DNA of 64,000 nucleotides from an uncultured delta proteobacterium (GTDB lineage: Bacteria; Desulfobacterota; Binatia; DP-6), in NCBI GenBank assembly GCA_963815115.1, contig CAWFFN010000005.1, forward strand, positions 1,344,001 through 1,408,000, in the 5' to 3' direction. A program made the translations under genes and the position numbers. Every line of letters begins with the position of its first letter. Positions within the stretch are counted from its first letter, which is position 1. Under the pieces are notes generated by a model. It saw nothing but the letters and a program-made list of their open reading frames with translations. It was not told where the DNA came from and ran no database searches. Positions 1-64,000 of the stretch are shown one piece after another.

Positions 1-1332
1 AGCTACCAGTTCTTCGGCAACGGCTCGTCGCTGCTCTTCAACCAGAACTTTCCGCTCACCGTCGAGCTGTTCGAGGGCAACGCGGGATTCCGCCCCCGCC
101 AGTGGGAGCTGCGCGCCACGCCGGTCTTCAACGTCAACTACCTCTCCGCGCGCGAGCAGGGTGTCGTCAACATCAATCCGGCGCACGGCACCACGCGGCT
201 CGACGGCCACGTGGCGATGCAGGAGCTCTTCGGTGACTACGAGCTGGCGACGGTCGGGCCCTACTTCGACACCATCAACGTGCGGGGCGGCATCCAGGGG
301 TTCAGCAGCGACTTTCGCGGCTTCCTGTTCGTCGACCACCCGGCGGGCCTGAAGCTCTCGGGGACGTACGGCGCGAATCGCACGCAGTGGAACGTCGCCT
401 ACTTCCGGCCGCTCGACAAGGACACCAACACGGGCCTGAACTCGTTCCACGATCGGGATCAGAACGTCGCGATCGGGACCCTGACGCGCCAGGACTTCCT
501 CTTTCCGGGCTACTTCGCCGAGCTGATCGGGGCGTTCGACCGCGACAATGCGAGCAAGCGCTTCGACTCGAATGGCTTCCTGGTGCGCCCCGCGGCGATC
601 GGCGACGCCGCCCCGCACCAGATCACGGTGGGCTATCTCGGCTGGACCGGTGACGGCCACATCGACCGCATCGGCGTCAGCCATGCCTTCTTCCAGGCGA
701 TCGGACGCGACGACCGCAACCCGATCGCCGGCCGCGCCACCGATGTGAACGCGCAGATGGCCGCGCTCGAGGTGTCGTACGACCGCGACTGGCTGCGTCC
801 GAAGGCGTCGTTCTTCTGGTCGTCGGGTGACGGCAAGCCGACCGACGGCACGGCGCGGGGCTTCGATTCGATCCTCGACGATCCGCTCTTCGTGGGCGGC
901 CCGACGAGCTTCTGGGATCGCCAGGGGATCAAGCTCACCGGCACGAACGTCAACCTCACGAACCGCTTCAGCCTCCTGCCGAACCTCCGACCGAGCAACA
1001 TCCAGGGCCAGCAGAACTTCGTGAACCCGGGCATCTTCATCTTCAACGTCGGCCTGTTCGGCCGCCTGACGCCGAAGCTCGCCTTCGAGGCCAACGTCAA
1101 CTACCTGCGCTTCCAGGAGCCGGCGCCGCTCAAGCTGGTGCTGCTCCAGCACCAGATCGGGCACTCCGTCGGGATCGACTACAGCATCGCGTTCACCTAC
1201 CGGCCGCTGCTGATCGACAACATCATCCTGGTCGCTGGCCTCGCGGGGCTGACGCCGCTCGACGGCTTCCGCGACATCTACACCGCCCAGACGCTGTTCC
1301 AGGGATTCCTGAACGTGATCCTGACCTACTGA
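1..1332 (+). CDS. Outer-membrane beta-barrel (porin-like) protein, 5' end outside the window
   Basis: The frame is open from base 1 (SYQFFGNG...). It has alternating amphipathic strands and a C-terminal aromatic barrel signature (...NVILTY). The stop overlaps the next ATG (TGATG). Confidence 0.75.
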
Positions 1333-4300
1333 TGCGCGTGTCCGGACGTCTTCTGATCCTCGCGGTGCTGGGGGCGAGCGTCGCCCGCGCGGCGCCGCCG
1401 CCGCCCGGCCTGTTCGAGAACCAGCCGGCGGCGAGCGTGCCGGCGGGCAGCGAGGGATGCATCACGTGCCACACCGTCTACGATGACAGGGTGCAGCGGA
1501 CGGCGGTCCTCGAGGACTCCGCAACCATGCACCCGAGCGGGACGGTGAACCTCGGTTGCGCGGACTGCCACGGTGGCCACCCCGAGGTCTTCCGGCCGCC
1601 AGGGGCAGAGCCCGAGACGCCGGCATACGAGGACGCGCTACGGCGCGCTCACGTGCTGCCCGCGCATCCGGACGTCTGGAAGACCTCGGCGAACCCCGTG
1701 CGTTCGTACACGGCGCTCAACCGCGAGAGCGCCGACTTCGTGCGCTTCATCAACCCCGGCGACCTTCGCGCCGCCAAGAAGAGCTGCGGCCGCGCGGGCT
1801 GTCATCCTTCCGAGGTGGCCCGGGTGCGCACCAGCATGATGACCCACGGCGCCATGCTGTGGGAGGCGGCGCTCTACAACAACGGGGCGTTTCCGCTGAA
1901 GAACGCCCGTTTCGGCGAGAGCTACGGCCTCGACGGCACGCCCCAGCGCCTGCAGACGATTCCGCAGCCCGCTCCCGACGACACCACGCTCCACGGCATC
2001 CTGCCGTTCCTCGATCCGCTGCCGCGCTTCGAGGTGACGCAGCCGAGCAACATCCTGCGCGTCTTCGAGCGCGGCGACAATCGGCTGAGCATTCGCGGAC
2101 TCGGCACCCTCAACCGCACCGACCCCGTCTTTCAGGGTCTCCAGCGCACGCGGCTTCTCGACCCGATCCTCTCGTTGCTCGGCACCAACGACCATCCCGG
2201 GGACTACCGCTCCAGCGGCTGCACCGCCTGCCATGTCGTCTACGCCAACGACCGCGATCGCTTCCACTCCGGGCCGTACGCCGAGTACGGCAACCTCGGC
2301 ACGGCGGCGACCGCCGATCCCACCATCCCGCACGACGAGCGCGGCCACCCCATCCACCACGTCTTCACCCGCGGCGTCCCGTCGAGCCAGTGCGTCGTGT
2401 GCCACGTGCACCCCGGAACGTCCTTCGCCAATGCCTATCTCGGCTTCACGTGGTGGGACAACGAGACCCACGGCGAGTTCATGTATCCGCGCCGCGAGCA
2501 GCATCCGACACAGGAGCAGGAGTACGAGAGCTACACCGCCAACCCCGAGGGTTCGGCGCTCCGCGGTCTGTGGTCGGACCTCTATCCCGACCAGGCGAAC
2601 CACCTCGGCGAGGTCGGGGGACCGGACTTCCTCGAGCGCACCTGGGAGCTGAACCCCCAGCTTCACCTGACGAAGTTCGCCGACTTCCACGGCCACGGCT
2701 GGATGTTCCGGGCGATCTTCAAGCACGACCGCAAGGGCGATCTGCTCGACGCGCAGGGTGACGTGGTCGATCCGGTCACGCCGGAGAACACCCAGGTCGC
2801 GCTCGAGACTGCGGTGGAGGGCCGGCCGCACGGCGGGGCGGGCATCCCCGTGCACCTGAAGGACATCCACCTCGAGAAGGGCATGCACTGCAGTGACTGC
2901 CACTTCGAGCAGGACGTGCACGGCAACGGAAAGCTGTACGGCGAGACCCGCAACGCGATCGAGGTCGAATGCGTCGACTGCCACGGGACGGTTCGCGGGC
3001 GCGCGACGCTGCACACGTCGGGGCCCGCCGCCCCGCCCGGCGGCACCGACCTCTCGACCAAGGTGACGCCCTTCGGCACGCCGCTCTTCGAACGCCGGGG
3101 AGATCGACTGGTGCAGCACTCCATGGTCGAGCGCGATCGGTCCTGGGAGGTCGTGCAGGTCCTCGACAGCATCACGCCGGGCAATCCGCACTACAGCGAG
3201 CTGTCGCGCCTGGCGAAGACGCTCCGCCGCGACGGCAGGACGTGGGGCGACGTGCCGCCCGACGCGGCCGACGTCCGCGCGGGCGGCGATCCGCCCGCGT
3301 GGGGCACACCGGCTCCCCGCCCGGCGGGCGACCCGGCCAGCACCCTGGCGCACCGGGACGACGACCTCGCCTGCTACACCTGTCACACGTCGTGGATGAC
3401 GAGCTGCTTCGGCTGCCACCTGCCGATGCGGGCCAACTGGAAGCGGCCGCTGCTGCACTACGAGGGCGACGAGGAGCGCAACTGGACGAGCTACAACTAC
3501 CAGGTCCTGCGCGACGACGTCTTCATGCTCGGCCGCGACGGTACGGTGAAGCGGAACCGCATCGCGCCGGTCCGGTCGTCCAGCGCGGTCCTCGTCGGCT
3601 CCCAGAACCTGAACCGCGAGTGGCTCTACTCGCAGCAGCAGACCGTCTCGAGCGAGGGCTACGCCGGGCAGGCGTTCAATCCGCACTTCCCGCACGCGGT
3701 GCGTGGCGGCAACGAGACCAAGCAGTGCGTCGACTGCCACGTGTCCAAGGAGGACGACAACAACGCCTGGATGGCCCAGGTGCTCCTCCAGGGCACCAAC
3801 TTCGTCAACTTCCTCGGGCGCTACGTCTGGGTGGCGGAGGAGGACGAAGGGCTGGAGGCCGTGGTCGTCACCGAGCAGGACGAGCCCCAGGCCGTCATCG
3901 GGAGCCGGCTGCATTCGCTGGCCTATCCCCAGCGCTACCAGGCGCACGTCGCGCGCGGCCGGCTGCTGCCGGGCTCGCGCATGTTCGAGCACCCGGGACA
4001 CGACGTCCTCTCGCTGCCCTGGACGCGGGAGAAGGTGCAGTTCCTGCAGCTCCGTGGCGAATACCTCTACAGCGCCAACGGCCCGGGCGGCGCACGCATC
4101 TTCGACGTCGCCGACATCGACAACAAGAAGAACCCCGAGCGCATCACGACGTCGGTCATCTCGCCGCTCGGCCAGCGCCTCTACGTGCGCACGCGCGACG
4201 CCGCGGCGGTCCTGTCACCGTCGACGCTGGCGGTCGACCCCACGCGACCCCACCTACCGGAGAACGAGGAACGGAAGCCGATCCACACGCTGTACGGGTA

Positions 4301-5219
4301 CCTCTACATCCTCGATCGCGAGGAGGGCCTCGTGGTCACGCCCGCCAAGACGTTGCTCAACGGCGACCCGAACGACAACTTCCTCGAGCGAGCCCGGTTC
4401 CGCGACGGCACGACCGCTTTCAACCCCGGCGGCGTGCTGACGGGTGCAGTGAACGGTCAGGTCGCCGGACGCTACCTGTACGTGTGCGCCCGCGCCGGTC
4501 TCCTGGTCGTCGATATCGACGATCCCCTCGCCCCGCGGGTCGTCGCGACCCTCGCGTCGCCCGCCGTGGACGACCCGCGCGCGGTGGTGATCCAGTTCCG
4601 CTACGCCTTCGTGGCCGATGCGCGCGGCCTCGAGGTGATCGACGTGACCGACCCGACGCGACCCGTGCCCCGCGCCTCCGTCCCGATCGCGGACGCGCGC
4701 GACGTCTACGTTGCCCGGACGTACGCCTACGTGGCGGGCGGCGCGCAGGGTCTGGTGATCGTCGACGTCGAGCAGCCCGAGCATCCTTCCATCGATCAGG
4801 TGTACGATGCGGACAGGCAGATCGACGACACCCGGTCGGTGAAGGTCGGCATGACGAACGCCAGCCTGTTCGCCTACCTCGCGGACGGCAAGAACGGGCT
4901 TCGCGTCGTGCAGCTGATGTCGCCCGACACGCCCGGGTACACCGGTTTCAGCCCGCGGCCACGTCCCGATCTGCCGGGGCTGGGGCTCATCGCCACCTAC
5001 CGCACGCACGGTCCAGCGGTGGCGCTGTCGAAGGGGCTCGACCGCGACCGCGCGGTCGACGAGAGCGGCAACCAGGTGGCGGTCTTCGGGCGGCGTGGGG
5101 CCGGTCCGCTCACCCTCGAGGATCAGCACCGCCTCTACCTCCGGGACGGCGGGGTGTACGCGGTGCCGGTGCTGCGCGACGCGGCCGCGGTGCGGCGGGA
5201 GTTCGGCGCGCCGCGCTAG
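1332..5219 (+). CDS. Exported multiheme cytochrome c with C-terminal LVIVD-repeat beta-propeller
   Basis: Signal peptide; 9 CxxCH motifs (CITCH, CADCH, CTACH, CVVCH, CSDCH, CVDCH, CYTCH, CFGCH, CVDCH) plus CGRAGCH; YAYVA-GL-I/V-DV repeats in the C-terminal third. Confidence 0.9.
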
Positions 5220-5710
5220 AGGCGGTGCAGGTTCTTGTCGCGCTCGATCGACAGCTCGGCGGTGGTGCGGCGCAGCCGTTCGACGAGGAACGCGGCGGCG
5301 TTGCGGTAGAGGAGGGCGGCCGCCTGCGGCCGCTTGCGGAGCTCCTCGCGCAGGCTCGCGTACGGCACCCGGATCAGAGAGCAATGGGCGCCGGCGACGG
5401 CCGTGGCCGAGCGCGGCCCGTGGTGCACGTCGAGGAAGGCCATCTCACCGAACTCGTCGCCGACGCCGAGGGTGGTGATGAGCGTCTCGCCGTCGGTCGC
5501 GTCGGAGTCGGCGGCGAGGATGTCCACGGATCCGGCCTCGACGAGGTAGAGCGCATCGGCGATGTCGCCCTGCCGGAAGATGACCTCGCCGGGCGCGTAC
5601 GTCCGCTTCTCGGCGATCGCCTCCATGACCGTCCTGAGCAGGGTCGGCGCGGAGACGTCGTCGCCCATGTGGCTGCGCAGCAGGTAGAAATCCTTCAGCA
5701 GCTCCGCCAT
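5216..5710 (-). CDS. Stand-alone cyclic nucleotide-binding domain protein
   Basis: IFRQGD...LYLVEAG...FGEMAFL...RSAT motif; start taken at MAELLKDF. Confidence 0.85.
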
Positions 5711-5756
5711 CCGCGGGCGTCGACGTATCACGATGGCCCGGGCAACTCCAGACGGC

Positions 5757-7973
5757 TCACTTCTCCTTCGGCCGGTAGACGCCGTCCCAACCCTCGTCGG
5801 GCGGTGCCGCGCGCAGCTCTCGGATGCGGCGGGCAAGCTCGGCGGCCGGTCCGTCGCAGCCCCACTCCGCCGTGAAACGCGCGACCCGCGCTTCCGCGCC
5901 CTCCCAGTCGCGTGCCCGATAGGCAGCGAGAACCTCGGCGAAGCCGGCGGCGAGTCGCCGCCGGCTGCCATCGGTATCGGCGGCGATCGGGCCGAGCAAC
6001 TCGTAGATGGTCACGGACCGGTGCTTGCCCTTCACCTCGACACGATCGACCTCGCGGCAGACGAAGTCGTCGGCCACCTCGCGCTGCGTCGTCTCCGACA
6101 GCAGGATGCGGGTGCGGTAGGTCTTGTTCAGGCCTTCGAGGCGCGATGCCAGGTTCACGTGGTCACCCATGGCGGTGTAATTGAAGCGCGTCGCCGAGCC
6201 GAAGTTCCCGACCACGACCTCGCCGGTGTCGATGCCGATGCCGATGGCCACGTGGGGCCACCCGAGGGTGCGCCAGCGCTGGTTGAGCGGGGCGAGCGCG
6301 TCCAGCATGTGCAGTGCAGTCTGGCAGGCGCGCTTCGCGTGATCGGGAACCGCGACCGGGGCGCCCCAGAGCGCCATCACCGCGTCACCGATGTACTTGT
6401 CGAGTAGCCCCCGATGCTCGAAGAGGATGTTCGTCATCGCGGTGAGATACTCGTTCATCAGCTTGGCGACCTCCTCGGGCCCTGAGCGCTCCTGGAGTGC
6501 CTCGACGTTCGTCGTGAAGCCGCGGATGTCCGAGAAGAAGACCGTGACCGTGCACCGATCACCACCGAGACGAACGCGCTCGGGCTCGCGCGCGAGCTGC
6601 TCGGTCACCTCGGGGTCGAGGTAGAGCCGGAACGTATCGCGTATCCGTCGCTTCTCGCGCTCCTCGCCGAGGTAGCGCACGATCCCGCCCCCGAGCACCG
6701 CGAACCCGATCGCGCCGACGGGATACAGGGCGCTGAGCACGAGCCCGCGCCTCTCGAAGAGCTGCTGCGTGCCCCATGCGTATGCGATCAGCAGTCCGGC
6801 GCTCGCGCAGAAGCCCCACGCGCCAGGGATGCGCAGGAACGATCCGACGAGCGCCCCGAGGAGGAGCACCACGCCTGCCTCGAGCGGGATGATCCAGCTG
6901 GGCCGGTGCAGGCTCTGGCGCTGCAGGATGTTGTCGATGACGGTCGCGTGAATCTCGACGGCCGGCATCTCGGCGGAGAAGGGAGAGGCTCGCCTGTCGG
7001 AGCCGACGGCGGTGAGCGCGACGAGCACGATCTTCCCGTCCACGGCGCCTTCCGGGAGGCGACCGGCGATCACGTCGGACGCGCGGATGTACCGGAAGGT
7101 CCTCTCCTTGGGGCCGAGGTAGTTGATCCAGAGCTCGCCCGCCTCGTCCACGGGGATCTCGGTGGCGCCGACCCGCAGCGCTGCGACGCCGTAGCCCTCG
7201 ACGGTCATGCTCGCGGCGGCCACTCCCGCGAAGCGGCGGAACGTCTCCAGGCTGAGCGCCCCGGTGTATCGCTTGTCCAGGCGTACCACCATCGGGACGC
7301 GGCGGAAGGCTCCGTCACCATCCGGGAGGAAGTTGTAGTGTCCGGTACCTGCCGCGGCGTTGGCGAGGATGGCGATGTTGCCGTGAAAGGCGGTCGCGGC
7401 GGGGATGATGCCGACGTTCGCACCGGCCGCGACCTGCGCCGCGATCTCCGGGATCGTGGCCGCATCGCCCGTGGTCGGCGTGTCGGGCGCGGTGGGCCCG
7501 AGGTCGAAGAAGTGCGCGAGGACGACGCGCCCGGAAGCGCGCAGCGCGGCGGCCATGCGCGCGTCATTGTACGCGAGGAGCGCCGCCTCGAGCTCGCCGG
7601 CCGACTGCGGCTCGGTCTCGAGCACGTGGTGAAGGGTCTCGTGGTCGACGCTCGGGTCTGGCTGGTCGAACAGGACGTCGAACCCGATCGCTCGGGCGCC
7701 CCCCTCGGTGAGACGGTCTACCAGCGTGGCGAGCCGTGCCCGGGGCCACGGCCAGCGTCCCAGCTCCGCGAGGCTCGCCTCGTCAACGGCGACGATCACG
7801 ACCTCGCCGCTGGCCGGGACCGGTCCCCGGAGTCGGTGGCGCAAGTCGAGTGCCTTCATGTCGTACAGCTCGAGCAGCGGCAGGCCAGCGAGCCGGAGAC
7901 CTGCGAACAGGCAGGCGATGCACAGCACCACTCGCCAGACGGTGAGGCGGGGCAGCCGCCATGTCCGTTTCAC
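5757..7973 (-). CDS. CHASE2-domain class III adenylate/guanylate cyclase
   Basis: GRWPWPR CHASE2 motif, TM helices, and FFSDIRGFT, DKYIGDAVMA and GDHVNLASRLEG cyclase motifs. Confidence 0.92.
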   Translation of the reverse strand: MKRTWRLPRLTVWRVVLCIACLFAGLRLAGLPLLELYDMKALDLRHRLRGPVPASGEVVIVAVDEASLAELGRWPWPRARLATLVDRLTEGGARAIGFDVLFDQPDPSVDHETLHHVLETEPQSAGELEAALLAYNDARMAAALRASGRVVLAHFFDLGPTAPDTPTTGDAATIPEIAAQVAAGANVGIIPAATAFHGNIAILANAAAGTGHYNFLPDGDGAFRRVPMVVRLDKRYTGALSLETFRRFAGVAAASMTVEGYGVAALRVGATEIPVDEAGELWINYLGPKERTFRYIRASDVIAGRLPEGAVDGKIVLVALTAVGSDRRASPFSAEMPAVEIHATVIDNILQRQSLHRPSWIIPLEAGVVLLLGALVGSFLRIPGAWGFCASAGLLIAYAWGTQQLFERRGLVLSALYPVGAIGFAVLGGGIVRYLGEEREKRRIRDTFRLYLDPEVTEQLAREPERVRLGGDRCTVTVFFSDIRGFTTNVEALQERSGPEEVAKLMNEYLTAMTNILFEHRGLLDKYIGDAVMALWGAPVAVPDHAKRACQTALHMLDALAPLNQRWRTLGWPHVAIGIGIDTGEVVVGNFGSATRFNYTAMGDHVNLASRLEGLNKTYRTRILLSETTQREVADDFVCREVDRVEVKGKHRSVTIYELLGPIAADTDGSRRRLAAGFAEVLAAYRARDWEGAEARVARFTAEWGCDGPAAELARRIRELRAAPPDEGWDGVYRPKEK

Positions 7974-7982
7974 GAGCGCCGA

Positions 7983-8777
7983 TCAGCGCCGCCCCTTGGG
8001 GAGGGGAGGTGGGAGCTGTTCCCGGCCCTGGGGCGGCTTCACGGGCGGCTGATTGACGACGGTCGCGGGCGGGAAGCCCGGCGACGTCGCCAGCGGAGGC
8101 GCGATGCCGGGCAGCGGCTCGATCTCGCTCTCGGGCGGGAGGCCACCGGTCAGCAGCTCGGTCGCCGCGAGCAGCTCGCGTCGTTGCTCCTCGGGCAGCG
8201 GATGCGGCCTGGTCGGCAACTTGCCGCGGGCGACCTCGGTCGCCATGCCGGGACCGAGGAACACTTCATGCCGTCCCTGGGGGTCCGCTTTCGAGCGCAC
8301 GAACGTGGTGTCGTAGAGCCCGAGGTACAGACTCTCCGCACGCGCGGGATCGTACTGGACGATGAATCCGGTCCCGCGCGCACCGCCGACGGCGGTCGGG
8401 GTATCCACCTCGACGGTCGTCCGCGGGCGCGCGTACAGGTTGCTCAGCACCACGCGTATCCTGCCCACGATGAGCGAGAATGAGAACGCCGTGTTCGCGG
8501 TCCCCTCGGTATCGGGGCCAAGCGTCTGGACCACCGTCTGGCCGCCAGGGGTAGTGGCCTGCGTCTGGAGCTTCGAGCCCGAGAGGGTCCGTTGCTGGTC
8601 CCCGTCCAGGACGGGGTCCCCCGGCCTGAGCTGCTCCCGTGCGGGGCGGCCGGCATGGAGCACCTCGGCGGTTCCCTCGACCGCGGCCACCGTGGCGGCG
8701 CGCTCCTGCCCGGCAGCCGTGAGCGCGAGGGCCGCGACGACGAGGCTCGCCGCGAAGAGTCTTCGCACGGCCCCCAT
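7983..8777 (-). CDS. FecR-like periplasmic protein with Pro-rich tail
   Basis: Signal peptide; VEVDTPTAVGGARGTGF FecR motif. Confidence 0.8.
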   Translation of the reverse strand: MGAVRRLFAASLVVAALALTAAGQERAATVAAVEGTAEVLHAGRPAREQLRPGDPVLDGDQQRTLSGSKLQTQATTPGGQTVVQTLGPDTEGTANTAFSFSLIVGRIRVVLSNLYARPRTTVEVDTPTAVGGARGTGFIVQYDPARAESLYLGLYDTTFVRSKADPQGRHEVFLGPGMATEVARGKLPTRPHPLPEEQRRELLAATELLTGGLPPESEIEPLPGIAPPLATSPGFPPATVVNQPPVKPPQGREQLPPPLPKGRR

Positions 8778-8778
8778 G

Positions 8779-10107
8779 CTAGTAGACCACCTGCAGCTGG
8801 GCGAGCACCACCGACCGCCGATACTGGAAGACCGGGATGTTCGAGTTGTTGATGGTGCCGTAGTACGTGAGGGCCAGGTTGAGATGGGGGCTCAGCACGC
8901 GTGAGACCTCCGCGAAGAAGACGTGCTCGTGGTCGACGCGGTTGGTCCGGAACGCCACGAAGCTGTTCAGCTCGGGGTAGTCGTCGTACTGGAACAGGTA
9001 GGTCAGCGCGACGCTGGTCTGCCACCAGGCCGGGAAGTAGATGCCGGCGTGCACCTGATAGGCACGCTGCCGGAAGTCGTTGCCCGCCATGCTGCGCGGC
9101 TGCTCGTTCTCGAACTGGAAGCCGAGGGTGAGGTAGTGCTCCGGGTCGCGGAACAGGAACTGGTTCACGCCCGCCGTGTAGTCCGGACCGTCACGGATGT
9201 CCCGGAAAGGCTGGGCGAGATAGTTCCGGTACTCGAAGCGAAACATGCCCTGCGTCTGCCCCCATGGCGGTTCGAGCAGCGTCAAGTAGGGCGTGATGAT
9301 GGGCTCCTGCATGTATGCCGAGCTGCCGAGGGCGTAGTGCCCGTAGAGGGCCTGCAGGTTGGCCCACAGCCACGGACGTATCGCGTAGGCGCCGGTGCCA
9401 CCGACCTCGTTCGCGCGGAAGTCGAAGCTGCCGGCGTCGGTGTTGAGGGTCTGGTAGAAGTCGTATTGCAGGCGGAGCATCGCGTCGCCGCGACGCAGCG
9501 GGTCGTAGTGACCTCCGAGGTCGAGCGTGAAGAAGCCGGTGCCGGCGCCGTGCGGATCCAGCTTCACGTTGCTGTCGTAGCCGACTCCCGTGCCCGCATA
9601 GAACCCCCATTGCTTGCCCGGGGCGACGACGCTGGACGGCCGTTCGCCGCGGGTGCGCGCCAGCGTGGTCAAGGCCCGCGTGCTGGTGGCGAGGCCCGGA
9701 GACATCGCCACGGCCCGATCGAGCAGGCGCGTGGCTTCGACCGTGTCCCCGGCTTCGAGGGCGGATTGCCCGAGTCGCAGCGAGACCAGGCCGAGCTCGC
9801 GCTTCGCCTCGGCGAAGTCCGGCTTGCTCGCCAGGGCTTGCTCGAAGGCACGGCCGGCCTCCTCGAGGCGGCCGAGCCGCACGAGGGCCCGACCGAGGCC
9901 GTACGCCGCCGCGGCGTCACGCGGATCGGCCGCCGCCGCGTCCGCGAAGTCCCGCCGGGCGTCCTCGAAGCGGCCGGCGTTGTACGCGGCACGTGCGCGC
10001 GCTACCAGGAGCTCCGAGCGCTCGGAGGCGCGGGCGACGCCAGGGGCGAGCGCCAACACGACCAAGGCGCTTCCGAGCGCGATCAGTCGCCGATGCCGTC
10101 CCGCCAT
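8779..10107 (-). CDS. TPR-repeat plus C-terminal outer-membrane beta-barrel protein
   Basis: Signal peptide, TPR repeats, GVGYDSNV barrel start and C-terminal ...LQVVY. Confidence 0.8.
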   Translation of the reverse strand: MAGRHRRLIALGSALVVLALAPGVARASERSELLVARARAAYNAGRFEDARRDFADAAAADPRDAAAAYGLGRALVRLGRLEEAGRAFEQALASKPDFAEAKRELGLVSLRLGQSALEAGDTVEATRLLDRAVAMSPGLATSTRALTTLARTRGERPSSVVAPGKQWGFYAGTGVGYDSNVKLDPHGAGTGFFTLDLGGHYDPLRRGDAMLRLQYDFYQTLNTDAGSFDFRANEVGGTGAYAIRPWLWANLQALYGHYALGSSAYMQEPIITPYLTLLEPPWGQTQGMFRFEYRNYLAQPFRDIRDGPDYTAGVNQFLFRDPEHYLTLGFQFENEQPRSMAGNDFRQRAYQVHAGIYFPAWWQTSVALTYLFQYDDYPELNSFVAFRTNRVDHEHVFFAEVSRVLSPHLNLALTYYGTINNSNIPVFQYRRSVVLAQLQVVY

Positions 10108-10396
10108 CGTCCCCCTTCGGGTGTCTGCGACGGTTGGCTTGATAGCAGCCCGCTGCCTTGCCGACAAGCGGCTGCGATTTCTAGGCATGGCTCTCGGCCG
10201 CGCTGATTCGCGTCCGACTCGACGCGGCCTCCTCGCCGCGGGAGCGACTCACCGACGACTGCTTGCGAGTCCACTCCGTTGGGAACTGCGTTTCAAAGCT
10301 ACCGCAACTCCCCGCCGTGATTGACAGGACGCAAGCATGTGCCCTACCTTTGGGATGTGGCTGCGGCCGACCTCCGGCATCCCTGACGGAACGACG

Positions 10397-13297
10397 ATGC
10401 GCGTCGCGAGCGGCTTCCGCGGTGTGCTCTGTGCAGTGCTCGCGGGGCTCGCCATGGCCCGCGCGGGTCTGGCGCAGACCGTGATGCCGCCATCGATCAG
10501 CCTCCCGCCGGCTTCAGCCGTCTGTGCACCGGGCGCGCAGACGCTGCAGGCCTGTCTCACGCTTCCGGCTGGGCCGAGCGCGGTCGACATTTTCTATCTG
10601 TTCGGTTTCGGAGTCCCGGTGACGTCGCTGCTCGGCGACCTGGCGGCGAACCTCGAGCCCGTCCTGCCTGGCGTCGAATTCGGCATCGGCGCGGGAAATC
10701 TCGGCGGCTACGGGGGAGCCGGGGACGACTACAACCTGGAATTCCCTGCCAGTCGACCGTTGATCCTGAACCAGCCCATCGTCACGGCGGCGGCTGCAGG
10801 AGGTTCGGCGAGCCGTGATGCGCTCGTCAACGGCGCCCTCGGCCTCGCCTCGCCCAGCGTGGGTGGCAGCTGTATCCGCTCGAACAGCGTCGAAGCCCTC
10901 TACCAGATCGCGACGGGCGTCGGCTTCGATGGCGACGGCGACGGGTCGACCACCGGGATCGGCGGCCTTCAGACCGCCGCTGCCGACATGACGAAGACGC
11001 ACCCGGACGACAGCGGTGACATACCGGCTTTCGCGACGCTCGCACCCGGGGTGATCACCGCTGGACGCGTCGGTGGCGCCGGCTTCCGACCCGACGCGCT
11101 CAAGCTGATCATCGTGGCCACGGACAACGGCTCCGTCGAGGTGTTCTCCGGGCTCCCCCCGGCCTCCATCACGGGGCCAGGCGGCACGGTGCCGGTCGGC
11201 GATTTCGAGATCTCCACCGATGACTGCGGTTCCCCCCCGATCGGCCCGGCCGGTGATGCGAAGAGATCTGCCGACAATACGGTTCCCGATGCGGTCGCTC
11301 CGCTGGGCGCGGCGACGCTGCCAGCGGCGGTGGATGCGCTCGGCGCGGCAGGAATCCGCGTGCTCGGCCTCGGACCGGGCGCGGGACCGCGGCCGCTCGG
11401 CTCGGGGCCGGTCAGCGACCCGAGCGACCCGGCGAACCCCTCGGTGTTCCTGTCTGCCATCGCGCGCGTGACGGGCGCGGTGGACGCGACGGGAACGCCG
11501 CTGGTGGTCGACAGCGACGCCGGGCAGCGTCCCCTCAGGGACGCCGTCGTTCAAGCCGTGGAGCCGCCGCCGGTTGGCGTCGCTCTGACCGTCGCCGGCG
11601 CGATCCCCGCCGGGCTGTCCGTTGCCGTCGCACCTTCTCTCGTGTCCGGTGTCGCGCCCGGCGGCCAGGCCTGCTTCGACGTGACCTTCGCGAGCGCGAC
11701 GGTCCCGCCGGCAGGCAACTTCGCCCTCGAGTTCAGGGATTCGGCCGGCGGCGCGCTGCTCGGCACGATCCCCGTCTCCGTGGACTGCGGCGTCTGCAGG
11801 GCCGCCCAGGAGTGCGACGACGGGAATCCCTGCACGGACGAGACCTGCACGGGCGGACGTTGCGCGCGCACGAACAACACGGCGCCCTGCGACGACGGGG
11901 ACGTCTGCAACGGCGGCGATGCGTGCAGGGACGGCATCTGCACGCCCGTCGGGGCGCAGGGATCGTCGTGTGCCGCGAGCGTGCTCGGGGCCTTCCTCCC
12001 GAACTACCGCGACGGCACCATCGCCGCGCTGGACGTGGTGAGGGATCGACTGCTCGTGAGCCCCTCTCCCCAGGTCGGTCCGAGAGGAGCGCCGTGGGGG
12101 GTTGCCGTCACCCCGGACGGTCGAACCGTCTACGTGTCCAACCGGGTCAAGCGTGGCAGCCTCTCGGTGGTCGACACGGCCGACCCGACACACGTCGAGG
12201 TCGCCTCGATCGAGGTCGGGAAACGTCCGGTCGGGATCGCCGTTCACCCCGACGGGAGTCGAGTCTACGTCGCGAACCTCGACAGCCGAACGGTGTCCGT
12301 GGTCGACGCAACGACGAGGGCCGTCAAGACCATCAAGGTGGGCAAAGGCCCAGCCGGAATCGCCGTGAACTCGCAGGGCACCAGGCTGTACGTCACCAAC
12401 TACCGTGGCGACAGCCTGTCCGTCATCGACGTCGCCGACAGGCGCGATCGCGTCGTCAAGACGATCGCCGTTCCCGCGGGACCGATCGGAGTCGCAGTCG
12501 ATCCGAGCGGTACGCGGGTCTACGTCGCGAGCTATCTCGCGGCGCGGGTCACGGTCGTGGGCACCGCGAGCAACATGGTGATCGACACGATCCGGGTCGG
12601 CTCCCACCCCGCAGGGGTGGCCGTCGACTCTTCGGGCAGTCATCTCTTCGTCACGCACGCGCAGGCGAACAGGACCTCCGTCATCGACGCCGGACAGGAT
12701 CGGGAGATCGCTCGCGTCCGCGTCGGCCGCTTCCCCTTCGGCCTCGAGGTCGCCCCCGACGGCAAGGTCTTCGTGGCGAACACCAGAGATGGAAGCATCT
12801 CCGTCGTCGATCCGACCAAGGATCCGGAGCATCCGGAGGTTCATCCGCTGGAGACCCCCCTCGGTGGTCTCCCGGTCTCGCTGGGCACGTTCCTCGCCGT
12901 CGATCCGCGCACCTGCCCGGCGCCCGCGCTCCAGTGCGACGACGGCGATCGGGACACGCTCGACTCTTGCGTGGCGGTGCTGGGTTGCCGGCATGCCACT
13001 CAAGACAGCGCGCTGGACGCGTCCCGCACGAACGTCGACGCGCTCGCCAGCACCTATCGGCAAGGGCAGAGCGACCTGACGGTCGGCAGCACCGCGCAGG
13101 CGAATCGCGTCGGTACGCTCATCGGCGACGCGCAGAGAGCGCTCCACGCCGCGCCGGCGGACGTGGCGTCTGCGAAACGGACGCTTCGCGAGCTGATCGG
13201 CCTTCTCGAGGGCGGGGTCGCCGGCATGCAGCCACGGTTGACGAGTCGCCTGCTGGACCTGTCGCGGGCGGCGGCGCTCCAACTCAGGGCCTCGTAG
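10397..13297 (+). CDS. Secreted multidomain protein: vWA-like domain, Cys-rich CDDG repeats, YVTN/YncE beta-propeller
   Basis: Signal peptide; EALYQIATG...FRPDALKLIIVATD; CDDGNPCT repeats; repeated P-G-I/VAV-P-DG-R-VYV-N blades. Confidence 0.8.
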   Translation: MRVASGFRGVLCAVLAGLAMARAGLAQTVMPPSISLPPASAVCAPGAQTLQACLTLPAGPSAVDIFYLFGFGVPVTSLLGDLAANLEPVLPGVEFGIGAGNLGGYGGAGDDYNLEFPASRPLILNQPIVTAAAAGGSASRDALVNGALGLASPSVGGSCIRSNSVEALYQIATGVGFDGDGDGSTTGIGGLQTAAADMTKTHPDDSGDIPAFATLAPGVITAGRVGGAGFRPDALKLIIVATDNGSVEVFSGLPPASITGPGGTVPVGDFEISTDDCGSPPIGPAGDAKRSADNTVPDAVAPLGAATLPAAVDALGAAGIRVLGLGPGAGPRPLGSGPVSDPSDPANPSVFLSAIARVTGAVDATGTPLVVDSDAGQRPLRDAVVQAVEPPPVGVALTVAGAIPAGLSVAVAPSLVSGVAPGGQACFDVTFASATVPPAGNFALEFRDSAGGALLGTIPVSVDCGVCRAAQECDDGNPCTDETCTGGRCARTNNTAPCDDGDVCNGGDACRDGICTPVGAQGSSCAASVLGAFLPNYRDGTIAALDVVRDRLLVSPSPQVGPRGAPWGVAVTPDGRTVYVSNRVKRGSLSVVDTADPTHVEVASIEVGKRPVGIAVHPDGSRVYVANLDSRTVSVVDATTRAVKTIKVGKGPAGIAVNSQGTRLYVTNYRGDSLSVIDVADRRDRVVKTIAVPAGPIGVAVDPSGTRVYVASYLAARVTVVGTASNMVIDTIRVGSHPAGVAVDSSGSHLFVTHAQANRTSVIDAGQDREIARVRVGRFPFGLEVAPDGKVFVANTRDGSISVVDPTKDPEHPEVHPLETPLGGLPVSLGTFLAVDPRTCPAPALQCDDGDRDTLDSCVAVLGCRHATQDSALDASRTNVDALASTYRQGQSDLTVGSTAQANRVGTLIGDAQRALHAAPADVASAKRTLRELIGLLEGGVAGMQPRLTSRLLDLSRAAALQLRAS

Positions 13298-13310
13298 CGT
13301 CCGGCCCTGC

Positions 13311-14639
13311 TCAGTCGAGCTGCCGTCGCACGGCGGCGACGTCCCGGGCGAAGAGCGCCGGATCATAGGCCGCGGGATCCTGGAGACCCTTGAACACCTG
13401 TTTGATCGCGTCCTGCAGGCCGCCGGTCTCCGGCGGTGCGACCGGACATCCCTGCACGGGCGGCGCCGGCTGCCCGGCTTTCCACTGTATCCAGCTGCGC
13501 GCCGAGGCGAGAGCGGCGAGCGACCACGCGATCTGCTGCGCGCCGCGGAAGCCGGGCGGCGGCTTGCGGGGCGCGGTCAGGTCGCGCAGCACCGCGTTGA
13601 TCTCGTCTTCATGCAGGGCACCGCTCTTGCTGCGCGCCAGCAGGTGGTTGGCCGTTGCCTGCATGGCCGCTGCGACGGGCTCGACCGGCTCACCGCGCTG
13701 GCTCTGCGCGGCCAGCTGCTGGTACCGGGCGATGTTCTGCCGCAGCAGCTCCGCGCGGTCGGCGTCGACCGCGGACGCGAGCGGATCGACTCCCAGCCAG
13801 CGCGACGTGTCGAACGGCGGGTGCCCGCCGACCCCGCGCAGGGGACGTGCTCCGCTCGGGTCGAGCGGATGATGGCAGGTGAAGCAGTCGTACTGCGAGA
13901 ACTCCGGCCAGGCCTCGCGGCGCTGGCGCGTCAGCGCGTCGGCAGCCACCCGCAGCGCGACCGCCTGCCCGGCGGCCCAGGCACCGCCGTCGAACCAGTG
14001 GGCGTTGTCGGGGTGCAGCTTCCAGTGCGGCGGCATGTTGGCGGCGAACGAGTCCAGCTCGAAGACCAGCGCCGGGTGCCCGGCGGCGATCATGGCGTGG
14101 TCGACGGTCTTGCGGGCGCTCCCGAGGTGGCATTCGAGACAGGTGCCGGCGGCCACGGCGGGCTCCGTGGTGTCGGTCATGTGGAGCTGCCTCTTCCGCT
14201 CCTCGATCCCTGGCTGCTCGTGCCAACCCTTCTCCGTGTGCTCCTTGATCCACGATCCGGCCGGGCCGTGGCACGCCTCGCAGCTGACGCCGTCGGCCAG
14301 GCGCGGGCCGTCGGGCTTCTCCGGCACGTTGAGCGCGTGGCAGTCGAGGCACTTGTCCGCCTTCCACGGCTTTTCGGTCATGCCCAGACCGCGGGCGATG
14401 CTCAGCGAACGCGGCTCGTGCAGCACCGCATAGCTCGAGGCGTGGCGATCGCAGCTCCGCCACGTGGCGTACTCGTTCTGGAGGACCCAACGGCTGTCGG
14501 CGCGCGCCGTGACGCTGCCGTGGCAGTTGGGTGACGCGCACGATCCGGCCCCTCGATAGTCGCCGTCGGGCACGACCTCGCCGCCGGCGGCCGCGGCAGT
14601 CGCGAGACATGCCACAACGAGGGTCACGCCCAGCCTCAT
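13311..14639 (-). CDS. Exported c554-like multiheme cytochrome
   Basis: Start at MRLGVTLVV (signal peptide); CASPNCH, CLDCH, CEACH, CLECH, CFTCH; GVSCEACHGP motif. Confidence 0.85.
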   Translation of the reverse strand: MRLGVTLVVACLATAAAAGGEVVPDGDYRGAGSCASPNCHGSVTARADSRWVLQNEYATWRSCDRHASSYAVLHEPRSLSIARGLGMTEKPWKADKCLDCHALNVPEKPDGPRLADGVSCEACHGPAGSWIKEHTEKGWHEQPGIEERKRQLHMTDTTEPAVAAGTCLECHLGSARKTVDHAMIAAGHPALVFELDSFAANMPPHWKLHPDNAHWFDGGAWAAGQAVALRVAADALTRQRREAWPEFSQYDCFTCHHPLDPSGARPLRGVGGHPPFDTSRWLGVDPLASAVDADRAELLRQNIARYQQLAAQSQRGEPVEPVAAAMQATANHLLARSKSGALHEDEINAVLRDLTAPRKPPPGFRGAQQIAWSLAALASARSWIQWKAGQPAPPVQGCPVAPPETGGLQDAIKQVFKGLQDPAAYDPALFARDVAAVRRQLD

Positions 14640-14776
14640 ACCGACTCGATCCTTCGCAGCATGCGGGTAGCGCATGCAAGCCGCTCGAGTCAAATCTAGC
14701 AAGTAGCCAGCCGGACATGGCGGCCGGTCACTGCCAGACACTGCCGGCCGAGTTCCCGCGGCCTTCGCCCGAGGGC

Positions 14777-16237
14777 TCAGTCGAGATGGAAGAACTGCTT
14801 GATCCGGGCCAGGAGCTGGTGCTGGGCGTCCGCCGGCGCCTCGGAGGGTCTGTCGCGCACCCCCTGGAGCTCCCGCTGCCGGCGGGCGAGGAGGGGGGCG
14901 ATCTCCTCGGCCAGGCGGGGCCGCGTCTCGAGGAGCCGGCGCACGGGCCGGTGATCGACGACCCAGCACGCAACGTCCGAGACGGCCAGGCACGTGGCAT
15001 TGCGCCGGTCCCCGGTCATCAGTGACATCTCGCCGAAGACGTCGCCGGGGCCGAGGCGGGCGACGTCCCGGCGCCCGTCTCCGCTCAGCACCTCCACATG
15101 ACCGCGCTGGATGATGAAGAGCGAGTCGCCGGGATCGCCCTCCCGGATGATCTCCTCGCCCTCCGTGAAGAGCGCCGGTCGCATCGCCGCCGCCAGGCCG
15201 GCGCGGTCCGTCTCGTCGAGGCAGGAGAACACCCCGACCCTTGCCATCGCCTGCGTGCGATCGGCCAGCTCGTTCTCGTCCTCTGCCGAGGCGGGCTGGG
15301 AGCCGCCGAGCAGGGTGCGGATCGGGAAGGGGATCTCCAGGCCGTGGCGGTGCGCTGCGTACCAGACCCGCGTACGTACGGAGGAGCGCGTCACCTCCTC
15401 GCGCAGGAAGTCGCTCGTCCAGAAGCGTAGCGTGTAGCCGACGGCGCTGTCGCCGAAGTTCGCCGTGAGGCAATCCGGAGTCGGCTCGGCGAGGACGCCC
15501 GGTGTGCCGCGGGCGGCATCGAGCAGTACCCGGTGGACCTCCCGCGGGGGGTGGCGGTAGTGGAACCCCACGTCGATGGTCAGCCGGTGCTTGCCGGGCG
15601 GCTTCGACAGGTTGATCACCTTGCCGCTCACCAGCTCGCTGTTCGGAACGATGACGGTCGAGCCGTCGCGAGCGAGCAGCATGGTCGAGCGCCAGCGGAT
15701 CTCGATGATCGCTCCCTCCTGCTCTCCGATCCGGATCCACTCCCCGATGCGGATCGAATCGTCGACCTGCAGGGCGACGCCGGCGAAGGTGTTCGCGATG
15801 GTGCTCTGGAGCGCGAGGCCGATCACGCCGGTCAGGACGGCCGACGTGGTGACGAGCGAAGCGAGGTTGACCCCCGCGTTCCCCAGCAGGATCAGCAGCA
15901 CGAGGAAGAGCGCCAGGGCCTGGAGCAGGTCCCGCACGATGGAGGGCACGTGGACCGCGGCTCGCCCGAGCGCGAGATCGAAAACCACCACTCCCGCGAG
16001 GACGACCGCTCCCGTCGCAACGAGGACCGATGCCAGCAGGGCGAGGGGTCCCGTGGCGGCGGCCGGGAGGAGGTGCAGCGCACCCGCGACGATCAGGATC
16101 GCGACTGCGGCCGTCACGCGACGTCGTGCCGGTGCCGGGAGCAGCAGGCGGATGACCAGCCCCGTCACGATCAGGACGAGGACGAGGCGGAACTCGTTCG
16201 CTCCGAGGAGCGGGGGCAGGCGTTCCCACGGGCTCAT
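14777..16237 (-). CDS. MscS mechanosensitive channel with C-terminal cNMP-binding domain
   Basis: IGLALQSTIAN...VIVPNS MscS motifs; IIREGD...FGEMSL cNMP motif. Confidence 0.9.
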   Translation of the reverse strand: MSPWERLPPLLGANEFRLVLVLIVTGLVIRLLLPAPARRRVTAAVAILIVAGALHLLPAAATGPLALLASVLVATGAVVLAGVVVFDLALGRAAVHVPSIVRDLLQALALFLVLLILLGNAGVNLASLVTTSAVLTGVIGLALQSTIANTFAGVALQVDDSIRIGEWIRIGEQEGAIIEIRWRSTMLLARDGSTVIVPNSELVSGKVINLSKPPGKHRLTIDVGFHYRHPPREVHRVLLDAARGTPGVLAEPTPDCLTANFGDSAVGYTLRFWTSDFLREEVTRSSVRTRVWYAAHRHGLEIPFPIRTLLGGSQPASAEDENELADRTQAMARVGVFSCLDETDRAGLAAAMRPALFTEGEEIIREGDPGDSLFIIQRGHVEVLSGDGRRDVARLGPGDVFGEMSLMTGDRRNATCLAVSDVACWVVDHRPVRRLLETRPRLAEEIAPLLARRQRELQGVRDRPSEAPADAQHQLLARIKQFFHLD

Positions 16238-16393
16238 GTCAGCTTCCGAGGGGTCGCCTTAGCCGTTGACCGCGGTGCCGGCAACCGTGAGGGCCGCCGC
16301 CTTCCCATGAACCCGAAATCGGCTACACTGTCGCTCCCCCGCGCCGGATCGATCTCACCCTCGGCGTGGCGGCTGACGAAGGGAGCGGAGGCG

Positions 16394-18568
<2,175 letters not shown>

Positions 18569-18590
18569 GGCCGTCGCGGGTGGGCCGGGC

Positions 18591-19652
18591 TCAGAGACGG
18601 ATCCAGCGGCCGTCGGTGGAAGCCGTGCGGGCGGCATCCATGACGCGCTGACACGCGGCGCCATCGGCGAACGTGGCGGGAGCGGCGTGCCCGACGGGCA
18701 GGCCGTCGATCAGGTTCGCGAAGTGCTCGGCCTGACGGACGAACGCCGGGAGCTCGACGGCGGCGAATGGTCCCATCCACGGTGCCGTGGCGACCTCGGG
18801 CAAGCGGAGGTCGTCGGGGATATCGACCGCGGCCTCGTGTCCGTCGCGGCCGGCACGCCAGAGGCGGCCGCCCGCGATCCAGCAGGTGGCATCGGAGCCG
18901 GCGATGCGCAGCGTTTCGAAGCGGTCGCCCCAGGTGGCGGCGCTCTGCTGGAGAACGCCCTGGGCGCCATCGCGGGTGCGGAAGAGGAGCGCATAGGTGT
19001 CGTCGGCCTGTCGAGCGATCCCCGCCGGCGCCGGCGCGCGGGCGTCGATCAGCGCCGTCACGTCGGCGATCTCGCCGAGCCAGACGCGGAGCGCGTCGAT
19101 CCAGTGCGAGCCGCACGCGCCGAGCCACCCGCCGCCCTCGGCGGCGTCGAACCACCACGCCGGCGGCGGACGCCACGGATCGACGTAGAGCGGCATCGTG
19201 CTGATCGCGGTGACCAGGTGTGGCGTGCCGAGATCGCCCCGCCCGATCAGGCGCGCCAGCATGGCGCGCGCCGGATCGAAGCGAAACTCGTGGTCGACCA
19301 GCGCGACGACGTTCCGAGCTGCGTCGCACATGGCGTCCGCCTCGGCCACCGTCCGCGCCATCGGCTTCTCGCAGAGGACGTGCAGGCCGGCACGCGCCGC
19401 CGCGACGACGGCGCCGGCGTGCGTGGCGGGCGGTGTCGCGATCGACACCGCCCGCAGGTCCGGAATGGCGAGCGCTTCCTCGAGCGTCCGGCAGGTCCGC
19501 TCGACCCCGCACCGCGCGGCGGCGCGAGCGAGGCGGTCCGGATCGCGCCCGACCAGCGCGACGACCTCGAACCGGCCGCTTGCCCGGAAGGCGGGAACCT
19601 GGATGCGGGCGCCGAATCCCGCACCCACGACGACGATGCGTATCTTCTCCAT
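18591..19652 (-). CDS. Gfo/Idh/MocA family oxidoreductase
   Basis: VVGAGFG Rossmann motif, HVLCEKP, GSHWID. Confidence 0.9.
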   Translation of the reverse strand: MEKIRIVVVGAGFGARIQVPAFRASGRFEVVALVGRDPDRLARAAARCGVERTCRTLEEALAIPDLRAVSIATPPATHAGAVVAAARAGLHVLCEKPMARTVAEADAMCDAARNVVALVDHEFRFDPARAMLARLIGRGDLGTPHLVTAISTMPLYVDPWRPPPAWWFDAAEGGGWLGACGSHWIDALRVWLGEIADVTALIDARAPAPAGIARQADDTYALLFRTRDGAQGVLQQSAATWGDRFETLRIAGSDATCWIAGGRLWRAGRDGHEAAVDIPDDLRLPEVATAPWMGPFAAVELPAFVRQAEHFANLIDGLPVGHAAPATFADGAACQRVMDAARTASTDGRWIRL

Positions 19653-19907
19653 GCTCGGGGCCAGGGTCGACCCGAAGGCGGCCGCGCCACGACGTCCCGT
19701 CCGCAGGACGACCAATCAGACGTCTAGCACTCGTCTAGCACCGTGGTGGTCGCACGAACCAGGTGCCTTGTCCCTGCGCGGTGGGCGGGCCGACTCTCCG
19801 AGCCGGGGGTGAACGGACCGCCAGCAGGGTCGGCGCGGCGAGCCCCGTGGTGAGCCCGTTGCGGGTGGTCCGGACCGGACATAGTATGGTCGGCGTGTTC
19901 CGCTCGC

Positions 19908-20259
<352 letters not shown>

Positions 20260-20750
20260 GTGAAATCAATAGGTTAGCGTCCCTGGGGGACGCGCTGGGG
20301 ACGCCAGCATCCCGCGGCGACCAGTGGGCACCCGAGAGCTCGTCGACGCGCTCGACATCGTTGCTTCGATGTTGGTGTCTACCTACAGGCACCGCGTCCC
20401 CCGGAAGGCGGGGACACCGCTCATCACCTCCGGGTCGATGCTGATCGGGAGCTGCCGTAGTTCAGCCTCGTCCATCTCCGAGCTGCATGAGCCGGAAGGA
20501 TACGCGACTCCAATTCCGTCCCAGCCTTGGTGGAGATGTGGCATGGTCCGGTGCGAGAAGCGCCTCCACGAACCGGCCCGTGCAAAACCTGGGAGCAGAT
20601 CGTACCGGCCGTTGCGCGCGCGGACGATTGAGAAGCGGCTTGCCAGAATGCCGCCCGCGCTGCGATACGAGGTGGGCTAGAGCCGGGGGCGTACCTCCAC
20701 GAGCCTGGCCGGGCATTGCGAGGTTACTTCCCCGACTTGAACTTTCCCGC

Positions 20751-21119
20751 ATGCGGAAGGGCGCGGCAAAAGTAAGACGGGACGGCCCCCGGCGGCCCAG
20801 CCAGGCTCACCTCGACCAACTCGTCGAGCAGGCCACGGTCGACGCCTACGGCGACTCCGAGCAGCGCTGCGGGCTGTTCACCATGATGGAAGACCGTCTC
20901 GCGCTGCCGTTCGATACCGAGGTGCTCGGCGTGCCGGTGACGGTCGAGCGGCTCGACCTGACCGCCGCGGACGAGGTGATCGCCATCTGCCGCCGTGGGC
21001 GAACGCGACAGCGGATCGGCATCCTCGACCTGCCGATGCCCAGCCCACCACCCCATGGTGCCGAGTGGATCGAGGCATACCGGTATTGGGCACAGGGACG
21101 TCCGAGCGGCGTGCGATGA
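20751..21119 (+). CDS. CcbP-like (calcium-binding family) small protein
   Basis: ATVDAYG-EQ...LPF...IEAYRYW pattern recalled for this family. Confidence 0.6.
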   Translation: MRKGAAKVRRDGPRRPSQAHLDQLVEQATVDAYGDSEQRCGLFTMMEDRLALPFDTEVLGVPVTVERLDLTAADEVIAICRRGRTRQRIGILDLPMPSPPPHGAEWIEAYRYWAQGRPSGVR

Positions 21120-21985
21120 GCGAGCACCAGTACTACGAGTTCCAAGCGATCGATCGGCCGCTCGACGAGCGCGCGCTGCGCGAGCTTCGTGCATGTTCGA
21201 CGCGAGCGACGATCACGTCGACTCGCTTCGTCAACCACTACGAGTGGGGCGACCTGAAGGGCGACCCGTGGGTCTGGATGGAACGATACTTCGACGCGTT
21301 TCTCTATGTGGCCAGCTGGGGCACGCGCTGGCTCATGCTGCGCTTCTCCCGCCCCGTCCTCGACCTCTTGACTACAAGGAGGTACTGCCGGGGCGAGTCC
21401 GTCCGGGTGAGGGCCAAGGGCGACTTCCTGATCCTGTCGTTCGCCTCCGAGGACGAATCCGGGGACGGCTGGGACGACGACGGCAGCGGCTGGCTCGCCT
21501 CGCTCATCCCGGTGCGCGGCGACATCGCCGCCGGCGACCATCGGGCGCTGTATCTCGCGTGGCTGTTAGCCGTCCAGCATGGGGAGCTGGCCTCACACGC
21601 GACCGAGCCGCCTGTTCCGCCGGGGCTTCGACGGCTCAGCGCTCGGTTGAAAGCGTTCGCGGACTTCCTACGGATCGATGGTGACCTGATGGCTGCGGCC
21701 GCCCAGCGAAACCCGAACCCGAGCGCTGCCGCGCAACGCAACGAGATCGAACGATTCGTGGCCGCGTTGCCGGAGGCCGAGAAGACTGCCTGGCTCGCTC
21801 GGCTCGCGGCCGGTGATGGTTCTGACATGCGCGGCGAACTCCTCCGCCGTTTTAAGAAGGTGCGGCACCCAGCCGAGGTTCGCCCACTGAAGCCGCGAAC
21901 GGTGGCGGACCTGCTTGCCGCCGCCGGGCGCCTCCAGGAGACGCGTCGCTGTGCGGCGAGGGCAAGAACGCCACGTGGGCAGTGA
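21116..21985 (+). CDS. Conserved hypothetical protein (MSEHQYYEFQAIDRPL), possibly 3'-truncated
   Basis: Overlaps the previous stop (ATGA); N-terminus of a recognisable conserved family. Confidence 0.6.
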   Translation: MSEHQYYEFQAIDRPLDERALRELRACSTRATITSTRFVNHYEWGDLKGDPWVWMERYFDAFLYVASWGTRWLMLRFSRPVLDLLTTRRYCRGESVRVRAKGDFLILSFASEDESGDGWDDDGSGWLASLIPVRGDIAAGDHRALYLAWLLAVQHGELASHATEPPVPPGLRRLSARLKAFADFLRIDGDLMAAAAQRNPNPSAAAQRNEIERFVAALPEAEKTAWLARLAAGDGSDMRGELLRRFKKVRHPAEVRPLKPRTVADLLAAAGRLQETRRCAARARTPRGQ

Positions 21986-22069
21986 AGCCGTCCGGAGTTG
22001 CCGCCGATCACTGCGGGCCATCGACCTCCGTGCCGAGCGAGTTCGGCTGAGCGGTGAAATCGCCGTGCG

Positions 22070-22312
22070 TCAGCGGAGGTACTTCTGCCTCAGCTCGGCG
22101 GCGCGCGTCACGCCCGCATCGGTCAGACAGACCGACTTCGCTCGTCTGCCCTGCGTGAGGAAGCCCTTGGCGTCGAGCGCATCCAGCGTCTCGAAGGGGT
22201 AGCCCTTCCACGCCCGGCGCACCGTGGTGCCCATGCTGTCCTCTCTCCAGGACGTGAGGTCGAGCAGCAGCAGCGTGAGCTCTTCGATGACCCCCGCGTC
22301 GTTCGGATCCAT
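22070..22312 (-). CDS. DUF6429-like small protein
   Basis: RAWKGYPFETLDAL...KSVCLTDAG motif. Confidence 0.7.
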   Translation of the reverse strand: MDPNDAGVIEELTLLLLDLTSWREDSMGTTVRRAWKGYPFETLDALDAKGFLTQGRRAKSVCLTDAGVTRAAELRQKYLR

Positions 22313-22595
22313 ACGCGCTCCTCGGTGGAATTTCTCACATGTGCCAGCCCTTCTGCCACACTCAGTGTCGGCTCGGAACGCAGACGGCGAGAGGCGGACA
22401 CCCTTGCCTCGTCGCCGCGCTCTCGGTCGAGCGTTCGAGCATGGGAATTCCGGCCGGGCGGAGCTCGACGGACCTCGATGGGGCGACCTCTGCCTCGGCA
22501 GGGTTCTCGCTCCCTCTGATGCGCCGGGCCGCCAGGTCGACACCGTGGTGTCGGGATGGCCGGCTGACGTCGAGCGTGGTACTCACGCCGTGGTC

Positions 22596-22823
22596 ATGGC
22601 GACACGCCGCACAGAACTGGACGCGATGCTTCGGCGGGCGAAGGCCCTCCCGTCGCGTGATCAGCTTGCCCTCGTCGAGGGCCTGCTCACCCCGGCGATG
22701 CAGCTCCGTCTGATCGTCAGGCAAGTCAGGAAGCAGGCGGGTCCCCGTGACGAGCGGCGGATCGACCAGGTCGTCGACCGAGCGGTGCGGAAGGTGCGGG
22801 GTGAACGCGCGGCCCGCCGTTAG
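22596..22823 (+). CDS. Putative antitoxin
   Basis: 75-aa basic ORF overlapping a PIN toxin gene. Confidence 0.55.
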   Translation: MATRRTELDAMLRRAKALPSRDQLALVEGLLTPAMQLRLIVRQVRKQAGPRDERRIDQVVDRAVRKVRGERAARR

Positions 22824-23259
22824 GGCGGTCGTTGATTCCAACCTGGTGATTCGCGGTCTCCTCCGGCGCCGGCCGCGCTCGGTCGCCGTTCGCCTGCTCG
22901 ATGCCGCGATCGACGGACGGTTCCAACTCGTGCTCTCACCGTACCTGCTGGCCGAAGTCGAGCAGACGCTGCGCGAACCTGCGGTCCGCGCCCTTCGCAA
23001 GCTGACCGATTCGCAGATCAAGGGCTTCATCGGAGCCTTGGCCGAAGTCGCCCAGGTCGTGGAAGGGGTATACGCCGTCAATCTCGTCGCTCGCGATCCC
23101 GACGACAACCCGGTCGTCGCCTGCGCCTTGGAAGCCGGCGCGAGACACGTCGTGACCGACGACCGGAAGCACCTGCTGCCCATCAAGGCCGTTCGCGTGG
23201 CAGGGTATCGGACTGTCCAGATCGTGAGCCCGATCGAGTTCCTGCGTCACCATCTGTGA
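22801..23259 (+). CDS. PIN-family toxin
   Basis: RAVVDSN...RDPDDNPVVACAL...VVTDD acidic PIN motifs. Confidence 0.85.
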   Translation: MNARPAVRAVVDSNLVIRGLLRRRPRSVAVRLLDAAIDGRFQLVLSPYLLAEVEQTLREPAVRALRKLTDSQIKGFIGALAEVAQVVEGVYAVNLVARDPDDNPVVACALEAGARHVVTDDRKHLLPIKAVRVAGYRTVQIVSPIEFLRHHL

Positions 23260-23386
23260 AAGCGCCCCTCACTATGATGTCCCTGGGGGACAAGATGGCG
23301 GGAAGGTACGGGAGGCGTCGGCAGCCCAGACATCCCCAACTTCCCGCCGCTCCTACCTTCTTCTCCTTCCTCCTCCCCGCCCGCGC

Positions 23387-23409
23387 GGTTCGATTCCCCC
23401 CGCCTCCAT
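23387..23409 (+). repeat. att-like direct repeat of the tmRNA 3' end
   Basis: GGTTCGATTCCCCCCGCCTCCAT is identical to 20236-20258 (23 bp). Confidence 0.9.
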
Positions 23410-23530
23410 AATTAAATCAATGGGTTGGGCGTTTCTGGGGACGCGAGAGGGACGCTGTACACGGCAGAGGGGAGCCGGCCTCGCCAGCCCGTTCGCCTAC
23501 GGGGGAGCGGATCTGTGGACCCCGACTGGT

Positions 23531-26500
23531 TCATGCGACCGCCGCAGCGAAGGAGGCGAACAGGTCGCCGGGGAGAGGTTGCTCGAGCCGCCACGTGATG
23601 GCCATCGGGAGCTCTCCCTCGTGGCTGACGTAGTGGGCAGGTCCGAGGAACCAGAACGCGCGATCATCCGTCCGCAGCCGGGCGAACAGCATGATCGACG
23701 TTCCGCGGTCGCGATGCTGCCGATAGCGAAGACCGGTCTCGCTGTCGGCCCGCGTCGTCGATTGGCTCTCCCAGTGGACGAGGTCGCGATTGATGGCGTA
23801 GTCGCGGTAGCGCGTCGTCGGCGAGAATTGCCCGGAGGTCTTGTCGAGCGTGAACGCGAGGAGGTCGACGCGCCGCTCCTTCGCCCAGTAGACGCCCGTT
23901 TGCCAGGGAGGAACCCTCGCACCCGCCCCGCGGCCGAAGGCGGCGAGGATCTCGAGACGGGAATAGCGCGCGTGAATCTGTAGCGGTACGTCCGAGGGGT
24001 CAACGAGCGGCGTGTGCAGGTGGTCGACCCGGCCGGCGAGGGCATCGAGCAGCTCGAGGATCTCGACGCGAATCTGCGGATGTGCCCAGAGCACCGCGCA
24101 GGCATCGGCGATCGATGCCGACTTGTCGACGACCTGGCCCGCGACTGACGCGACGAGCATTCGGAGCAGTCGTTGCTCGCGCGCCGTCAGGGCGGCGAGA
24201 TCGGGAGCCGCTTCCGTATCGATGATCCGGCGGTATGTGTCGAGGCGCTCGGCATCGTCGACGTGGAGCAGGCGGCCGCACGCGCGGCGCAGGGCAGCCT
24301 CGTGTCGCCCGGACGCCTGGGTCGACACCCCGGCTGCCTCGAGGAGGTCCGACCAGCTCCTGTTGCCCGCGTAGACGTCCTCGAGCTCCACGCCCGCCTC
24401 GCTCAGGAACTCGGTCAGGCGCACCTGGCGACCGCCGCTCGCCATGGCCCGCAGCTCCTCCACCTTCCCCGTCCATCGTGACGGGACGGCGTTCTGAATG
24501 CCGGAGAGCACGATGTCGGCGGCGACCGGATCGAGCTCCATGTGGCACCCTGCGGGGAGGAAGGGGAAGCCGCCGGCGATCTGCTGGATCAGCTGACTGC
24601 GGCTGCCGCCGAGCAGAGCCCGGAAGCGCCGGTCGAAGCGGAACTCGCTGCGGTGGCGCCCGACGAAGTCGAGCACCGTGCAGCCGACCTTGCCGCGACT
24701 CACGCGCAAGCCACGGCCGAGCTGCTGCAGGAAGAGGACGGGGCTGTCGGTTGGGCGCAGCAGGAGCAGCGTGTCGACGGTGGGCAGATCGACCCCTTCG
24801 TTGAAGAGATCAACGGAGAAGACGACGTTGACCCGACCCTCGGTGAGCCGGCGCAGCGCCTCGCGCCGTTCGTCCGGCGGGCTGTCGCCCCACACGGCCG
24901 CGGCGGCGATCCCGGCGTCGCCGAAGGCGCGCGCCATGAAACGGGCGTGGTCCACGCTGACGCAGAAACCGAGCGCCCGCATGCGATGGGGGTCGTCGAC
25001 GTGATCAATCACCTGGGCGATGACACGACGTGCCCAGACGTCGTTGCCGGTGAGGAGCCGGGATAGCCCCTCGACGTCGTAGCCGCGCCCCCGCCGCCAG
25101 GGGACGTCGCGCAGGTCGAGGCCGTCGTGCACCCCATAGTAGGAGAAGGGGCAGAGCCGGTGCTGGTCGATCGCGTCCCAGAGCCGCAGCTCGGCCGCGA
25201 TCCGGTCGTCGAACCAGTGCAGCAGGGGGAACCCGTCGCTGCGCTCCGGCGTGCCGGTGAGCCCCAGCAGCTCGAGCGGACGGACGTGCTCGAGCACGGC
25301 GCGATACGTGTCGGCCGCGGCGTGGTGGAACTCGTCGACGATCACCACGTCGAAGTGCGTCGGGTCGAGGTGGCGCAAGCCGGTCGACGACAGACTCTGG
25401 ATGGACGCGAAGACGTGCTCGAAGCGACTCGGTCTCTCGCCGCCCACCCACAGCTCGCCGAAGGTCGCGTCGCGCAGGGCATGCTGGAACGTCGCCCGAC
25501 TCTGCTGGAGGATCTCGGCACGATGCGCCACGAAGAGTAGCCGCGCACGGGGCAGCTCGTCGCGGAGCCGCTGGTAGTCGATCGCCGCCATCACGGTCTT
25601 CCCGGTTCCGGTGGCCGACACGAGCAGGTTGCGGTGGTGGCCCAGGCGGCGGGAGACGGCAATCTCCTCCAGGAGACGCTCCTGGAAGGGATCGGGGCGT
25701 AGCTCGGTGGGGGGCAGGGCGATCGCCTTCGCCCGGTCGGGTGGTGCAGCGCGGCGGGCGAACTCGTCGGGGTCGTACGGGACGAAGTCACCGCCGTTCC
25801 AGTACGACTCGAAGACGGCGACCATCTTGGTGACGACTTCCGGGTTGCGCGCCTCCGAGACCCGGACGTTCCATTCGAGGCCGGTCGCGTGCGCCGCGTG
25901 TGTCCAGTTGGACGAGCCGATGTAGGCGGTGGAGAAGCCCGAGGCTCGGTGAAAGAGCCACGCCTTGGCGTGGAGGCGGGTGGCCGTCGTGTCATACGAG
26001 ACCCGCACCTCCGCCCCGAGGGCGCGCAGCGCATCGAGCGCCGCCCCCTCGGTGGAGCCGGTGTAGCTCGTCGTGAGGATGCGGAGGCCCCGAGCGGCAG
26101 CAGCGTGTCGCCGCAGCGCCTCGAGGAACGGGCGCATCCCCGAGCGACGAATGAACGCCATCACCACGTCGAGACGGTCCGCGGATGCGATCTCGGCGAC
26201 GAGCTGGCTTCCGACGCGCGGCTCACCCGGAGCATTCGTGAGGACGGTTGTGTCCAGCAGCGGGATGAGCGGTTCGGGGATCGTCTCGCTGCGGCCGTCG
26301 GGGAGCCGTGCGAGGATGGCATGCAAGACCGTTGCCGGCGCCACGGGAGCATCCTGTTCCGACGTGGCGCCACGAACGGTGCCGCCGATCTCCTCGGCGA
26401 GCCGGCGAGCGAGTGTCGTCGCCACGGCGACCCGTTCCTCCTCGGTCACCGCGGCCAGGGCGCGCTGGATCAGACGACCGAGGTGCAGTGCGATCCGGTC

Positions 26501-26623
26501 CGGTGCGTCCGCAGCGCGAAGCGGTTCTCTCGCGGCCGCCCAGCGATCGCCGAGAGCGTCCAGGCGCGCGTGGAGCGCTTCGGTGATCAGCTGCTCGTAG
26601 AGTCCGCGGGGCTGCTCTGGCAT
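23531..26623 (-). CDS. PLD(HKD)-nuclease/SF2 helicase with DUF3427
   Basis: LHAKAW...YIGSSN, ATGTGKT, DEFHH, QQLGRGLR, and YRDYAIN...HWESQS C-terminus. Confidence 0.9.
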   Translation of the reverse strand: MPEQPRGLYEQLITEALHARLDALGDRWAAAREPLRAADAPDRIALHLGRLIQRALAAVTEEERVAVATTLARRLAEEIGGTVRGATSEQDAPVAPATVLHAILARLPDGRSETIPEPLIPLLDTTVLTNAPGEPRVGSQLVAEIASADRLDVVMAFIRRSGMRPFLEALRRHAAAARGLRILTTSYTGSTEGAALDALRALGAEVRVSYDTTATRLHAKAWLFHRASGFSTAYIGSSNWTHAAHATGLEWNVRVSEARNPEVVTKMVAVFESYWNGGDFVPYDPDEFARRAAPPDRAKAIALPPTELRPDPFQERLLEEIAVSRRLGHHRNLLVSATGTGKTVMAAIDYQRLRDELPRARLLFVAHRAEILQQSRATFQHALRDATFGELWVGGERPSRFEHVFASIQSLSSTGLRHLDPTHFDVVIVDEFHHAAADTYRAVLEHVRPLELLGLTGTPERSDGFPLLHWFDDRIAAELRLWDAIDQHRLCPFSYYGVHDGLDLRDVPWRRGRGYDVEGLSRLLTGNDVWARRVIAQVIDHVDDPHRMRALGFCVSVDHARFMARAFGDAGIAAAAVWGDSPPDERREALRRLTEGRVNVVFSVDLFNEGVDLPTVDTLLLLRPTDSPVLFLQQLGRGLRVSRGKVGCTVLDFVGRHRSEFRFDRRFRALLGGSRSQLIQQIAGGFPFLPAGCHMELDPVAADIVLSGIQNAVPSRWTGKVEELRAMASGGRQVRLTEFLSEAGVELEDVYAGNRSWSDLLEAAGVSTQASGRHEAALRRACGRLLHVDDAERLDTYRRIIDTEAAPDLAALTAREQRLLRMLVASVAGQVVDKSASIADACAVLWAHPQIRVEILELLDALAGRVDHLHTPLVDPSDVPLQIHARYSRLEILAAFGRGAGARVPPWQTGVYWAKERRVDLLAFTLDKTSGQFSPTTRYRDYAINRDLVHWESQSTTRADSETGLRYRQHRDRGTSIMLFARLRTDDRAFWFLGPAHYVSHEGELPMAITWRLEQPLPGDLFASFAAAVA

Positions 26624-26851
26624 GGAACGCACCGCGCCGTGAGTCTCGAGGACCTTCTCTGCACCCAGCGAGCATTGCAGCGACGGCAGCGATGACGACG
26701 GCAACCGTGGACCACGTGGACGCCACCAGCTCCCGCGCCGGGCCGGATTCGATCGCTCGTCGCGCCCTTCGCATCGGGAGACCACCCGCGTGGATCGTCG
26801 AATAGCCACGCGGTCTTGGCTGCCTGCGGTCCCGCCGATGCCATCAGACAA

Positions 26852-27160
26852 TCAAAGCCTGGGCTTGCCGCCTCGAGCGGCGTGCCAGACAGCGAGGACT
26901 GATACGCGGCGGGCGTCCTCGGCCGTCGCGTAGTACACGTGGTAGCGGGTCCTGGGCAGCAGGAGGCGCCGGAGATCAGGCCGTGGCCCGAGTCGATACG
27001 CTGCTCCTGCCAACGGTGCCGATCCCAGCCGTGTCAATACGGCCGCGAACTCCTCGACGAAGAGGTCCGGTGAGCTCGGGCGGTTTGCCTGCCACCATGC
27101 TGCGATCGTTTCGACCTGAGCGACCGCCTGCGGCGCGACGATCACCCGGAAACGCTGCAT
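26852..27160 (-). CDS. ParE/RelE-family toxin
   Basis: 102 aa; RRLLLPRTRYHVYY...VLAVWHAAR. Confidence 0.8.
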   Translation of the reverse strand: MQRFRVIVAPQAVAQVETIAAWWQANRPSSPDLFVEEFAAVLTRLGSAPLAGAAYRLGPRPDLRRLLLPRTRYHVYYATAEDARRVSVLAVWHAARGGKPRL

Positions 27161-27396
27161 CAGCGATGCTGGCGCCGCAACGCCTCGATGAGATCCTCCG
27201 CCGCGACACCCTCTCCCCGCTCGATCTCTTCCTGCGCCACCGCCAGGGCCGCGTGCAGCCGCGCGCGCTCGTCGTCGTCGAGGTCGTCGCCTGGGTCGAC
27301 GACGATGAGGTCGACCTCGCTCCCCTCGGGCAGGTTCAACGGCTCATCGATGACGACCTTGCCGGCCCGCACGCGCCCCTTCAAGGTGAGCACCAT
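27160..27396 (-). CDS. Cognate antitoxin
   Basis: Translationally coupled to the toxin; LPEGSEV...EIERGEGV acidic C-terminus. Confidence 0.7.
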   Translation of the reverse strand: MVLTLKGRVRAGKVVIDEPLNLPEGSEVDLIVVDPGDDLDDDERARLHAALAVAQEEIERGEGVAAEDLIEALRRQHR

Positions 27397-27669
27397 GTGA
27401 CCGCGTACGTACCATCGACCTTGACCGTGTGCCACCGCGACGGGTCCCCTCCCCTCGGGGGGGCAGCGGGCCGCGGTGGTCGTCCCAGGCCCTCGAGTTA
27501 CCCTTCGGGCGGATCGTCCCCGAGGGACATGATGACGGGAAATGACGGGAGACGTCGGTAGGCTCGGGGGGCATCGGAGGATAGTCCCAACCAGACGTAG
27601 CCGCCGCGATACGGCCCGGGCTGCGGCGGCGGGACGGCCCAGGTGCGGCCGGCGCCGTGATCGGTTTGC

Positions 27670-27696
27670 CGACTGTTACGTAACTGGTTACAGTCG
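27670..27696. promoter_or_regulatory. Palindromic operator upstream of higBA
   Basis: Imperfect inverted repeat CGACTGTTACGTAACTGGTTACAGTCG, 5 bp before the higB start. Confidence 0.55.
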
Positions 27697-27701
27697 CAGC
27701 G

Positions 27702-27986
27702 ATGGCGATCCGGGGGTTCCGGCACGCCGGACTCGCCCGGTTCTTTGCCACGGGATCGAAGGCGGGCATCCGCCCGGAGCACGCCGCGCGGCTGCGCCGA
27801 CTGCTTGCGGTCCTCGACGCGGCGAGCGGGCCGCAGGATGTCGCCCTCCCAGGGCTGAGCCTGCATCAGCTCAAAGGCGCGGCCGCGGGCCGCTGGGCCG
27901 TCACGGTCAGCGGCAACTGGCGCGTGACCTTCGCCGTCACGGCCGAAAAGGAGATCACCGATGTCGACTACGAAGACTACCATTGA
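27702..27986 (+). CDS. higB: HigB toxin (plasmid maintenance killer type)
   Basis: FRHAGL...LHQLKG...[13 protein letters not shown]...DYEDYH. Confidence 0.9.
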
Positions 27987-27999
27987 GCGGGTGGGCTCG

Positions 28000-28284
28000 A
28001 TGCACCACCCGCCGCACCCGGGCGAGGTCCTGGCCGAGGAGTGCCTGAAGCCGCTCGGGCTGAGCGTCACGGCGGCGGCGCGCGCGCTCGGCGTGAGCCG
28101 CAAGACCTTCTCGCTCATCCTGAACGGTCACGCGGGAATCACGGCGCCGATGGCGCTGCGGCTCGCGAAGGCGTTTGGCGCGACGCCGGAGTTCTGGCTC
28201 CGGCTCCAGATGCAGCGGGACCTCTGGGACGCCCGCCGGACGCGGACCGCCGGCGTCAAGCGGCTCGTGCGAGACGTCGCCTGA
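28000..28284 (+). CDS. higA: HigA antitoxin
   Basis: PPHPGEVL...HTH...[18 protein letters not shown]. Confidence 0.9.
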
Positions 28285-28305
28285 CGCGGAGCTCCTCACT
28301 GACCA

Positions 28306-28539
28306 CATGACCTCGCTACTGTAAGCGCTCTTGTCGGGTTCGTCGGCGTGCTGGTCGGCGGGTGGTTGACCGGGTACCACCAGCGCCAGCAGCGCCGGCA
28401 GGCGGCGATCCGGGAGCAACTCGAGCGGTTCTACTCACCGATGGTTGCGCTACGCGCGCGCATTCGGGCGAAGGGCGAGACGCGAGCCAAGGTCCACACC
28501 GCTGCCGAGCAACTCTGGTGCGAACAGGTCGAGCGCGAC
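28306..28539 (+). pseudogene. Membrane-anchored hypothetical protein truncated by the mini-IS3
   Basis: MTSLLVSALVGFVG...EQLERFYSP runs into the IS end. Confidence 0.45.
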
Positions 28540-28659
28540 TGGACTTGCCCCCGACCGGCGAACAGCTCAGATGTGGGCGTGAGCCCACGAGGAGGGTGTT
28601 CGGATGCGGAAGCGCGGAGCGGCTTAACTCAGGTGTTCGCCCGGACGGGGGCAAGACCA
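28540..28659 (+). mobile_element. 120-bp internally deleted derivative (MITE) of the IS3 element at 58820-60110
   Basis: Retains both terminal IRs, the RBS and first orfA codons, and the last orfB codons. Confidence 0.88.
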
Positions 28660-28919
28660 CGGTGCGCATCGCCATCGGCGTGGGCGGGCGCGCCGAACTG
28701 GACCTTGAAGGCGACGTCTTCGCGAAGATCGCGATTCGTGTCGAAGCGAAAGGCGTAGAAGCCCTCGTCACGAAAAGTGTCCGGCGCGCCGACGCCGGCG
28801 TTCGGGTTCACGGTCAGGGCCATACCGTTGTGCCGGGGCGGCCCCCGAAGGAGATAGAAGTCGCAGACGTTGATGCGGGGGTCTCCTTTGGCGGTAGGCG
28901 TATCGAAATGATGCGACAT
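28660..28919 (-). pseudogene. DUF4331-like protein, N-terminal fragment
   Basis: MSHHFDTPTAKGDPRINVCDFY...ALTVNP; cut by the mini-IS3. Confidence 0.65.
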
Positions 28920-29005
28920 GACCCCTCTTTATGATTTGGTTCAAGCGGGATCGAAGACGGTCAGAGGCCGTTGTCCTCGGTGAAGCGGCCGCTTCATTGC
29001 ATCGG

Positions 29006-29395
29006 CTACGCCGCTTTGCCTTGCCCCGCGTCCGACGACACCAGCAACCCGCCAAGCACGATCGCCACGAGGAAGAGCGCGGGCACGTCCCCGAGCAGGT
29101 GCCCGTGATGCGCGGCCGGCATCGACTGCACCGCCATGATGCCGCCGTGCACGACGCTCGACCACACAGTGAACCAGATCAAGCTGCGATGGGCTTGTGG
29201 ATCTCTCGACGCGATGAGCAGGAAGACGCCGAGCGTCGCGTAGACTCCGACGATCATCATGAAGTACTGCGAGTCGTGGGGGGCGCCCGCGTGCCACGCC
29301 CAGCCGGACGGCCACACGATCGCCAGCGGGTAGACGAGGAGGAAGACGGCGCCGAAGAGGGCCAGGGCGATTTGCAGCAGTCGTTGAGAAGACAT
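29006..29395 (-). CDS. Small 4-TM membrane protein (DUF6632-like)
   Basis: WPSGWAW...MIVGVYATLG...FTVWSSVVHG. Confidence 0.7.
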   Translation of the reverse strand: MSSQRLLQIALALFGAVFLLVYPLAIVWPSGWAWHAGAPHDSQYFMMIVGVYATLGVFLLIASRDPQAHRSLIWFTVWSSVVHGGIMAVQSMPAAHHGHLLGDVPALFLVAIVLGGLLVSSDAGQGKAA

Positions 29396-29680
29396 CGTCA
29401 GGATTCCCTCCCTTCGTGATGGCTCACGAAACCCATGACCGTCTGGACGCGGAGGTCGGCGCCCTCCCAGACCTGGTCGTTGGGAATGACGCGGTAGATA
29501 TCATGCCGCTCCAAGGAAGCCGCAAAGCCCGAGTTGTCAATACACACCGCGAACCGCGTTCGAGAGCCCTTCCGCATGGTGACTAGTTGCCCGGCCGGTT
29601 CTGCACGCCAGCAGCTGCCCGCTCTGCGCCTCCTTGGCGGTGATCAGGTTCGGTTGGCACGGAGTTTCGAGCCGGGTCCT

Positions 29681-29815
29681 TCAGGGGGACAGCAGGTTGC
29701 CCGCCTCGTCGTAGTCGAGGATCACGCCCGGCTTGTCCTCGTCACTCTCGGCCACCACGCCTTCGCGAAGCGTGACCGTCAGCGTGTCCGTCTCGCCGTC
29801 GTATTCGACCTTCAT
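29681..29815 (-). pseudogene. DUF2283 protein, truncated
   Basis: MKVEYDGETDTL...GVILDYDEAGNLLS followed by an early stop. Confidence 0.65.
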
Positions 29816-29899
29816 GTGACTCTCCAGTCCTCAATAAGCCCGCTCGCCCGATACTCGTGACCGAGGGAGTCGTACCGCGGAGCAGTTGCGCCGGGAGTG

Positions 29900-30077
29900 G
29901 TGCGGCGTCGGCCGTCTTGAGCAGCTCGGCGGTCGTCGTCCCATCGAGATACTCCTCGCCACAGTTGTCGCAGACGCCCGCGGGCACCCCCCGGACAACG
30001 ACGATGGCTCCGCCGCGCTCTAGCGTCACGCTCGCCTTCCCGGGTTGGATCTCGCCCTGTCGGCAGATGACACACAT
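29900..30077 (-). pseudogene. YgiT/MqsA-type zinc-finger antitoxin fragment
   Basis: MCVICRQG...VPAGVCDNCGEEYLD; the 3' boundary is approximate. Confidence 0.7.
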
Positions 30078-30179
30078 GATGGATTCTTCCTCCTCGTGAA
30101 CCCGTCTCCCCAGCCCGCCGTCACGGCCGGCGAGGGCTCCCCGACGACCGTGGCGGTCCGAACAGTGCCCTGCTACCGT

Positions 30180-30740
30180 ATGCCCATGCGGCTTGCCAGT
30201 GCCCGGGTGGTCCGGGGTTCGATCGTCACACGCGCGAGGTTCCCCGACGGGACACGCCTGACGCTCGTTCCTCACGACGACGGACCACCGGTCGGCCTCG
30301 ACCCCGACGAGGAAGCCGGCGTGCTCAAGGGGATATCCGAGATTGCGTCGGGCCGAGGCATCCCGGCGCGCACCGTTCGTCGGAAGCTTCGCCGGCACCC
30401 CTGACCGCCGTAGGGGGAGACTCAGGCGGTGCCTCCCTACGCCGTCACCGTTGCGCCGATTGCCAATGCATAGATCGAAGCCGCGCTGCTGTGGTGGAGT
30501 CGCAACCGACCAGCGTCCCGAGGCTTGCTTGCGAACGAAGTTGATCGTGCCCTGGCGCTGATCGAGCACGTACCCCAGGCGGGGCGCCGCACGACGAGTA
30601 CGCTCTTCCGTGACGTCCGCCGCCTGCTCCTCCGGCGGAGCGGCTATCACCTTTACTACCAGGTCCTCGAGGCGCAGCACGCCGTCCACGTCGTGTACTT
30701 CCGTCACGCTCGCCGACGATCGATCACCAAACCGAGATGA
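30180..30740 (+). pseudogene. Antitoxin plus frameshifted ParE/RelE toxin
   Basis: Paralogous to 26852-27396 (FPDGTRL...EIASGRG; RRLLLRRSGYHLYY); the toxin 5' part is out of frame. Confidence 0.6.
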
Positions 30741-30844
30741 GCCCTGTGGGCAGCGCGTCGCAAACATGAACTGTCCGCTCAGCATCGGATTACCGACTGA
30801 TTCAGCGGTAGCGCCGCGGGAGGAGCCGATAGGAAGCCGATAGG

Positions 30845-32336
30845 CGTAGCAATGCAGACGGGCTGCCCTCCGCCGCGATAGGTTCGCGGTGGACCACGGG
30901 GTCAGCCGAGACGGCGCCCCAAGCATTGAGGAGGGCAGCCCGATGCAATGCTCCGTGGGATTGGACGTGCACAGCAAGGCGAGCGTGTTCGTGATCCAGG
31001 ACGGGCACGGGCAGGTGCGAGCGCAGGGGGAAATGTCCACGACCCCGGCCGGCTTCCGGGGCTGGCACGAGGCGCAGCGCCTGCCAGCGGGGACGCCCGT
31101 CGCCTTGGAGACCGGGACGGTGGCCTTTTTTGTCGCGCGCGAGCTGACGGCGCTGGGGTGCGCGCCGCTCGTGGTCGATGCCCGCGAGGTGCGGCTCAAG
31201 GCGCAGCGGCCGACCCAGAAGAGCGACCTGCGGGATGCGTTCGAGCTCTGCGACGGCTTGCGGCGGGGGATCGATCGCACCATCGTGCATGTGCCGCCGC
31301 GGCCCGTTGCCCGGCTCCGCGAGACGCTGGCGCGGCGCCGGCACGTGGTGCGTCTCGAGACCGCGCAGGTGAACGCCGTCAAACGGCTACTGCGAGGCGC
31401 GGGGCTGGCGCGCCTGAGCCGGAGTCTCGGGACTCTGGGGTGGGCTGTGCAGAGCTTCCCTAGTCGCCAGCTTGGCGGGCCACGGCGAGCGGCGCGACTA
31501 CGTCGCACCGCACCGCGAACTGTGGCGCTGCGCGCGCACGCAGCGGGTGGCACTGGAGGGCGCGTTGACCGTGCAGCTGGCCGCGCCCGCGTTCGCCCCC
31601 GCCCTCCGCCGGCTCCAGACCATCCCCGGCGTGGGGCCGATCGTCGCCGCCACCGTCCTGGCGGTCTTCTCCGACGTGCGCCGGTTCGCGGACGCGAAGC
31701 ACGCGGCCAGCTATGCGGGCCTGGTCCCGGCCACGTATCACTCGGGCGACCGCGAGGCCTACGGGCGCATCACGAAGCGGGGGTCCCGGGAGCTGCGCAC
31801 GATGCTGTGCGAGGCGGCCCACCATGCCAGTCGCCCGACCCATCCGTTCCACCCCTACTTCGCGCTGCTTTGTGCGAAGCGCGGCTACAAGATGGCGACC
31901 ATCGCGGTCGCGCACCGGCTCGCCCGGATCACGTTCGCCATGCTGCGCGACGGGACGGACTTCGACGTCGCGCAGCTCACTATCGAGGAGGGCCCGGTCG
32001 AACGCACGACCATCCGGCGCGACCGGCTGAAGCGGACCGCAACGCCCGCGTAGCGCGGCCGTTGCCCACGCCACTGCGCACCGCACTCGAGGACGAGCAC
32101 GTGACCCGGGTCGTCTCCTGAGCCACGAGCTCAGATAGCTGTTTGGGGCCGAGCTCTCCTCAGTGCAACGTGGGCCGCGCCCGCGACCCCGAATGGACGC
32201 TTGGTGAGTGCCGGCGCAGCGGACACACGTATCGGGACGATCCCGAGGCGGAGACTCACTCAACCCTCACGACGAGCGGCAGAACGATCAACAGACGGCG
32301 ACGTCGATGCCCCCCTGGACAGCCCGTCTTCATGGG
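30845..32336 (+). mobile_element. IS1111-group IS110 element, transposase (30943-32053) frameshifted
   Basis: GLDVH, LETG, KSD..DA, TIPGVG and YAGLVP..SG motifs; subterminal IRs ATGCAGACGGGCTG / CAGCCCGTCTTCAT; ~270-bp 3' non-coding region. Confidence 0.88.
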
Positions 32337-32417
32337 CGCGATGAACGGGGTTTTGCGAAGGTTTACGGAACGCCCCATCCCGGGCCATCGCCGCATTTTC
32401 GCCCGCTCCGTAACAAG
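32337..32417 (+). repeat. 90-bp element copy, right part (left 9 bp at 30836-30844, split by IS1111)
   Basis: 3 mismatches to the copy at 58431. Confidence 0.9.
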
Positions 32418-32751
32418 GCCGACGATACGCTTCGGGAGATCACCGCGTTCCTGGAGCAGTATCGCCGCGCCACCGAGGCTCACGATGTCGACGACCTCGC
32501 CGCCATGTACACGTCGTTCTCTCCAGCGCAGCACGCGGCGCTCGAACGCTACTTCGCCGGCGTGCGAGACCTCCGGATCGGGATCGATTCACGTGGAGGC
32601 CGCCGTGGTCGGCGAGGAAGCCGTGGTCAGCTACACGCGGACGGACGACTTCGTCGACGTCCAGACGGGGCGACCAGGGCACGTGTCGGTGCGGCTGACG
32701 AAGACGCTGCGGCAGGTGAACGGGCGGTGGCTGTTCGCGTCGGCACGGTGA
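32418..32751 (+). pseudogene. NTF2/SnoaL-like domain fragment
   Basis: Starts mid-frame right after the repeat: LEQYRRATEAHDVDDLAAMY...LRQVNGRW; one frameshift. Confidence 0.55.
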
Positions 32752-32823
32752 GGGTCATTGTTCGCGGACCGGGACCAGGCTGATCGGAGGCACGGCGGCA
32801 TCCGTAGAGTCGGGCGTCGGCCC

Positions 32824-33129
32824 TCAGGAAGCAGGTCCCAGCGGTTTCCGCTTCGTGTGGCGCACCGTCAGGAGGAAGACGGTCTCTTTCTCCACGCTGA
32901 ACAGAACGCGGTGCTCACGGCAGAGGAGCTGTCGGACCTCGACCCCGAACGCTTCAGATTCGGCCTCGGCTACCGGACAGCGACGGGGGAGAGTCTCCAA
33001 TCTCTCGATCGCCGCAAGGATGTCTGTGTGCCAGACATCCGCCCCCTGCGGCGAGCGCTTCTTGTACCACGCATACGCTCGGTCAATGTCTCGCTCGGCC
33101 CGTCGTGTGACCTCGACGCCGAACCTCAT
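32824..33129 (-). CDS. ParE/RelE-family toxin
   Basis: VEVTRRAERDI...LPRRCPVA...RVLF...VRH. Confidence 0.8.
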   Translation of the reverse strand: MRFGVEVTRRAERDIDRAYAWYKKRSPQGADVWHTDILAAIERLETLPRRCPVAEAESEAFGVEVRQLLCREHRVLFSVEKETVFLLTVRHTKRKPLGPAS

Positions 33130-33419
33130 GCGCTCCTGGGCAGCTTGTGCTTTCGGCGCATCTGCTCCAGAAAAGCCCGAGCAGGCTTCGTGCGGCCATG
33201 CTTCGCATCCTCAAGACCCTCGGCGACGGCGGAGAGGGTCTCGGCCTGATCAACTATGGCCATGATCCGCTCATAGCTGTCAGCGTCCATGACGACGGCC
33301 TTTGCCCGGCCGTTGAGCGTGAGGACGAGGGGACGCTTTGACCGCTCCAGGCGCTTGAGGTGATCCTTGGTGTTTCGTTGAAAGTCAGTGACGGGGAAGA
33401 TGTCGGAGAGCTGTACCAT
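33126..33419 (-). CDS. Phd/YefM antitoxin
   Basis: VTDFQRN...PLVLTLNGRAKAVVMD. Confidence 0.85.
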   Translation of the reverse strand: MVQLSDIFPVTDFQRNTKDHLKRLERSKRPLVLTLNGRAKAVVMDADSYERIMAIVDQAETLSAVAEGLEDAKHGRTKPARAFLEQMRRKHKLPRSA

Positions 33420-34965
33420 GTGCACCTCAGCAGGGAATTATCAGGTTTAAACTCGATACAGCGATCGGCTCTGGGCGTCAAGGCCGATAGATGGGGTGAA
33501 GCGGCTGGCGAGGTATGACCGGAAGTTGTGGATCGTGGAGTCCGTGACCCCGGCGGCGTATCCTCCCGCCTGATCGACCGCCGGCCCGTGGTGCGCGGAG
33601 GGAGGGAGGCGGCACGCATGCTGAAGGTCGTCGGCACCGAGACGGCGTAGGACGAGGGAGACGGGCGATCGCTGCTCGACGAGATCGCCCGTGAGGGAGC
33701 CCGCCGGATGCTCGTGGCGGCGCTGGAGACCGAGGTCACCGCGTATCTGGAGGCGCACCGCGAGGAACACGATGCCGAGGGTCACGCCTTGGTCGTCCGC
33801 AATGGCAAGGGTCGCACCCGGAAGGTGACCGTCGGGGCCGGGACGATCCCGGTGAGCGCGCCCCGCGTGAATGATCGGCGGACCGACCAAGACGGCGAGC
33901 GACGCCGATTCACGAGCCGCATCCTGCCGCCGTACATGCGCCGCTCCCCGAAGGTGGCCGAGGTCTTGCCCGTGCTCTACCTGCGGGGCCTCTCCACCGG
34001 CGACTTCCGCGAGGCACTGGCGGCGCTGCTCGGGGACGATGCGGCCGGGTTGTCCGCCACAACATCGCGCGGCTGACCAACGAGTGGGAGGTCGAGTACC
34101 GCGCGTTCCAGAAGCGGAGCCTCGCGGACCGCGACCACGTCTACGTGTGGGTCGATGGCGTCCACTTCAACGTCCGGCTGGAGGACGACCGCCTCTGCAC
34201 GCTCGTGATGATCGGCGTGCGGCCCGACGGGACGAAAGAGCTGATCACGGTCGAGGACGGCTACCGGGAGAGCGCCGAGAGCTGGAAGACCGTGCTCCGG
34301 GACCTGAAGCGCCGAGGCATGCGCCCGCCCGTTGTCGCCGTGGGCGACGGTGCCCTTGGGTTCTGGGCGGCGGTGCGGGACGTGTGGCCGAAGACCCGTG
34401 AGCAGCGGGACTGGTTTCACAAACTCGGCAACATCCTCGACAAACTCCCGAAGCGGCTCCAGCCGCGCGTGAAGGCCGCGCTCCACGAGATGATGTACGC
34501 CGAGACCCGTGACCAGGCGCGCGAAGCCGCGCAGCGGTTCGCCACCGACTAAGGTCCCAAGTATCCGAAGGCCGTCACGACCCTGGAGAAGGACGCCGAC
34601 GTGCTGCTCACGTTCTTCGACTTCCCCGCCGAGCACTGGAAGCACTTGCGGACGTCGAATGTGATCGAGTCGCCGTTCGCGACGGTGCGGCTGCGCCAGC
34701 GCGTGACGAAGGGCGCCGGCTCGCGCACGAAGGGCCTCTTGATGGCCTACAAGCTCCTGGACATGGCGCGGGCCCGATGGCGGCGGCTCGACGGGGCTCA
34801 CCTCCTGCCGCTCGTCGGAGCCGGCATCGTTTTCGTCGACGGGGAGCAGCAGCCACGCCAGGGCAGCAAGACGCGAGCGAGGGCCGCGTGATGGGCAGGT
34901 CCTCCGGATCAGCCCCCACCTCACCTTTCGCCGTTTCGTTGAAGCGGTAGAGGGGAAGTACTCCC

Positions 34966-35445
34966 ATGGTGACATGGCACGAGTTCGTTGTCGCCGAGCC
35001 CGAACTGGCCGAAGCAGGCCGCTCGCTGCTCTTTCAGTTTGGCGTCGGGCTGGCTTTTCTCGCTACCGTGCGAAAAGACGGCGCCCCACGCCTTCATCCC
35101 CTGTGCCCCGTCGTGTCGAACGACCGCCTGTTTGTTCTGATCACTCCGACGTCCCCCAAGCGCTATGACCTGTTGCGGGATGGCAGGTACGCGCTTCAGA
35201 CGTTCCCCCAACCGAAGCCTGGCAGCGACGAGTTCTACATCGCCGGCAAGGCATTCCGCGTTGACGATCCAGCGGCGCGCGCGGGAATACTTCGAGACGC
35301 GAAGCACATGGCGAACGCGGCGGAAATCCCCTTCGAGCTGTGGATTGATCGCGTCATGTTGACGAGGTGGGAAGACGTGCTGACCCCGCAGATGCGCTCC
35401 GTGCACCGGAAGTGGTGCGCACCGAGTGATCCAAGCGTCGTTTAG
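34966..35445 (+). CDS. Pyridoxamine 5'-phosphate oxidase-like (FMN/F420 split barrel) protein
   Basis: FLATVRKDGAPRLHP...SPKRYDLLRDGRYAL. Confidence 0.8.
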   Translation: MVTWHEFVVAEPELAEAGRSLLFQFGVGLAFLATVRKDGAPRLHPLCPVVSNDRLFVLITPTSPKRYDLLRDGRYALQTFPQPKPGSDEFYIAGKAFRVDDPAARAGILRDAKHMANAAEIPFELWIDRVMLTRWEDVLTPQMRSVHRKWCAPSDPSVV

Positions 35446-35448
35446 TCG

Positions 35449-36105
35449 ATGCCGCTGCCACCACATGCCGCTGGTCTCGGGCTCGAGGTGCATACGGGGC
35501 GGGCCGTCGTGGTCATTCTCGTGGGGACGTTCCAGACGCCGGAGATCGTACTCCGCAACGAGATCGACTTGGCCGACCCGTGGATTCGAGAGTCCATGCA
35601 CCCGTACCACCAGGAGCTCGGAGAGAGCGGCTCCGCAGGTGAACAAGCGCGGCGACGCGGCTGCGAGGCGGCCCGAAGGGTATCCCGCCAAGTCATTCGA
35701 GCGTTGGTGAACGAAATGCGACGTCACGGTCTCGAACCATCCACGGCGACCGTCGTCGCTCGGAGTCTTGCCGACCCCGCACGGATAGGCGGCGCGCACG
35801 CGCGAGCGCATGCAGAAGAGCGTAAGCTCTACCGCGAAGCGGTCGAGGCTGCGCTGCGCGGTTGCGGTCTTGAAGTCGTCACTCTTGTCGAGAACACCCT
35901 GCGCGCAGCGGCCACGAAACGACTCGGACGCTGTACGCGAGACCTCAACGCCGCACTCAAAGCGTTCTCGCATACGGTCGGGACGCCGTGGCGGGCACCC
36001 GAAAAGAACGCCGCTCTGGCCGCGTGGCTGGCGCTATCGAGGTCACACGGCCGCACGCACGACGACGCTCCGCCGCACCAACGTCCAAGACGGAGAGAAT
36101 CTTAG
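35449..36105 (+). CDS. Hypothetical protein
   Basis: Coupled ORF; GLEVHTGRAVVV N-terminus and GTPWRAPEK C-terminus. Confidence 0.55.
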   Translation: MPLPPHAAGLGLEVHTGRAVVVILVGTFQTPEIVLRNEIDLADPWIRESMHPYHQELGESGSAGEQARRRGCEAARRVSRQVIRALVNEMRRHGLEPSTATVVARSLADPARIGGAHARAHAEERKLYREAVEAALRGCGLEVVTLVENTLRAAATKRLGRCTRDLNAALKAFSHTVGTPWRAPEKNAALAAWLALSRSHGRTHDDAPPHQRPRRRES

Positions 36106-36293
36106 CTGCAACAGCGTCACCTGTCGCGCTGACGGATTGGCCCCAAGGCTGAGGCTACGCGTGCCGCACCGAGCGACCACGACCCAATCCACACCTTTTG
36201 ACAATTCCTCGCGGCTGGCCTCCACTCGCACGTGGTAGCCTGAGCCCCACAACGCTCAACGCGGTCGATGCCGCAGCGAAGAGGAGGCCAGCC

Positions 36294-37199
36294 GTGGAAC
36301 ATATTGGCATGGACGTGCACAAGCAGGAAACCCAGGTCTGTATCGAGGACGCCACCGGCACCGTCGTGCTCGAGCAACGGATCCGCACGACGCCCGAGCG
36401 GTGCACCGCCCTGCTGGGCGGGCGGCCGCAGGCGCGCATCCTGCTCGAGGCCGCGACCGAGAGTGAGTGGGTGGCCCAGCACCTCGAGACGCTCGGCCAC
36501 GAGGTGATCGTGGCCGCCCCGAACTACGCGGCGATGTACGCGACGCGGTCGCGGCGGGTGAAGACGGACCGCCGGGACGCCCGCACGCTGGCCGACGCGT
36601 GTCGGTTGGGGGCCTATCACCCCGCGCACCGGACGTCGGCCGCGCAGCGCGAGGTCCGCGCGGAGCTCACGGTGCGGGAGGCGCTGGTCCGGACCCGGAC
36701 GCGCTACCTGAGTGTGATCCGGGCGCTGCTGCGGCGCGAGGGGATGCGGGTGCCGAGCGGGGGCGCGGCGGCCTTCGGGCGGCGGCTGGCGGCGGTCACG
36801 CTGCCGCCGGCCCAGCAGGCGCTGATCGCGCCCCTGGTGGCGTTGCTTGAGCCGCTCAACGCCGCGATGGCCGCGGCGGACGCGCGCGGCCTCCGCAAAG
36901 GGGCGCCGGGGCTCAAGCCCGTGCTCATTCAGGGCGCCTGGGCCGCAGTGCGGGGCCGCGAGGGGTACCTGCGCGCCCAGTTCCTCCGCCTCAAGCCGCG
37001 GCGCGGGCCGATGAAGGCCATCGTCGCGGTGGCCGCCTCCATGCTCACCGCCGCCTACTACATCCTGCGCGACGGCCAAGACTATCACGACCTCGGGGCC
37101 GATCACTTCCGGCGCGGCGACCACGCCCGCCTCGTCGCTGGGCTCACCCGCCGCCTGCACCACCTCGGTTATGAGGTTACCCTCCGCCCCGCCGCCTGA
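36294..37199 (+). pseudogene. IS110-family transposase, internally deleted or chimeric
   Basis: HIGMDVH, LEA and KTDRRDA N-terminal half joined directly to the LRKG...KAIVAVA tail; the TIPG/YAGL-SG segment is absent. Confidence 0.8.
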
Positions 37200-37229
37200 G
37201 GTCGCCGGCGGTGCGAGTTACTTGGTAGT

Positions 37230-37415
37230 CCGGGCGTCGTCGGCCAGCAGCCCACGCTCGCGCGCGGTGAAGCGCATCGCTACACCAGCGGCGCGGTGCT
37301 CGCGACACCTTTCGGCACGATGGAAGGCACCTACGAGATGCACACCGAGGGCGGCCGCGTCTTCCAGGCCCGCATCCCCCGCTTCTCGCTCCAGGTGCCC
37401 GGCATCCTCCAGTAG
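37230..37415 (+). pseudogene. apaG: ApaG C-terminal fragment
   Basis: GVVGQQPTL...YTSGAVLATPFGTMEGTY...IPRFSL, starting just after the IS110 end. Confidence 0.8.
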
Positions 37416-37616
37416 CTCGCTCGTGCCAGCTCGCGAGTCGGCGACGCTATCGCACCTGCGATGATTCATCCGGCGGAGCCTCCGGCGACCGACGGACCAA
37501 CCGGTTGCGGCTGATCGATGCGTCAGCGAGCCGTCACGAGCGTCCTCTCCCCTTGACCCGACCGACGATGTAGATAACAACCTGACTTGGTCGGGGGCGA
37601 CAAGGAGGGCGTGATC

Positions 37617-37874
37617 ATGAGAACGCTCGTCGTCGCACTCACCTTCGCCGCGGTGTGCCTTGCCATGCCCGGGCGTACCGCGGCGGGAGGGCTTCCCGAG
37701 GGAAGCCCGTGCATGTTCAACCGCGACTGCCTGTCGGGCAAATGCCGGGGCGGCGCGAACAAGCACTGCCAGGGGCCGGCGCTCCTGCCGGGGGGCTCAC
37801 CGTGCAAGTTCAACGCACAGTGCGCCTCGGGCAAGTGCCGCGGCGGCGCCAACAAGCACTGTCAGGGCGACTGA
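37617..37874 (+). CDS. Small secreted Cys-rich peptide with two tandem 4-Cys domains
   Basis: AGGAGG RBS, signal peptide, and LPxGSPCxFNxxCxSGKCRGGANKHCQG twice. Confidence 0.8.
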   Translation: MRTLVVALTFAAVCLAMPGRTAAGGLPEGSPCMFNRDCLSGKCRGGANKHCQGPALLPGGSPCKFNAQCASGKCRGGANKHCQGD

Positions 37875-37946
37875 TCGCCGGGAACCGGAGCCGGGCCGCC
37901 CGGCTCCGGCGATCCGCTTCGCGTGCTTGCACGCGGGATATGCGCG

Positions 37947-39525
37947 TCACTTGCGCTCGACCTTGATGTCGTGGACCTTGATGAGTTCGTGGAGATACCC
38001 TCGGGTGACGTCGAGCAGCCGCGCGGCCTCCGACACGTTCCCGTTCGTGCGCTCGAGCGTATCCCGAATCACCCTGGCCTGGCACTCCTGCATGGCCTCC
38101 TGGTAGGTCGGGGCTCGATCCGGCGTCGGCGCGCTAGCCGGCGTGCTCGGGAAAAGGTGCCTGCGCTCGACCTGCATGGCGCCCTCGTACCTCGCGCGCT
38201 CCACGGCGACCTCGATTCGGTGCTCGAGCTCGCGCACGTTGCCCGGCCACTTCGCGGTCTCGATCGCGCGCAGGGCGTCTCGTGACAGCTGGCGCGGCGC
38301 GAGCCCCTCAGTGCACCACGCCCGGCGCAGAGGCCTTCCGCCAGATGCCGGATGTCCCTCCCCCGCTCTTCCAGCGGTGGCAGGCGAATGGTGACGACGT
38401 CGAGACGGAAGAGCAGATACTGACGGAACTGTCCCTTCTCGACGGCAGCCTGGAGATCGACATGGCTTCCGGCGATGACCCGGATGTCGGCCTGGACCGG
38501 CGTCGTCTGGCCCAGGGGGTAGTAGCGCTTGCACTGCAGGAGCTGCAGCAACGCCGCCTGCCCGGAGAGGCACAGGCTGTCGATGTCGTCCAGGAAAAGG
38601 GTCCCATGCTCGGCGGCTGCCACGAGACCCGACCTGTCGCGATCGGCTCCGGTGAACGCACCCTTCGTGTAGCCAAAGAGCAGGTTCTCGACCAGGGTCT
38701 CCGTGAGGGTCTTGCAGCTGATCTCCACGAACCGATGCTTCGCGCGCGGGCTGTTCTCGTGGATGACGCATGCGATCTGCGTCTTCCCGGTGCCGCTCTG
38801 TCCCGTCAGGAGCACCGTCTTGGCCGACCGCCCGGCGATGGCGACCTCGCGAAAGACCGCTGCCATCGCCTCGCTGCGACCGATGACGTTGTCGAGCTTG
38901 AGCTGCGCCCGCAGCGCACGCGTCGGGTCGTCACCGTCGTCGAGACGCTCCTGCAGCAGCAGACGGTCGACCACCGGCGCCAGGTGACGCGCCACGAGCT
39001 CGACGCACTCCCGATGGTGCAATGCGAAGGACCCAGCCGACATGCGCCCAGCCAGATACAGCACGCCACGTGGCGGATCGCTGCCGATGGGCGCACAGAG
39101 CGCCGCATCGAGGCGCGCGCGACATACGCTCTCGCGCGCGTTGAAGCGCGGGTCGTCGAGCGCGGACTTCGTGCAGACCGTCTCGCCCGTGGCCAGCGCC
39201 TCGGCGATGATGCCGCGAGAGCGGGTGGCGCGCACGTCGGCGACCTGGTCGGGGGAGAGGGCGTGCGCGATGGACCAGCGCGGCTGTCCCGGCATGTCGT
39301 CGTCGTGCTGCAGCTCGAGGTAGCCCCGCGTGCCCCGGTGATCTCGACCACGAGCGCGAGCGCCTCGCGCAGAAACGGCGGCAGGTCATGCTGCTGCCCG
39401 AGCTCGAGGAGTCGGAGATACAGATCGCGCTCGCGCCGGACGATGCCGTCGGCATCGGTGTCGCATCCCGCGCCCGGAAATCCCTCGAGGCCCGACATCC
39501 CGGTCAATGTGCCTGACATAGACAT
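37947..39525 (-). pseudogene. GAF-sigma54 AAA+-Fis HTH activator with two frameshifts
   Basis: GQSGTGKT, GAFTGA, WPGNVREL and GNVSEAARLL; frame changes near 39325 and 38310. Confidence 0.85.
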
Positions 39526-39705
39526 CCTTTCCTCTTGATTGCGCGCATGAGGAGTAGAGCAGAGCCCACACCGGGACGCAAGAATCGGGGCGGCCGAAAA
39601 ACGCCGTGGAGAGGCACTTCCGCGCGTGAAGTGTCTGGTCGTGCGGACACCGCACGCGCGTTCTGTCCGCCGCGGCGGACGGTCAGGGGTCCTGCGTCGT
39701 GCCGT

Positions 39706-39997
39706 TACTCGACGACGATGCAGCGGACGGCGGGCAAGCCGCGCGCCGCCAGCTCCCAGCTGCCGCCGGCATCCTCGGAGCGGAACATGCGCCCGTCCGC
39801 GGTGCCGAAGACCACACGAGCCCCCTGCGCAGCGAGGCAACCCGTGTCGATGTTGCCGTCGAACCACTCCGGCAGGCCACGGCGACAGCGCTCGAAATCG
39901 TCTTGGCCGTCGAGGCGTCGGCGGTAGATCGCGGCACGTGAGCTGCGGGGGCCCGAGTTCGAAGAGACCCTCTGCGGTGCCGACGAGAACGCTCATG
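39706..39997 (-). pseudogene. BNR/sialidase-like propeller protein, internally deleted
   Basis: VLVGTAEGLF N-terminus fused to FRSEDAGGSW C-terminus. Confidence 0.5.
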
Positions 39998-40322
39998 AGC
40001 GCACGCGATGATGCCCCTGGCCTGAAGCCGAGGGTAGCGAGGTGTCGCCGCAGCGTCCAGCGAGCACCGACTGACTGCGACGCTTCGGTGACTGCCTCGT
40101 CGAGCGGCCGCATCCGGGTCCGGCCGGATCGCGAGCTTCAGGGAAGCAGCTGCTCGACGGGGCTTGCGGCGCGCTTGGAGCAGACGACGAGAGGCAGGTA
40201 GCCCATCGCGAGGTTCCTCGCCCCGAGATCGCTGACGAACGCGAACCCGTGCCCGAACTGAAAGGCGCACTGGGCGATGCCGTATCCCTGATGCAGCCAC
40301 GTGCGAAGGCGAGCGTCTAGAG

Positions 40323-40500
40323 GTGCGCGTGGCGGAGGTCAACGCGGTCAAGCGGTTGCTCCGCGCGGCCGGGCTGGGGCCGCTCAGCACGAGCCTGAGG
40401 ACGACGGCGGCCTGGGAGCGACTGCTGGCGGCCCTCGTCGCCGAGCCCGTTCTGCACGTCACGCAGCACTACACGCTCTGGCGCTGTGCGCAGAACCAGG
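40323..40500 (+). pseudogene. IS1111 transposase internal fragment
   Basis: EVNAVKRLLRAAGL..LSTSLRT, similar to 31360-31430. Confidence 0.7.
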
Positions 40501-40977
40501 TCCCGGCGCCTCGGAGGTATTCGCAATAGTTGTGGATCGGGCTCCGGGGCGACGGGTCGGGGTGAGCTACGGGCCCCCCCTCTGACGCGCCACGCCATAT
40601 CCCCTTCCGTCCGATTCTCGGTCACGGTGTCCGCTTTTCTCGGCGAGGGCAGCACGCAGCATCTCCAAGGCCACACGGTGCTCGGGATCGTCGTGCGACC
40701 GGAGCCCCCTGCTCAGCGACTCCGCCGGCACTACTCGCGTGATACACTGCAGCCCTTCGCAGGCTAACGCCGCCGCGGAGGTTCGAGGGTTCGTGAGGGA
40801 AGACTGCGGGAACATGCAAATTTCGGCTTCCGAGTCGTCGGTGGCGTCGCGCGTTAACCTGCGAGGCCGGTCAGCGTTCGGCGAATTATACGGAACTGCC
40901 CAAATCAAGTTAGCTGGCATGCGGATCGACCATGGCAGGAGGTCCCATGACCGGAGGTTCGTTGGTGCTATTGGCGC

Positions 40978-42900
40978 ATGGATATATGCCCTGAGCTTGT
41001 CCGTGTCCGTCGGGGGCGGATGTCGATCAACGGCTCAGACGTAGCTTGGTACGGTCCGGGGAGAACGGTGGCGCGGTCGGCGTACCGCGGCATGGCCTAT
41101 TCCTCTCGCTACCTGACCATGCGTGACGGGGTGCGGATCGCGACCGACCTCTACTTGCCCGCGGGCCTCAGCGGCAGCGAGCGCCTACCCACCATTCTTC
41201 ATCAGACCCGGTACCATCGCTCGATGGAGCTGCGCTGGCCGTTGCGGCTCTTCCTGGGCGGCAAGCCGTTCGACCACACCGGCCTCTATCGCCGGCGGCG
41301 GCAGCGCTTCGTCACCAGCGGCTACGCGTGGATGGACGTCGATGTGCGCGGTTCGGGGGCGTCGTACGGAACGCGCGTCTGCGAGTGGTCACCGGACGAG
41401 GTTCGTGACGGTGCTGAGATCGTCGACTGGATTGTCCGCCAGCCGTGGTCCAGCGGCCAGGTGGGCGCGATGGGGATCTCGTACGACGGCACCGCGGCGG
41501 AGTTTTTGCTCGTCAACCGGCATCCTGCGGTGAAGGCCATTGCACCGCGGTTCGCGCTCTTCGACGCGTACACCGATATCGCCTTTCCCGGTGGGGTTCA
41601 TGCTACCTGGCTTACCGAGAACTGGGGCCGGAACAATGACGCACTCGACCGGAATGCCCCGCACGAGGTCGCTGGCTGGTGGGTGAAGCTCGTGGTGACG
41701 GGCGTTCAGCCAGTGCAAGACGACCGCCGCCGCTCGCTCCGCGCCGGGGCAATCGGCGCCCATCGTGACAACTACGACGTGCACGCACAGGCGCTCGCGT
41801 TGAACTACCGCGACGACGTGGCACCGACCGATCCATTCCATCACGACCTGGGAGTACGGATGGAGCTGATCGGGACACCGGCCGACGTGTCGGGAAGCAT
41901 CGACCTCTTCAGCCCGCACAACTACCGGCGTGACATCGAGGCGTCGGGCGCCGCCATCTACAGCTACAGCGGCTGGCTTGACGGCGGGTATCCGCACGCG
42001 GCGACCAAACGCTTCCAGAGCATTCATACGCCGGGTAGCCGGCTGATCGTGGGTCCGTGGAACCACGGCGGCGGCTGGAACATCGACCAGGTCCGGGGAC
42101 CGACGAAATCCACCTTCGACCACGACGGCGAGCTCCTGCGCTTCTTCGATCACCACCTGAAGGTCCGCGACTCCGGCATCGCGGGCGAAGCGCCCGTACG
42201 CTACTTTACGATGGTCGAGGGCCGGTGGAAATCGGCCGACACCTGGCCACCTCGAGCCGCGGCGCTTAGCTACTACCTCGGGGCCAACCGGCTCCTCAGC
42301 CCCGACCCGCCCGGCCGAGAGGACGGCGCAGACGAGTACCGGGTAGATCAGACCGCAGGCACCGGCGAGCATTCACGTTGGCGAACACAAGCCGCCATCG
42401 ATGCCGCCGTTCGCTACCCCGATCGCAACCAACAGGACGAGAAGCTGCTCGTCTTCACGTCGGCGCCCCTCAACCAACCGCTCGAGGTAACGGGCCATCC
42501 CGTGATCACCCTGTTCGTCACGTCGAGCGCGAGCGATGGGACCTTCTTCGCCTACCTCGAGGACGTCGATGCACGGGGGCATGTCTCCTACGTCACCGAG
42601 GGCCAGCTCCGCGCGATCCATCGCCGACTCAGCGGCGAGATGCCTCCGTATCAACAGGCGGTTCCGTACCGAACCTTCAAGCACGGTGATGCGCTACCGC
42701 TCGTGCGTGGTGAGGTCGCCGACCTCGTGTTCGACCTGCTGCCGACGTCGTATCTGTTCCAACCCGGGCACCGCATCCGTGTCGCCATCGCCGGGGCCGA
42801 CGCGAGCCACTTCGGCCTCCTCCCCGGCGGGCCCCCGACGGTGGCCGTACACCGTAGCCGACTGCATGCCTCACGCATCGATCTGCCGGTCGTGCGTTAG
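40978..42900 (+). CDS. CocE/NonD family serine hydrolase (peptidase S15/PepX-like)
   Basis: [24 protein letters not shown] nucleophile, GPWNH; the start may be 41020. Confidence 0.9.
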
Positions 42901-43121
42901 GTGGCCACCAAATTGTCGTTGGACACTGCTGTGATGCGATGACTCGGAGACGACGATGCACTTCGAGCTGGTCAGCGAGATCACGGCAGTTGTCACGGTA
43001 GAGTACTCGTAAGTCCATGCTCAAGCGCAATATTCTTTGCCCATTTGAGCTGGTTCCCCTCCTGGACTGGACAGGGTACAGGACCCGAGTCTCCCATCGG
43101 AGGTGACGCGAAGGGCCATGG

Positions 43122-43213
43122 GCCGATAGGACGCAAGAAGGGGGCATTCGCCCTTCGCGCCTACCAGCCATCTGCCCCAGGCGCGTCTACTAGCCGCCGC
43201 CCTGCCGTAACGA
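43122..43213 (+). repeat. Highly diverged 90-bp element copy (ends conserved)
   Basis: GCCGATAGG-N6-GAAGGGGG...GCCGTAAC at about the same spacing. Confidence 0.55.
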
Positions 43214-43250
43214 CGCGAATTGACGGATACAAGCGCGAGCGTTGCTCATT

Positions 43251-43325
43251 GGGCGCCGTCTCGGCTGACCCCGTGGTCCACGCGAACCGTATCGCGGCGG
43301 AGGGCAGCCCGTCTTCATTGCTACG
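43251..43325 (-). mobile_element. Solo left end of the IS1111 element
   Basis: The reverse complement nearly matches 30845-30919. Confidence 0.85.
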
Positions 43326-43463
43326 GCTGTCTGCCGTAACCAGGTCGGCACGAGCACGTAGCGGGGCGTTGGTTGATTTTCGACACCGCCCTCGCTGATG
43401 GCATGACGTAACGCGCATCGGCGTAGTCGTCGCGCGAGGGGGTGCCGGCGCGGGTCAGCGCTG

Positions 43464-44831
43464 TCACGGGCAGGGCGGGCGCGGGATGGCGATGTCGCAG
43501 AGCAGGCCGTGATCGAGGAAGCGCAGGGTGGTGACGCTGCCGGCGATCTCGTAGGCGAGCGCCTCTTTGATGAGCCGCATGCCGAAGCCGAGGCGGCCCT
43601 TGGCGCCGATCGGCGGGCCGTCGTGCTCGGCCCAGCAGATGAGCAGGCGCGAGCCGCCGCCGTCGTCGCTCCGCGACGAAATGGCGACCCGCCCCTGCCG
43701 GCTGGAAAGCGCGCCGTACTTGACGGCGTTGGTGGCGAGCTCGTGTAGCGTCATGCCGAGGACACGGACCAGCTCCGGCCAGACGAAGCTGCCGCCGCAG
43801 TCGACCGAGATGCTGCCGGGGTAATGGCGATAGGGGCCAACGACGAGCTCGACCAGCTCGGTGAGCATCATGCCCTCCCAGCGCCTCGCCGCCAGAGCGC
43901 CGTGGATGCGGGCCAGCGCGTGGAGGCGGCCGAAGAAGGCATCGGAGAACGCCGCCATTGAGGTCGTCGAGCGAAGCGTCTGCTCAGCGACCGATTGCAC
44001 GGTGGCGAGCGCGTTCTTGACCCGGTGATCGAGCTCGCGCATGGCGAAGCGCAGCGCCGCCTCAGTCTCGTGATGCTTCTCAATCTCCCGTTCGGCCCGG
44101 CGGTTGGCCTCGCGCAGCGCCACCTCGGTCTTGCGGTGCTGCTCGACGATGCGCTCGAGGTTGGCGTTCACCTGCGCCAGGTGCTCGTGCGCGTCGCGCC
44201 ACTGGGACATGATGTATTGCACGATGCCGAGCAGGGCGAGCGTCGCCGCCACGCTCGCGGCCGTAGCTCCGATCAGGTGGGGCAGCGCGATCCGCCCGTC
44301 GGCGATCGGGGCCGCCGACATCATGGGCGCGTACGGGACCGCTCCGAGCCCGACGGCCACCATGCTCGCGACGACGAGGCAGAGGCCGAAGGCGATTCCG
44401 CCGAGAGCCATCGCCTGCGGCAGGAGCAAGAGCTGGCAGACGACACCGACGATGATCGCGATCCACGCCGGGCTGGTGATCGGGCCGAGCCCATAGGCGA
44501 TCCCTGCGGCGCCGACCCACCACGAGAGAGTCCCGACCAGCGCGTAGAGTGTGTGGGGACCCGGGCGCCGGCGCTCGAGCGAGCCGAGGGCCAGGAACGC
44601 GATCCAGAACGCGACCAGCCCGGCGATCCCGTCGCGCATGACCACCAGCCAGGCGCGCGAGAAGTACGGCTCGATCTCGGGATGCGTGATCAGGTACGCG
44701 GAGCGCAGCGCGTAGCCGACGTAGAAGGGCAGCGTCAGCAGAATCATCACCCGACAGCGCTCGATGACGCTCCACTCGAGAGGATTGCCGACGCCCTGCG
44801 ACGGGCGCCGCTCGCTGGACCGGGGGGGCAC
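43464..44831 (-). CDS. Membrane-bound HWE-family histidine kinase
   Basis: Multiple TM helices; ELDHRVKNAL, HELATNAVKYGALS, W-E-GP and GFG motifs. Confidence 0.9.
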   Translation of the reverse strand: MPPRSSERRPSQGVGNPLEWSVIERCRVMILLTLPFYVGYALRSAYLITHPEIEPYFSRAWLVVMRDGIAGLVAFWIAFLALGSLERRRPGPHTLYALVGTLSWWVGAAGIAYGLGPITSPAWIAIIVGVVCQLLLLPQAMALGGIAFGLCLVVASMVAVGLGAVPYAPMMSAAPIADGRIALPHLIGATAASVAATLALLGIVQYIMSQWRDAHEHLAQVNANLERIVEQHRKTEVALREANRRAEREIEKHHETEAALRFAMRELDHRVKNALATVQSVAEQTLRSTTSMAAFSDAFFGRLHALARIHGALAARRWEGMMLTELVELVVGPYRHYPGSISVDCGGSFVWPELVRVLGMTLHELATNAVKYGALSSRQGRVAISSRSDDGGGSRLLICWAEHDGPPIGAKGRLGFGMRLIKEALAYEIAGSVTTLRFLDHGLLCDIAIPRPPCP

Positions 44832-45545
44832 GGCTCGGCTCCTCGGGCAGCAGACTGCGACCCGCGGAGTGGGCTGTCAATCTCTTCCGCGAGCGCCCTC
44901 AGACCCGCGCGAGGGTGTAGCTGAGCGCGCCGAGCAGCGAGCCCCGCTGGCCGACCTGCGCGGCTTCGGGGAAGCTCGCGGCGCGCATCAGAACTCGCCA
45001 GCCCGTCGTCGCCGTTCGCGCGCAGGCTTTCCGCGCGGTGCACGAGCCGGGCAAGCAGCGCGCCGAGGCCATGAAGCAGCAGAAGAAGCTCGATCGTGCT
45101 TTCAAGTGGCAGGCAACCGCCAAGCACGACGATTTCGAACGACTCCGAGCGAAGTGCGCCGACAGGCGCGCGCGTGAGTGACTGCGTGGGCACGGCGGAG
45201 GCTCAGCGTCATTTCTGTCGCTTGTCGTGGGACGCTGCGCATGGCGGTGAGGGAACAGCCCAAGAGTCTCTCCCCGGTGCGTTGTGCCCTGAACACAGCC
45301 GTGTAGTGCTCCCCCCGGTCAAGCCACACGTTGAAGTTGTTGCGCACGATATGGCGCGGCTGAGATGCTGAGATAGCCGAGCGCCTGGTGCGGACGGCCG
45401 CTACACCAGATCGAGCGCAGCGACACCTTCGACTCGTCGGTCGGCATCCGCTGGCGGTGCGCGGAGAACGTCGTGCTCTCGGCGAACGCGCTGGTGCCCC
45501 TCAATCGTAAGGGACTCCAGGCCGACTTCATCCCGACCCTGGAGG

Positions 45546-45638
45546 GCAGATAGGCGCGATGAAGGGCCTTTTTCCGCGAAGGCTTAGAGAACGCCCCCTG
45601 CTCCGACGTTCGCTGAGTTTTCGCCTGCTCCGTCACAG
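45546..45638 (+). repeat. Diverged 90-bp element copy
   Basis: GCAGATAGGCGCGATGAAGGGCCTTTT...GAACGCCCC...TTTTCGCCTGCTCCGTCACA. Confidence 0.8.
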
Positions 45639-46556
45639 AGCAGCGGCGGGGGGCAGCGTTTCGGCGTAGGCTACAGATGAGCTACGCTATCATCTGGACG
45701 CAGCGCTGCCGCAGTCGCCAAGTTACTGACGTCGCCGTCATTCATCGCCGCAGATCGGCGTCGGTGTAGTCGGGCTCGTGGTCGCCGTAGGCCCTGGCGA
45801 GCGCCTCGCGGGCGATCACCGGCCAGTCGGCGGCAGCATGGCCGGCATCTCCCGGAGCGAGGGTCACCATGAGCGGGGTGTTCGGAGGATCTCGAACGGC
45901 TCGTCCAGGAGGAGGTGCTGTCCGTCGTAGTGCGCCTTGAGGGTGACCGCCGGCATGGTGACGCGAGGGATACGCCGCGTCGGCCGTGAGCAGCGACCCC
46001 TCCGCGCCGGACAGGCCGACACGCCCAAGTGGCGCGAGGGCTTCTCAGCCATGTGCGGCTATTGTGCAGGAGTCGGGCTGACTGGACCGGCACCCAGCCG
46101 GGCGATCGTTTCCCGCTTCACCTTGGCCCCTGCCCCGCATGCCGTATTGCTCCCCGCTCGACGGAGTCGGCACGAGCGACGGTCCAGGGAAGACGGCGCC
46201 TGCAGGAGCGCCGTCCGGTGCTACGGGCGTCAGGCCGACCGGCGCGCCTGCCGGAGGTCGACGACCAGCTCCAGGTCGGGAGCCCCGGCGATCCGACGAA
46301 GGGTATCCAAGCTCGGCGTCACGCCTTCGGCTTCGAGCCGAGCGAGGCGGGCTGAGAGGTGTCGATGCGAGCGGCCAGCTCTGCGTGTGTGACGCCGCGA
46401 CGTTCACGTCGCCGGCCGAACACGCTTGGCGATCTCGAACGCCCCTTGGCCTGTCGATAACCGGCCCGGCGTGGAACCGACTCGCGCCGTTCCTGCTTGA
46501 TCGTTGCCCAGCGGCGCCGCGCCGGCCCCATGGAGCCTCCGGATCGAACGCGAAAG

Positions 46557-47090
46557 TCAGTGGGCAATTGGAGAGTCTGTTGGTGTAGTCTCGATGGGCT
46601 CGCTCCGAGTTGCCAGTCCCAGCACTTGGTCCACGTGCACCTCGAACCGACTGGCCCACACGAGACCCAGGCCATACGAATCGATCGACACCTTCGACCA
46701 CCCCTCGGCGTTGCGCGGGAAGCAGTAGACGCTCGCGAACGACGACAGATCTGCCTCGTACCGCCGGTCGTCGCTGGCCTCAATCAGGACGCGCATGTAG
46801 GCGGGCGTTGTGACCGAGCGAATCAGCGGAGTGGGGGTACCCATGGAACCTCCTTGCCAGAGCTCGCAGCTTCCCACGCTGCACGAAGTTCAGGGCCGCG
46901 CTCCTGACACCACTCGGTGACGAGACGATTGGCACGTGAGCCGAGATCTCCCTCGAGGCGGGTGCCCTGGAGATCGAAGACCGCCTCCTCGCCGCCGACC
47001 TGGCGTGAAAATGTGGCCTTCGGTGCTTCTGAACGTCGAGCCAGTACATGTAGATCACGATCCCGAAGAACTCCGAGATGCGCGGCAACC
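46557..47090 (-). pseudogene. DUF4160/DUF2442-type TA pair; DUF4160 gene frameshifted
   Basis: PRISEFFGIVIYMY...HRRPHFHA, followed by a DUF2442-like ORF (46557-46844). Confidence 0.7.
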
Positions 47091-47099
47091 TTCACCTCC

Positions 47100-47891
47100 A
47101 GTCAGTGCCACCTGGAGACCGCGAACATCAAGCTCGCCAGTGTCGTCACGGACGTGCTCGGGGTGTCGGCGCGGGCGATGCTCAAGGCGCTGATCGCGGG
47201 GGACCGGCAGCGCCCGAGAGCCCTGGCCGAGCTGGCCCAGCGGCGGATGCGCCGGAAGCGCGCGGCCCTCGGGGAGGCCCTCACCGGGTGGGTCTCCGCC
47301 CATCACCGCTTCCTGCTCGAGCAGCTCCTGCGCCACGTCGAGTTCCTCGACGAGGCGATCGCCACCTGCGATCGCCACATCGAGACGCTCACCGTGGCCG
47401 ATGCGGACGCACTCGCTCGGCTCGACACGATTCCCGGCGTCGCGCGCCGGACAGCCGAGGTGATCGCCGCCGAGCTCGGCTGCGACATGACGCGCTTCCC
47501 GACCGCCGGCCATGCCGCCTCATGGGCCGGCCTCTGCCCGGGCAACCACGAAAGCGCCGGGAAGCGCCTGAGCGGCCGCACCCGCTTCGCCAACCGGACG
47601 CTACGCGCGGCGCTCGTCGAGAGCGCCCGCGGCGCTGTCCGCACACGCGACTGCTACCTCGCGCCCCAGTACCGGCGCCTGGCCAAGCGCCGGGGCGACA
47701 AGAAGGCCATCGTCGCCGTCGCCCACAGCATCCTCGTGATCGCGTACCACGTCCTGCGGGACGGCCAGTCGTACCGCGAGCTGGGCGGCGGCTACTTCGA
47801 TCGTCTCAACACGGACCGCCTCACGCGCTATCACTCCAAGCGGCTGGCCGCCCTTGGCTACACGGGGACCCTCGCCAAGGATGCGGCTTGA
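47100..47891 (+). pseudogene. IS110 transposase C-terminal half
   Basis: ANIKLASVV, TIPGV, SWAGLCPGNHESAGK and KAIVAVAH motifs. Confidence 0.85.
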
Positions 47892-47969
47892 ACCGCACCT
47901 TTTTCGTAGTATCGAAGTCGATTGCGAACGCCCGCCTTTCGCCGTACGATCCATGGGTCGGACGCGAAG

Positions 47970-49454
47970 ATGCGGTTTCAAATCGTCTCTCACGCCGGTC
48001 TGCTGGTCGAAGGCTCCGGAGTCCGGCTGCTGTTCGATCCATGGATCCTGGGCAGCACGTACTGGCGCTCCTGGTGGAACTATCCCCCCGTGACGCGCGC
48101 CCTGATCGAGAGCCTCAAACCGGATTACATCTACCTGACCCATACGCACTGGGACCACTTCCAGGGTCCCTCGCTGCGAAAGTTCGGCAAGGACCAGAAA
48201 ATCCTGGTTCCGCGCTCGCCCAACAGGCGGATGTGCCGGGTATCGAAGCAGATGGGCTTCACTAGCGTCACCGAGATCGACCACGGAACGTCGCTGCAGC
48301 TGGCTCCGGACTTCCGCATCAGCAGCTACCAGTTCAATCTCTTCATGGACAGCGCTCTGGTCGTGGAGACCGAAGGGGTGACGCTGCTCAACGCCAACGA
48401 TTCCAAGTTCATGGGCGAGCCTCTCGGCCAGATCCTGCGCACGCACGGCGGAATCGACTTCGTGTTTCGCAGCCACAGCTCGGCCAACTCGCGGTTGTGC
48501 TACGAGATCATCGATGACCCGACCGAAGTCGTCGATGATATCGAGCGGTACGTGACGGACTTCGCGAACTTCGCGGTCGCCTCCGGCTCCCGCTACGCTA
48601 TTCCTTTCGCCAGCAATCATTGCCATCTGCACAAGGATGTGTTCCGCTTCAACGACCTCGTGATGACCCCGCAACGCGTCGTGGAGTACTTCGAGCGCAA
48701 GGGCATCCGCACCCCCGAAGTCAAGATCATGGTTTCGGGCGACTCCTGGTCGAGCGACGGCGGCTTCGACGTGCCGCCGAACGACTTCTTCGAGAACCGC
48801 GATCGACATCTGGCGCAGTACCTGGAGCAGAAACGCGACGTGCTGGAGAAGTTCTATGCCCAGGAGGCGAGCTCCACGCTGACGGTCAAGCAGGTGGACA
48901 ACTACTTCAAGAAGTTCACCGCGGCGATCCCGTGGGTCGTCCGTCGCCGTTACAAGGACCGCCCGATCTGCTACGTGTTGAGCGCGGGAGAGCGCAAGCT
49001 GCTGTTCGAGGTCGACATCTACCGGCGCACCGTTCGGGAGTTGGAGCGGTTCACCGATGCGTCGCACCCGATGCAGATCCACACGTCGGTTTTCATCCTG
49101 AAGCAGTGCATGGGTCTCGATCTGTTTTCCCATCTGGCGATCAGCAAGCGCGTGCGCTACCGGGTGACCTCGGCTCGCAAGAAGTACATCGTGTTGCTCA
49201 ACCTACTGTTTAACGGCTACGAGTACGAGATGCTCCCGTTGCAACGCATGCTCAGCCGCCGCTTCGTCGGCGTTTGGCTTCGACGCTGGCGCGAGTGGGC
49301 ACTGTACGTGCGGATTGCGTTGAGCTTGACGCTGCGCCGAAAGTTCGACATGGCGGACTATCTCCCCGCGGCCCGTCCCAAGCTCGAACCCTCGGCGACC
49401 CGGGCTCGACGTGCACAAGGCGAGCGTCACGGCGTGTCTCCGCTCGCCCGGTGA
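47970..49454 (+). CDS. MBL-fold metallo-hydrolase (UlaG / CMP-Neu5Ac hydroxylase-like)
   Basis: SHAGLLVE, DPWI-GS, THTHWDH, MDSAL, NANDSK and IPFAS motifs; the C-terminus runs into an IS110 remnant. Confidence 0.75.
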   Translation: MRFQIVSHAGLLVEGSGVRLLFDPWILGSTYWRSWWNYPPVTRALIESLKPDYIYLTHTHWDHFQGPSLRKFGKDQKILVPRSPNRRMCRVSKQMGFTSVTEIDHGTSLQLAPDFRISSYQFNLFMDSALVVETEGVTLLNANDSKFMGEPLGQILRTHGGIDFVFRSHSSANSRLCYEIIDDPTEVVDDIERYVTDFANFAVASGSRYAIPFASNHCHLHKDVFRFNDLVMTPQRVVEYFERKGIRTPEVKIMVSGDSWSSDGGFDVPPNDFFENRDRHLAQYLEQKRDVLEKFYAQEASSTLTVKQVDNYFKKFTAAIPWVVRRRYKDRPICYVLSAGERKLLFEVDIYRRTVRELERFTDASHPMQIHTSVFILKQCMGLDLFSHLAISKRVRYRVTSARKKYIVLLNLLFNGYEYEMLPLQRMLSRRFVGVWLRRWREWALYVRIALSLTLRRKFDMADYLPAARPKLEPSATRARRAQGERHGVSPLAR

Positions 49455-49640
49455 CGGGGCCCAGCGCCGCGAGGAGGTGCGGATGTTCGGCACCACGACG
49501 CACGAGCGCCGGCTGCACGCACGTCGCGCTGGAGTCGACGGGCGTCTGCTGGCGGCCGGTCTACAACCTCCTCGAGGGGCGCGTCGCGCTGGTGCTGGTG
49601 AACGCCCAGCACGTCAAAATGGTGCCGGGCCGCAAGACGG
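49400..49640 (+). pseudogene. IS110 transposase N-terminal fragment
   Basis: GLDVHKASVTAC...VALESTGVCWRPVYNLLE...VPGRKT. Confidence 0.8.
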
Positions 49641-49805
49641 GCCCCTCGCAGAAGCTGTCCGGACACTCGGCGCTGTGCGTGCATGGATTCCCCGCGTTGG
49701 AGCCGCCGAAGCAGACGAGGCCACCGCAGTCCGGCGGATCGGCGCAGGCCGTCTGGCACCGGCTCTCGAACCTCTTGCGCGCCGTCTCGTAGCAGCCGGA
49801 CGTCG

Positions 49806-49894
49806 GCCGATAGGAGCGATGAACGGGGTTTTGCGAAGGTTTACGGAACGCCCCATCCCGGACCTTCGCCGCATTTTCGCCCGCTCCGTAACAA
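49806..49894 (+). repeat. 90-bp element copy
   Basis: Identical to 58431-58519. Confidence 0.95.
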
Positions 49895-49990
49895 CGGGAG
49901 TTCGGCTCTCCTCGGCACTTTTTCCGCTTGCCATTGAATGGTGTGGATCGATCGATTCAGCGACTCAACAGTGAGCCAGTGCCAGTAGAG

Positions 49991-50775
49991 TCACTGCGTC
50001 TCTGAGGCCGGCTCGACTGTCACTGGCACCGTGACGACGACCCCGGCGTTCCGCACGAGGACGTTCGCTGCCCCGACCGTCATCGACCTGATATCCCCGG
50101 ACTCGGAAACAGTCACGATGCGGCTGTCGCTCGAGGTGTACGTCGTGGCCTTTGCGGAGTGGACATCGCGATCCACACCGTCGCTGTAGTGCCCGACGAC
50201 ATAGAGGGTCTGCTCGTCGTCAGGCCCGCGAAGCCTGACGCTCGGCGGTGCGATCTTCAACGATTCCAGCGTCGCAGACGGCACCACTTCGAGCGTCCGT
50301 TCGATCGGCATGGCGAGAGCTCCGGAGGCATCCTCGGGCACGATGACGATCCCGAATTTCCCAGCGGCGTCCGCCGGCACCTTGATCCGGACCGTAGCTG
50401 GCAGCGCCGTCACCTCAGCGACCTGCGGGTCACCCAGACTCATCACGCTCACGCTACCGATAGTGGGACCCGGGAGACTCACCAGGCTCACCTCGACGAC
50501 GTCCCCCGGCGCTACGACATGACCGTTCTTTGGACTCTGGACCGCGACGAGCCGACTGGTGGTCTCACCTGGCAGAATTGGAATCATGTGGCGTTGCGCT
50601 GGCGGACTCGCCGCGAACCCGCTCCGAGGAATCGATGCCACGCCCGGTATGGCCGCCAGGCAGACGAGGAGCCGCAGAACCGGCCTAGTCACATGACATC
50701 TGCTACGTCTACGTGCTTGCGCTCTCGTACCCACGGTCTCCCCTCGCGTGCGGTGATCCTCGTACTCTGACGACA
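49991..50775 (-). CDS. Secreted Ig-like (Big_2) domain protein; start uncertain
   Basis: Hydrophobic leader; YSDG...YTSSDSRIVTVS-G...GAANV. Confidence 0.6.
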
Positions 50776-51111
50776 TATCGCTCCCAAGCGTGTCACGAGT
50801 CTCTGGCCTCTGAGGGAGCCGCCTCCACCTCGCCCCGCGCTGGTCCCTGGGGGCCCGACCCGGAGGAACACGAATCACGGCGCTGCTTGCGGACGTACGT
50901 CGTGCCAAGCGGTACGAAACCACGGACGGCGCCCGCCTCCGCCGGGTCGTCTGAACGCCGTGATCTCTGCAACGCGGCTTCTGAGGATGGTCGCGATCTC
51001 CCCGGTGGGGCAGCTGCCGGGGCGCACCTAGATGACCTTTGGCAGATGGGCGACATGAAGCAGATAGGCGACCTGAAGGCCCTTTTTCGCAAAAGGTGAC
51101 GGAAAGGGTCT

Positions 51112-52600
51112 GGTACGAAACTGATCGGCACACCTCAAGCGGCGGGCCGCAGTTCGACGGCGTAGCCGAGTTGGGTGAGGCGGCGCACGAGGCGGGCGGC
51201 GACGCGGCGCTTGTCGCGGCGGTCGAAGTAGTGAGCGCCGAGGTCGCAGTAGTTGGTCGCGGCGCGCAGCATGTGGTAGGCGGCCACGAGCATCGAGGCG
51301 GCCACCGCGATGATGGCTTGCTTCGGCCCGCGCCGCGCCTTGAGGCGCACGTACTGCGCCTGGACGTAGGAGTCCTTCACCTTGATGGCGGCCCAGGCCG
51401 CTTGGACGAGCGCGGTCTTGAGCCACCGGCCGCCCTTGCGGACGCGGACAGAGCGGCGCTTGCCGGCGCTCTCGTCGAGGCGGGGGCAGAGGCCGGCCCA
51501 CGCCACCAGGTGCCCAGCCGTGGCAAACCGCGTCATGTCGCGGCCGATCTCGGCGCGCAGGCTATGCGCCGTCGTCGGGCTGATCCCGGGGATGGTCGTG
51601 AGCCGCTCGACGACGAGCGCAAAGGGGGCGCGCGCATGGGTGATGCGCTCTTCGACCTCCGCGATGGCGTGATCGAGCTGGGCCCTGCGCTCGAGGTGGA
51701 GGCGCCACTCGAACCGATGGTAGTCGGTGACCGTCCCGTGCAGCGCCGCGGTCAGCGCGGCCCGCGGGGCCTGGACCCGGGTGGGGACCAGCGCGGCCAG
51801 GCGCGCCGGGTCCGTCTCCCCGTCCACCCGTGCCGCCAGGATCGCGCGCCCCGCGCTGCCGAACACGTCCGCCAACACGGTGGCGAGCTTGAGGGTGGCG
51901 TCCTCCAAGACCTTGTGGACGCGCTGCGCGTGCCGGGTATGCTCGCGCACGAGTTGCGTCCGGGTCCGCGTGAGCCCCCGGAGCTCCTGCGTCGCCGCGG
52001 CGGGCACGAAGCTCGGCCGGATCAGGCCATGCGCGAGCAGATCCGCCAACCACGCCGCATCGCGGACGGCGCTCTTGCGCCCAGGCACGTTGCGCACCGC
52101 GGTCGCATGGGCGAGGACGAGTTCGACGGACCCGGCCAGGACGTGCCAGACGGGCTTCCAGTACACCCCGGTCGACTCCATCACGACGTGGGTGACCTCG
52201 TGCGTGCGCAGCCAGTCCCCGAGCGCGAGCAGGTCCCGCGTGCACGTCCCGAACTCCCGGGTCTCCCGGCGCACCGCCTTCCGCGTGGCGCGTCGCACGC
52301 AGGCGACGACCGTCGCTTGATGCACGTCGCGGCCGGCACAGCGGGCAGGCCACACCTCCATCGTGTGGCCCTCCTTCTGCGACGGCGGCGCGGGCCCCGC
52401 GTCATCGAAGCCTGGGACGCGTGCTCTGGCGACAGCGACGTCGCCGTGGCGACAGTCCGGGGTGCTCGCAAGGTCCCTGGCTCAAACTTATCGACGGGCT
52501 CGGAGGCACCACTCCATTTCCCGAGCTCTCCGCCGCCGTGGCGTTCCAGCGTACCACGGTTTCGTGCGCCAGGGTGGGGCCGCAGGGGCCATGAGCAACT
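51112..52600 (-). mobile_element. IS110-group element (transposase 51135-52361) with ~240-bp 5' non-coding region
   Basis: Full-length ORF with DVH, MESTG, TIPGI and AGLCP..ESAG motifs; CT dinucleotide at both boundaries; the KTD position reads KSA, so it is probably inactive. Confidence 0.85.
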
Positions 52601-52629
52601 TATCCGACGCATCTCGGCGCTCCGAAGGA

Positions 52630-52845
52630 TAGGAAGATGTCGCGGCCCGCCGGTGTCTTGAGGTCGAGGGTCATGCTGCGCTTGTTGCGCGCCAGGAACG
52701 GGATGCCCATGCCGAAGGGGTCGCGCGGCGCGGTCAGCACGAGCACGTCCATGCCGAGATCGGCGAGAAGCGTCGAGCAGAACGGCCCCGGCAGCTGCCG
52801 GGACAGGTCGAGCATCTTGAACCGGCCGAGAGGGAGCGTGGGCAT
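52630..52845 (-). pseudogene. CaiB/BaiF CoA-transferase N-terminal fragment
   Basis: LDLSRQLPGPFCSTLLADLG...RNKRSMTLDLK. Confidence 0.8.
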
Positions 52846-52936
52846 GCGTGTCCCGCGTCTTAGCAAAGCCCGCTCGGCGAAGGCCAGCAGCGCGCACAGC
52901 GGGGGGCCGGCCTCGTGTGGCCGGCGAGATCCGTCG

Positions 52937-53389
52937 TCAGGGAATGGCGGGCACCGTGTCGCAGTCGAGGATGGTGAACGTGGCCGAGATGCCGGGGGCC
53001 AGCCCGGACCCGGTGTCACCCGGATTCAACTTCCCGCTGTTCGGCCGGAAGACCGCGGTGTAGTGCGACGGAGGAAGGCTGCTGATGGCGGCCCCGCCGA
53101 TCCCCACGCTGACCTCGGGGACGTCGATCGCGATGGCCGCGAACGTGCCCGCCGCGTTCATCACCAAGATGGCGGTGGCCGGGCTCGCCTGACCGAACCG
53201 GTCGATGCGCTGGCCGGGTGAGAAGCTCACGGCGCGCTTCTTGAGCTTCAGCTTCGGCAGCAGGAACTGCGCCGAGCCCGGGCTCACGCCGACGCAGAAC
53301 TCCGCGCGCGCGGGCCAGGGGGAAAGCGCACCCACCAGCAAGGAGGAGAGCAGGCTCGCGGTCATGGTCGATCGATGTCGCCAGGTCAT
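52937..53389 (-). CDS. Secreted hypothetical protein
   Basis: Signal peptide ending ARA; one Cys near each end of the mature chain. Confidence 0.55.
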   Translation of the reverse strand: MTWRHRSTMTASLLSSLLVGALSPWPARAEFCVGVSPGSAQFLLPKLKLKKRAVSFSPGQRIDRFGQASPATAILVMNAAGTFAAIAIDVPEVSVGIGGAAISSLPPSHYTAVFRPNSGKLNPGDTGSGLAPGISATFTILDCDTVPAIP

Positions 53390-53551
53390 CTCCGGTTCCT
53401 TTCACGTGCGGCCGTCGCACGGAGCCAAGCACGCGCGTAGCACGGCCGTCACGTCTCTGGCAAGAAAATCACGATCCCAAATGGACGTCTTGACGCCCGC
53501 CCGACACGGTGTGTGCGATCGGTCTCGAATCGGATGGCGGCTCGGCGATGG

Positions 53552-53641
53552 GCCGATAGGAGCGATGAACGGGGTTTTGCGAAGGTTTACGGAACGCCCC
53601 ATCCCAGACCTTCGCCGCATTTTCGCCCGCTCCGTAACAAG
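53552..53641 (+). repeat. 90-bp element copy
   Basis: 1 mismatch to the copy at 58431. Confidence 0.95.
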
Positions 53642-53792
53642 TCGCGTCGCTCCTTGGCAGGACCAGCGCAGCGACCACGAGCGCGGTCGCCGTCGCCTCT
53701 TTCCAGGATGGCCATCCCATTCCACTGTTCACAATTGTCATGCCGGCCACGTTGAGGAGGGAACCCGGCGATCGCGACGTGCGGTCGATCCG

Positions 53793-53996
53793 CTACTCGC
53801 TACAGCGCTCGACCCAGCGGTGCCCGCACGGGCAGACGCGGTGGAAGTGATCGCCGCGCGCCTCGGCACAGTCACGATCGAAGTTCACCCGGATCAGGCG
53901 GCGGTTCCCGCAGCGAGCGCAGCGGGCGCGCATGTTGGTGAACGGCGGGAGGTCTGCTTCCTCGACGGGCGCGGTCGTCATGGGCGCGTCTACCAC
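53793..53996 (-). CDS. Small Zn-ribbon protein
   Basis: CARC...CPCGH. Confidence 0.4.
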   Translation of the reverse strand: MVDAPMTTAPVEEADLPPFTNMRARCARCGNRRLIRVNFDRDCAEARGDHFHRVCPCGHRWVERCSE

Positions 53997-54668
53997 GGCG
54001 GGGGCGACGACGAGGGGTGTTCACGCCGGCCGCCTGACACGCGCCATGCTGACGCCCGCGTCGCCCGGCTACCGCGACCGCGCCCTGCTGCGCCTCGCAT
54101 GCTGGGCGGTGCATCGTCTGCGGGCGCGCGCCCGCTGCTCGTCGCCGCCGGCCTGGTGCAGATGATCGACGGCGCCCCGTATCTCGAGACCGCGCCGGGC
54201 ACCAAGATCCGCCTGCCCGGCGTGCTCGATGCCCCGCCGCGCTGCGGCGCTTTGGCGCGCTCCTCCTCCTCGCGGTCGAGGAGGCGGGCCTCGCGCCCCG
54301 ACGCGGCACGGTCGCGCCACCGCCCACGGCGACGCCCTTCGTGCGCGCCCAGGCCCGGCGCCGCGCCGCCGCCCGCGTGCTCGCGCGCCGCTGGCTGCTC
54401 GGGGAGCTCGACGGCGAGGTCGTCGTGCCGATCACGGTGGCGTGCAGTGCGCTGGGCCTGGACCCCGAGGCGCTCGCCGATGCCGTCCGCCTGCGGAGCA
54501 CCCGCCCGCTGCGGCAGCCACGCGCCAGCGCGCCCCCCTGCGGCCCCTGGCGGAGCGGCGGCGGGCCGCGTGCGCGCCCGCGCTCCGCCGGCCGGCCGGG
54601 GCGCAGGCCGCCGCCCGGTGAGGGGCGGCGCGCGGGGGAGCACGACGATGCAGAAACAGGCCCGCGGG

Positions 54669-54986
54669 TCAGTGTCCGAGTGCCACGAAGTTCTCGCAGT
54701 CGGCGATTGAGATTATGGTCCCGTCGGCTGCGTAGCCGAGGGGGACCGCGCAATACACTCCCCCAACGTCGGTGAAGACGAAGCCCGGTTGGTCGTACAC
54801 CCCGAGCTCGTGGCACACACACGCGACCTTCATCTTGGCGGGAGTCTTCTGCCCGGGGGTAAATTGGGGAGCGACCTTCCCGATCAGCCTGTTGAACGTG
54901 TCCTGGTCGGTGGCGGCAGCAGGCCTCGCGGTGACCCCCCCCGCCAGCACGGCCAGCAGCCCGAGTGTCCAATACCGATGTGTCAT
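54669..54986 (-). CDS. Small secreted 4-Cys protein
   Basis: GGAGG RBS, signal peptide, CVC...C...C. Confidence 0.55.
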   Translation of the reverse strand: MTHRYWTLGLLAVLAGGVTARPAAATDQDTFNRLIGKVAPQFTPGQKTPAKMKVACVCHELGVYDQPGFVFTDVGGVYCAVPLGYAADGTIISIADCENFVALGH

Positions 54987-55622
54987 TGGCGCATCCTCCT
55001 TACTGTCTCCGGCCGGCGACCTGTTCGTCGGCGTTCACTCCGGGGGCGTTCAAACCGATCGAACAATGTACGGTCCGGGGTCGCGGGCCGGCGCCGCGAC
55101 GGCGGCGACGTGACTGCGGCGCGTCGACGCGGGTCCTTCCCGGTGGCGCCTGGTCGGCGAGGCGACGCCCTGCCAGGGGCGCCTAGCGATAGGCTCGTTG
55201 AATCCTTGACACCCGACGCGGCGCCGGCACCACCCGCGAGGGGTCGCGTGGCGCTCGTCACGCAGGCGAATTACGCGCGCCGTCGGGGCATTAGCCGCGA
55301 GGCGGTGCGGCAACGGGCTGTCACGGCGGGGGGGCCGGTGCCTGTCCACGGGCCACGGAAGTTGCTTGACGTCGCCGAGGCCAACGCCCTGTGGGAAACG
55401 ACCAAGTCGACGGCGGGGGCGTTCCACACCAACGGCACCGGTGTGAGACTGCGGACCTCGGGTCACCTGGAAACCGTCGGGCTAGCCACGCACGCGGATT
55501 CCTCCGGGTCTTGTGCGATGCCCTCGGCCTCAATGCCGGCGTGCTCGCGGCGGCGGTGCGATGCCCGCAAGGTGCAATGACCAGCCTCGCGGTCGTGTGG
55601 TTGCCTGTGAAACAACTACACC

Positions 55623-56267
55623 GTGATGAAGTCACAGCTGACACATCGGTTCATCGGAATTGTGCACACCGACACCAAGTACCAGCTATTCAATCTAATC
55701 AACATGAGCCGAAGCAGGACCCCGGAGCTCAAGTTCACGTTCAAGAACGACGGCGTGTTCCCGGGGCCAGGACCATTGATTCGTCATCGGGGGTTCGAAG
55801 TTACGTATCACGCTGACGCCGCGACCCACTTCAAGGCGGGTGGTAGGTACAATGCGAAGGGTCGCAAGTTACCGGTCGACAGGATTCGCAATCCGTTCGT
55901 CGTGTTTCAGGTCATAGTGCAGAAGTACACGAGTCTGCCGAAATTTGCGGGTGAGATCCGTCGGCCAAACCTTCCAATCCCACTCCAGTTCTTCGACGAC
56001 GGCGTCCAGATTGACGTGTACCTCCATAGTGACGGCGTTCCGGCAACGATGTGGGTAGAGGTGCTGAATTCCGATCCCAGCTTCACGCCAATGTCCGCGA
56101 CCACTTTGAAAGTCCCCTCGTGGAGACTCGGGCTGACGGTCGTGTGCCATTCGATCGATCCCGTGCTTCGCCGCTTGCACGAGCGACACGGACACAACAT
56201 CGTTGGGCTTCCTCGTGGGCTTTCCTCATACGTCCCGAACGGGTCCGGGTTCGGTATCAAGGACTAG
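55623..56267 (+). CDS. Hypothetical protein, lower GC than its surroundings
   Basis: 214-aa ORF with atypical codon usage. Confidence 0.55.
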   Translation: MMKSQLTHRFIGIVHTDTKYQLFNLINMSRSRTPELKFTFKNDGVFPGPGPLIRHRGFEVTYHADAATHFKAGGRYNAKGRKLPVDRIRNPFVVFQVIVQKYTSLPKFAGEIRRPNLPIPLQFFDDGVQIDVYLHSDGVPATMWVEVLNSDPSFTPMSATTLKVPSWRLGLTVVCHSIDPVLRRLHERHGHNIVGLPRGLSSYVPNGSGFGIKD

Positions 56268-56279
56268 GTGATCGCACGG

Positions 56280-56724
56280 TCACGAGCCACCACGAACAGC
56301 GCGCACGTAGTACTGGTTGAAGGTCTTGTCGAAGGGGTTCATGTAGGCGTCCGTACTGTTCACGCCCCACGCTACACTCGGCGAGAGCTCGTAGGTCGCC
56401 GACGACCAGTAGGCGAACTGCTCCGTGCACGAGCAGGTCAGGACGGTGCAGCCCGGCGCGCAGGCCGTGTCGAACGCGGGCGCGATCGACGGGAACAGCG
56501 CGCCGTACACCGTTAGGGTCACCAGCTCGTTGATGTTGGGCAGCCGCCAGTCGGTGAAGCCGGCGAAGCCGCTGCCCCCGTTCAGCGTCGTGATCTTCCC
56601 GAACGCGCCCGCCCACGCATACGTGTCGTCCTTGTCGTGCACGCTGCCGTCATCCGACAACTTCTCCCACATCAACCCGGTCGTCATGTCGGTGATCGTG
56701 CCGTTGCTGTTGTCGACGTAGACG
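56280..56724 (-). pseudogene. DUF1566 domain, 5'-truncated by the 90-bp element
   Basis: YVDNSNGTITDMTTGLMWEK...DWRLPNINEL...YWSS...VRAVR. Confidence 0.85.
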
Positions 56725-56814
56725 GCCGATAGGAGCGATGAACGGGGTTTTGCGAAGATTTACGGAACGCCCCATCCCAGACCTTCGCCGCATTTTCGCC
56801 CGCTCCGTAACAAG
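56725..56814 (+). repeat. 90-bp element copy
   Basis: 2 mismatches to the copy at 58431. Confidence 0.95.
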
Positions 56815-56877
56815 GTGAGCTTCTCCCGGGGCGGCATCACGGCCGTCAGCGGGTTCGGGACCCTCGCCGACCTCGGA

Positions 56878-58143
56878 TCACCGCCCTGCCGCCACCAGCG
56901 CAGCGACCGTGAACCAGTCGTCGGTGATCCCGGCCTTCTCGCCCTGGTGGAAGTACCACCCCTGCTCACCCGGGAACCGCGGGCTCGGCAGCGACGCCTT
57001 GGTCGCGTGCTCGAGCTGCAGATCGACCATGACGATGGCCGGCGCGAAGGGCATCTCGTCCTCGTACACGATCGCGTTGCTCCCGGGAACCGACTTCCGG
57101 AAGCTGAGGTCGTTGATCCAGAGCTTCCACAGCTCTCCGGAGCGGTCGTAGATGTCGCTGAACGGGATGCCCCAGTACTCCTTGTCGATGAAGAGCACCC
57201 GCTTGGAGTACGCATACTGGGGCAGCTTCGACGTGCCCTCGATGACGTACACCTTGCGCTTCTCCCACACGTCGTCGAAGGCCCAGTCGACCTTGGAGTG
57301 CCACTTCACCGGGAAGTGTTCTGCGTGTACCGCACCCAGGACCTCCTTCTCACCGAGGTACTTCCAGTCCATCCAGGAGACTTGCCCGGCGTAGCCGTAG
57401 TAGCTGTCGACGTCGGTGTCCTGGCCGAAGAGCGCGTCGGAGCGCTGCGCCGTCGAGAGCCGCCGCACGCGCCGCAATGACGGCAGGTAGAGCCAGGAGT
57501 CGTCCTGCTTGCCGGTGTCTACGTAGCGGTTGCCGAGCGCGCCCACCCCCTTCAGGTCGAAGGGTTCGAGGATCGGATACAGCCCCTGCTGCACCCGGTA
57601 GCCGTTCGGGTTCGGCTTCTCGGGCTTGGGATCGACGTAGAGTCGGGCGGTCCAGAACAGGCGGCGCAGATGATCGAGCAGGAAGTGACGCTCGACCGTC
57701 ATCGGGCCGTTCTGCGGGATCGTGCCCGTGTCGGCGTCGAAGTTGCGCAGGTCGGTGTCGTCAAGCCCGTTCGCGAACCCGTACTCGTAGTTCCACATGA
57801 TCTTGAGGGCGAACTGCGGGTCCTTGGGATCGAGGTTCGGGAACGGCTGGCCGGCGACATAGTTGCTCACGGTGAGGCCGTCCGCCGACAGCTTCACCTG
57901 CGGCGCGTACTTCTCGGTGGCCTCCTTGTACGCCTTCGGCCACTCGACCCGCTTGGTCTCCCCGACCGTGATCGGGAATCCACGCTTGATGCACCACTCG
58001 AGGCCCGGCGAGATCAGGTCTTTTGCCTTCGCCACGTTCGTCCCGTCGATCTTGTCGCCGGGGACAACGTCGGCATGCACGCTCGCGGCGAGCGCCGACA
58101 GGACCAGTGCGATTGCGGCATACCAGGAACGACCCATGTTCAT
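56878..58143 (-). CDS. DUF1329 periplasmic protein
   Basis: Signal peptide; G-PFP, WLYLPSLRRVRR and YDRSGELWK motifs. Confidence 0.9.
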   Translation of the reverse strand: MNMGRSWYAAIALVLSALAASVHADVVPGDKIDGTNVAKAKDLISPGLEWCIKRGFPITVGETKRVEWPKAYKEATEKYAPQVKLSADGLTVSNYVAGQPFPNLDPKDPQFALKIMWNYEYGFANGLDDTDLRNFDADTGTIPQNGPMTVERHFLLDHLRRLFWTARLYVDPKPEKPNPNGYRVQQGLYPILEPFDLKGVGALGNRYVDTGKQDDSWLYLPSLRRVRRLSTAQRSDALFGQDTDVDSYYGYAGQVSWMDWKYLGEKEVLGAVHAEHFPVKWHSKVDWAFDDVWEKRKVYVIEGTSKLPQYAYSKRVLFIDKEYWGIPFSDIYDRSGELWKLWINDLSFRKSVPGSNAIVYEDEMPFAPAIVMVDLQLEHATKASLPSPRFPGEQGWYFHQGEKAGITDDWFTVAALVAAGR

Positions 58144-58430
58144 CGGCTCTCTCCTTTGGCCTTCCCTCGCCGACGCGGCGATGAGCGGAAGGTCGGCGAT
58201 CGACCCGTGACGTCCTCGACGGTCGCCGCCCGTTTGTCGATTGTCTCGGGCGGAACTTCGCGGAGGCCTCTCTGGGTCATCCTCCATTCATTCGCGCATC
58301 CCACCTCTTCTTCGGGCACTTGCGGAGCAACGATCATGCCCTCCGCCTTCCCCTGGGAGTACACCCGGGAACGCGGCAACCCAGCCGCATCGGTCGGAAT
58401 GAAACGGCCGTCTTTTCCCAACCCCGCGAA

Positions 58431-58520
58431 GCCGATAGGAGCGATGAACGGGGTTTTGCGAAGGTTTACGGAACGCCCCATCCCGGACCTTCGCCGCATT
58501 TTCGCCCGCTCCGTAACAAG
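58431..58520 (+). repeat. 90-bp element, reference copy
   Basis: GCCGATAGGAGCGATGAACGGGGTTTTGCGAAGGTTTACGGAACGCCCCATCCCGGACCTTCGCCGCATTTTCGCCCGCTCCGTAACAAG. Confidence 0.95.
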
Positions 58521-58819
58521 TGCAAGTTAAGCATGCGTAAACGTAGGGAATAGACGTAGCATCTTGTAGACCTCACCGCATATCCTGAACGGTCTGGCTT
58601 CTCGCCATGCGGATGATGGGAGTGCCGTTCTGGTCCGGCCAGCGTCAGGTAGATGTTGGTCCCGCTCATCTTCTTGATGCCCTGGGCCTGCAGCTGCTCC
58701 ATGGCCTGTTCACGCTTCGCATAAGTCCAGCCGTTGAGCGGTCGCCGTGCTCCCCGGCGGGAACGTCCTTCGGTGTGGAGCGACCTCCTTGTTTCAGGGC
58801 TCGCCGGTAAAGGACATTA

Positions 58820-60110
58820 TGGTCTTGCCCCGTCCGGGCGAACACCTGAGTTAAGCCGCTGCGCGGCGATTCCAGTATCGGTCCTCGTAGTCGACGGGGC
58901 TCATCATGTCGATGGCTGAGTGCCGACGCTGGCGGTTGTAGACGGCTTCGATCCAGTGAACGGTCGCCGTCCGTGTGCGAGCCCGGGTCGGCCATGACCG
59001 GGGCTCGATGAGCTCGAGCTTGTAGGTCGCGAAGAAGGACTCGGCGAGGGCGTTGTCCCAGCAGACGCCGGTCTTTCCCATTGACTGTTTCACGCCGTGC
59101 GCATCGCACAGTGCCCGGAACTCGGCCGAGGTGTATTGGCTTCCCCTGTCCGAGTGGAAGATGACACCCTCAACGTTTCCGCTGCGCGTAGCGACGGCCA
59201 TCATCAACGCATCGCACACGAGCGATGCGCGCAAGTGACCGGCGAGGGAGAATCCGATCACGCGACGCGAGAAGACGTCGATGACCGTCGCCAGGTACAG
59301 CCAGCCCTCCCACGTGCGGATGTAGGTGATGTCGCCGACCCACAGCATGTCGGGGGACGGCGCTTCGAACTTCCCATGCACGAGATCGGGGATCGCCGGC
59401 GGTGTCGGTTCCGGTGTCGTCGTACGGACCCAGCGCGGTGGGCGACGACCTCGCAGGCCCGCTGCCTTCATCAACCGCGCTACGCGCTTGCGGCCGACCT
59501 CGTGGCCCTGGGCCTGCAACTCAGCCAGCACGCGGGGCACGCCGTATTGGCCGTCCGACGCCGCATGGATCGCCTTGATCTTCGCCAGCAGTGCCGCATC
59601 GTCTCGTTCACGCTGCGACGGCGGCCCGTCCTGCCACTCGTAGTAGGCGGTGCGGGAGACCTGGGCGATCCGGCAAAGCTGCGTCACCGAATACCGACGA
59701 CTCTCCGCCTCGACGAACCGGTACCGGCTCATCGGGTCTCCATCGCGAAGAAAGCCGCCGCCCGCTTCAAGATGTCCCGCTCGTCGCGGAGCACCCGCAC
59801 CTCGCGCCGCAACCGCCGCAGCTCCTCGCGCTCCTCGGTCGTCAGCCCCTCCCGTTCGCCCGCGTCGACCGCCACCTGCTCGACCCAGCGGCGCACCGCC
59901 GTCTCGCTCAGGTCCATCTCCCGACAAATCGTCGGGATCGTCCGGTCACCCTGTCGCACCAAGGCGACGACCTCGGCCTTGAACGAACTCGTGAACGATC
60001 GCCGTGGGCGGCGACTCGCTCCCTTGCCCTCCACCTTCTTCCGCATCCGAACACCCTCCTCGTGGGCTCACGCCCACATCTGGGGTGTTCGCCGGTCGGG
60101 GGCAAGTCCA
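58820..60110 (-). mobile_element. Intact IS3-family element (orfA 59729-60046, orfB 58851-59732)
   Basis: TG...CA IRs; TTA TSD at 58817-58819 and 60111-60113; WVGDITY, HSDRGSQY and DNALAESFF DDE motifs; ATGA coupling of the two ORFs. Confidence 0.95.
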
Positions 60111-60182
60111 TTATCATGCATGAAAGAGACGGGTTTTTGTGGAAGGGGGGTCGGAAGTTTTATGGTGGATCAGGGAACGCTA

Positions 60183-60489
60183 ATGGACGGCGGCGGCGGG
60201 CGCGCGGTGTGGGAAGTTGCGGTTGTCGAGAGGCCGCGCAGCCGCGCGGCGGAAGTTCTGGCCAGTGTGCCGGCGATCATTGCCGGCGCCGGCGAGAAAG
60301 CGGCGTGGCGGTTCCTGGAGTTCTTCACGGCGAACATCCGGAACAAGAATACCCGCCGGGCCTATGCGCACGCCGTACGGCTGTTCTGCGCCTGGCTTGG
60401 CGAGCGCGGCATCAGCGACCTGGCTGCCGTCAACCCGGTGCTGGTGGCGGCCTATGTCGAGCATCTCGGCCGCGAGCTCTCCAAGCCCT
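60183..60489 (+). pseudogene. Tyrosine recombinase N-terminal fragment
   Basis: AGEKAAWRFLEFFTANIRNKNTRRAY...VAAYVEHL...SKPS, ending at the repeat; catalytic domain absent. Confidence 0.8.
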
Positions 60490-60582
60490 CTTGTTACGGA
60501 GCGTGCGAAAATGCGGCGAAGGTCCGGGATGGGGCGTTCTGTAAGCCTCCGCGGCAAAAGGCCCTTCGTCGTGCCTATCAGC
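60490..60582 (-). repeat. Diverged 90-bp element copy, inverted
   Basis: CTTGTTACGGAGCGTGCGAAAATGCGGCGAAGGTCCGGGATGGGGCGTTC...CCTATCAGC. Confidence 0.9.
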
Positions 60583-60888
60583 TCCATCGCATGCCCAGGC
60601 CTTCGCCGGCCTGAGCGACACGGAGCGCTGGCAGGTCGTCGGTCACGTCCGCGCCATCAGCCTGGGCGGGGCGGGAACGCCCCCAGGCCCCCGCCGGCCC
60701 TAGGCCGCGGACGGCAGTGCTCGATCCGGGCTGCCCGGGGGCCGTCCCGGCGTCGAGCCCCGTTGATCTTTGGGAAAGAGCTACCAGCAGAGGACTATCT
60801 GCCTTGACAGCAGGAGCTCACGGACGGTAGCACCCCATCAGCTACCTTCAGTTTGCTAAGAATCTCAACAATCACCAGGGGGTGGTCA

Positions 60889-63637
<2,749 letters not shown>

Positions 63638-63659
63638 GCCGCTAGCGCGAGGAGGAGAG

Positions 63660-64000
63660 ATGCAGGGGCGTGCGACTCGCGGGATGCTCCTGGCGACGGC
63701 GATCGCCGTCACCCTGTCCGCGAGCGCTCATGCTGCTCCCTGCGACACGCCGGCGAACCCCATCGTGGCGGAGAACTGCCTCCCGGGCGACTCGCCGGAT
63801 ACCTGGGACGTGAGCGGCGCGGGCGATCCGAGCATCCAGGGATTCGCCACCGACATCAGCGTCAACCGCGGTCAGACCGTGCTCTTCAAGATCGACACGG
63901 ACTCGACCAGCTACCGCCTGGACATCTATCGCATTGGCTACTACGGCGGCATGGGCGCCCGCAGGGTTGCCACCGTCCAGCCCACCGCCTCTCTGCCCCA
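63660..64000 (+). CDS. Secreted DUF4082/dimethylformamidase-beta-like protein, runs off the window
   Basis: GGAGGAG RBS, signal peptide, NPIVAENCLPG...IQGFATDISVN...YRIGYYGG. Confidence 0.7.
   Translation, partial: MQGRATRGMLLATAIAVTLSASAHAAPCDTPANPIVAENCLPGDSPDTWDVSGAGDPSIQGFATDISVNRGQTVLFKIDTDSTSYRLDIYRIGYYGGMGARRVATVQPTASLP

Follow-up and report, generated by a model that had tools for sequence, protein, structure and literature searches.

A 90-nt repeat in an uncultured soil bacterium: probable origin-side end of an IS91/ISCR-type element and candidate target of IS110-family elements

The window analyzed here, a stretch of 64,000 nt from an uncultured soil bacterium, contains a repeat of about 90 nt (E) lying at the borders of unrelated gene fragments. 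An earlier note, based on the letters of the window, regarded the repeat as a candidate miniature mobile or gene-shuffling unit. This raises the questions of what E is, where it comes from, and how it came to adjoin so many unrelated pieces of DNA.

Copies and ends of the repeat

E has the form GCYGATAGG...CCGTAACA[AG]. An iterated nhmmer profile revealed 18 strong copies genome-wide, grouped as two clusters on contigs C5 and C9 (contigs are designated by C and a number), with 15 copies on the plus and 3 on the minus strand. The features of the window are listed below with their coordinates and strand.

30826..30845, plus: left terminus of E (GCCGATAGG twice in tandem), split from the rest of its copy by ISx
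30846..32336, plus: ISx, degenerate IS110-family element; frameshifted transposase 30943-32053; short left end, right end of ~280 nt
32337..32417, plus: rest of the ISx-split E copy (type A), ending in ...CCGTAACAAG
32418..33484, plus: captured segment, 96% identical to C12:574507-573442
43122..43213, plus: diverged E copy, type C; ends kept, interior different
45546..45637, plus: diverged E copy
49806..49894, plus: E copy, type A; N-terminal fragment of an IS110 transposase (49402-49690) on the left flank
51052..51109, plus: left part of E_w, a diverged E copy split by ISw
51110..52600, minus: ISw, intact IS110-family element; transposase 51135-52361, 408 aa
52601..52628, plus: right part of E_w
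52632..53469, unstranded: captured fragment with codons 1 to ~75 of a CoA-transferase gene
53552..53640, plus: E copy, type A
56725..56813, plus: E copy, type A; Lcl_C/DUF1566 gene on the left, cut at 56724
56816..58430, minus: captured unit, whole DUF1329 gene with flanks, 94.4% identical to C7:228686-230300
58431..58519, plus: E copy, type A
58820..60110, minus: IS3-family element, orfA and orfB; 100% identical copies on C8
60267..60490, plus: tyrosine recombinase fragment (N-terminal, SAM-like), cut by the inverted E
60491..60582, minus: E copy, type B, inverted

The repeat itself is real: in the window it forms a 97-nt family (32326, 49804, 53550, 56723, and 58429; 85–100% identity), and its 37-nt core occurs five times with at most one mismatch, against an expectation of 0 from 100 shuffles. 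The nhmmer profile added the copies at 45542 (E 3e-23) and, on the minus strand, at 60487 (6e-29), and the half copy at 51058-51104. For the copy at 43122, the profile signal was marginal (E 5.5, window-only run); reading by eye showed that it keeps both ends (GCCGATAGG...CCGTAAC) around a different interior, which is common to a copy at C8:~54400. The single orientation claimed for all window copies but one also holds, the exception being 60487. The C9 cluster is loose: its copies are separated by 1.5–49 kb and form no tight array.

The left and right ends are conserved as described in the earlier note. At the inner end, 18/18 strong copies stop no more than 2 nt past CCGT(A/C)A(A/C)A, and the two nucleotides following CCGTAACA are AG in 11 copies, AC in 3, GA in 2, and GG in 2. 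Neither a target duplication (longest flank match of 3 nt among 18 copies) nor, by reading, a terminal inverted repeat was found in E, which does not agree with a MITE; a simple MITE insertion had already been set aside in the earlier note. The internal dyads are present, but their folding is no better than that of shuffles (z -0.17 and -0.77). No empty site for E was found. An Rfam scan of the window, a check suggested earlier, gave a tmRNA at 19908-20260 as the sole match at gathering score and no match to E.

A full-length element carrying the repeat at its end

E is located at the transposase-distal terminus of a full IS91/ISCR-type element, here named ISY2 (G000:C5:1418991-1421090, 11 kb to the right of the window), and elements homologous to it in other genomes have conserved this end. 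The transposase ORF of ISY2 (474 aa) contains the domains Zn_Tnp_IS91 (PF14319, 6.7e-16) and Y2_Tnp (PF04986, 7.9e-21), the latter being the single PF04986 match in the 6.9-Mb genome, and shares ~40% identity with transposases that carry an IS91-like/ISVsa3 family annotation. The native E copy (C5:1418991-1419079) lies ~400 nt beyond the 3' end of this Y2-HUH gene and antisense to it. The solo E copies align with the native ISY2 end continuously from the terminus inward: the outer terminus is common to all, and the inner stop is mostly at CAAG (CTTG in the transposase sense), which is found in 11 of the 18 copies; the native copy has CAAC there.

The same order of E, conserved spacer, and transposase 3' end is present in a metagenome contig (L029). 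Among 29 homologous transposase loci of other genomes, 13 have E-profile matches at the equivalent place and orientation (E 6e-12 to 1.2), although these are individually weak (E > 0.01 in 9/13), and among the 19 non-self matches listed, 4 sit at other places. The aligned homologous ends have in common the GATAG terminus and a TTGACrTAAC...TATCGGAC core. Within the genome, the type B copy at C9:428602 has a fragment of an IS91-like transposase next to it, whose side and orientation are those of ISY2, with a spacing ~380 nt shorter. In addition, the downstream end of ISVsa3 (...GGGCGTTTATTCTTCCTATAC), an element equivalent to ISCR2, resembles the reverse complement of the E terminus (...CCCCGTTCATCGCTCCTATCGGC).

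Several features would place ISY2 in the IS91/ISCR group, judging by sequence: a Y2-HUH transposase with an N-terminal zinc-binding domain, ends that are unlike each other (ter-side ...GCGGAGGGTGACC vs the E end) without terminal inverted repeats or target duplications, and a conserved ori end downstream of the transposase. One expected feature was not observed: neither of the IS91-type target tetranucleotides (CTTG/GTTC) abuts the E terminus in the flanks of 30 copies; the preceding base is simply not C (G 15, A 10, T 5, C 0), and CTCG abuts the terminus in the native ISY2 copy alone. In the available part of PMC13181058, CTTG is the most frequent IS91 tetranucleotide; the strand given there (CTTG/GTTC) is opposite to that used in the consulted part of PMC3189936 (GAAC/CAAG).

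Taken together, E is probably the outer ~90 nt at the origin-side (oriIS) end of an IS91/ISCR-type rolling-circle element, and its solo copies probably represent transposase-less stubs produced by one-ended transposition. Of the two options raised in the earlier note, a recombination site or a one-ended transposition end, the second appears essentially right, with E as the oriIS-side end and with copied flanks that break at the E ends.

The available parts of PMC13181058 and PMC3189936 describe the IS91 family as capable of one-ended transposition and as a source of right-end miniatures, and the latter reports the experimental trapping of IS801 right-end fragments that measured 229, 360, and 679 nt and terminated in a consensus tetranucleotide. 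The IS801 miniatures of Pseudomonas syringae pv. phaseolicola, as far as that part of the paper describes them (PMC3189936), resemble E in being continuous right (ori)-end pieces with the outer terminus kept, in having no transposase gene while a full copy coexists, and in belonging to a family that carries neighbouring DNA along; they end inside at the consensus tetranucleotide, where E has CAAG in 11/18 copies and CAAC in the native one. Compared with the miniatures in the same source (PMC3189936), E is much shorter (~90 nt), is represented by ~18 copies per one full element, forms head-to-tail series around captured segments, has no target tetranucleotide next to its terminus, and has a mobility that we infer.

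ISCR elements are similar to ISY2 in their ~40% identical transposase, in the location of the ori end downstream with a related ...TCCTAT... terminus, and in the capture of foreign genes alongside. However, in the ISCR arrays known so far, the repeated unit is the entire element or a long truncated version of it, whereas the 90-nt stub alone is repeated here, and the cargo consists of ordinary genes, whole or fragmentary, from the chromosome of a soil bacterium.

IS110-family elements within the repeat

Three IS110-family lineages (ISc9, ISw, and ISx) are found at fixed positions in E. ISc9 was placed after CCGTAACA-AG in 4/4 copies, and one ISc9 left-end fragment adjoins a type C copy of E. 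ISw lies inside diverged E in both of its copies, the second being C8:220336-221900 (98.5%). ISx is inserted after the GATAGG of E, between the doubled left terminus and the remainder of that copy, which picks up at 32337, and ISx-like left ends follow GATAG(G/C)-like words in 6/6 cases. At homologous positions in their left ends, ISc9 and ISw each agree with the target-left and the right end of the respective element (CTAACAAG and CTTGGTAG vs TCGATAAG and CGTCCCAG), so that in these two related elements the guide-like stretches co-vary with their E target. These positions and matches indicate that E has served, secondarily, as an insertion target of at least three IS110-family (bridge-RNA) elements. 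The transposase, 11 kb outside the window, lay beyond the view of the earlier note, which also did not recognize the targeting of E by IS110 elements.

The elements ISPpu9 (for its ISPpu9/ssr9 modules, see PMC12288879) and IS621, which target REP sequences, are comparable in their fixed position and orientation within a short repeat, in the AG crossover dinucleotide, and in the left-end guide-like stretches that correspond both to the target and to an end of the element itself. The differences are that ssr9 carries boxes resembling IS110 ends and E does not (PMC12288879), and that the target here is the end of another transposon instead of a REP sequence. It would extend the natural targets of RNA-guided IS110 recombinases by a new type.

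Copied segments and the origin of their junctions

Solo E copies are often flanked by DNA that duplicates a sequence located elsewhere, with the homology breaking exactly at the E end. The homology of 56816-58430 to the DUF1329 locus on another contig (C7:230300-228686) starts and ends at the two E copies that enclose it; as this source survives in the genome (94% identity), the two junctions of the capture are resolved to the nucleotide. At the junctions, the source sequences read GGGT/TGAGC and CCCGC/GCCGA (slash, junction), without an AG core. The segment 32418-33484, homologous to C12, extends from the right end of E to a degenerate left end of E (GCCGATAGATGG, ~33483) and terminates in CAAG. 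At 45406-45545, the homology to C12:578156-578295 stops exactly at the left end of the 45546 copy; that of 49639-49805 to G001:C13 ends at 49805, i.e., at the E end; that of 56358-56724 likewise breaks at the E end; and the homology of the CoA-transferase fragment to paralogues and relatives begins at 52631-52633. The right ends of captured segments have no clear common termination motif (CAAG once, otherwise CGAA, GAGG, and others). The breakpoints proposed earlier were confirmed for the Lcl_C/DUF1566 gene (56724), the tyrosine recombinase (cut at 60491), and the end of the C12 homology at 45545; a Cys-rich fragment reported to the left of 49806 was replaced by a fragment of an IS110 transposase.

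IS91/ISCR elements are best known as movers of resistance genes on plasmids of clinical bacteria, and their pickup of neighbouring DNA has been worked out from few examples. In the present bacterium, the same process seems to occur in its most reduced form, with copies of ordinary chromosomal genes set between repeats of a 90-nt origin stub. Acting in trans, the Y2-HUH transposase would nick the E terminus; early termination at CTTG would leave 90-nt stubs, and read-through beyond CTTG would take neighbouring DNA along (one-ended transposition). New units would join beside the terminus of a resident E, giving head-to-tail E-segment-E-segment arrays whose junctions are exact and which have neither duplications nor inverted repeats. 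Both transposition itself and this route of array building are inferred. Joints of a single-stranded circle, the rolling-circle intermediate of the IS91/ISCR family, were not seen in public contigs.

Among other explanations, the E copies may be remnants of once-complete IS91-like copies, shaped by deletions and by homologous recombination between the 90-nt repeats and adjoining ISs, without one-ended transposition. The islands are rich in IS110 and IS3 copies and fragments able to drive rearrangement, no unit of E plus segment is present twice in the genome, and most genomic IS801 fragments were judged to be rearrangement products in the available part of PMC3189936. However, random deletions would not end at one base, yet 18/18 copies stop within 2 nt, 11 of them with AG, and homologous exchange among E copies could not make the first exact junctions of the E/DUF1329 type; we therefore regard this origin as unlikely, if worth keeping in mind. 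It is quite improbable that IS110 bridge recombinases made the exact junctions, with the E ends as RNA-guided targets and half-matched (one-sided) recombination joining E to unrelated DNA and building the arrays. The fixed positions of ISc9, ISx, and ISw and the matches of the ISc9 and ISw left-end stretches to their own targets and right ends agree with it, and one-sided matches and growth of IS110 loci are described in the accessible parts of two preprints (10.64898/2026.08.14.744561; 10.64898/2026.08.31.748434). On the other hand, the left boundary of E lies 9 nt leftward of the ISx crossover, which means that none of the IS110 elements observed cuts at this boundary; the source sequences have no AG core at the junctions; and the E end is native to IS91-like elements of other genomes, where such IS110 elements were not sought.

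The segments are also cassette-like and share one orientation, the inverted copy at 60491 adjoins a fragment of a tyrosine recombinase, and attC sites are known targets of IS110-family elements. Even so, it is very improbable that E is attC-like and belongs to an integron-like cassette system with a tyrosine recombinase as its enzyme: reading of E gave no pair of RYYYAAC/GTTRRRY core sites, the 60267 fragment is cut by E instead of serving it, and among 18 genome-wide tyrosine recombinase matches, none serves the C5 array, with intact ones numbering 0 in the C5 cluster and 1 in the C9 cluster. Assembly mis-joins at the repeat can hardly account for the junctions either: the public contigs matching 49000-61000 are short and none bridges an E copy, but the repeat is just 90 nt, the genome is in 12 contigs, the copies differ by single bases, and the same kind of junction is present in other assemblies.

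Under the preferred reading of E as an oriIS-side stub, it is conceivable, albeit doubtful, that the E arrays are a working gene-capture platform, in which the Y2-HUH transposase would favour the nick site at a resident stub terminus, E-primed units would accumulate in order and cassette-like without an integrase, and IS110 guides would have evolved against three different stub words. The array-building step, if real, would parallel in bacteria the capture of gene fragments by Helitrons. Non-autonomous Helitrons of eukaryotes, a topic of PMC4778049, would share with E rolling-circle HUH transposition, the lack of terminal inverted repeats and target duplications, and the gain of gene fragments by termination read-through; they belong to another domain of life and have another enzyme architecture, and the likeness is an analogy only. 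The IS3-family element at 58820..60110 is a later insertion, separate from E.

Copies and flanks of the repeat E

A repeat search of the window recovered a 97-nt family with copies at 32326, 49804, 53550, 56723 and 58429 (85–100% identical), and a 37-nt core of the ~90-nt repeat E occurs there five times with at most one mismatch and not once in 100 shuffles, which confirms that the repeat described in the earlier note is real. The genome has 12 contigs (6.9 Mb), and the window corresponds to C5:1344001-1408000. The genome-wide BLASTN that the note had proposed yielded 17 strong copies plus a single weak match. With an iterated nhmmer profile 18 strong copies were found, every E-value being <1e-20, and some diverged copies elsewhere in the genome; 15 of the strong copies face one way and three the opposite way.

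Groups of E copies in the genome
C5:1376330-1419081, cluster 1, nine copies
C9:318220-428696, cluster 2, nine copies
window 43122-43213 and C8:~54400, subtype C, in which only the ends of E are kept

The two main subtypes, A (GCCGATAGGAGCGATGAACGGGG...) and B (GCTGATAGGCACGACGAAGGGCC...), share an identical right half and are told apart by the left half. All copies start with G-N-N-GATAG, and most end with CCGTAACA and two variable bases. Neither a terminal inverted repeat (by reading) nor a target duplication (18 copies, longest flank match 3 nt) was found, in agreement with the first description. Among 30 copies no IS91-type target tetranucleotide adjoins the terminus of E, and the base preceding it is never C, which hints at a cleavage preference. 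Outside this genome, E was detected in three of 40 other genomes searched as relatives and, by degenerate-pattern scans of collections, in one MAG and six metagenome contigs; one soil sequencing run matched (0.36 of words). Two metagenome contigs (L030, L031) carry E with 57 further native bases and no adjoining transposase gene; therefore, stubs of more than one length exist. A reading of E as an RNA was rejected, as neither strand folds better than shuffles and the Rfam check suggested earlier returned no match for E.

According to BLAST of the window against its own genome, the segments adjoining E are copies of DNA located elsewhere, and the homology breaks at the ends of E.

Captured segments with a copy elsewhere in the genome
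56816-58430, unit with a complete DUF1329 gene, 94.4% identical to C7:230300-228686 over 1617 aligned positions
32418-33484, segment beginning at the right end of E, 96% identical to C12:574507-573442

The homology of the former begins 2 nt past one E copy and reaches the last base ahead of the next E, and at the C7 source locus the sequence simply runs on at both sides. That of the latter ends after ...GTCAAG, at a degenerate left end of E, and the own-genome homology of 45406-45545 also halts at an E left end. In comparison with five relatives, homology halts at 49805 and 56724 and begins at 52631-52633 in five matches. Several genes beside E are broken: Lcl_C/DUF1566, a CoA-transferase of which the first ~75 codons are left, a tyrosine recombinase represented by its N-terminal domain, and an IS110 transposase that survives as a fragment. 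Within the own genome and the five relatives, no E copy has both flanks contiguous elsewhere, so E bounds unrelated pieces, as the earlier note had supposed; no empty site was found there for any copy. Between 49806 and 58519, five E copies stand head to tail and each unit ends at the terminus of the next E; no unit of E and its segment is duplicated, and the segment ends share no clear motif.

The IS91-like element ISY2

Several metagenome copies of E share the sequence to their right with the copy at C5:1418991, where it runs into an oppositely oriented ORF of 474 aa, whose product has Zn_Tnp_IS91 and Y2_Tnp domains. A copy attached to a transposase, which the first reading had recommended looking for, is thus present 11 kb right of the window. 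PF04986 matches nothing else in the genome than this ORF, which shares ~40% identity with genes on plasmids that are annotated as IS91-like/ISVsa3 family transposases. In the orientation of the transposase, the order is the gene, ~400 nt, the reverse complement of E and the boundary at ...CGCTCCTATCGGC; the other boundary, deduced from a truncated copy in genome G003, is C5:1421090. The complete element, ISY2, is therefore ~2.1 kb long and E is its transposase-distal end, the side that carries oriIS in IS91 (PMC13181058, excerpt).

Of 301 genomes of the class that were sampled, at least 84 have homologues of the ISY2 transposase. The E profile matches at the same relative place and in the same orientation in 13 of 29 fetched transposase loci (own locus excluded), and four of the 19 non-self matches in such loci lie elsewhere. 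Alignment of the ends of homologous loci shows a common GATAG terminus together with a TTGACrTAAC...TATCGGAC block in the center. On an E. coli plasmid, ISVsa3 ends downstream with ...GGGCGTTTATTCTTCCTATAC, beside a truncated glmM; this end, by its position probably the oriIS of that element, resembles the terminus of E. Furthermore, a type B copy of E on C9 is accompanied by an IS91-like transposase fragment, correctly placed and oriented but ~380 nt nearer to E than the gene in ISY2. Both observations fit E being an IS91-like end.

IS110 elements seated in E

Three IS110-family lineages, ISc9, ISw and ISx, are associated with E.

IS110-family elements and fragments
C9:341963-343534, 352679-354250, 366037-367600 and 428602-430179, ISc9, four copies
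window 51110-52600 and C8:220336-221900, ISw, two copies, 98.5% identical
window 30846-32336, ISx, degenerate
window 43251-43334 (-), C5:76393, C5:232955, C5:230895 and C8:121648, ISx-like left-end fragments (CGTAGCAATGAAGACGGGC...)
window 36294-37228 (+), 47112-47873 (+) and 49402-49690 (+), further transposase fragments

Four type B copies of E on C9 are each followed by the ~1.48-kb ISc9 (99–100% identical), which encodes a 408-aa protein; the 71%-related window gene at 51135-52361 (-) has DEDD_Tnp_IS110 and Transposase_20 domains and matches NF033542, "IS110 family RNA-guided transposase." ISc9 always starts directly after ...CCGTAACA-AG and ends with ...CTTGGT-AG, and the fragment at 36294-37228 closes with the same ...GAGTTACTTGGTAG right end. 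At C9:366037-367690, one ISc9 copy has a type B E on both sides (E-ISc9-E), so that site once had two E copies in tandem or close to it. Between the two ISw copies, differences crowd just outside GGATA-AG/TTGCTC... and ...CGTACC-AG/, and removing ISw in thought restores a diverged, inverted E. ISx is placed after GCCGATAGG, with the remainder of E resuming at 32337; five further left ends of the ISx type likewise follow GATAG(G/C)-like words, and each left-end fragment listed above is preceded by a GCAGATAG(C/G)-like word. The genome yielded no intact transposase of ISx.

When the left ends of ISc9 and ISw are aligned, two homologous stretches vary in step with the junctions of each element.

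Guide-like stretches
ISc9: stretch 1 CTAACAAG, target-left CGTAACAAG; stretch 2 CTTGGTAG, own right end CTTGGTAG
ISw: stretch 1 TCGATAAG, target-left TCGGATAAG; stretch 2 CGTCCCAG, own right end CGTACCAG

Such covariation is the expected appearance of the left-target and left-donor guides of a bridge RNA (PMC11208160, excerpt), and these stretches are candidates for such guides, with AG as the putative crossover dinucleotide. They place E outside the IS110 elements, as their target. We also considered E as the left end of ISc9 itself, with the solo copies as its remnants. This was rejected because the guide-like stretches set the ISc9 boundary after E, a related left end follows a different E subtype, and the ends of E are unlike those of ISc9. 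In ISPpu9/ssr9 the boxes resemble the IS ends, whereas E and ISc9 show no such resemblance.

Origin of the stubs and neighboring features

Rolling-circle transposition in the IS91 family starts at oriIS and stops at terIS, and termination often fails, leading to one-ended transposition in which neighboring DNA is carried along (PMC13181058, excerpt). In P. syringae, mobile miniatures were trapped that are right-end pieces of IS801 of 229, 360 and 679 nt with a consensus tetranucleotide at their end, and IS801 was also seen carrying adjacent DNA along (PMC3189936, excerpt). Like these miniatures, E is a continuous ori-end piece with a native terminus, which supports the one-ended transposition put forward in the earlier note; the steps of transposition we infer. 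The inner end of E is CAAG in 11 of 18 copies, i.e. CTTG in the transposase sense and the commonest IS91 tetranucleotide (PMC13181058, excerpt), although the two papers write opposite strands, so that either strand could be the relevant one. In the intact native copy this boundary is CAAC, which could be the cause of that copy staying whole. The captured DNA lies on the side of E where ISY2 has its transposase gene; therefore, the unit of E and its segment looks like ISY2 with its body replaced. New units would be attached where a resident E is nicked.

Rearrangement of once-complete elements, the view held by the IS801 authors for most genomic fragments, might also produce solo copies with mixed flanks, but it leaves the uniform inner end of E unexplained and we consider it unlikely. 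It is more doubtful still that IS110 recombinases made the junctions via one-sided matches: events of this type are described in two 2026 preprints (excerpts of 10.64898/2026.08.14.744561 and 10.64898/2026.08.31.748434), but no IS110 element seen here cuts at the left boundary of E, and the AG core is absent from the source junctions. An attC-like site is very improbable and was rejected from the reading of the ends and the list of tyrosine recombinases. Equally hard to credit is mis-assembly. Public contigs from four sequencing runs speak neither for nor against the junctions or circles: they are short, none spans an E copy or contains a joint, and their loose ends come from the paralogous C7 locus.

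IS91/ISCR elements are already known for one-ended transposition, right-end miniatures and gene capture. What is new here is how extremely the element has been reduced, to a stub of 90 nt; that this stub recurs as the border of chromosomal genes and gene fragments captured in an uncultured soil lineage; that a source locus is kept at 94% identity; and that three IS110 lineages are aimed at three different stub words. We do not claim that 90-nt ori stubs or IS110 targeting of IS91 ends are unpublished.

Several other features were noted in and near the island.

Neighboring features
window 19908-20260 (+), tmRNA gene (Rfam RF00023, 185.6 bits)
window 58820-60110 (-), IS3-family element with HTH_Tnp_1 orfA and rve orfB
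window 60853-63637 (+) and C5:1405924-1413077, large Cys-rich proteins of 165-nt repeats (CNGxDDDCDGxxDE)
C9:1186279-1187014, diverged E-like copy directly adjoining a tyrosine recombinase gene (PF00589, 38.8 bits)

Rightwards from ~20.3 kb, most ORFs given by a codon-usage gene caller are short and score low; the tmRNA gene may therefore mark the start of the E-bearing island. The E-like copy on C9 brings to mind window 60491, where E cuts a recombinase fragment. The IS3-family element has 100% identical copies at C8:386824-388114 and C8:737190-738480 and was thus probably active recently. The Cys-rich proteins match Pfam Cu-binding_MopE in six stretches, and several diverged paralogues lie directly beyond the window.

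Follow-up and report, generated by a model that had tools for sequence, protein, structure and literature searches.

The 64,000-nucleotide stretch of DNA analysed here (the window) carries at positions 30845-32336 a decayed 1,492-bp insertion sequence (IS) of the IS1111 type, which is sited exactly in one copy of a ~90-bp repeat. We termed this element ISa. It is very probably a decayed member of the IS1111 group (IS110 family) whose lineage was guided by RNA to the left box of the repeat, and the repeat itself occurred only within a single family of uncultured soil bacteria, with 1-7 copies in the genomes of relatives. The insertion, its remnant and the repeat copies are located in the window as follows:

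30845-32336, plus strand: ISa, an IS1111-type insertion sequence of 1,492 bp, the sole full-length copy in the genome
30836-30844, plus strand: 9-base left part (GCCGATAGG) of the ~90-bp repeat that is interrupted, forming the left flank of the IS
30845-30851, plus strand: left terminal extension CGTAGCA, 7 nt, with its initial CG common to the right flank
30852-30865, plus strand: left subterminal inverted repeat ATGCAGACGGGCTG
32320-32336, plus strand: CAGCCCGTCTTCAT (32320-32333), the right subterminal inverted repeat, followed by the extension GGG, 3 nt
32337-32417, plus strand: 81-base right part of the repeat that is interrupted (CGCGATGAACGGGG…CGCTCCGTAACAAG)
43251-43334, minus strand: 84-bp left-end remnant of a second ISa copy, with left flank GGCAGACAGC
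45546-45637, plus strand: variant repeat copy, with GATAGGCGCGATGAA
49806-49893, plus strand: intact type-A repeat copy; others at 53552-53639, 56725-56812 and 58431-58518
60491-60582, minus strand: type-B repeat copy

The junctions read ...GAAGCCGATAGG ^ CGTAGCA-ATGCAGACGGGCTG ... CAGCCCGTCTTCAT-GGG ^ CGCGATGAACGGGGTTTTGCG, with carets at the two ends of the IS. The subterminal inverted repeats of ISa were 14 bp long with 1 mismatch and were perfect in its relatives; in the IS1111 group such repeats are usually 11-13 bp, with 7-17 bp given in the available text of PMC11208160. The layout of 7-nt and 3-nt extensions was kept in 9 distinct IS with mapped ends. Joining 30836-30844 to 32337-32417 gave a repeat unit equal in length to the four intact type-A copies, so that the claim of the preliminary description, a precise insertion into a 90-bp element that is restored by removing 30845-32336, was confirmed. 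The restored site differed from the intact copies by a single substitution at the junction (GGCGCG versus GGAGCG) and showed no target duplication, and the variant repeat copy at 45546 carried GATAGGCGCGATGAA exactly as the restored site did. The left flank ended in GG and the IS in GGG, leaving an ambiguity of up to 2 bases in the G-run. This ambiguity had been described as a shared GG core and is real; however, the dinucleotide shared by the family is more likely CG, since the first two bases of the IS equalled the first two of the right flank (CG or TG) in 8 of the 9 related IS whose ends were mapped. A GATAGG-like motif ended all 7 left flanks of the ISa lineage, in one orientation and at one specific site. 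Together with the covariation of guide and flank in relatives reported below, this bore out the proposal of a site-specific, RNA-guided element.

The coding part of ISa comprised the following features:

30860-30941, plus strand: leader hairpin, in which GGGCTGCCCTCC (30860-30871) pairs with GGAGGGCAGCCC (30930-30941), covering the ribosome-binding site before the ATG at 30943
30943-31440, plus strand: N-terminal part of the transposase, DEDD/RuvC-like domain (PF01548)
31441-31451, plus strand: zone of the reading-frame shift relative to intact relatives, possibly a sequencing error
31451-32053, plus strand: C-terminal part of the transposase in another frame (PF02371; GLVPATYHSG motif), with the stop codon at 32051-32053

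Both domains were matched (PF01548, E 3.9e-12; PF02371, E 1.5e-26), lying here in two frames, and the GL-P----S(t)G motif of the C-terminal domain was present as AGLVPATYHSGD in the ORF at 31472-32053. NF033542 matched both halves of the transposase, with an intact relative of 368 aa scoring 199 bits (cut-off 140). The two parts of the ISa transposase sum to ~367 aa; the available text of PMC11187229 reports a spread of 330-350 aa, which is a description and not a criterion, and ~367 aa falls slightly outside that spread. The non-coding region (NCR) downstream of the transposase gene measured 283 bp (32054-32336) versus 98 bp upstream (30845-30942). The frameshift could be an assembly error. 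Contigs from public sequencing runs were short (the best run contained 0.21 of the words), and over the bins at 31404-31470 three runs showed a depth of 0 and a fourth a depth of 1.5; no end-to-end joint was seen in the contigs of these 4 runs, whose coverage was fragmentary. The window copy is now inactive, a relic, as its transposase is split between two frames, no intact copy exists in the genome, and its right-flank guide misfits its own flank.

The downstream NCR contains a predicted RNA module with the following parts:

32093-32159, plus strand: predicted target-binding module of a seek/bridge RNA, with a basal stem (32095-32101 with 32150-32156), CCC 32105-32107 paired with GGG 32145-32147, and an apical hairpin at 32120-32132
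32111-32119, plus strand: 5' side of the internal loop (TCGTCTCCT), where the guide that complements the right-flank top strand is situated; fits its own flank at 5/9
32133-32142, plus strand: 3' side of the internal loop, where AGATAGC (32133-32139) repeats the left flank and TGT (32140-32142) lies where relatives repeat the first IS bases
32160-32215, plus strand: conserved 3' domain of the RNA (…GTGGGCCGCGCCCGCGACCCCGAATGGACGCTTGGTGAG), which contains CGCGCC and is invariant with target

Related loci were collected by a search with one protein, which gave 8 loci, and the module was defined from ten related IS of other genomes, in which stems with compensatory changes surround an internal loop. 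Over these 10 relatives 89.9% of the cells were paired, and 7 of 15 pairs had compensatory changes; the covariation score was reached by 0 of 500 shuffles, and slid controls paired 20-55%. Loops were picked by eye and with a regular expression; of two offsets, the better one was taken as the register. Scored in this way, the right-flank guide matched its own flank in eight IS of differing flanks at 5, 8, 9, 9, 7, 6, 8 and 9 of 9 positions (mean 7.6), versus a mean of 3.75 for the 56 non-own pairs, although G002, G168 and, in part, G008 had similar targets, so that three of the eight were not independent. The own-flank sum was reached by 1 of 20,000 permutations. For the left-flank guide, the own-flank mean was 4.9 of 7 versus 2.3 for non-cognate flanks, a value reached by 4 of 20,000 permutations, with the guide of the G008 relative fitting its own flank at only 3 of 7. 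The preliminary description had proposed to fold this region and to look for guide-target covariation, and both held over the relatives. The order of the guides (top-strand complement 5' of bottom-strand complement) and the position of the NCR agreed with the IS1111 elements in the available text of PMC11187229. One naturally intact relative, the G002 copy, had the target halves CGCGAGTGT and TGACCGAA.

Within the ISa lineage, the loop AGATAGC matched the 7 left flanks at 5, 5, 7, 6, 5, 7 and 5 of 7 positions; the fit was 5/7 at the flank of the window copy and 7/7 at two other remnant insertions. CAGATAG (32132-32138), which had been picked out as matching the target, is a guide segment that lies in a loop and not in a stem. 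The second segment picked out, CGCGCC, is indeed found at 32176-32181, but it sits in the 3' domain conserved among relatives with other targets and is not a guide; the actual right-flank guide lies at 32111-32119. Of the eight IS, the window copy showed the poorest fit of this guide to its flank, 5/9 (6 with wobble), a value that does not clearly exceed the mean for non-cognate pairs. Among 4,573 GAT[AG]G[GC]-type sites of the genome, none fitted the guide better than chance, the search giving only 8/9 matches in GATGGC contexts, at about the chance level. A sibling fragment (C5:366480-366564) kept the same loop with the guide TTCATGTCCT. Against the ATGAA box of the repeat, this sibling guide matched at 6/9 to the ISa flank in the window, 7/9 to a type-C repeat copy, 7/9 to a half copy at window position 51061, and 8/9 to a site at 51043. 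Visual inspection of the conserved 3' domain identified no donor-binding loop; the CATGGG-like and sTIR-like strings there did not vary with the IS ends.

Based on these data and on what is known of the group, ISa would have moved by means of a DEDD recombinase and an RNA that guides it (a seekRNA or bridge RNA), produced from the NCR after the transposase gene. In the ISa lineage two stems would enclose the internal loop that carries the guide. Of the two sides of this loop, the 5' side would pair with the top strand of the DNA destined to lie right of the insertion, and the 3' side with the bottom strand of the left DNA and then with the first bases of the element. Crossover would occur at the CG or TG common to the first bases of the element and the right flank. 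The lineage was probably aimed at the left box of the repeat, (C)AGATAG[G/C] ^ CG..ATGAA, and the window copy probably landed at a near-cognate version of it. Transcription of the RNA, its binding to the transposase, and a circular intermediate would be expected by analogy with the family.

We further investigated the repeat. The 20-mer GCGATGAACGGGGTTTTGCG was present 5 times in the window (32338, 49816, 53562, 56735 and 58441) versus 0 in 100 shuffles, and GCCGATAGG occurred 8 times versus 0.38 expected. The genome held 18 near-full repeat copies in two island clusters, and 29 matches when an iterated profile was used. Types A and B differed by a 3-nt indel, and one frame of the repeat was open. 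A coding reading of the repeat was tried and rejected: the variant at 45546 has a stop in frame, no start codon is present, and the following sequence differs per copy. A palindrome of the REP/BIME type, which would be a stable imperfect palindrome scattered in many intergenic copies across the chromosome, was rejected likewise, as no stable fold was seen in 14 folds (6 folds with z -0.85 to +1.13 and 8 variants with z -1.61 to +1.11, no better than shuffles on either strand) and the 18 near-full copies were confined to two clusters. As far as tested, the repeat is neither attC-like nor a REP-like hairpin nor a transposon end. When the neighbours of 11 repeat copies in 7 other genomes were compared, no shared gene was found among the 22 of 26 candidate ORFs scanned, and a SnoaL-like ORF after a repeat copy in genome G015 was unrelated to the ORF after the window copy (E 11). 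Some neighbours of repeat copies in other genomes were truncated genes. IS110-type elements also target the repeat, at other positions. An Rfam search of the whole window at gathering thresholds returned a tmRNA only, with no match at the repeat, and a literature search for the repeat found no paper. The repeat itself is therefore undescribed, but the claim of an undescribed target class was overstated, because short repeated intergenic elements (REP, attC, transposon inverted repeats) are already known targets in the available text of PMC11187229.

Three other explanations were weighed against an RNA-guided insertion into a pre-existing repeat. If the ends of ISa were misplaced, the repeat would belong to the IS; alternatively, the match between CAGATAG and the flank could be chance. 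The G-run at the junction leaves some room for the former, and a 7-mer can recur by chance in a genome of 70% G+C. We tested and rejected both, and consider them negligible: 17 near-full repeat copies occur without ISa, relatives with the same ends occupy other flanks, and the 7-mer occupies the loop position that tracks the flank in other IS and matched in full again at the two further remnant insertions. The repeat might instead be an attC site, either from a chromosomal integron or from a cluster of attC sites lacking an integrase, in which case ISa would join the described IS1111-attC group and its target class would be known. AttC-targeting IS1111 members are on record (PMC11187229, available text). 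The genome carries two integron integrase genes above the TIGR02249 cut-off (C9:616301-617218 and C5:519851-520699), and the repeats, 15 of 18 of which share one orientation, occupy island regions with toxin-antitoxin pairs. However, the nearest repeat copies are ~188 kb and ~856 kb from the integrases, with no repeats around either one, and the repeats are spaced 0.6-49 kb apart with genes on both strands, whereas attC sites would form an array beside intI or a dense array of cassettes ~0.5-1 kb in length. An attC site begins with RYYYAAC (inverse core, 5') and ends with GTTRRRY (core, 3'), which pair in the folded single strand. In the repeat the core-like motifs stand in reverse order (GATAGG first, CCGTAAC last), GTTACGG departs from that consensus at 2 of its 4 degenerate positions, and neither strand folds better than shuffles. 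We regard an attC origin as very unlikely.

The third explanation concerns the spread of the repeat. It may be a small non-autonomous module that spreads with or via the DEDD recombinases targeting it, as is reported for ssr9 of ISPpu9 (PMC12288879, available text), so that an IS would seed its own future insertion sites. A 1,572-bp unit composed of the repeat and a 1,481-bp IS110-type element (ISb) was present at four loci whose outer flanks are unrelated, its four copies being 99.4-100% identical, and one locus was arranged repeat-ISb-repeat. CGCCCG and AACAAG were found in 4 of 4 ISb-attached repeats, and CGCCCG in 1 of 5 solo type-B repeats (5/126 = 0.04). Amplification to 18-29 copies was also seen only in the source genome, relatives having 1-7. 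On the other hand, the upstream NCR of ISb holds TAACAAGTT, that is, the right end of the repeat plus the first two bases of ISb, and the related ISc carries GATAAGTT, which corresponds to the ISc junction GGATAAG^TT. These matches fit ordinary guided insertion beside repeats already in place, a process that would likewise select for the AACAAG variant. Moreover, no motif was common to the outer flanks of the 1,572-bp units, ISb was never on type-A repeats, and no end similarity between the repeat and ISb was found. Spread as a module thus appeared unlikely. We would give equally little weight to the broader idea of a self-spreading landing pad, each move of which plants a target and at which at least 3 IS lineages aim through retuned guide loops.

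With guided insertion as the preferred reading, ISa serves as a good natural illustration of an already known mechanism and is nothing new in kind. Its lineage and relatives offer a natural series for a mechanism described in 2024, in which about ten IS1111-type elements share one RNA scaffold and both loop sides track the flanks. Within one genome, a sibling pair has guides that differ at the bases by which two variants of the repeat can be told apart. Series of this type help to define the programmable positions of the loop. Several RNA-guided IS lineages moreover converge on one short undescribed repeat in the genomic islands of an uncultured soil clade.

The comparison with known systems draws on the available portions of the papers cited. 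Like ISEc11, ISKpn4/ISPst6 and ISPa11 (Siddiquee et al. 2024, PMC11187229), ISa has subterminal repeats with 7-nt and 3-nt extensions, and it shares with the IS1111 elements of that paper the DEDD and PF02371 transposase, the GL-P----SG motif and a long NCR downstream of the transposase gene. The seekRNA described there is short and carries its complement to the top strand 5' of that to the bottom strand, both abutting the insertion point, as predicted for the ISa lineage; both insert orientation-specifically and without duplication, and natural retargeting among relatives is seen in ISEc11/ISXne4 as among the relatives of ISa. The ISa lineage differs in its longer transposase (~368 aa versus 330-350 aa) and in a target that is a family-restricted repeat, and the ISa copy differs in being dead, with a misfitting right-flank guide. 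In the bridge RNA of IS621 (Durrant et al. 2024, PMC11208160; structures 8wt6-8wt9), as predicted for ISa, the sides of an internal loop read both strands around a shared core, and the C-terminal domain of the ISa transposase had distant sequence similarity to the IS621 transposase (E 4.4e-7). Right-end bridge RNAs were predicted for 93% of IS1111 elements (PMC11208160). Unlike ISa, IS621 belongs to the IS110 group, with its RNA in the left end, the guide order reversed and very short inverted repeats; in ISa, a donor-binding loop could not be identified.

The ssr9 of ISPpu9 (PMC12288879) resembles the ~90-bp repeat in being a small module found beside an IS110-family transposase gene and alone elsewhere, although ssr9 is a small-RNA gene moved as circles by the transposase. 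IS1111 elements aimed at repeats or mobile elements include IS4321/IS5075 (inverted repeats of the Tn21 family), the attC group, ISPa11, and ISPpu9/ISPpu10 (REP) (PMC11187229; PMC11208160). Compared with their targets, the ~90-bp repeat is, as far as tested, not a hairpin, an attC or a transposon end, and it is low-copy and island-clustered. Like ISa, these elements use short multi-copy targets that serve as safe landing sites, and in both cases several IS lineages converge on one repeat family.

The junctions of ISa (30845-32336) read ...GAAGCCGATAGG / CGTAGCA ATGCAGACGGGCTG ... CAGCCCGTCTTCAT GGG / CGCGATGAACGGGGTTTTGCG.... When the element was taken out of the alignment, the joined flanks formed a unit equal in length to the intact copies of the 90-bp repeat, with a single difference at the junction (GGCGCG for GGAGCG), and GATAGGCGCGATGAA of the restored site was present exactly in a variant repeat copy at 45546. 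The flanking unit was also recurrent: the 20-mer GCGATGAACGGGGTTTTGCG from the right-flank unit had five exact matches in the window versus none in 100 shuffles, the left-flank 9-mer GCCGATAGG had 8 matches versus 0.38 expected, and a repeat search of the window returned a group of five 97-nt copies with 85-100% identity. The preliminary description had placed the element precisely within a ~90-bp unit; the restored unit of intact length and the variant copy therefore indicated that this observation and its coordinates were correct. The 9-mer was present twice, 11 bases apart (GCCGATAGGAAGCCGATAGG), in the left flank of ISa (30825-30844), and once in intact copies.

The ISa transposase was recovered as two pieces:
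30943-31455, ORF piece 1, PF01548 (DEDD_Tnp_IS110), E 3.9e-12
31472-32050, ORF piece 2, PF02371, E 1.5e-26
Because homology to intact relatives (67-72% identity) changed frame at about 31441-31451 in the alignment, the gene would be broken unless an assembly indel lies in that zone. One intact relative carried the NCBIfam name 'IS110 family RNA-guided transposase' (199 bits, cut-off 140), and the only solved structures related by sequence were the transposases of IS621 (E 4.4e-7) and ISCro4 (E 1e-6). ISa had subterminal inverted repeats of 14 bp with 1 mismatch, with 7 nt outside them on the left (CGTAGCA) and 3 nt on the right (GGG), a GLVPATYHSG motif in the C-terminal part of the transposase, and a long non-coding region of 283 bp 3' of the transposase gene. 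These end, motif and non-coding features set IS1111 apart from IS110 in Siddiquee et al. (PMC11187229). A 12-bp stem (30860-30871 with 30930-30941) linked the left inverted repeat and the ribosome-binding site.

Across the whole genome, ISa was the sole full-length copy, with ten shorter matches besides. The left ends of 8 matches were inspected; the window copy and 5 others were of the CGTAGCA type (one CATAGCA), and the remaining 2 were other IS lineages. A remnant in a same-genus genome (L006 in G003) provided a seventh site of the lineage. The seven left flanks ended in CCGATAGG, GACATAGG, CAGATAGC, CAGACAGC, GAGATACG, CAGATAGC and CGGATAGG. Since this ending was shared, copies at unrelated sequences were not found among the seven flanks, and the site specificity proposed for the element therefore held. 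A short palindromic stretch at 43114-43165, about 90 bp from an 84-bp ISa remnant (43251-43334), began with the left box of the repeat (GGCCGATAGGACGCAAGAAGGGGGCATTCGCCCTTCGCGCCTACC).

Relatives of ISa were sought by DNA in 41 related genomes (20 with a match), in the genome collection (8 loci), and by protein in 301 genomes from the class, 13 of which gave a match (E<=1e-60). Those found had inverted repeats and extensions as in ISa with different flanks, and their 3' regions had a common scaffold. The structure of the guide module, written on a 10-sequence alignment and then counted against shuffles, had a basal stem of 7 bp followed by a CCCC/GGGG stem, with an internal loop separating the latter from a 4-bp hairpin at the apex; alignment with the relatives placed it in ISa as follows:
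32093-32159, ISa guide module
In this fold 89.9% of 149 cells were paired versus 79.6% in shuffles, both-sided changes occurred in 7 of 15 pairs, and the covariation score of 0.314 versus 0.135 was attained by none of 500 shuffles. Sliding the partner by 1-3 columns as a control gave pairing of 20-55%.

The loops, located by eye and regular expression, were compared with the flanks of eight IS whose ends had been mapped and whose flanks differed (ISa, those of G002, G008, a Gemmatimonadetes MAG, G168, G161, G271 and G105, in that order). In every comparison the higher-scoring of two offsets set the register, for non-own as well as own pairs. The reverse complement of the loop 5' side matched its own right flank at 5, 8, 9, 9, 7, 6, 8 and 9 of 9 positions, versus a mean of 3.75 for the 56 non-own pairs. 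On the 3' side, the leading 7 bases matched the own left flank at 5, 4, 3, 5, 5, 5, 6 and 6 positions, versus a mean of 2.3 of 7 for non-own flanks. When flanks were permuted, the observed sums were attained in 1 (right) and 4 (left) of 20,000 trials, some of the eight IS having similar targets. In these comparisons, both sides of the loop thus track the flanks of the IS. Past its first 7 bases the 3' side continued with CGT or TGT, the opening bases of the IS, and the first two bases (CG or TG) were identical between IS and right flank in 8 of 9 IS. Relatives at L079 (G105) and at L071, L082, L088 and L094 (G147) had a tandem pair of guide-loop modules within the 3' non-coding region; only the second (CATCCCCCGT / ACCGAGCCGTG) fitted the observed flanks (GCGAGC/CGGGGGATG), and the first, in the ancestral position, specified CGAAAAC/CGGGCCAAC, a site not seen occupied.

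The loop 3' side of ISa was AGATAGC TGT T (32133-32143). CAGATAG (32132-32138), one of two segments proposed earlier to match the target, lay in this side with only its first C in a stem (the last apical base) and was therefore a true guide segment; AGATAGC matched the seven lineage left flanks at 5, 5, 7, 6, 5, 7 and 5 of 7 positions. The other segment, CGCGCC (32176-32181), was scaffold instead, because the stretch containing it, GTGGGCCGCGCCCGCGACCCC, aligned with (C/A)TGGGGCGC..GACCCC conserved in relatives with quite different targets. The actual right-flank guide position was occupied by TCGTCTCCT (32111-32119), which matched the flank CGCGATGAA at 5 of 9 positions (6 with wobble); its best fit to any repeat variant was also 5 of 9. 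A sibling fragment, 86% identical to ISa (C5:366480-366564), had TTCATGTCCT at this position and, on the 3' side of the loop, AGATAGC CGT. The sibling guide fitted the ATGAA box of the repeat, with 6 of 9 positions to the ISa right flank, 7 to a shorter type-C variant and 8 to CAGATGGG/CGACATGAAG at 51043. The two guides differed at the ATGAA versus ACGAA position, which also divides type-A from type-B repeats. In our reading, the right-flank guide of ISa has either decayed or been tuned to a variant absent from this genome. Judged from its sequence, ISa is a real, precisely placed, dead IS1111-type element whose guide RNA module, legible through comparison with relatives, is half matched to its site.

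A profile search of the genome gave 21 repeat matches, 18 of them near full length (nine at C5:1376-1419 kb, nine at C9:318-429 kb) and 15 of these 18 in like orientation; an iterated profile gave 29, shorter variants on contig C8 included. Two main types differed in the left third and had the right part ...GAACGCCCCATCCCGGACCTTCGCCGCATTTTCGCCCGCTCCGTAACA in common. Of 61 genomes screened with a sequence-only covariance model, 9 contained the repeat, every one a member of the window's own family: the window's genome, with 23 matches, and 8 of the 24 other family members, with 1-7 matches each. None of the 36 genomes from other families gave a match. Folding of both strands was no better than for shuffled sequence, Rfam gave no match, and a literature search on Binatia repetitive elements and IS110 insertion sequences turned up no paper on the repeat. 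An attC identity was rejected: the core-like end motifs were in the wrong order, and both integron integrases encoded in the genome were far away. Their genes (C9:616301-617218 and C5:519851-520699) scored 431.7 and 389.3 bits, above the TIGR02249 cut-off, and self-BLAST within ~20 kb of both revealed no obvious repeated attC array. Genes beside the repeat varied copy by copy, some being truncated. At L096 (G003:C8) the repeat abutted a truncated sigma-54 activator that began only at position 87 of the 168 in its profile, and at L099 (G016) a truncated FMO-like fragment; from these two loci, the repeat may mark rearrangement or insertion borders.

The C5 cluster was located just downstream of the tmRNA gene (19908-20260; Rfam 185.6 bits), the last 40 bases of which recurred 3.1 kb downstream (23387-23426, 90% identity). 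A repeated tmRNA end usually signals that an island has integrated at the gene. The downstream stretch, up to about 61 kb, contained a ResIII/PLD helicase-nuclease gene (23531-26848), HigB/HTH and ParE/Phd pairs, and transposase pieces of Mutator type, IS3 type and, several times, IS110 type. At 61900-63150, tandem repeats of 165-168 bp formed a long run that coded for Cys-rich CNGxDDDCDG units of a large secreted-type protein; these units are a MopE-type motif (PF11617) with a putative role in metal binding.

Two further IS110-type elements, ISb and ISc, lay beside or within members of the same repeat family:
C9:341962-343533, 352679-354250, 366037-367600 and 428601-430179 (outside the window), repeat-plus-ISb units, 1,572 bp
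about 51135-52465, minus strand, ISc, full-length element related to ISb
51135-52358, minus strand, ISc transposase, 407 aa
ISb (1,481 bp) directly followed ...GTAACAAG of four type-B repeats, and the four units were 99.4-100% identical; at one locus (C9:366037-367690) the order was repeat-ISb-repeat. Its transposase gene began at base 317 of the unit, and its upstream non-coding region (225 bp) contained TAACAAGTT, the right end of the repeat plus the first two bases of ISb. At the homologous place ISc had GATAAGTT, matching its junction GGATAAG/TT; ISc split a shorter type-C-like copy, half of which was at 51059-51106. ISa relatives in G002, G007 and G168 were at the centre of related repeat elements (...GAAAGT/TGACCGAACG...), and those in G008 and G022 lay in the left box, shifted 9 bases to the right (TAGGAGCGAYAAC/). 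These junctions indicate that several putatively RNA-guided IS lineages use the repeat family at different positions. The repeat may merely receive these lineages, or may also travel with them.

The guide order in the ISa lineage, with the top-strand complement first, was the same as that reported for IS1111 seekRNAs in PMC11187229, and agreed with PMC11208160, which predicts bridge RNAs at the right end of IS1111 elements. Compared with IS1111 as described in PMC11187229, the sole departure of ISa was transposase length, about 367-368 aa versus the 330-350 aa reported there. ISa is nothing new in kind and belongs to the already described RNA-guided IS1111 type.
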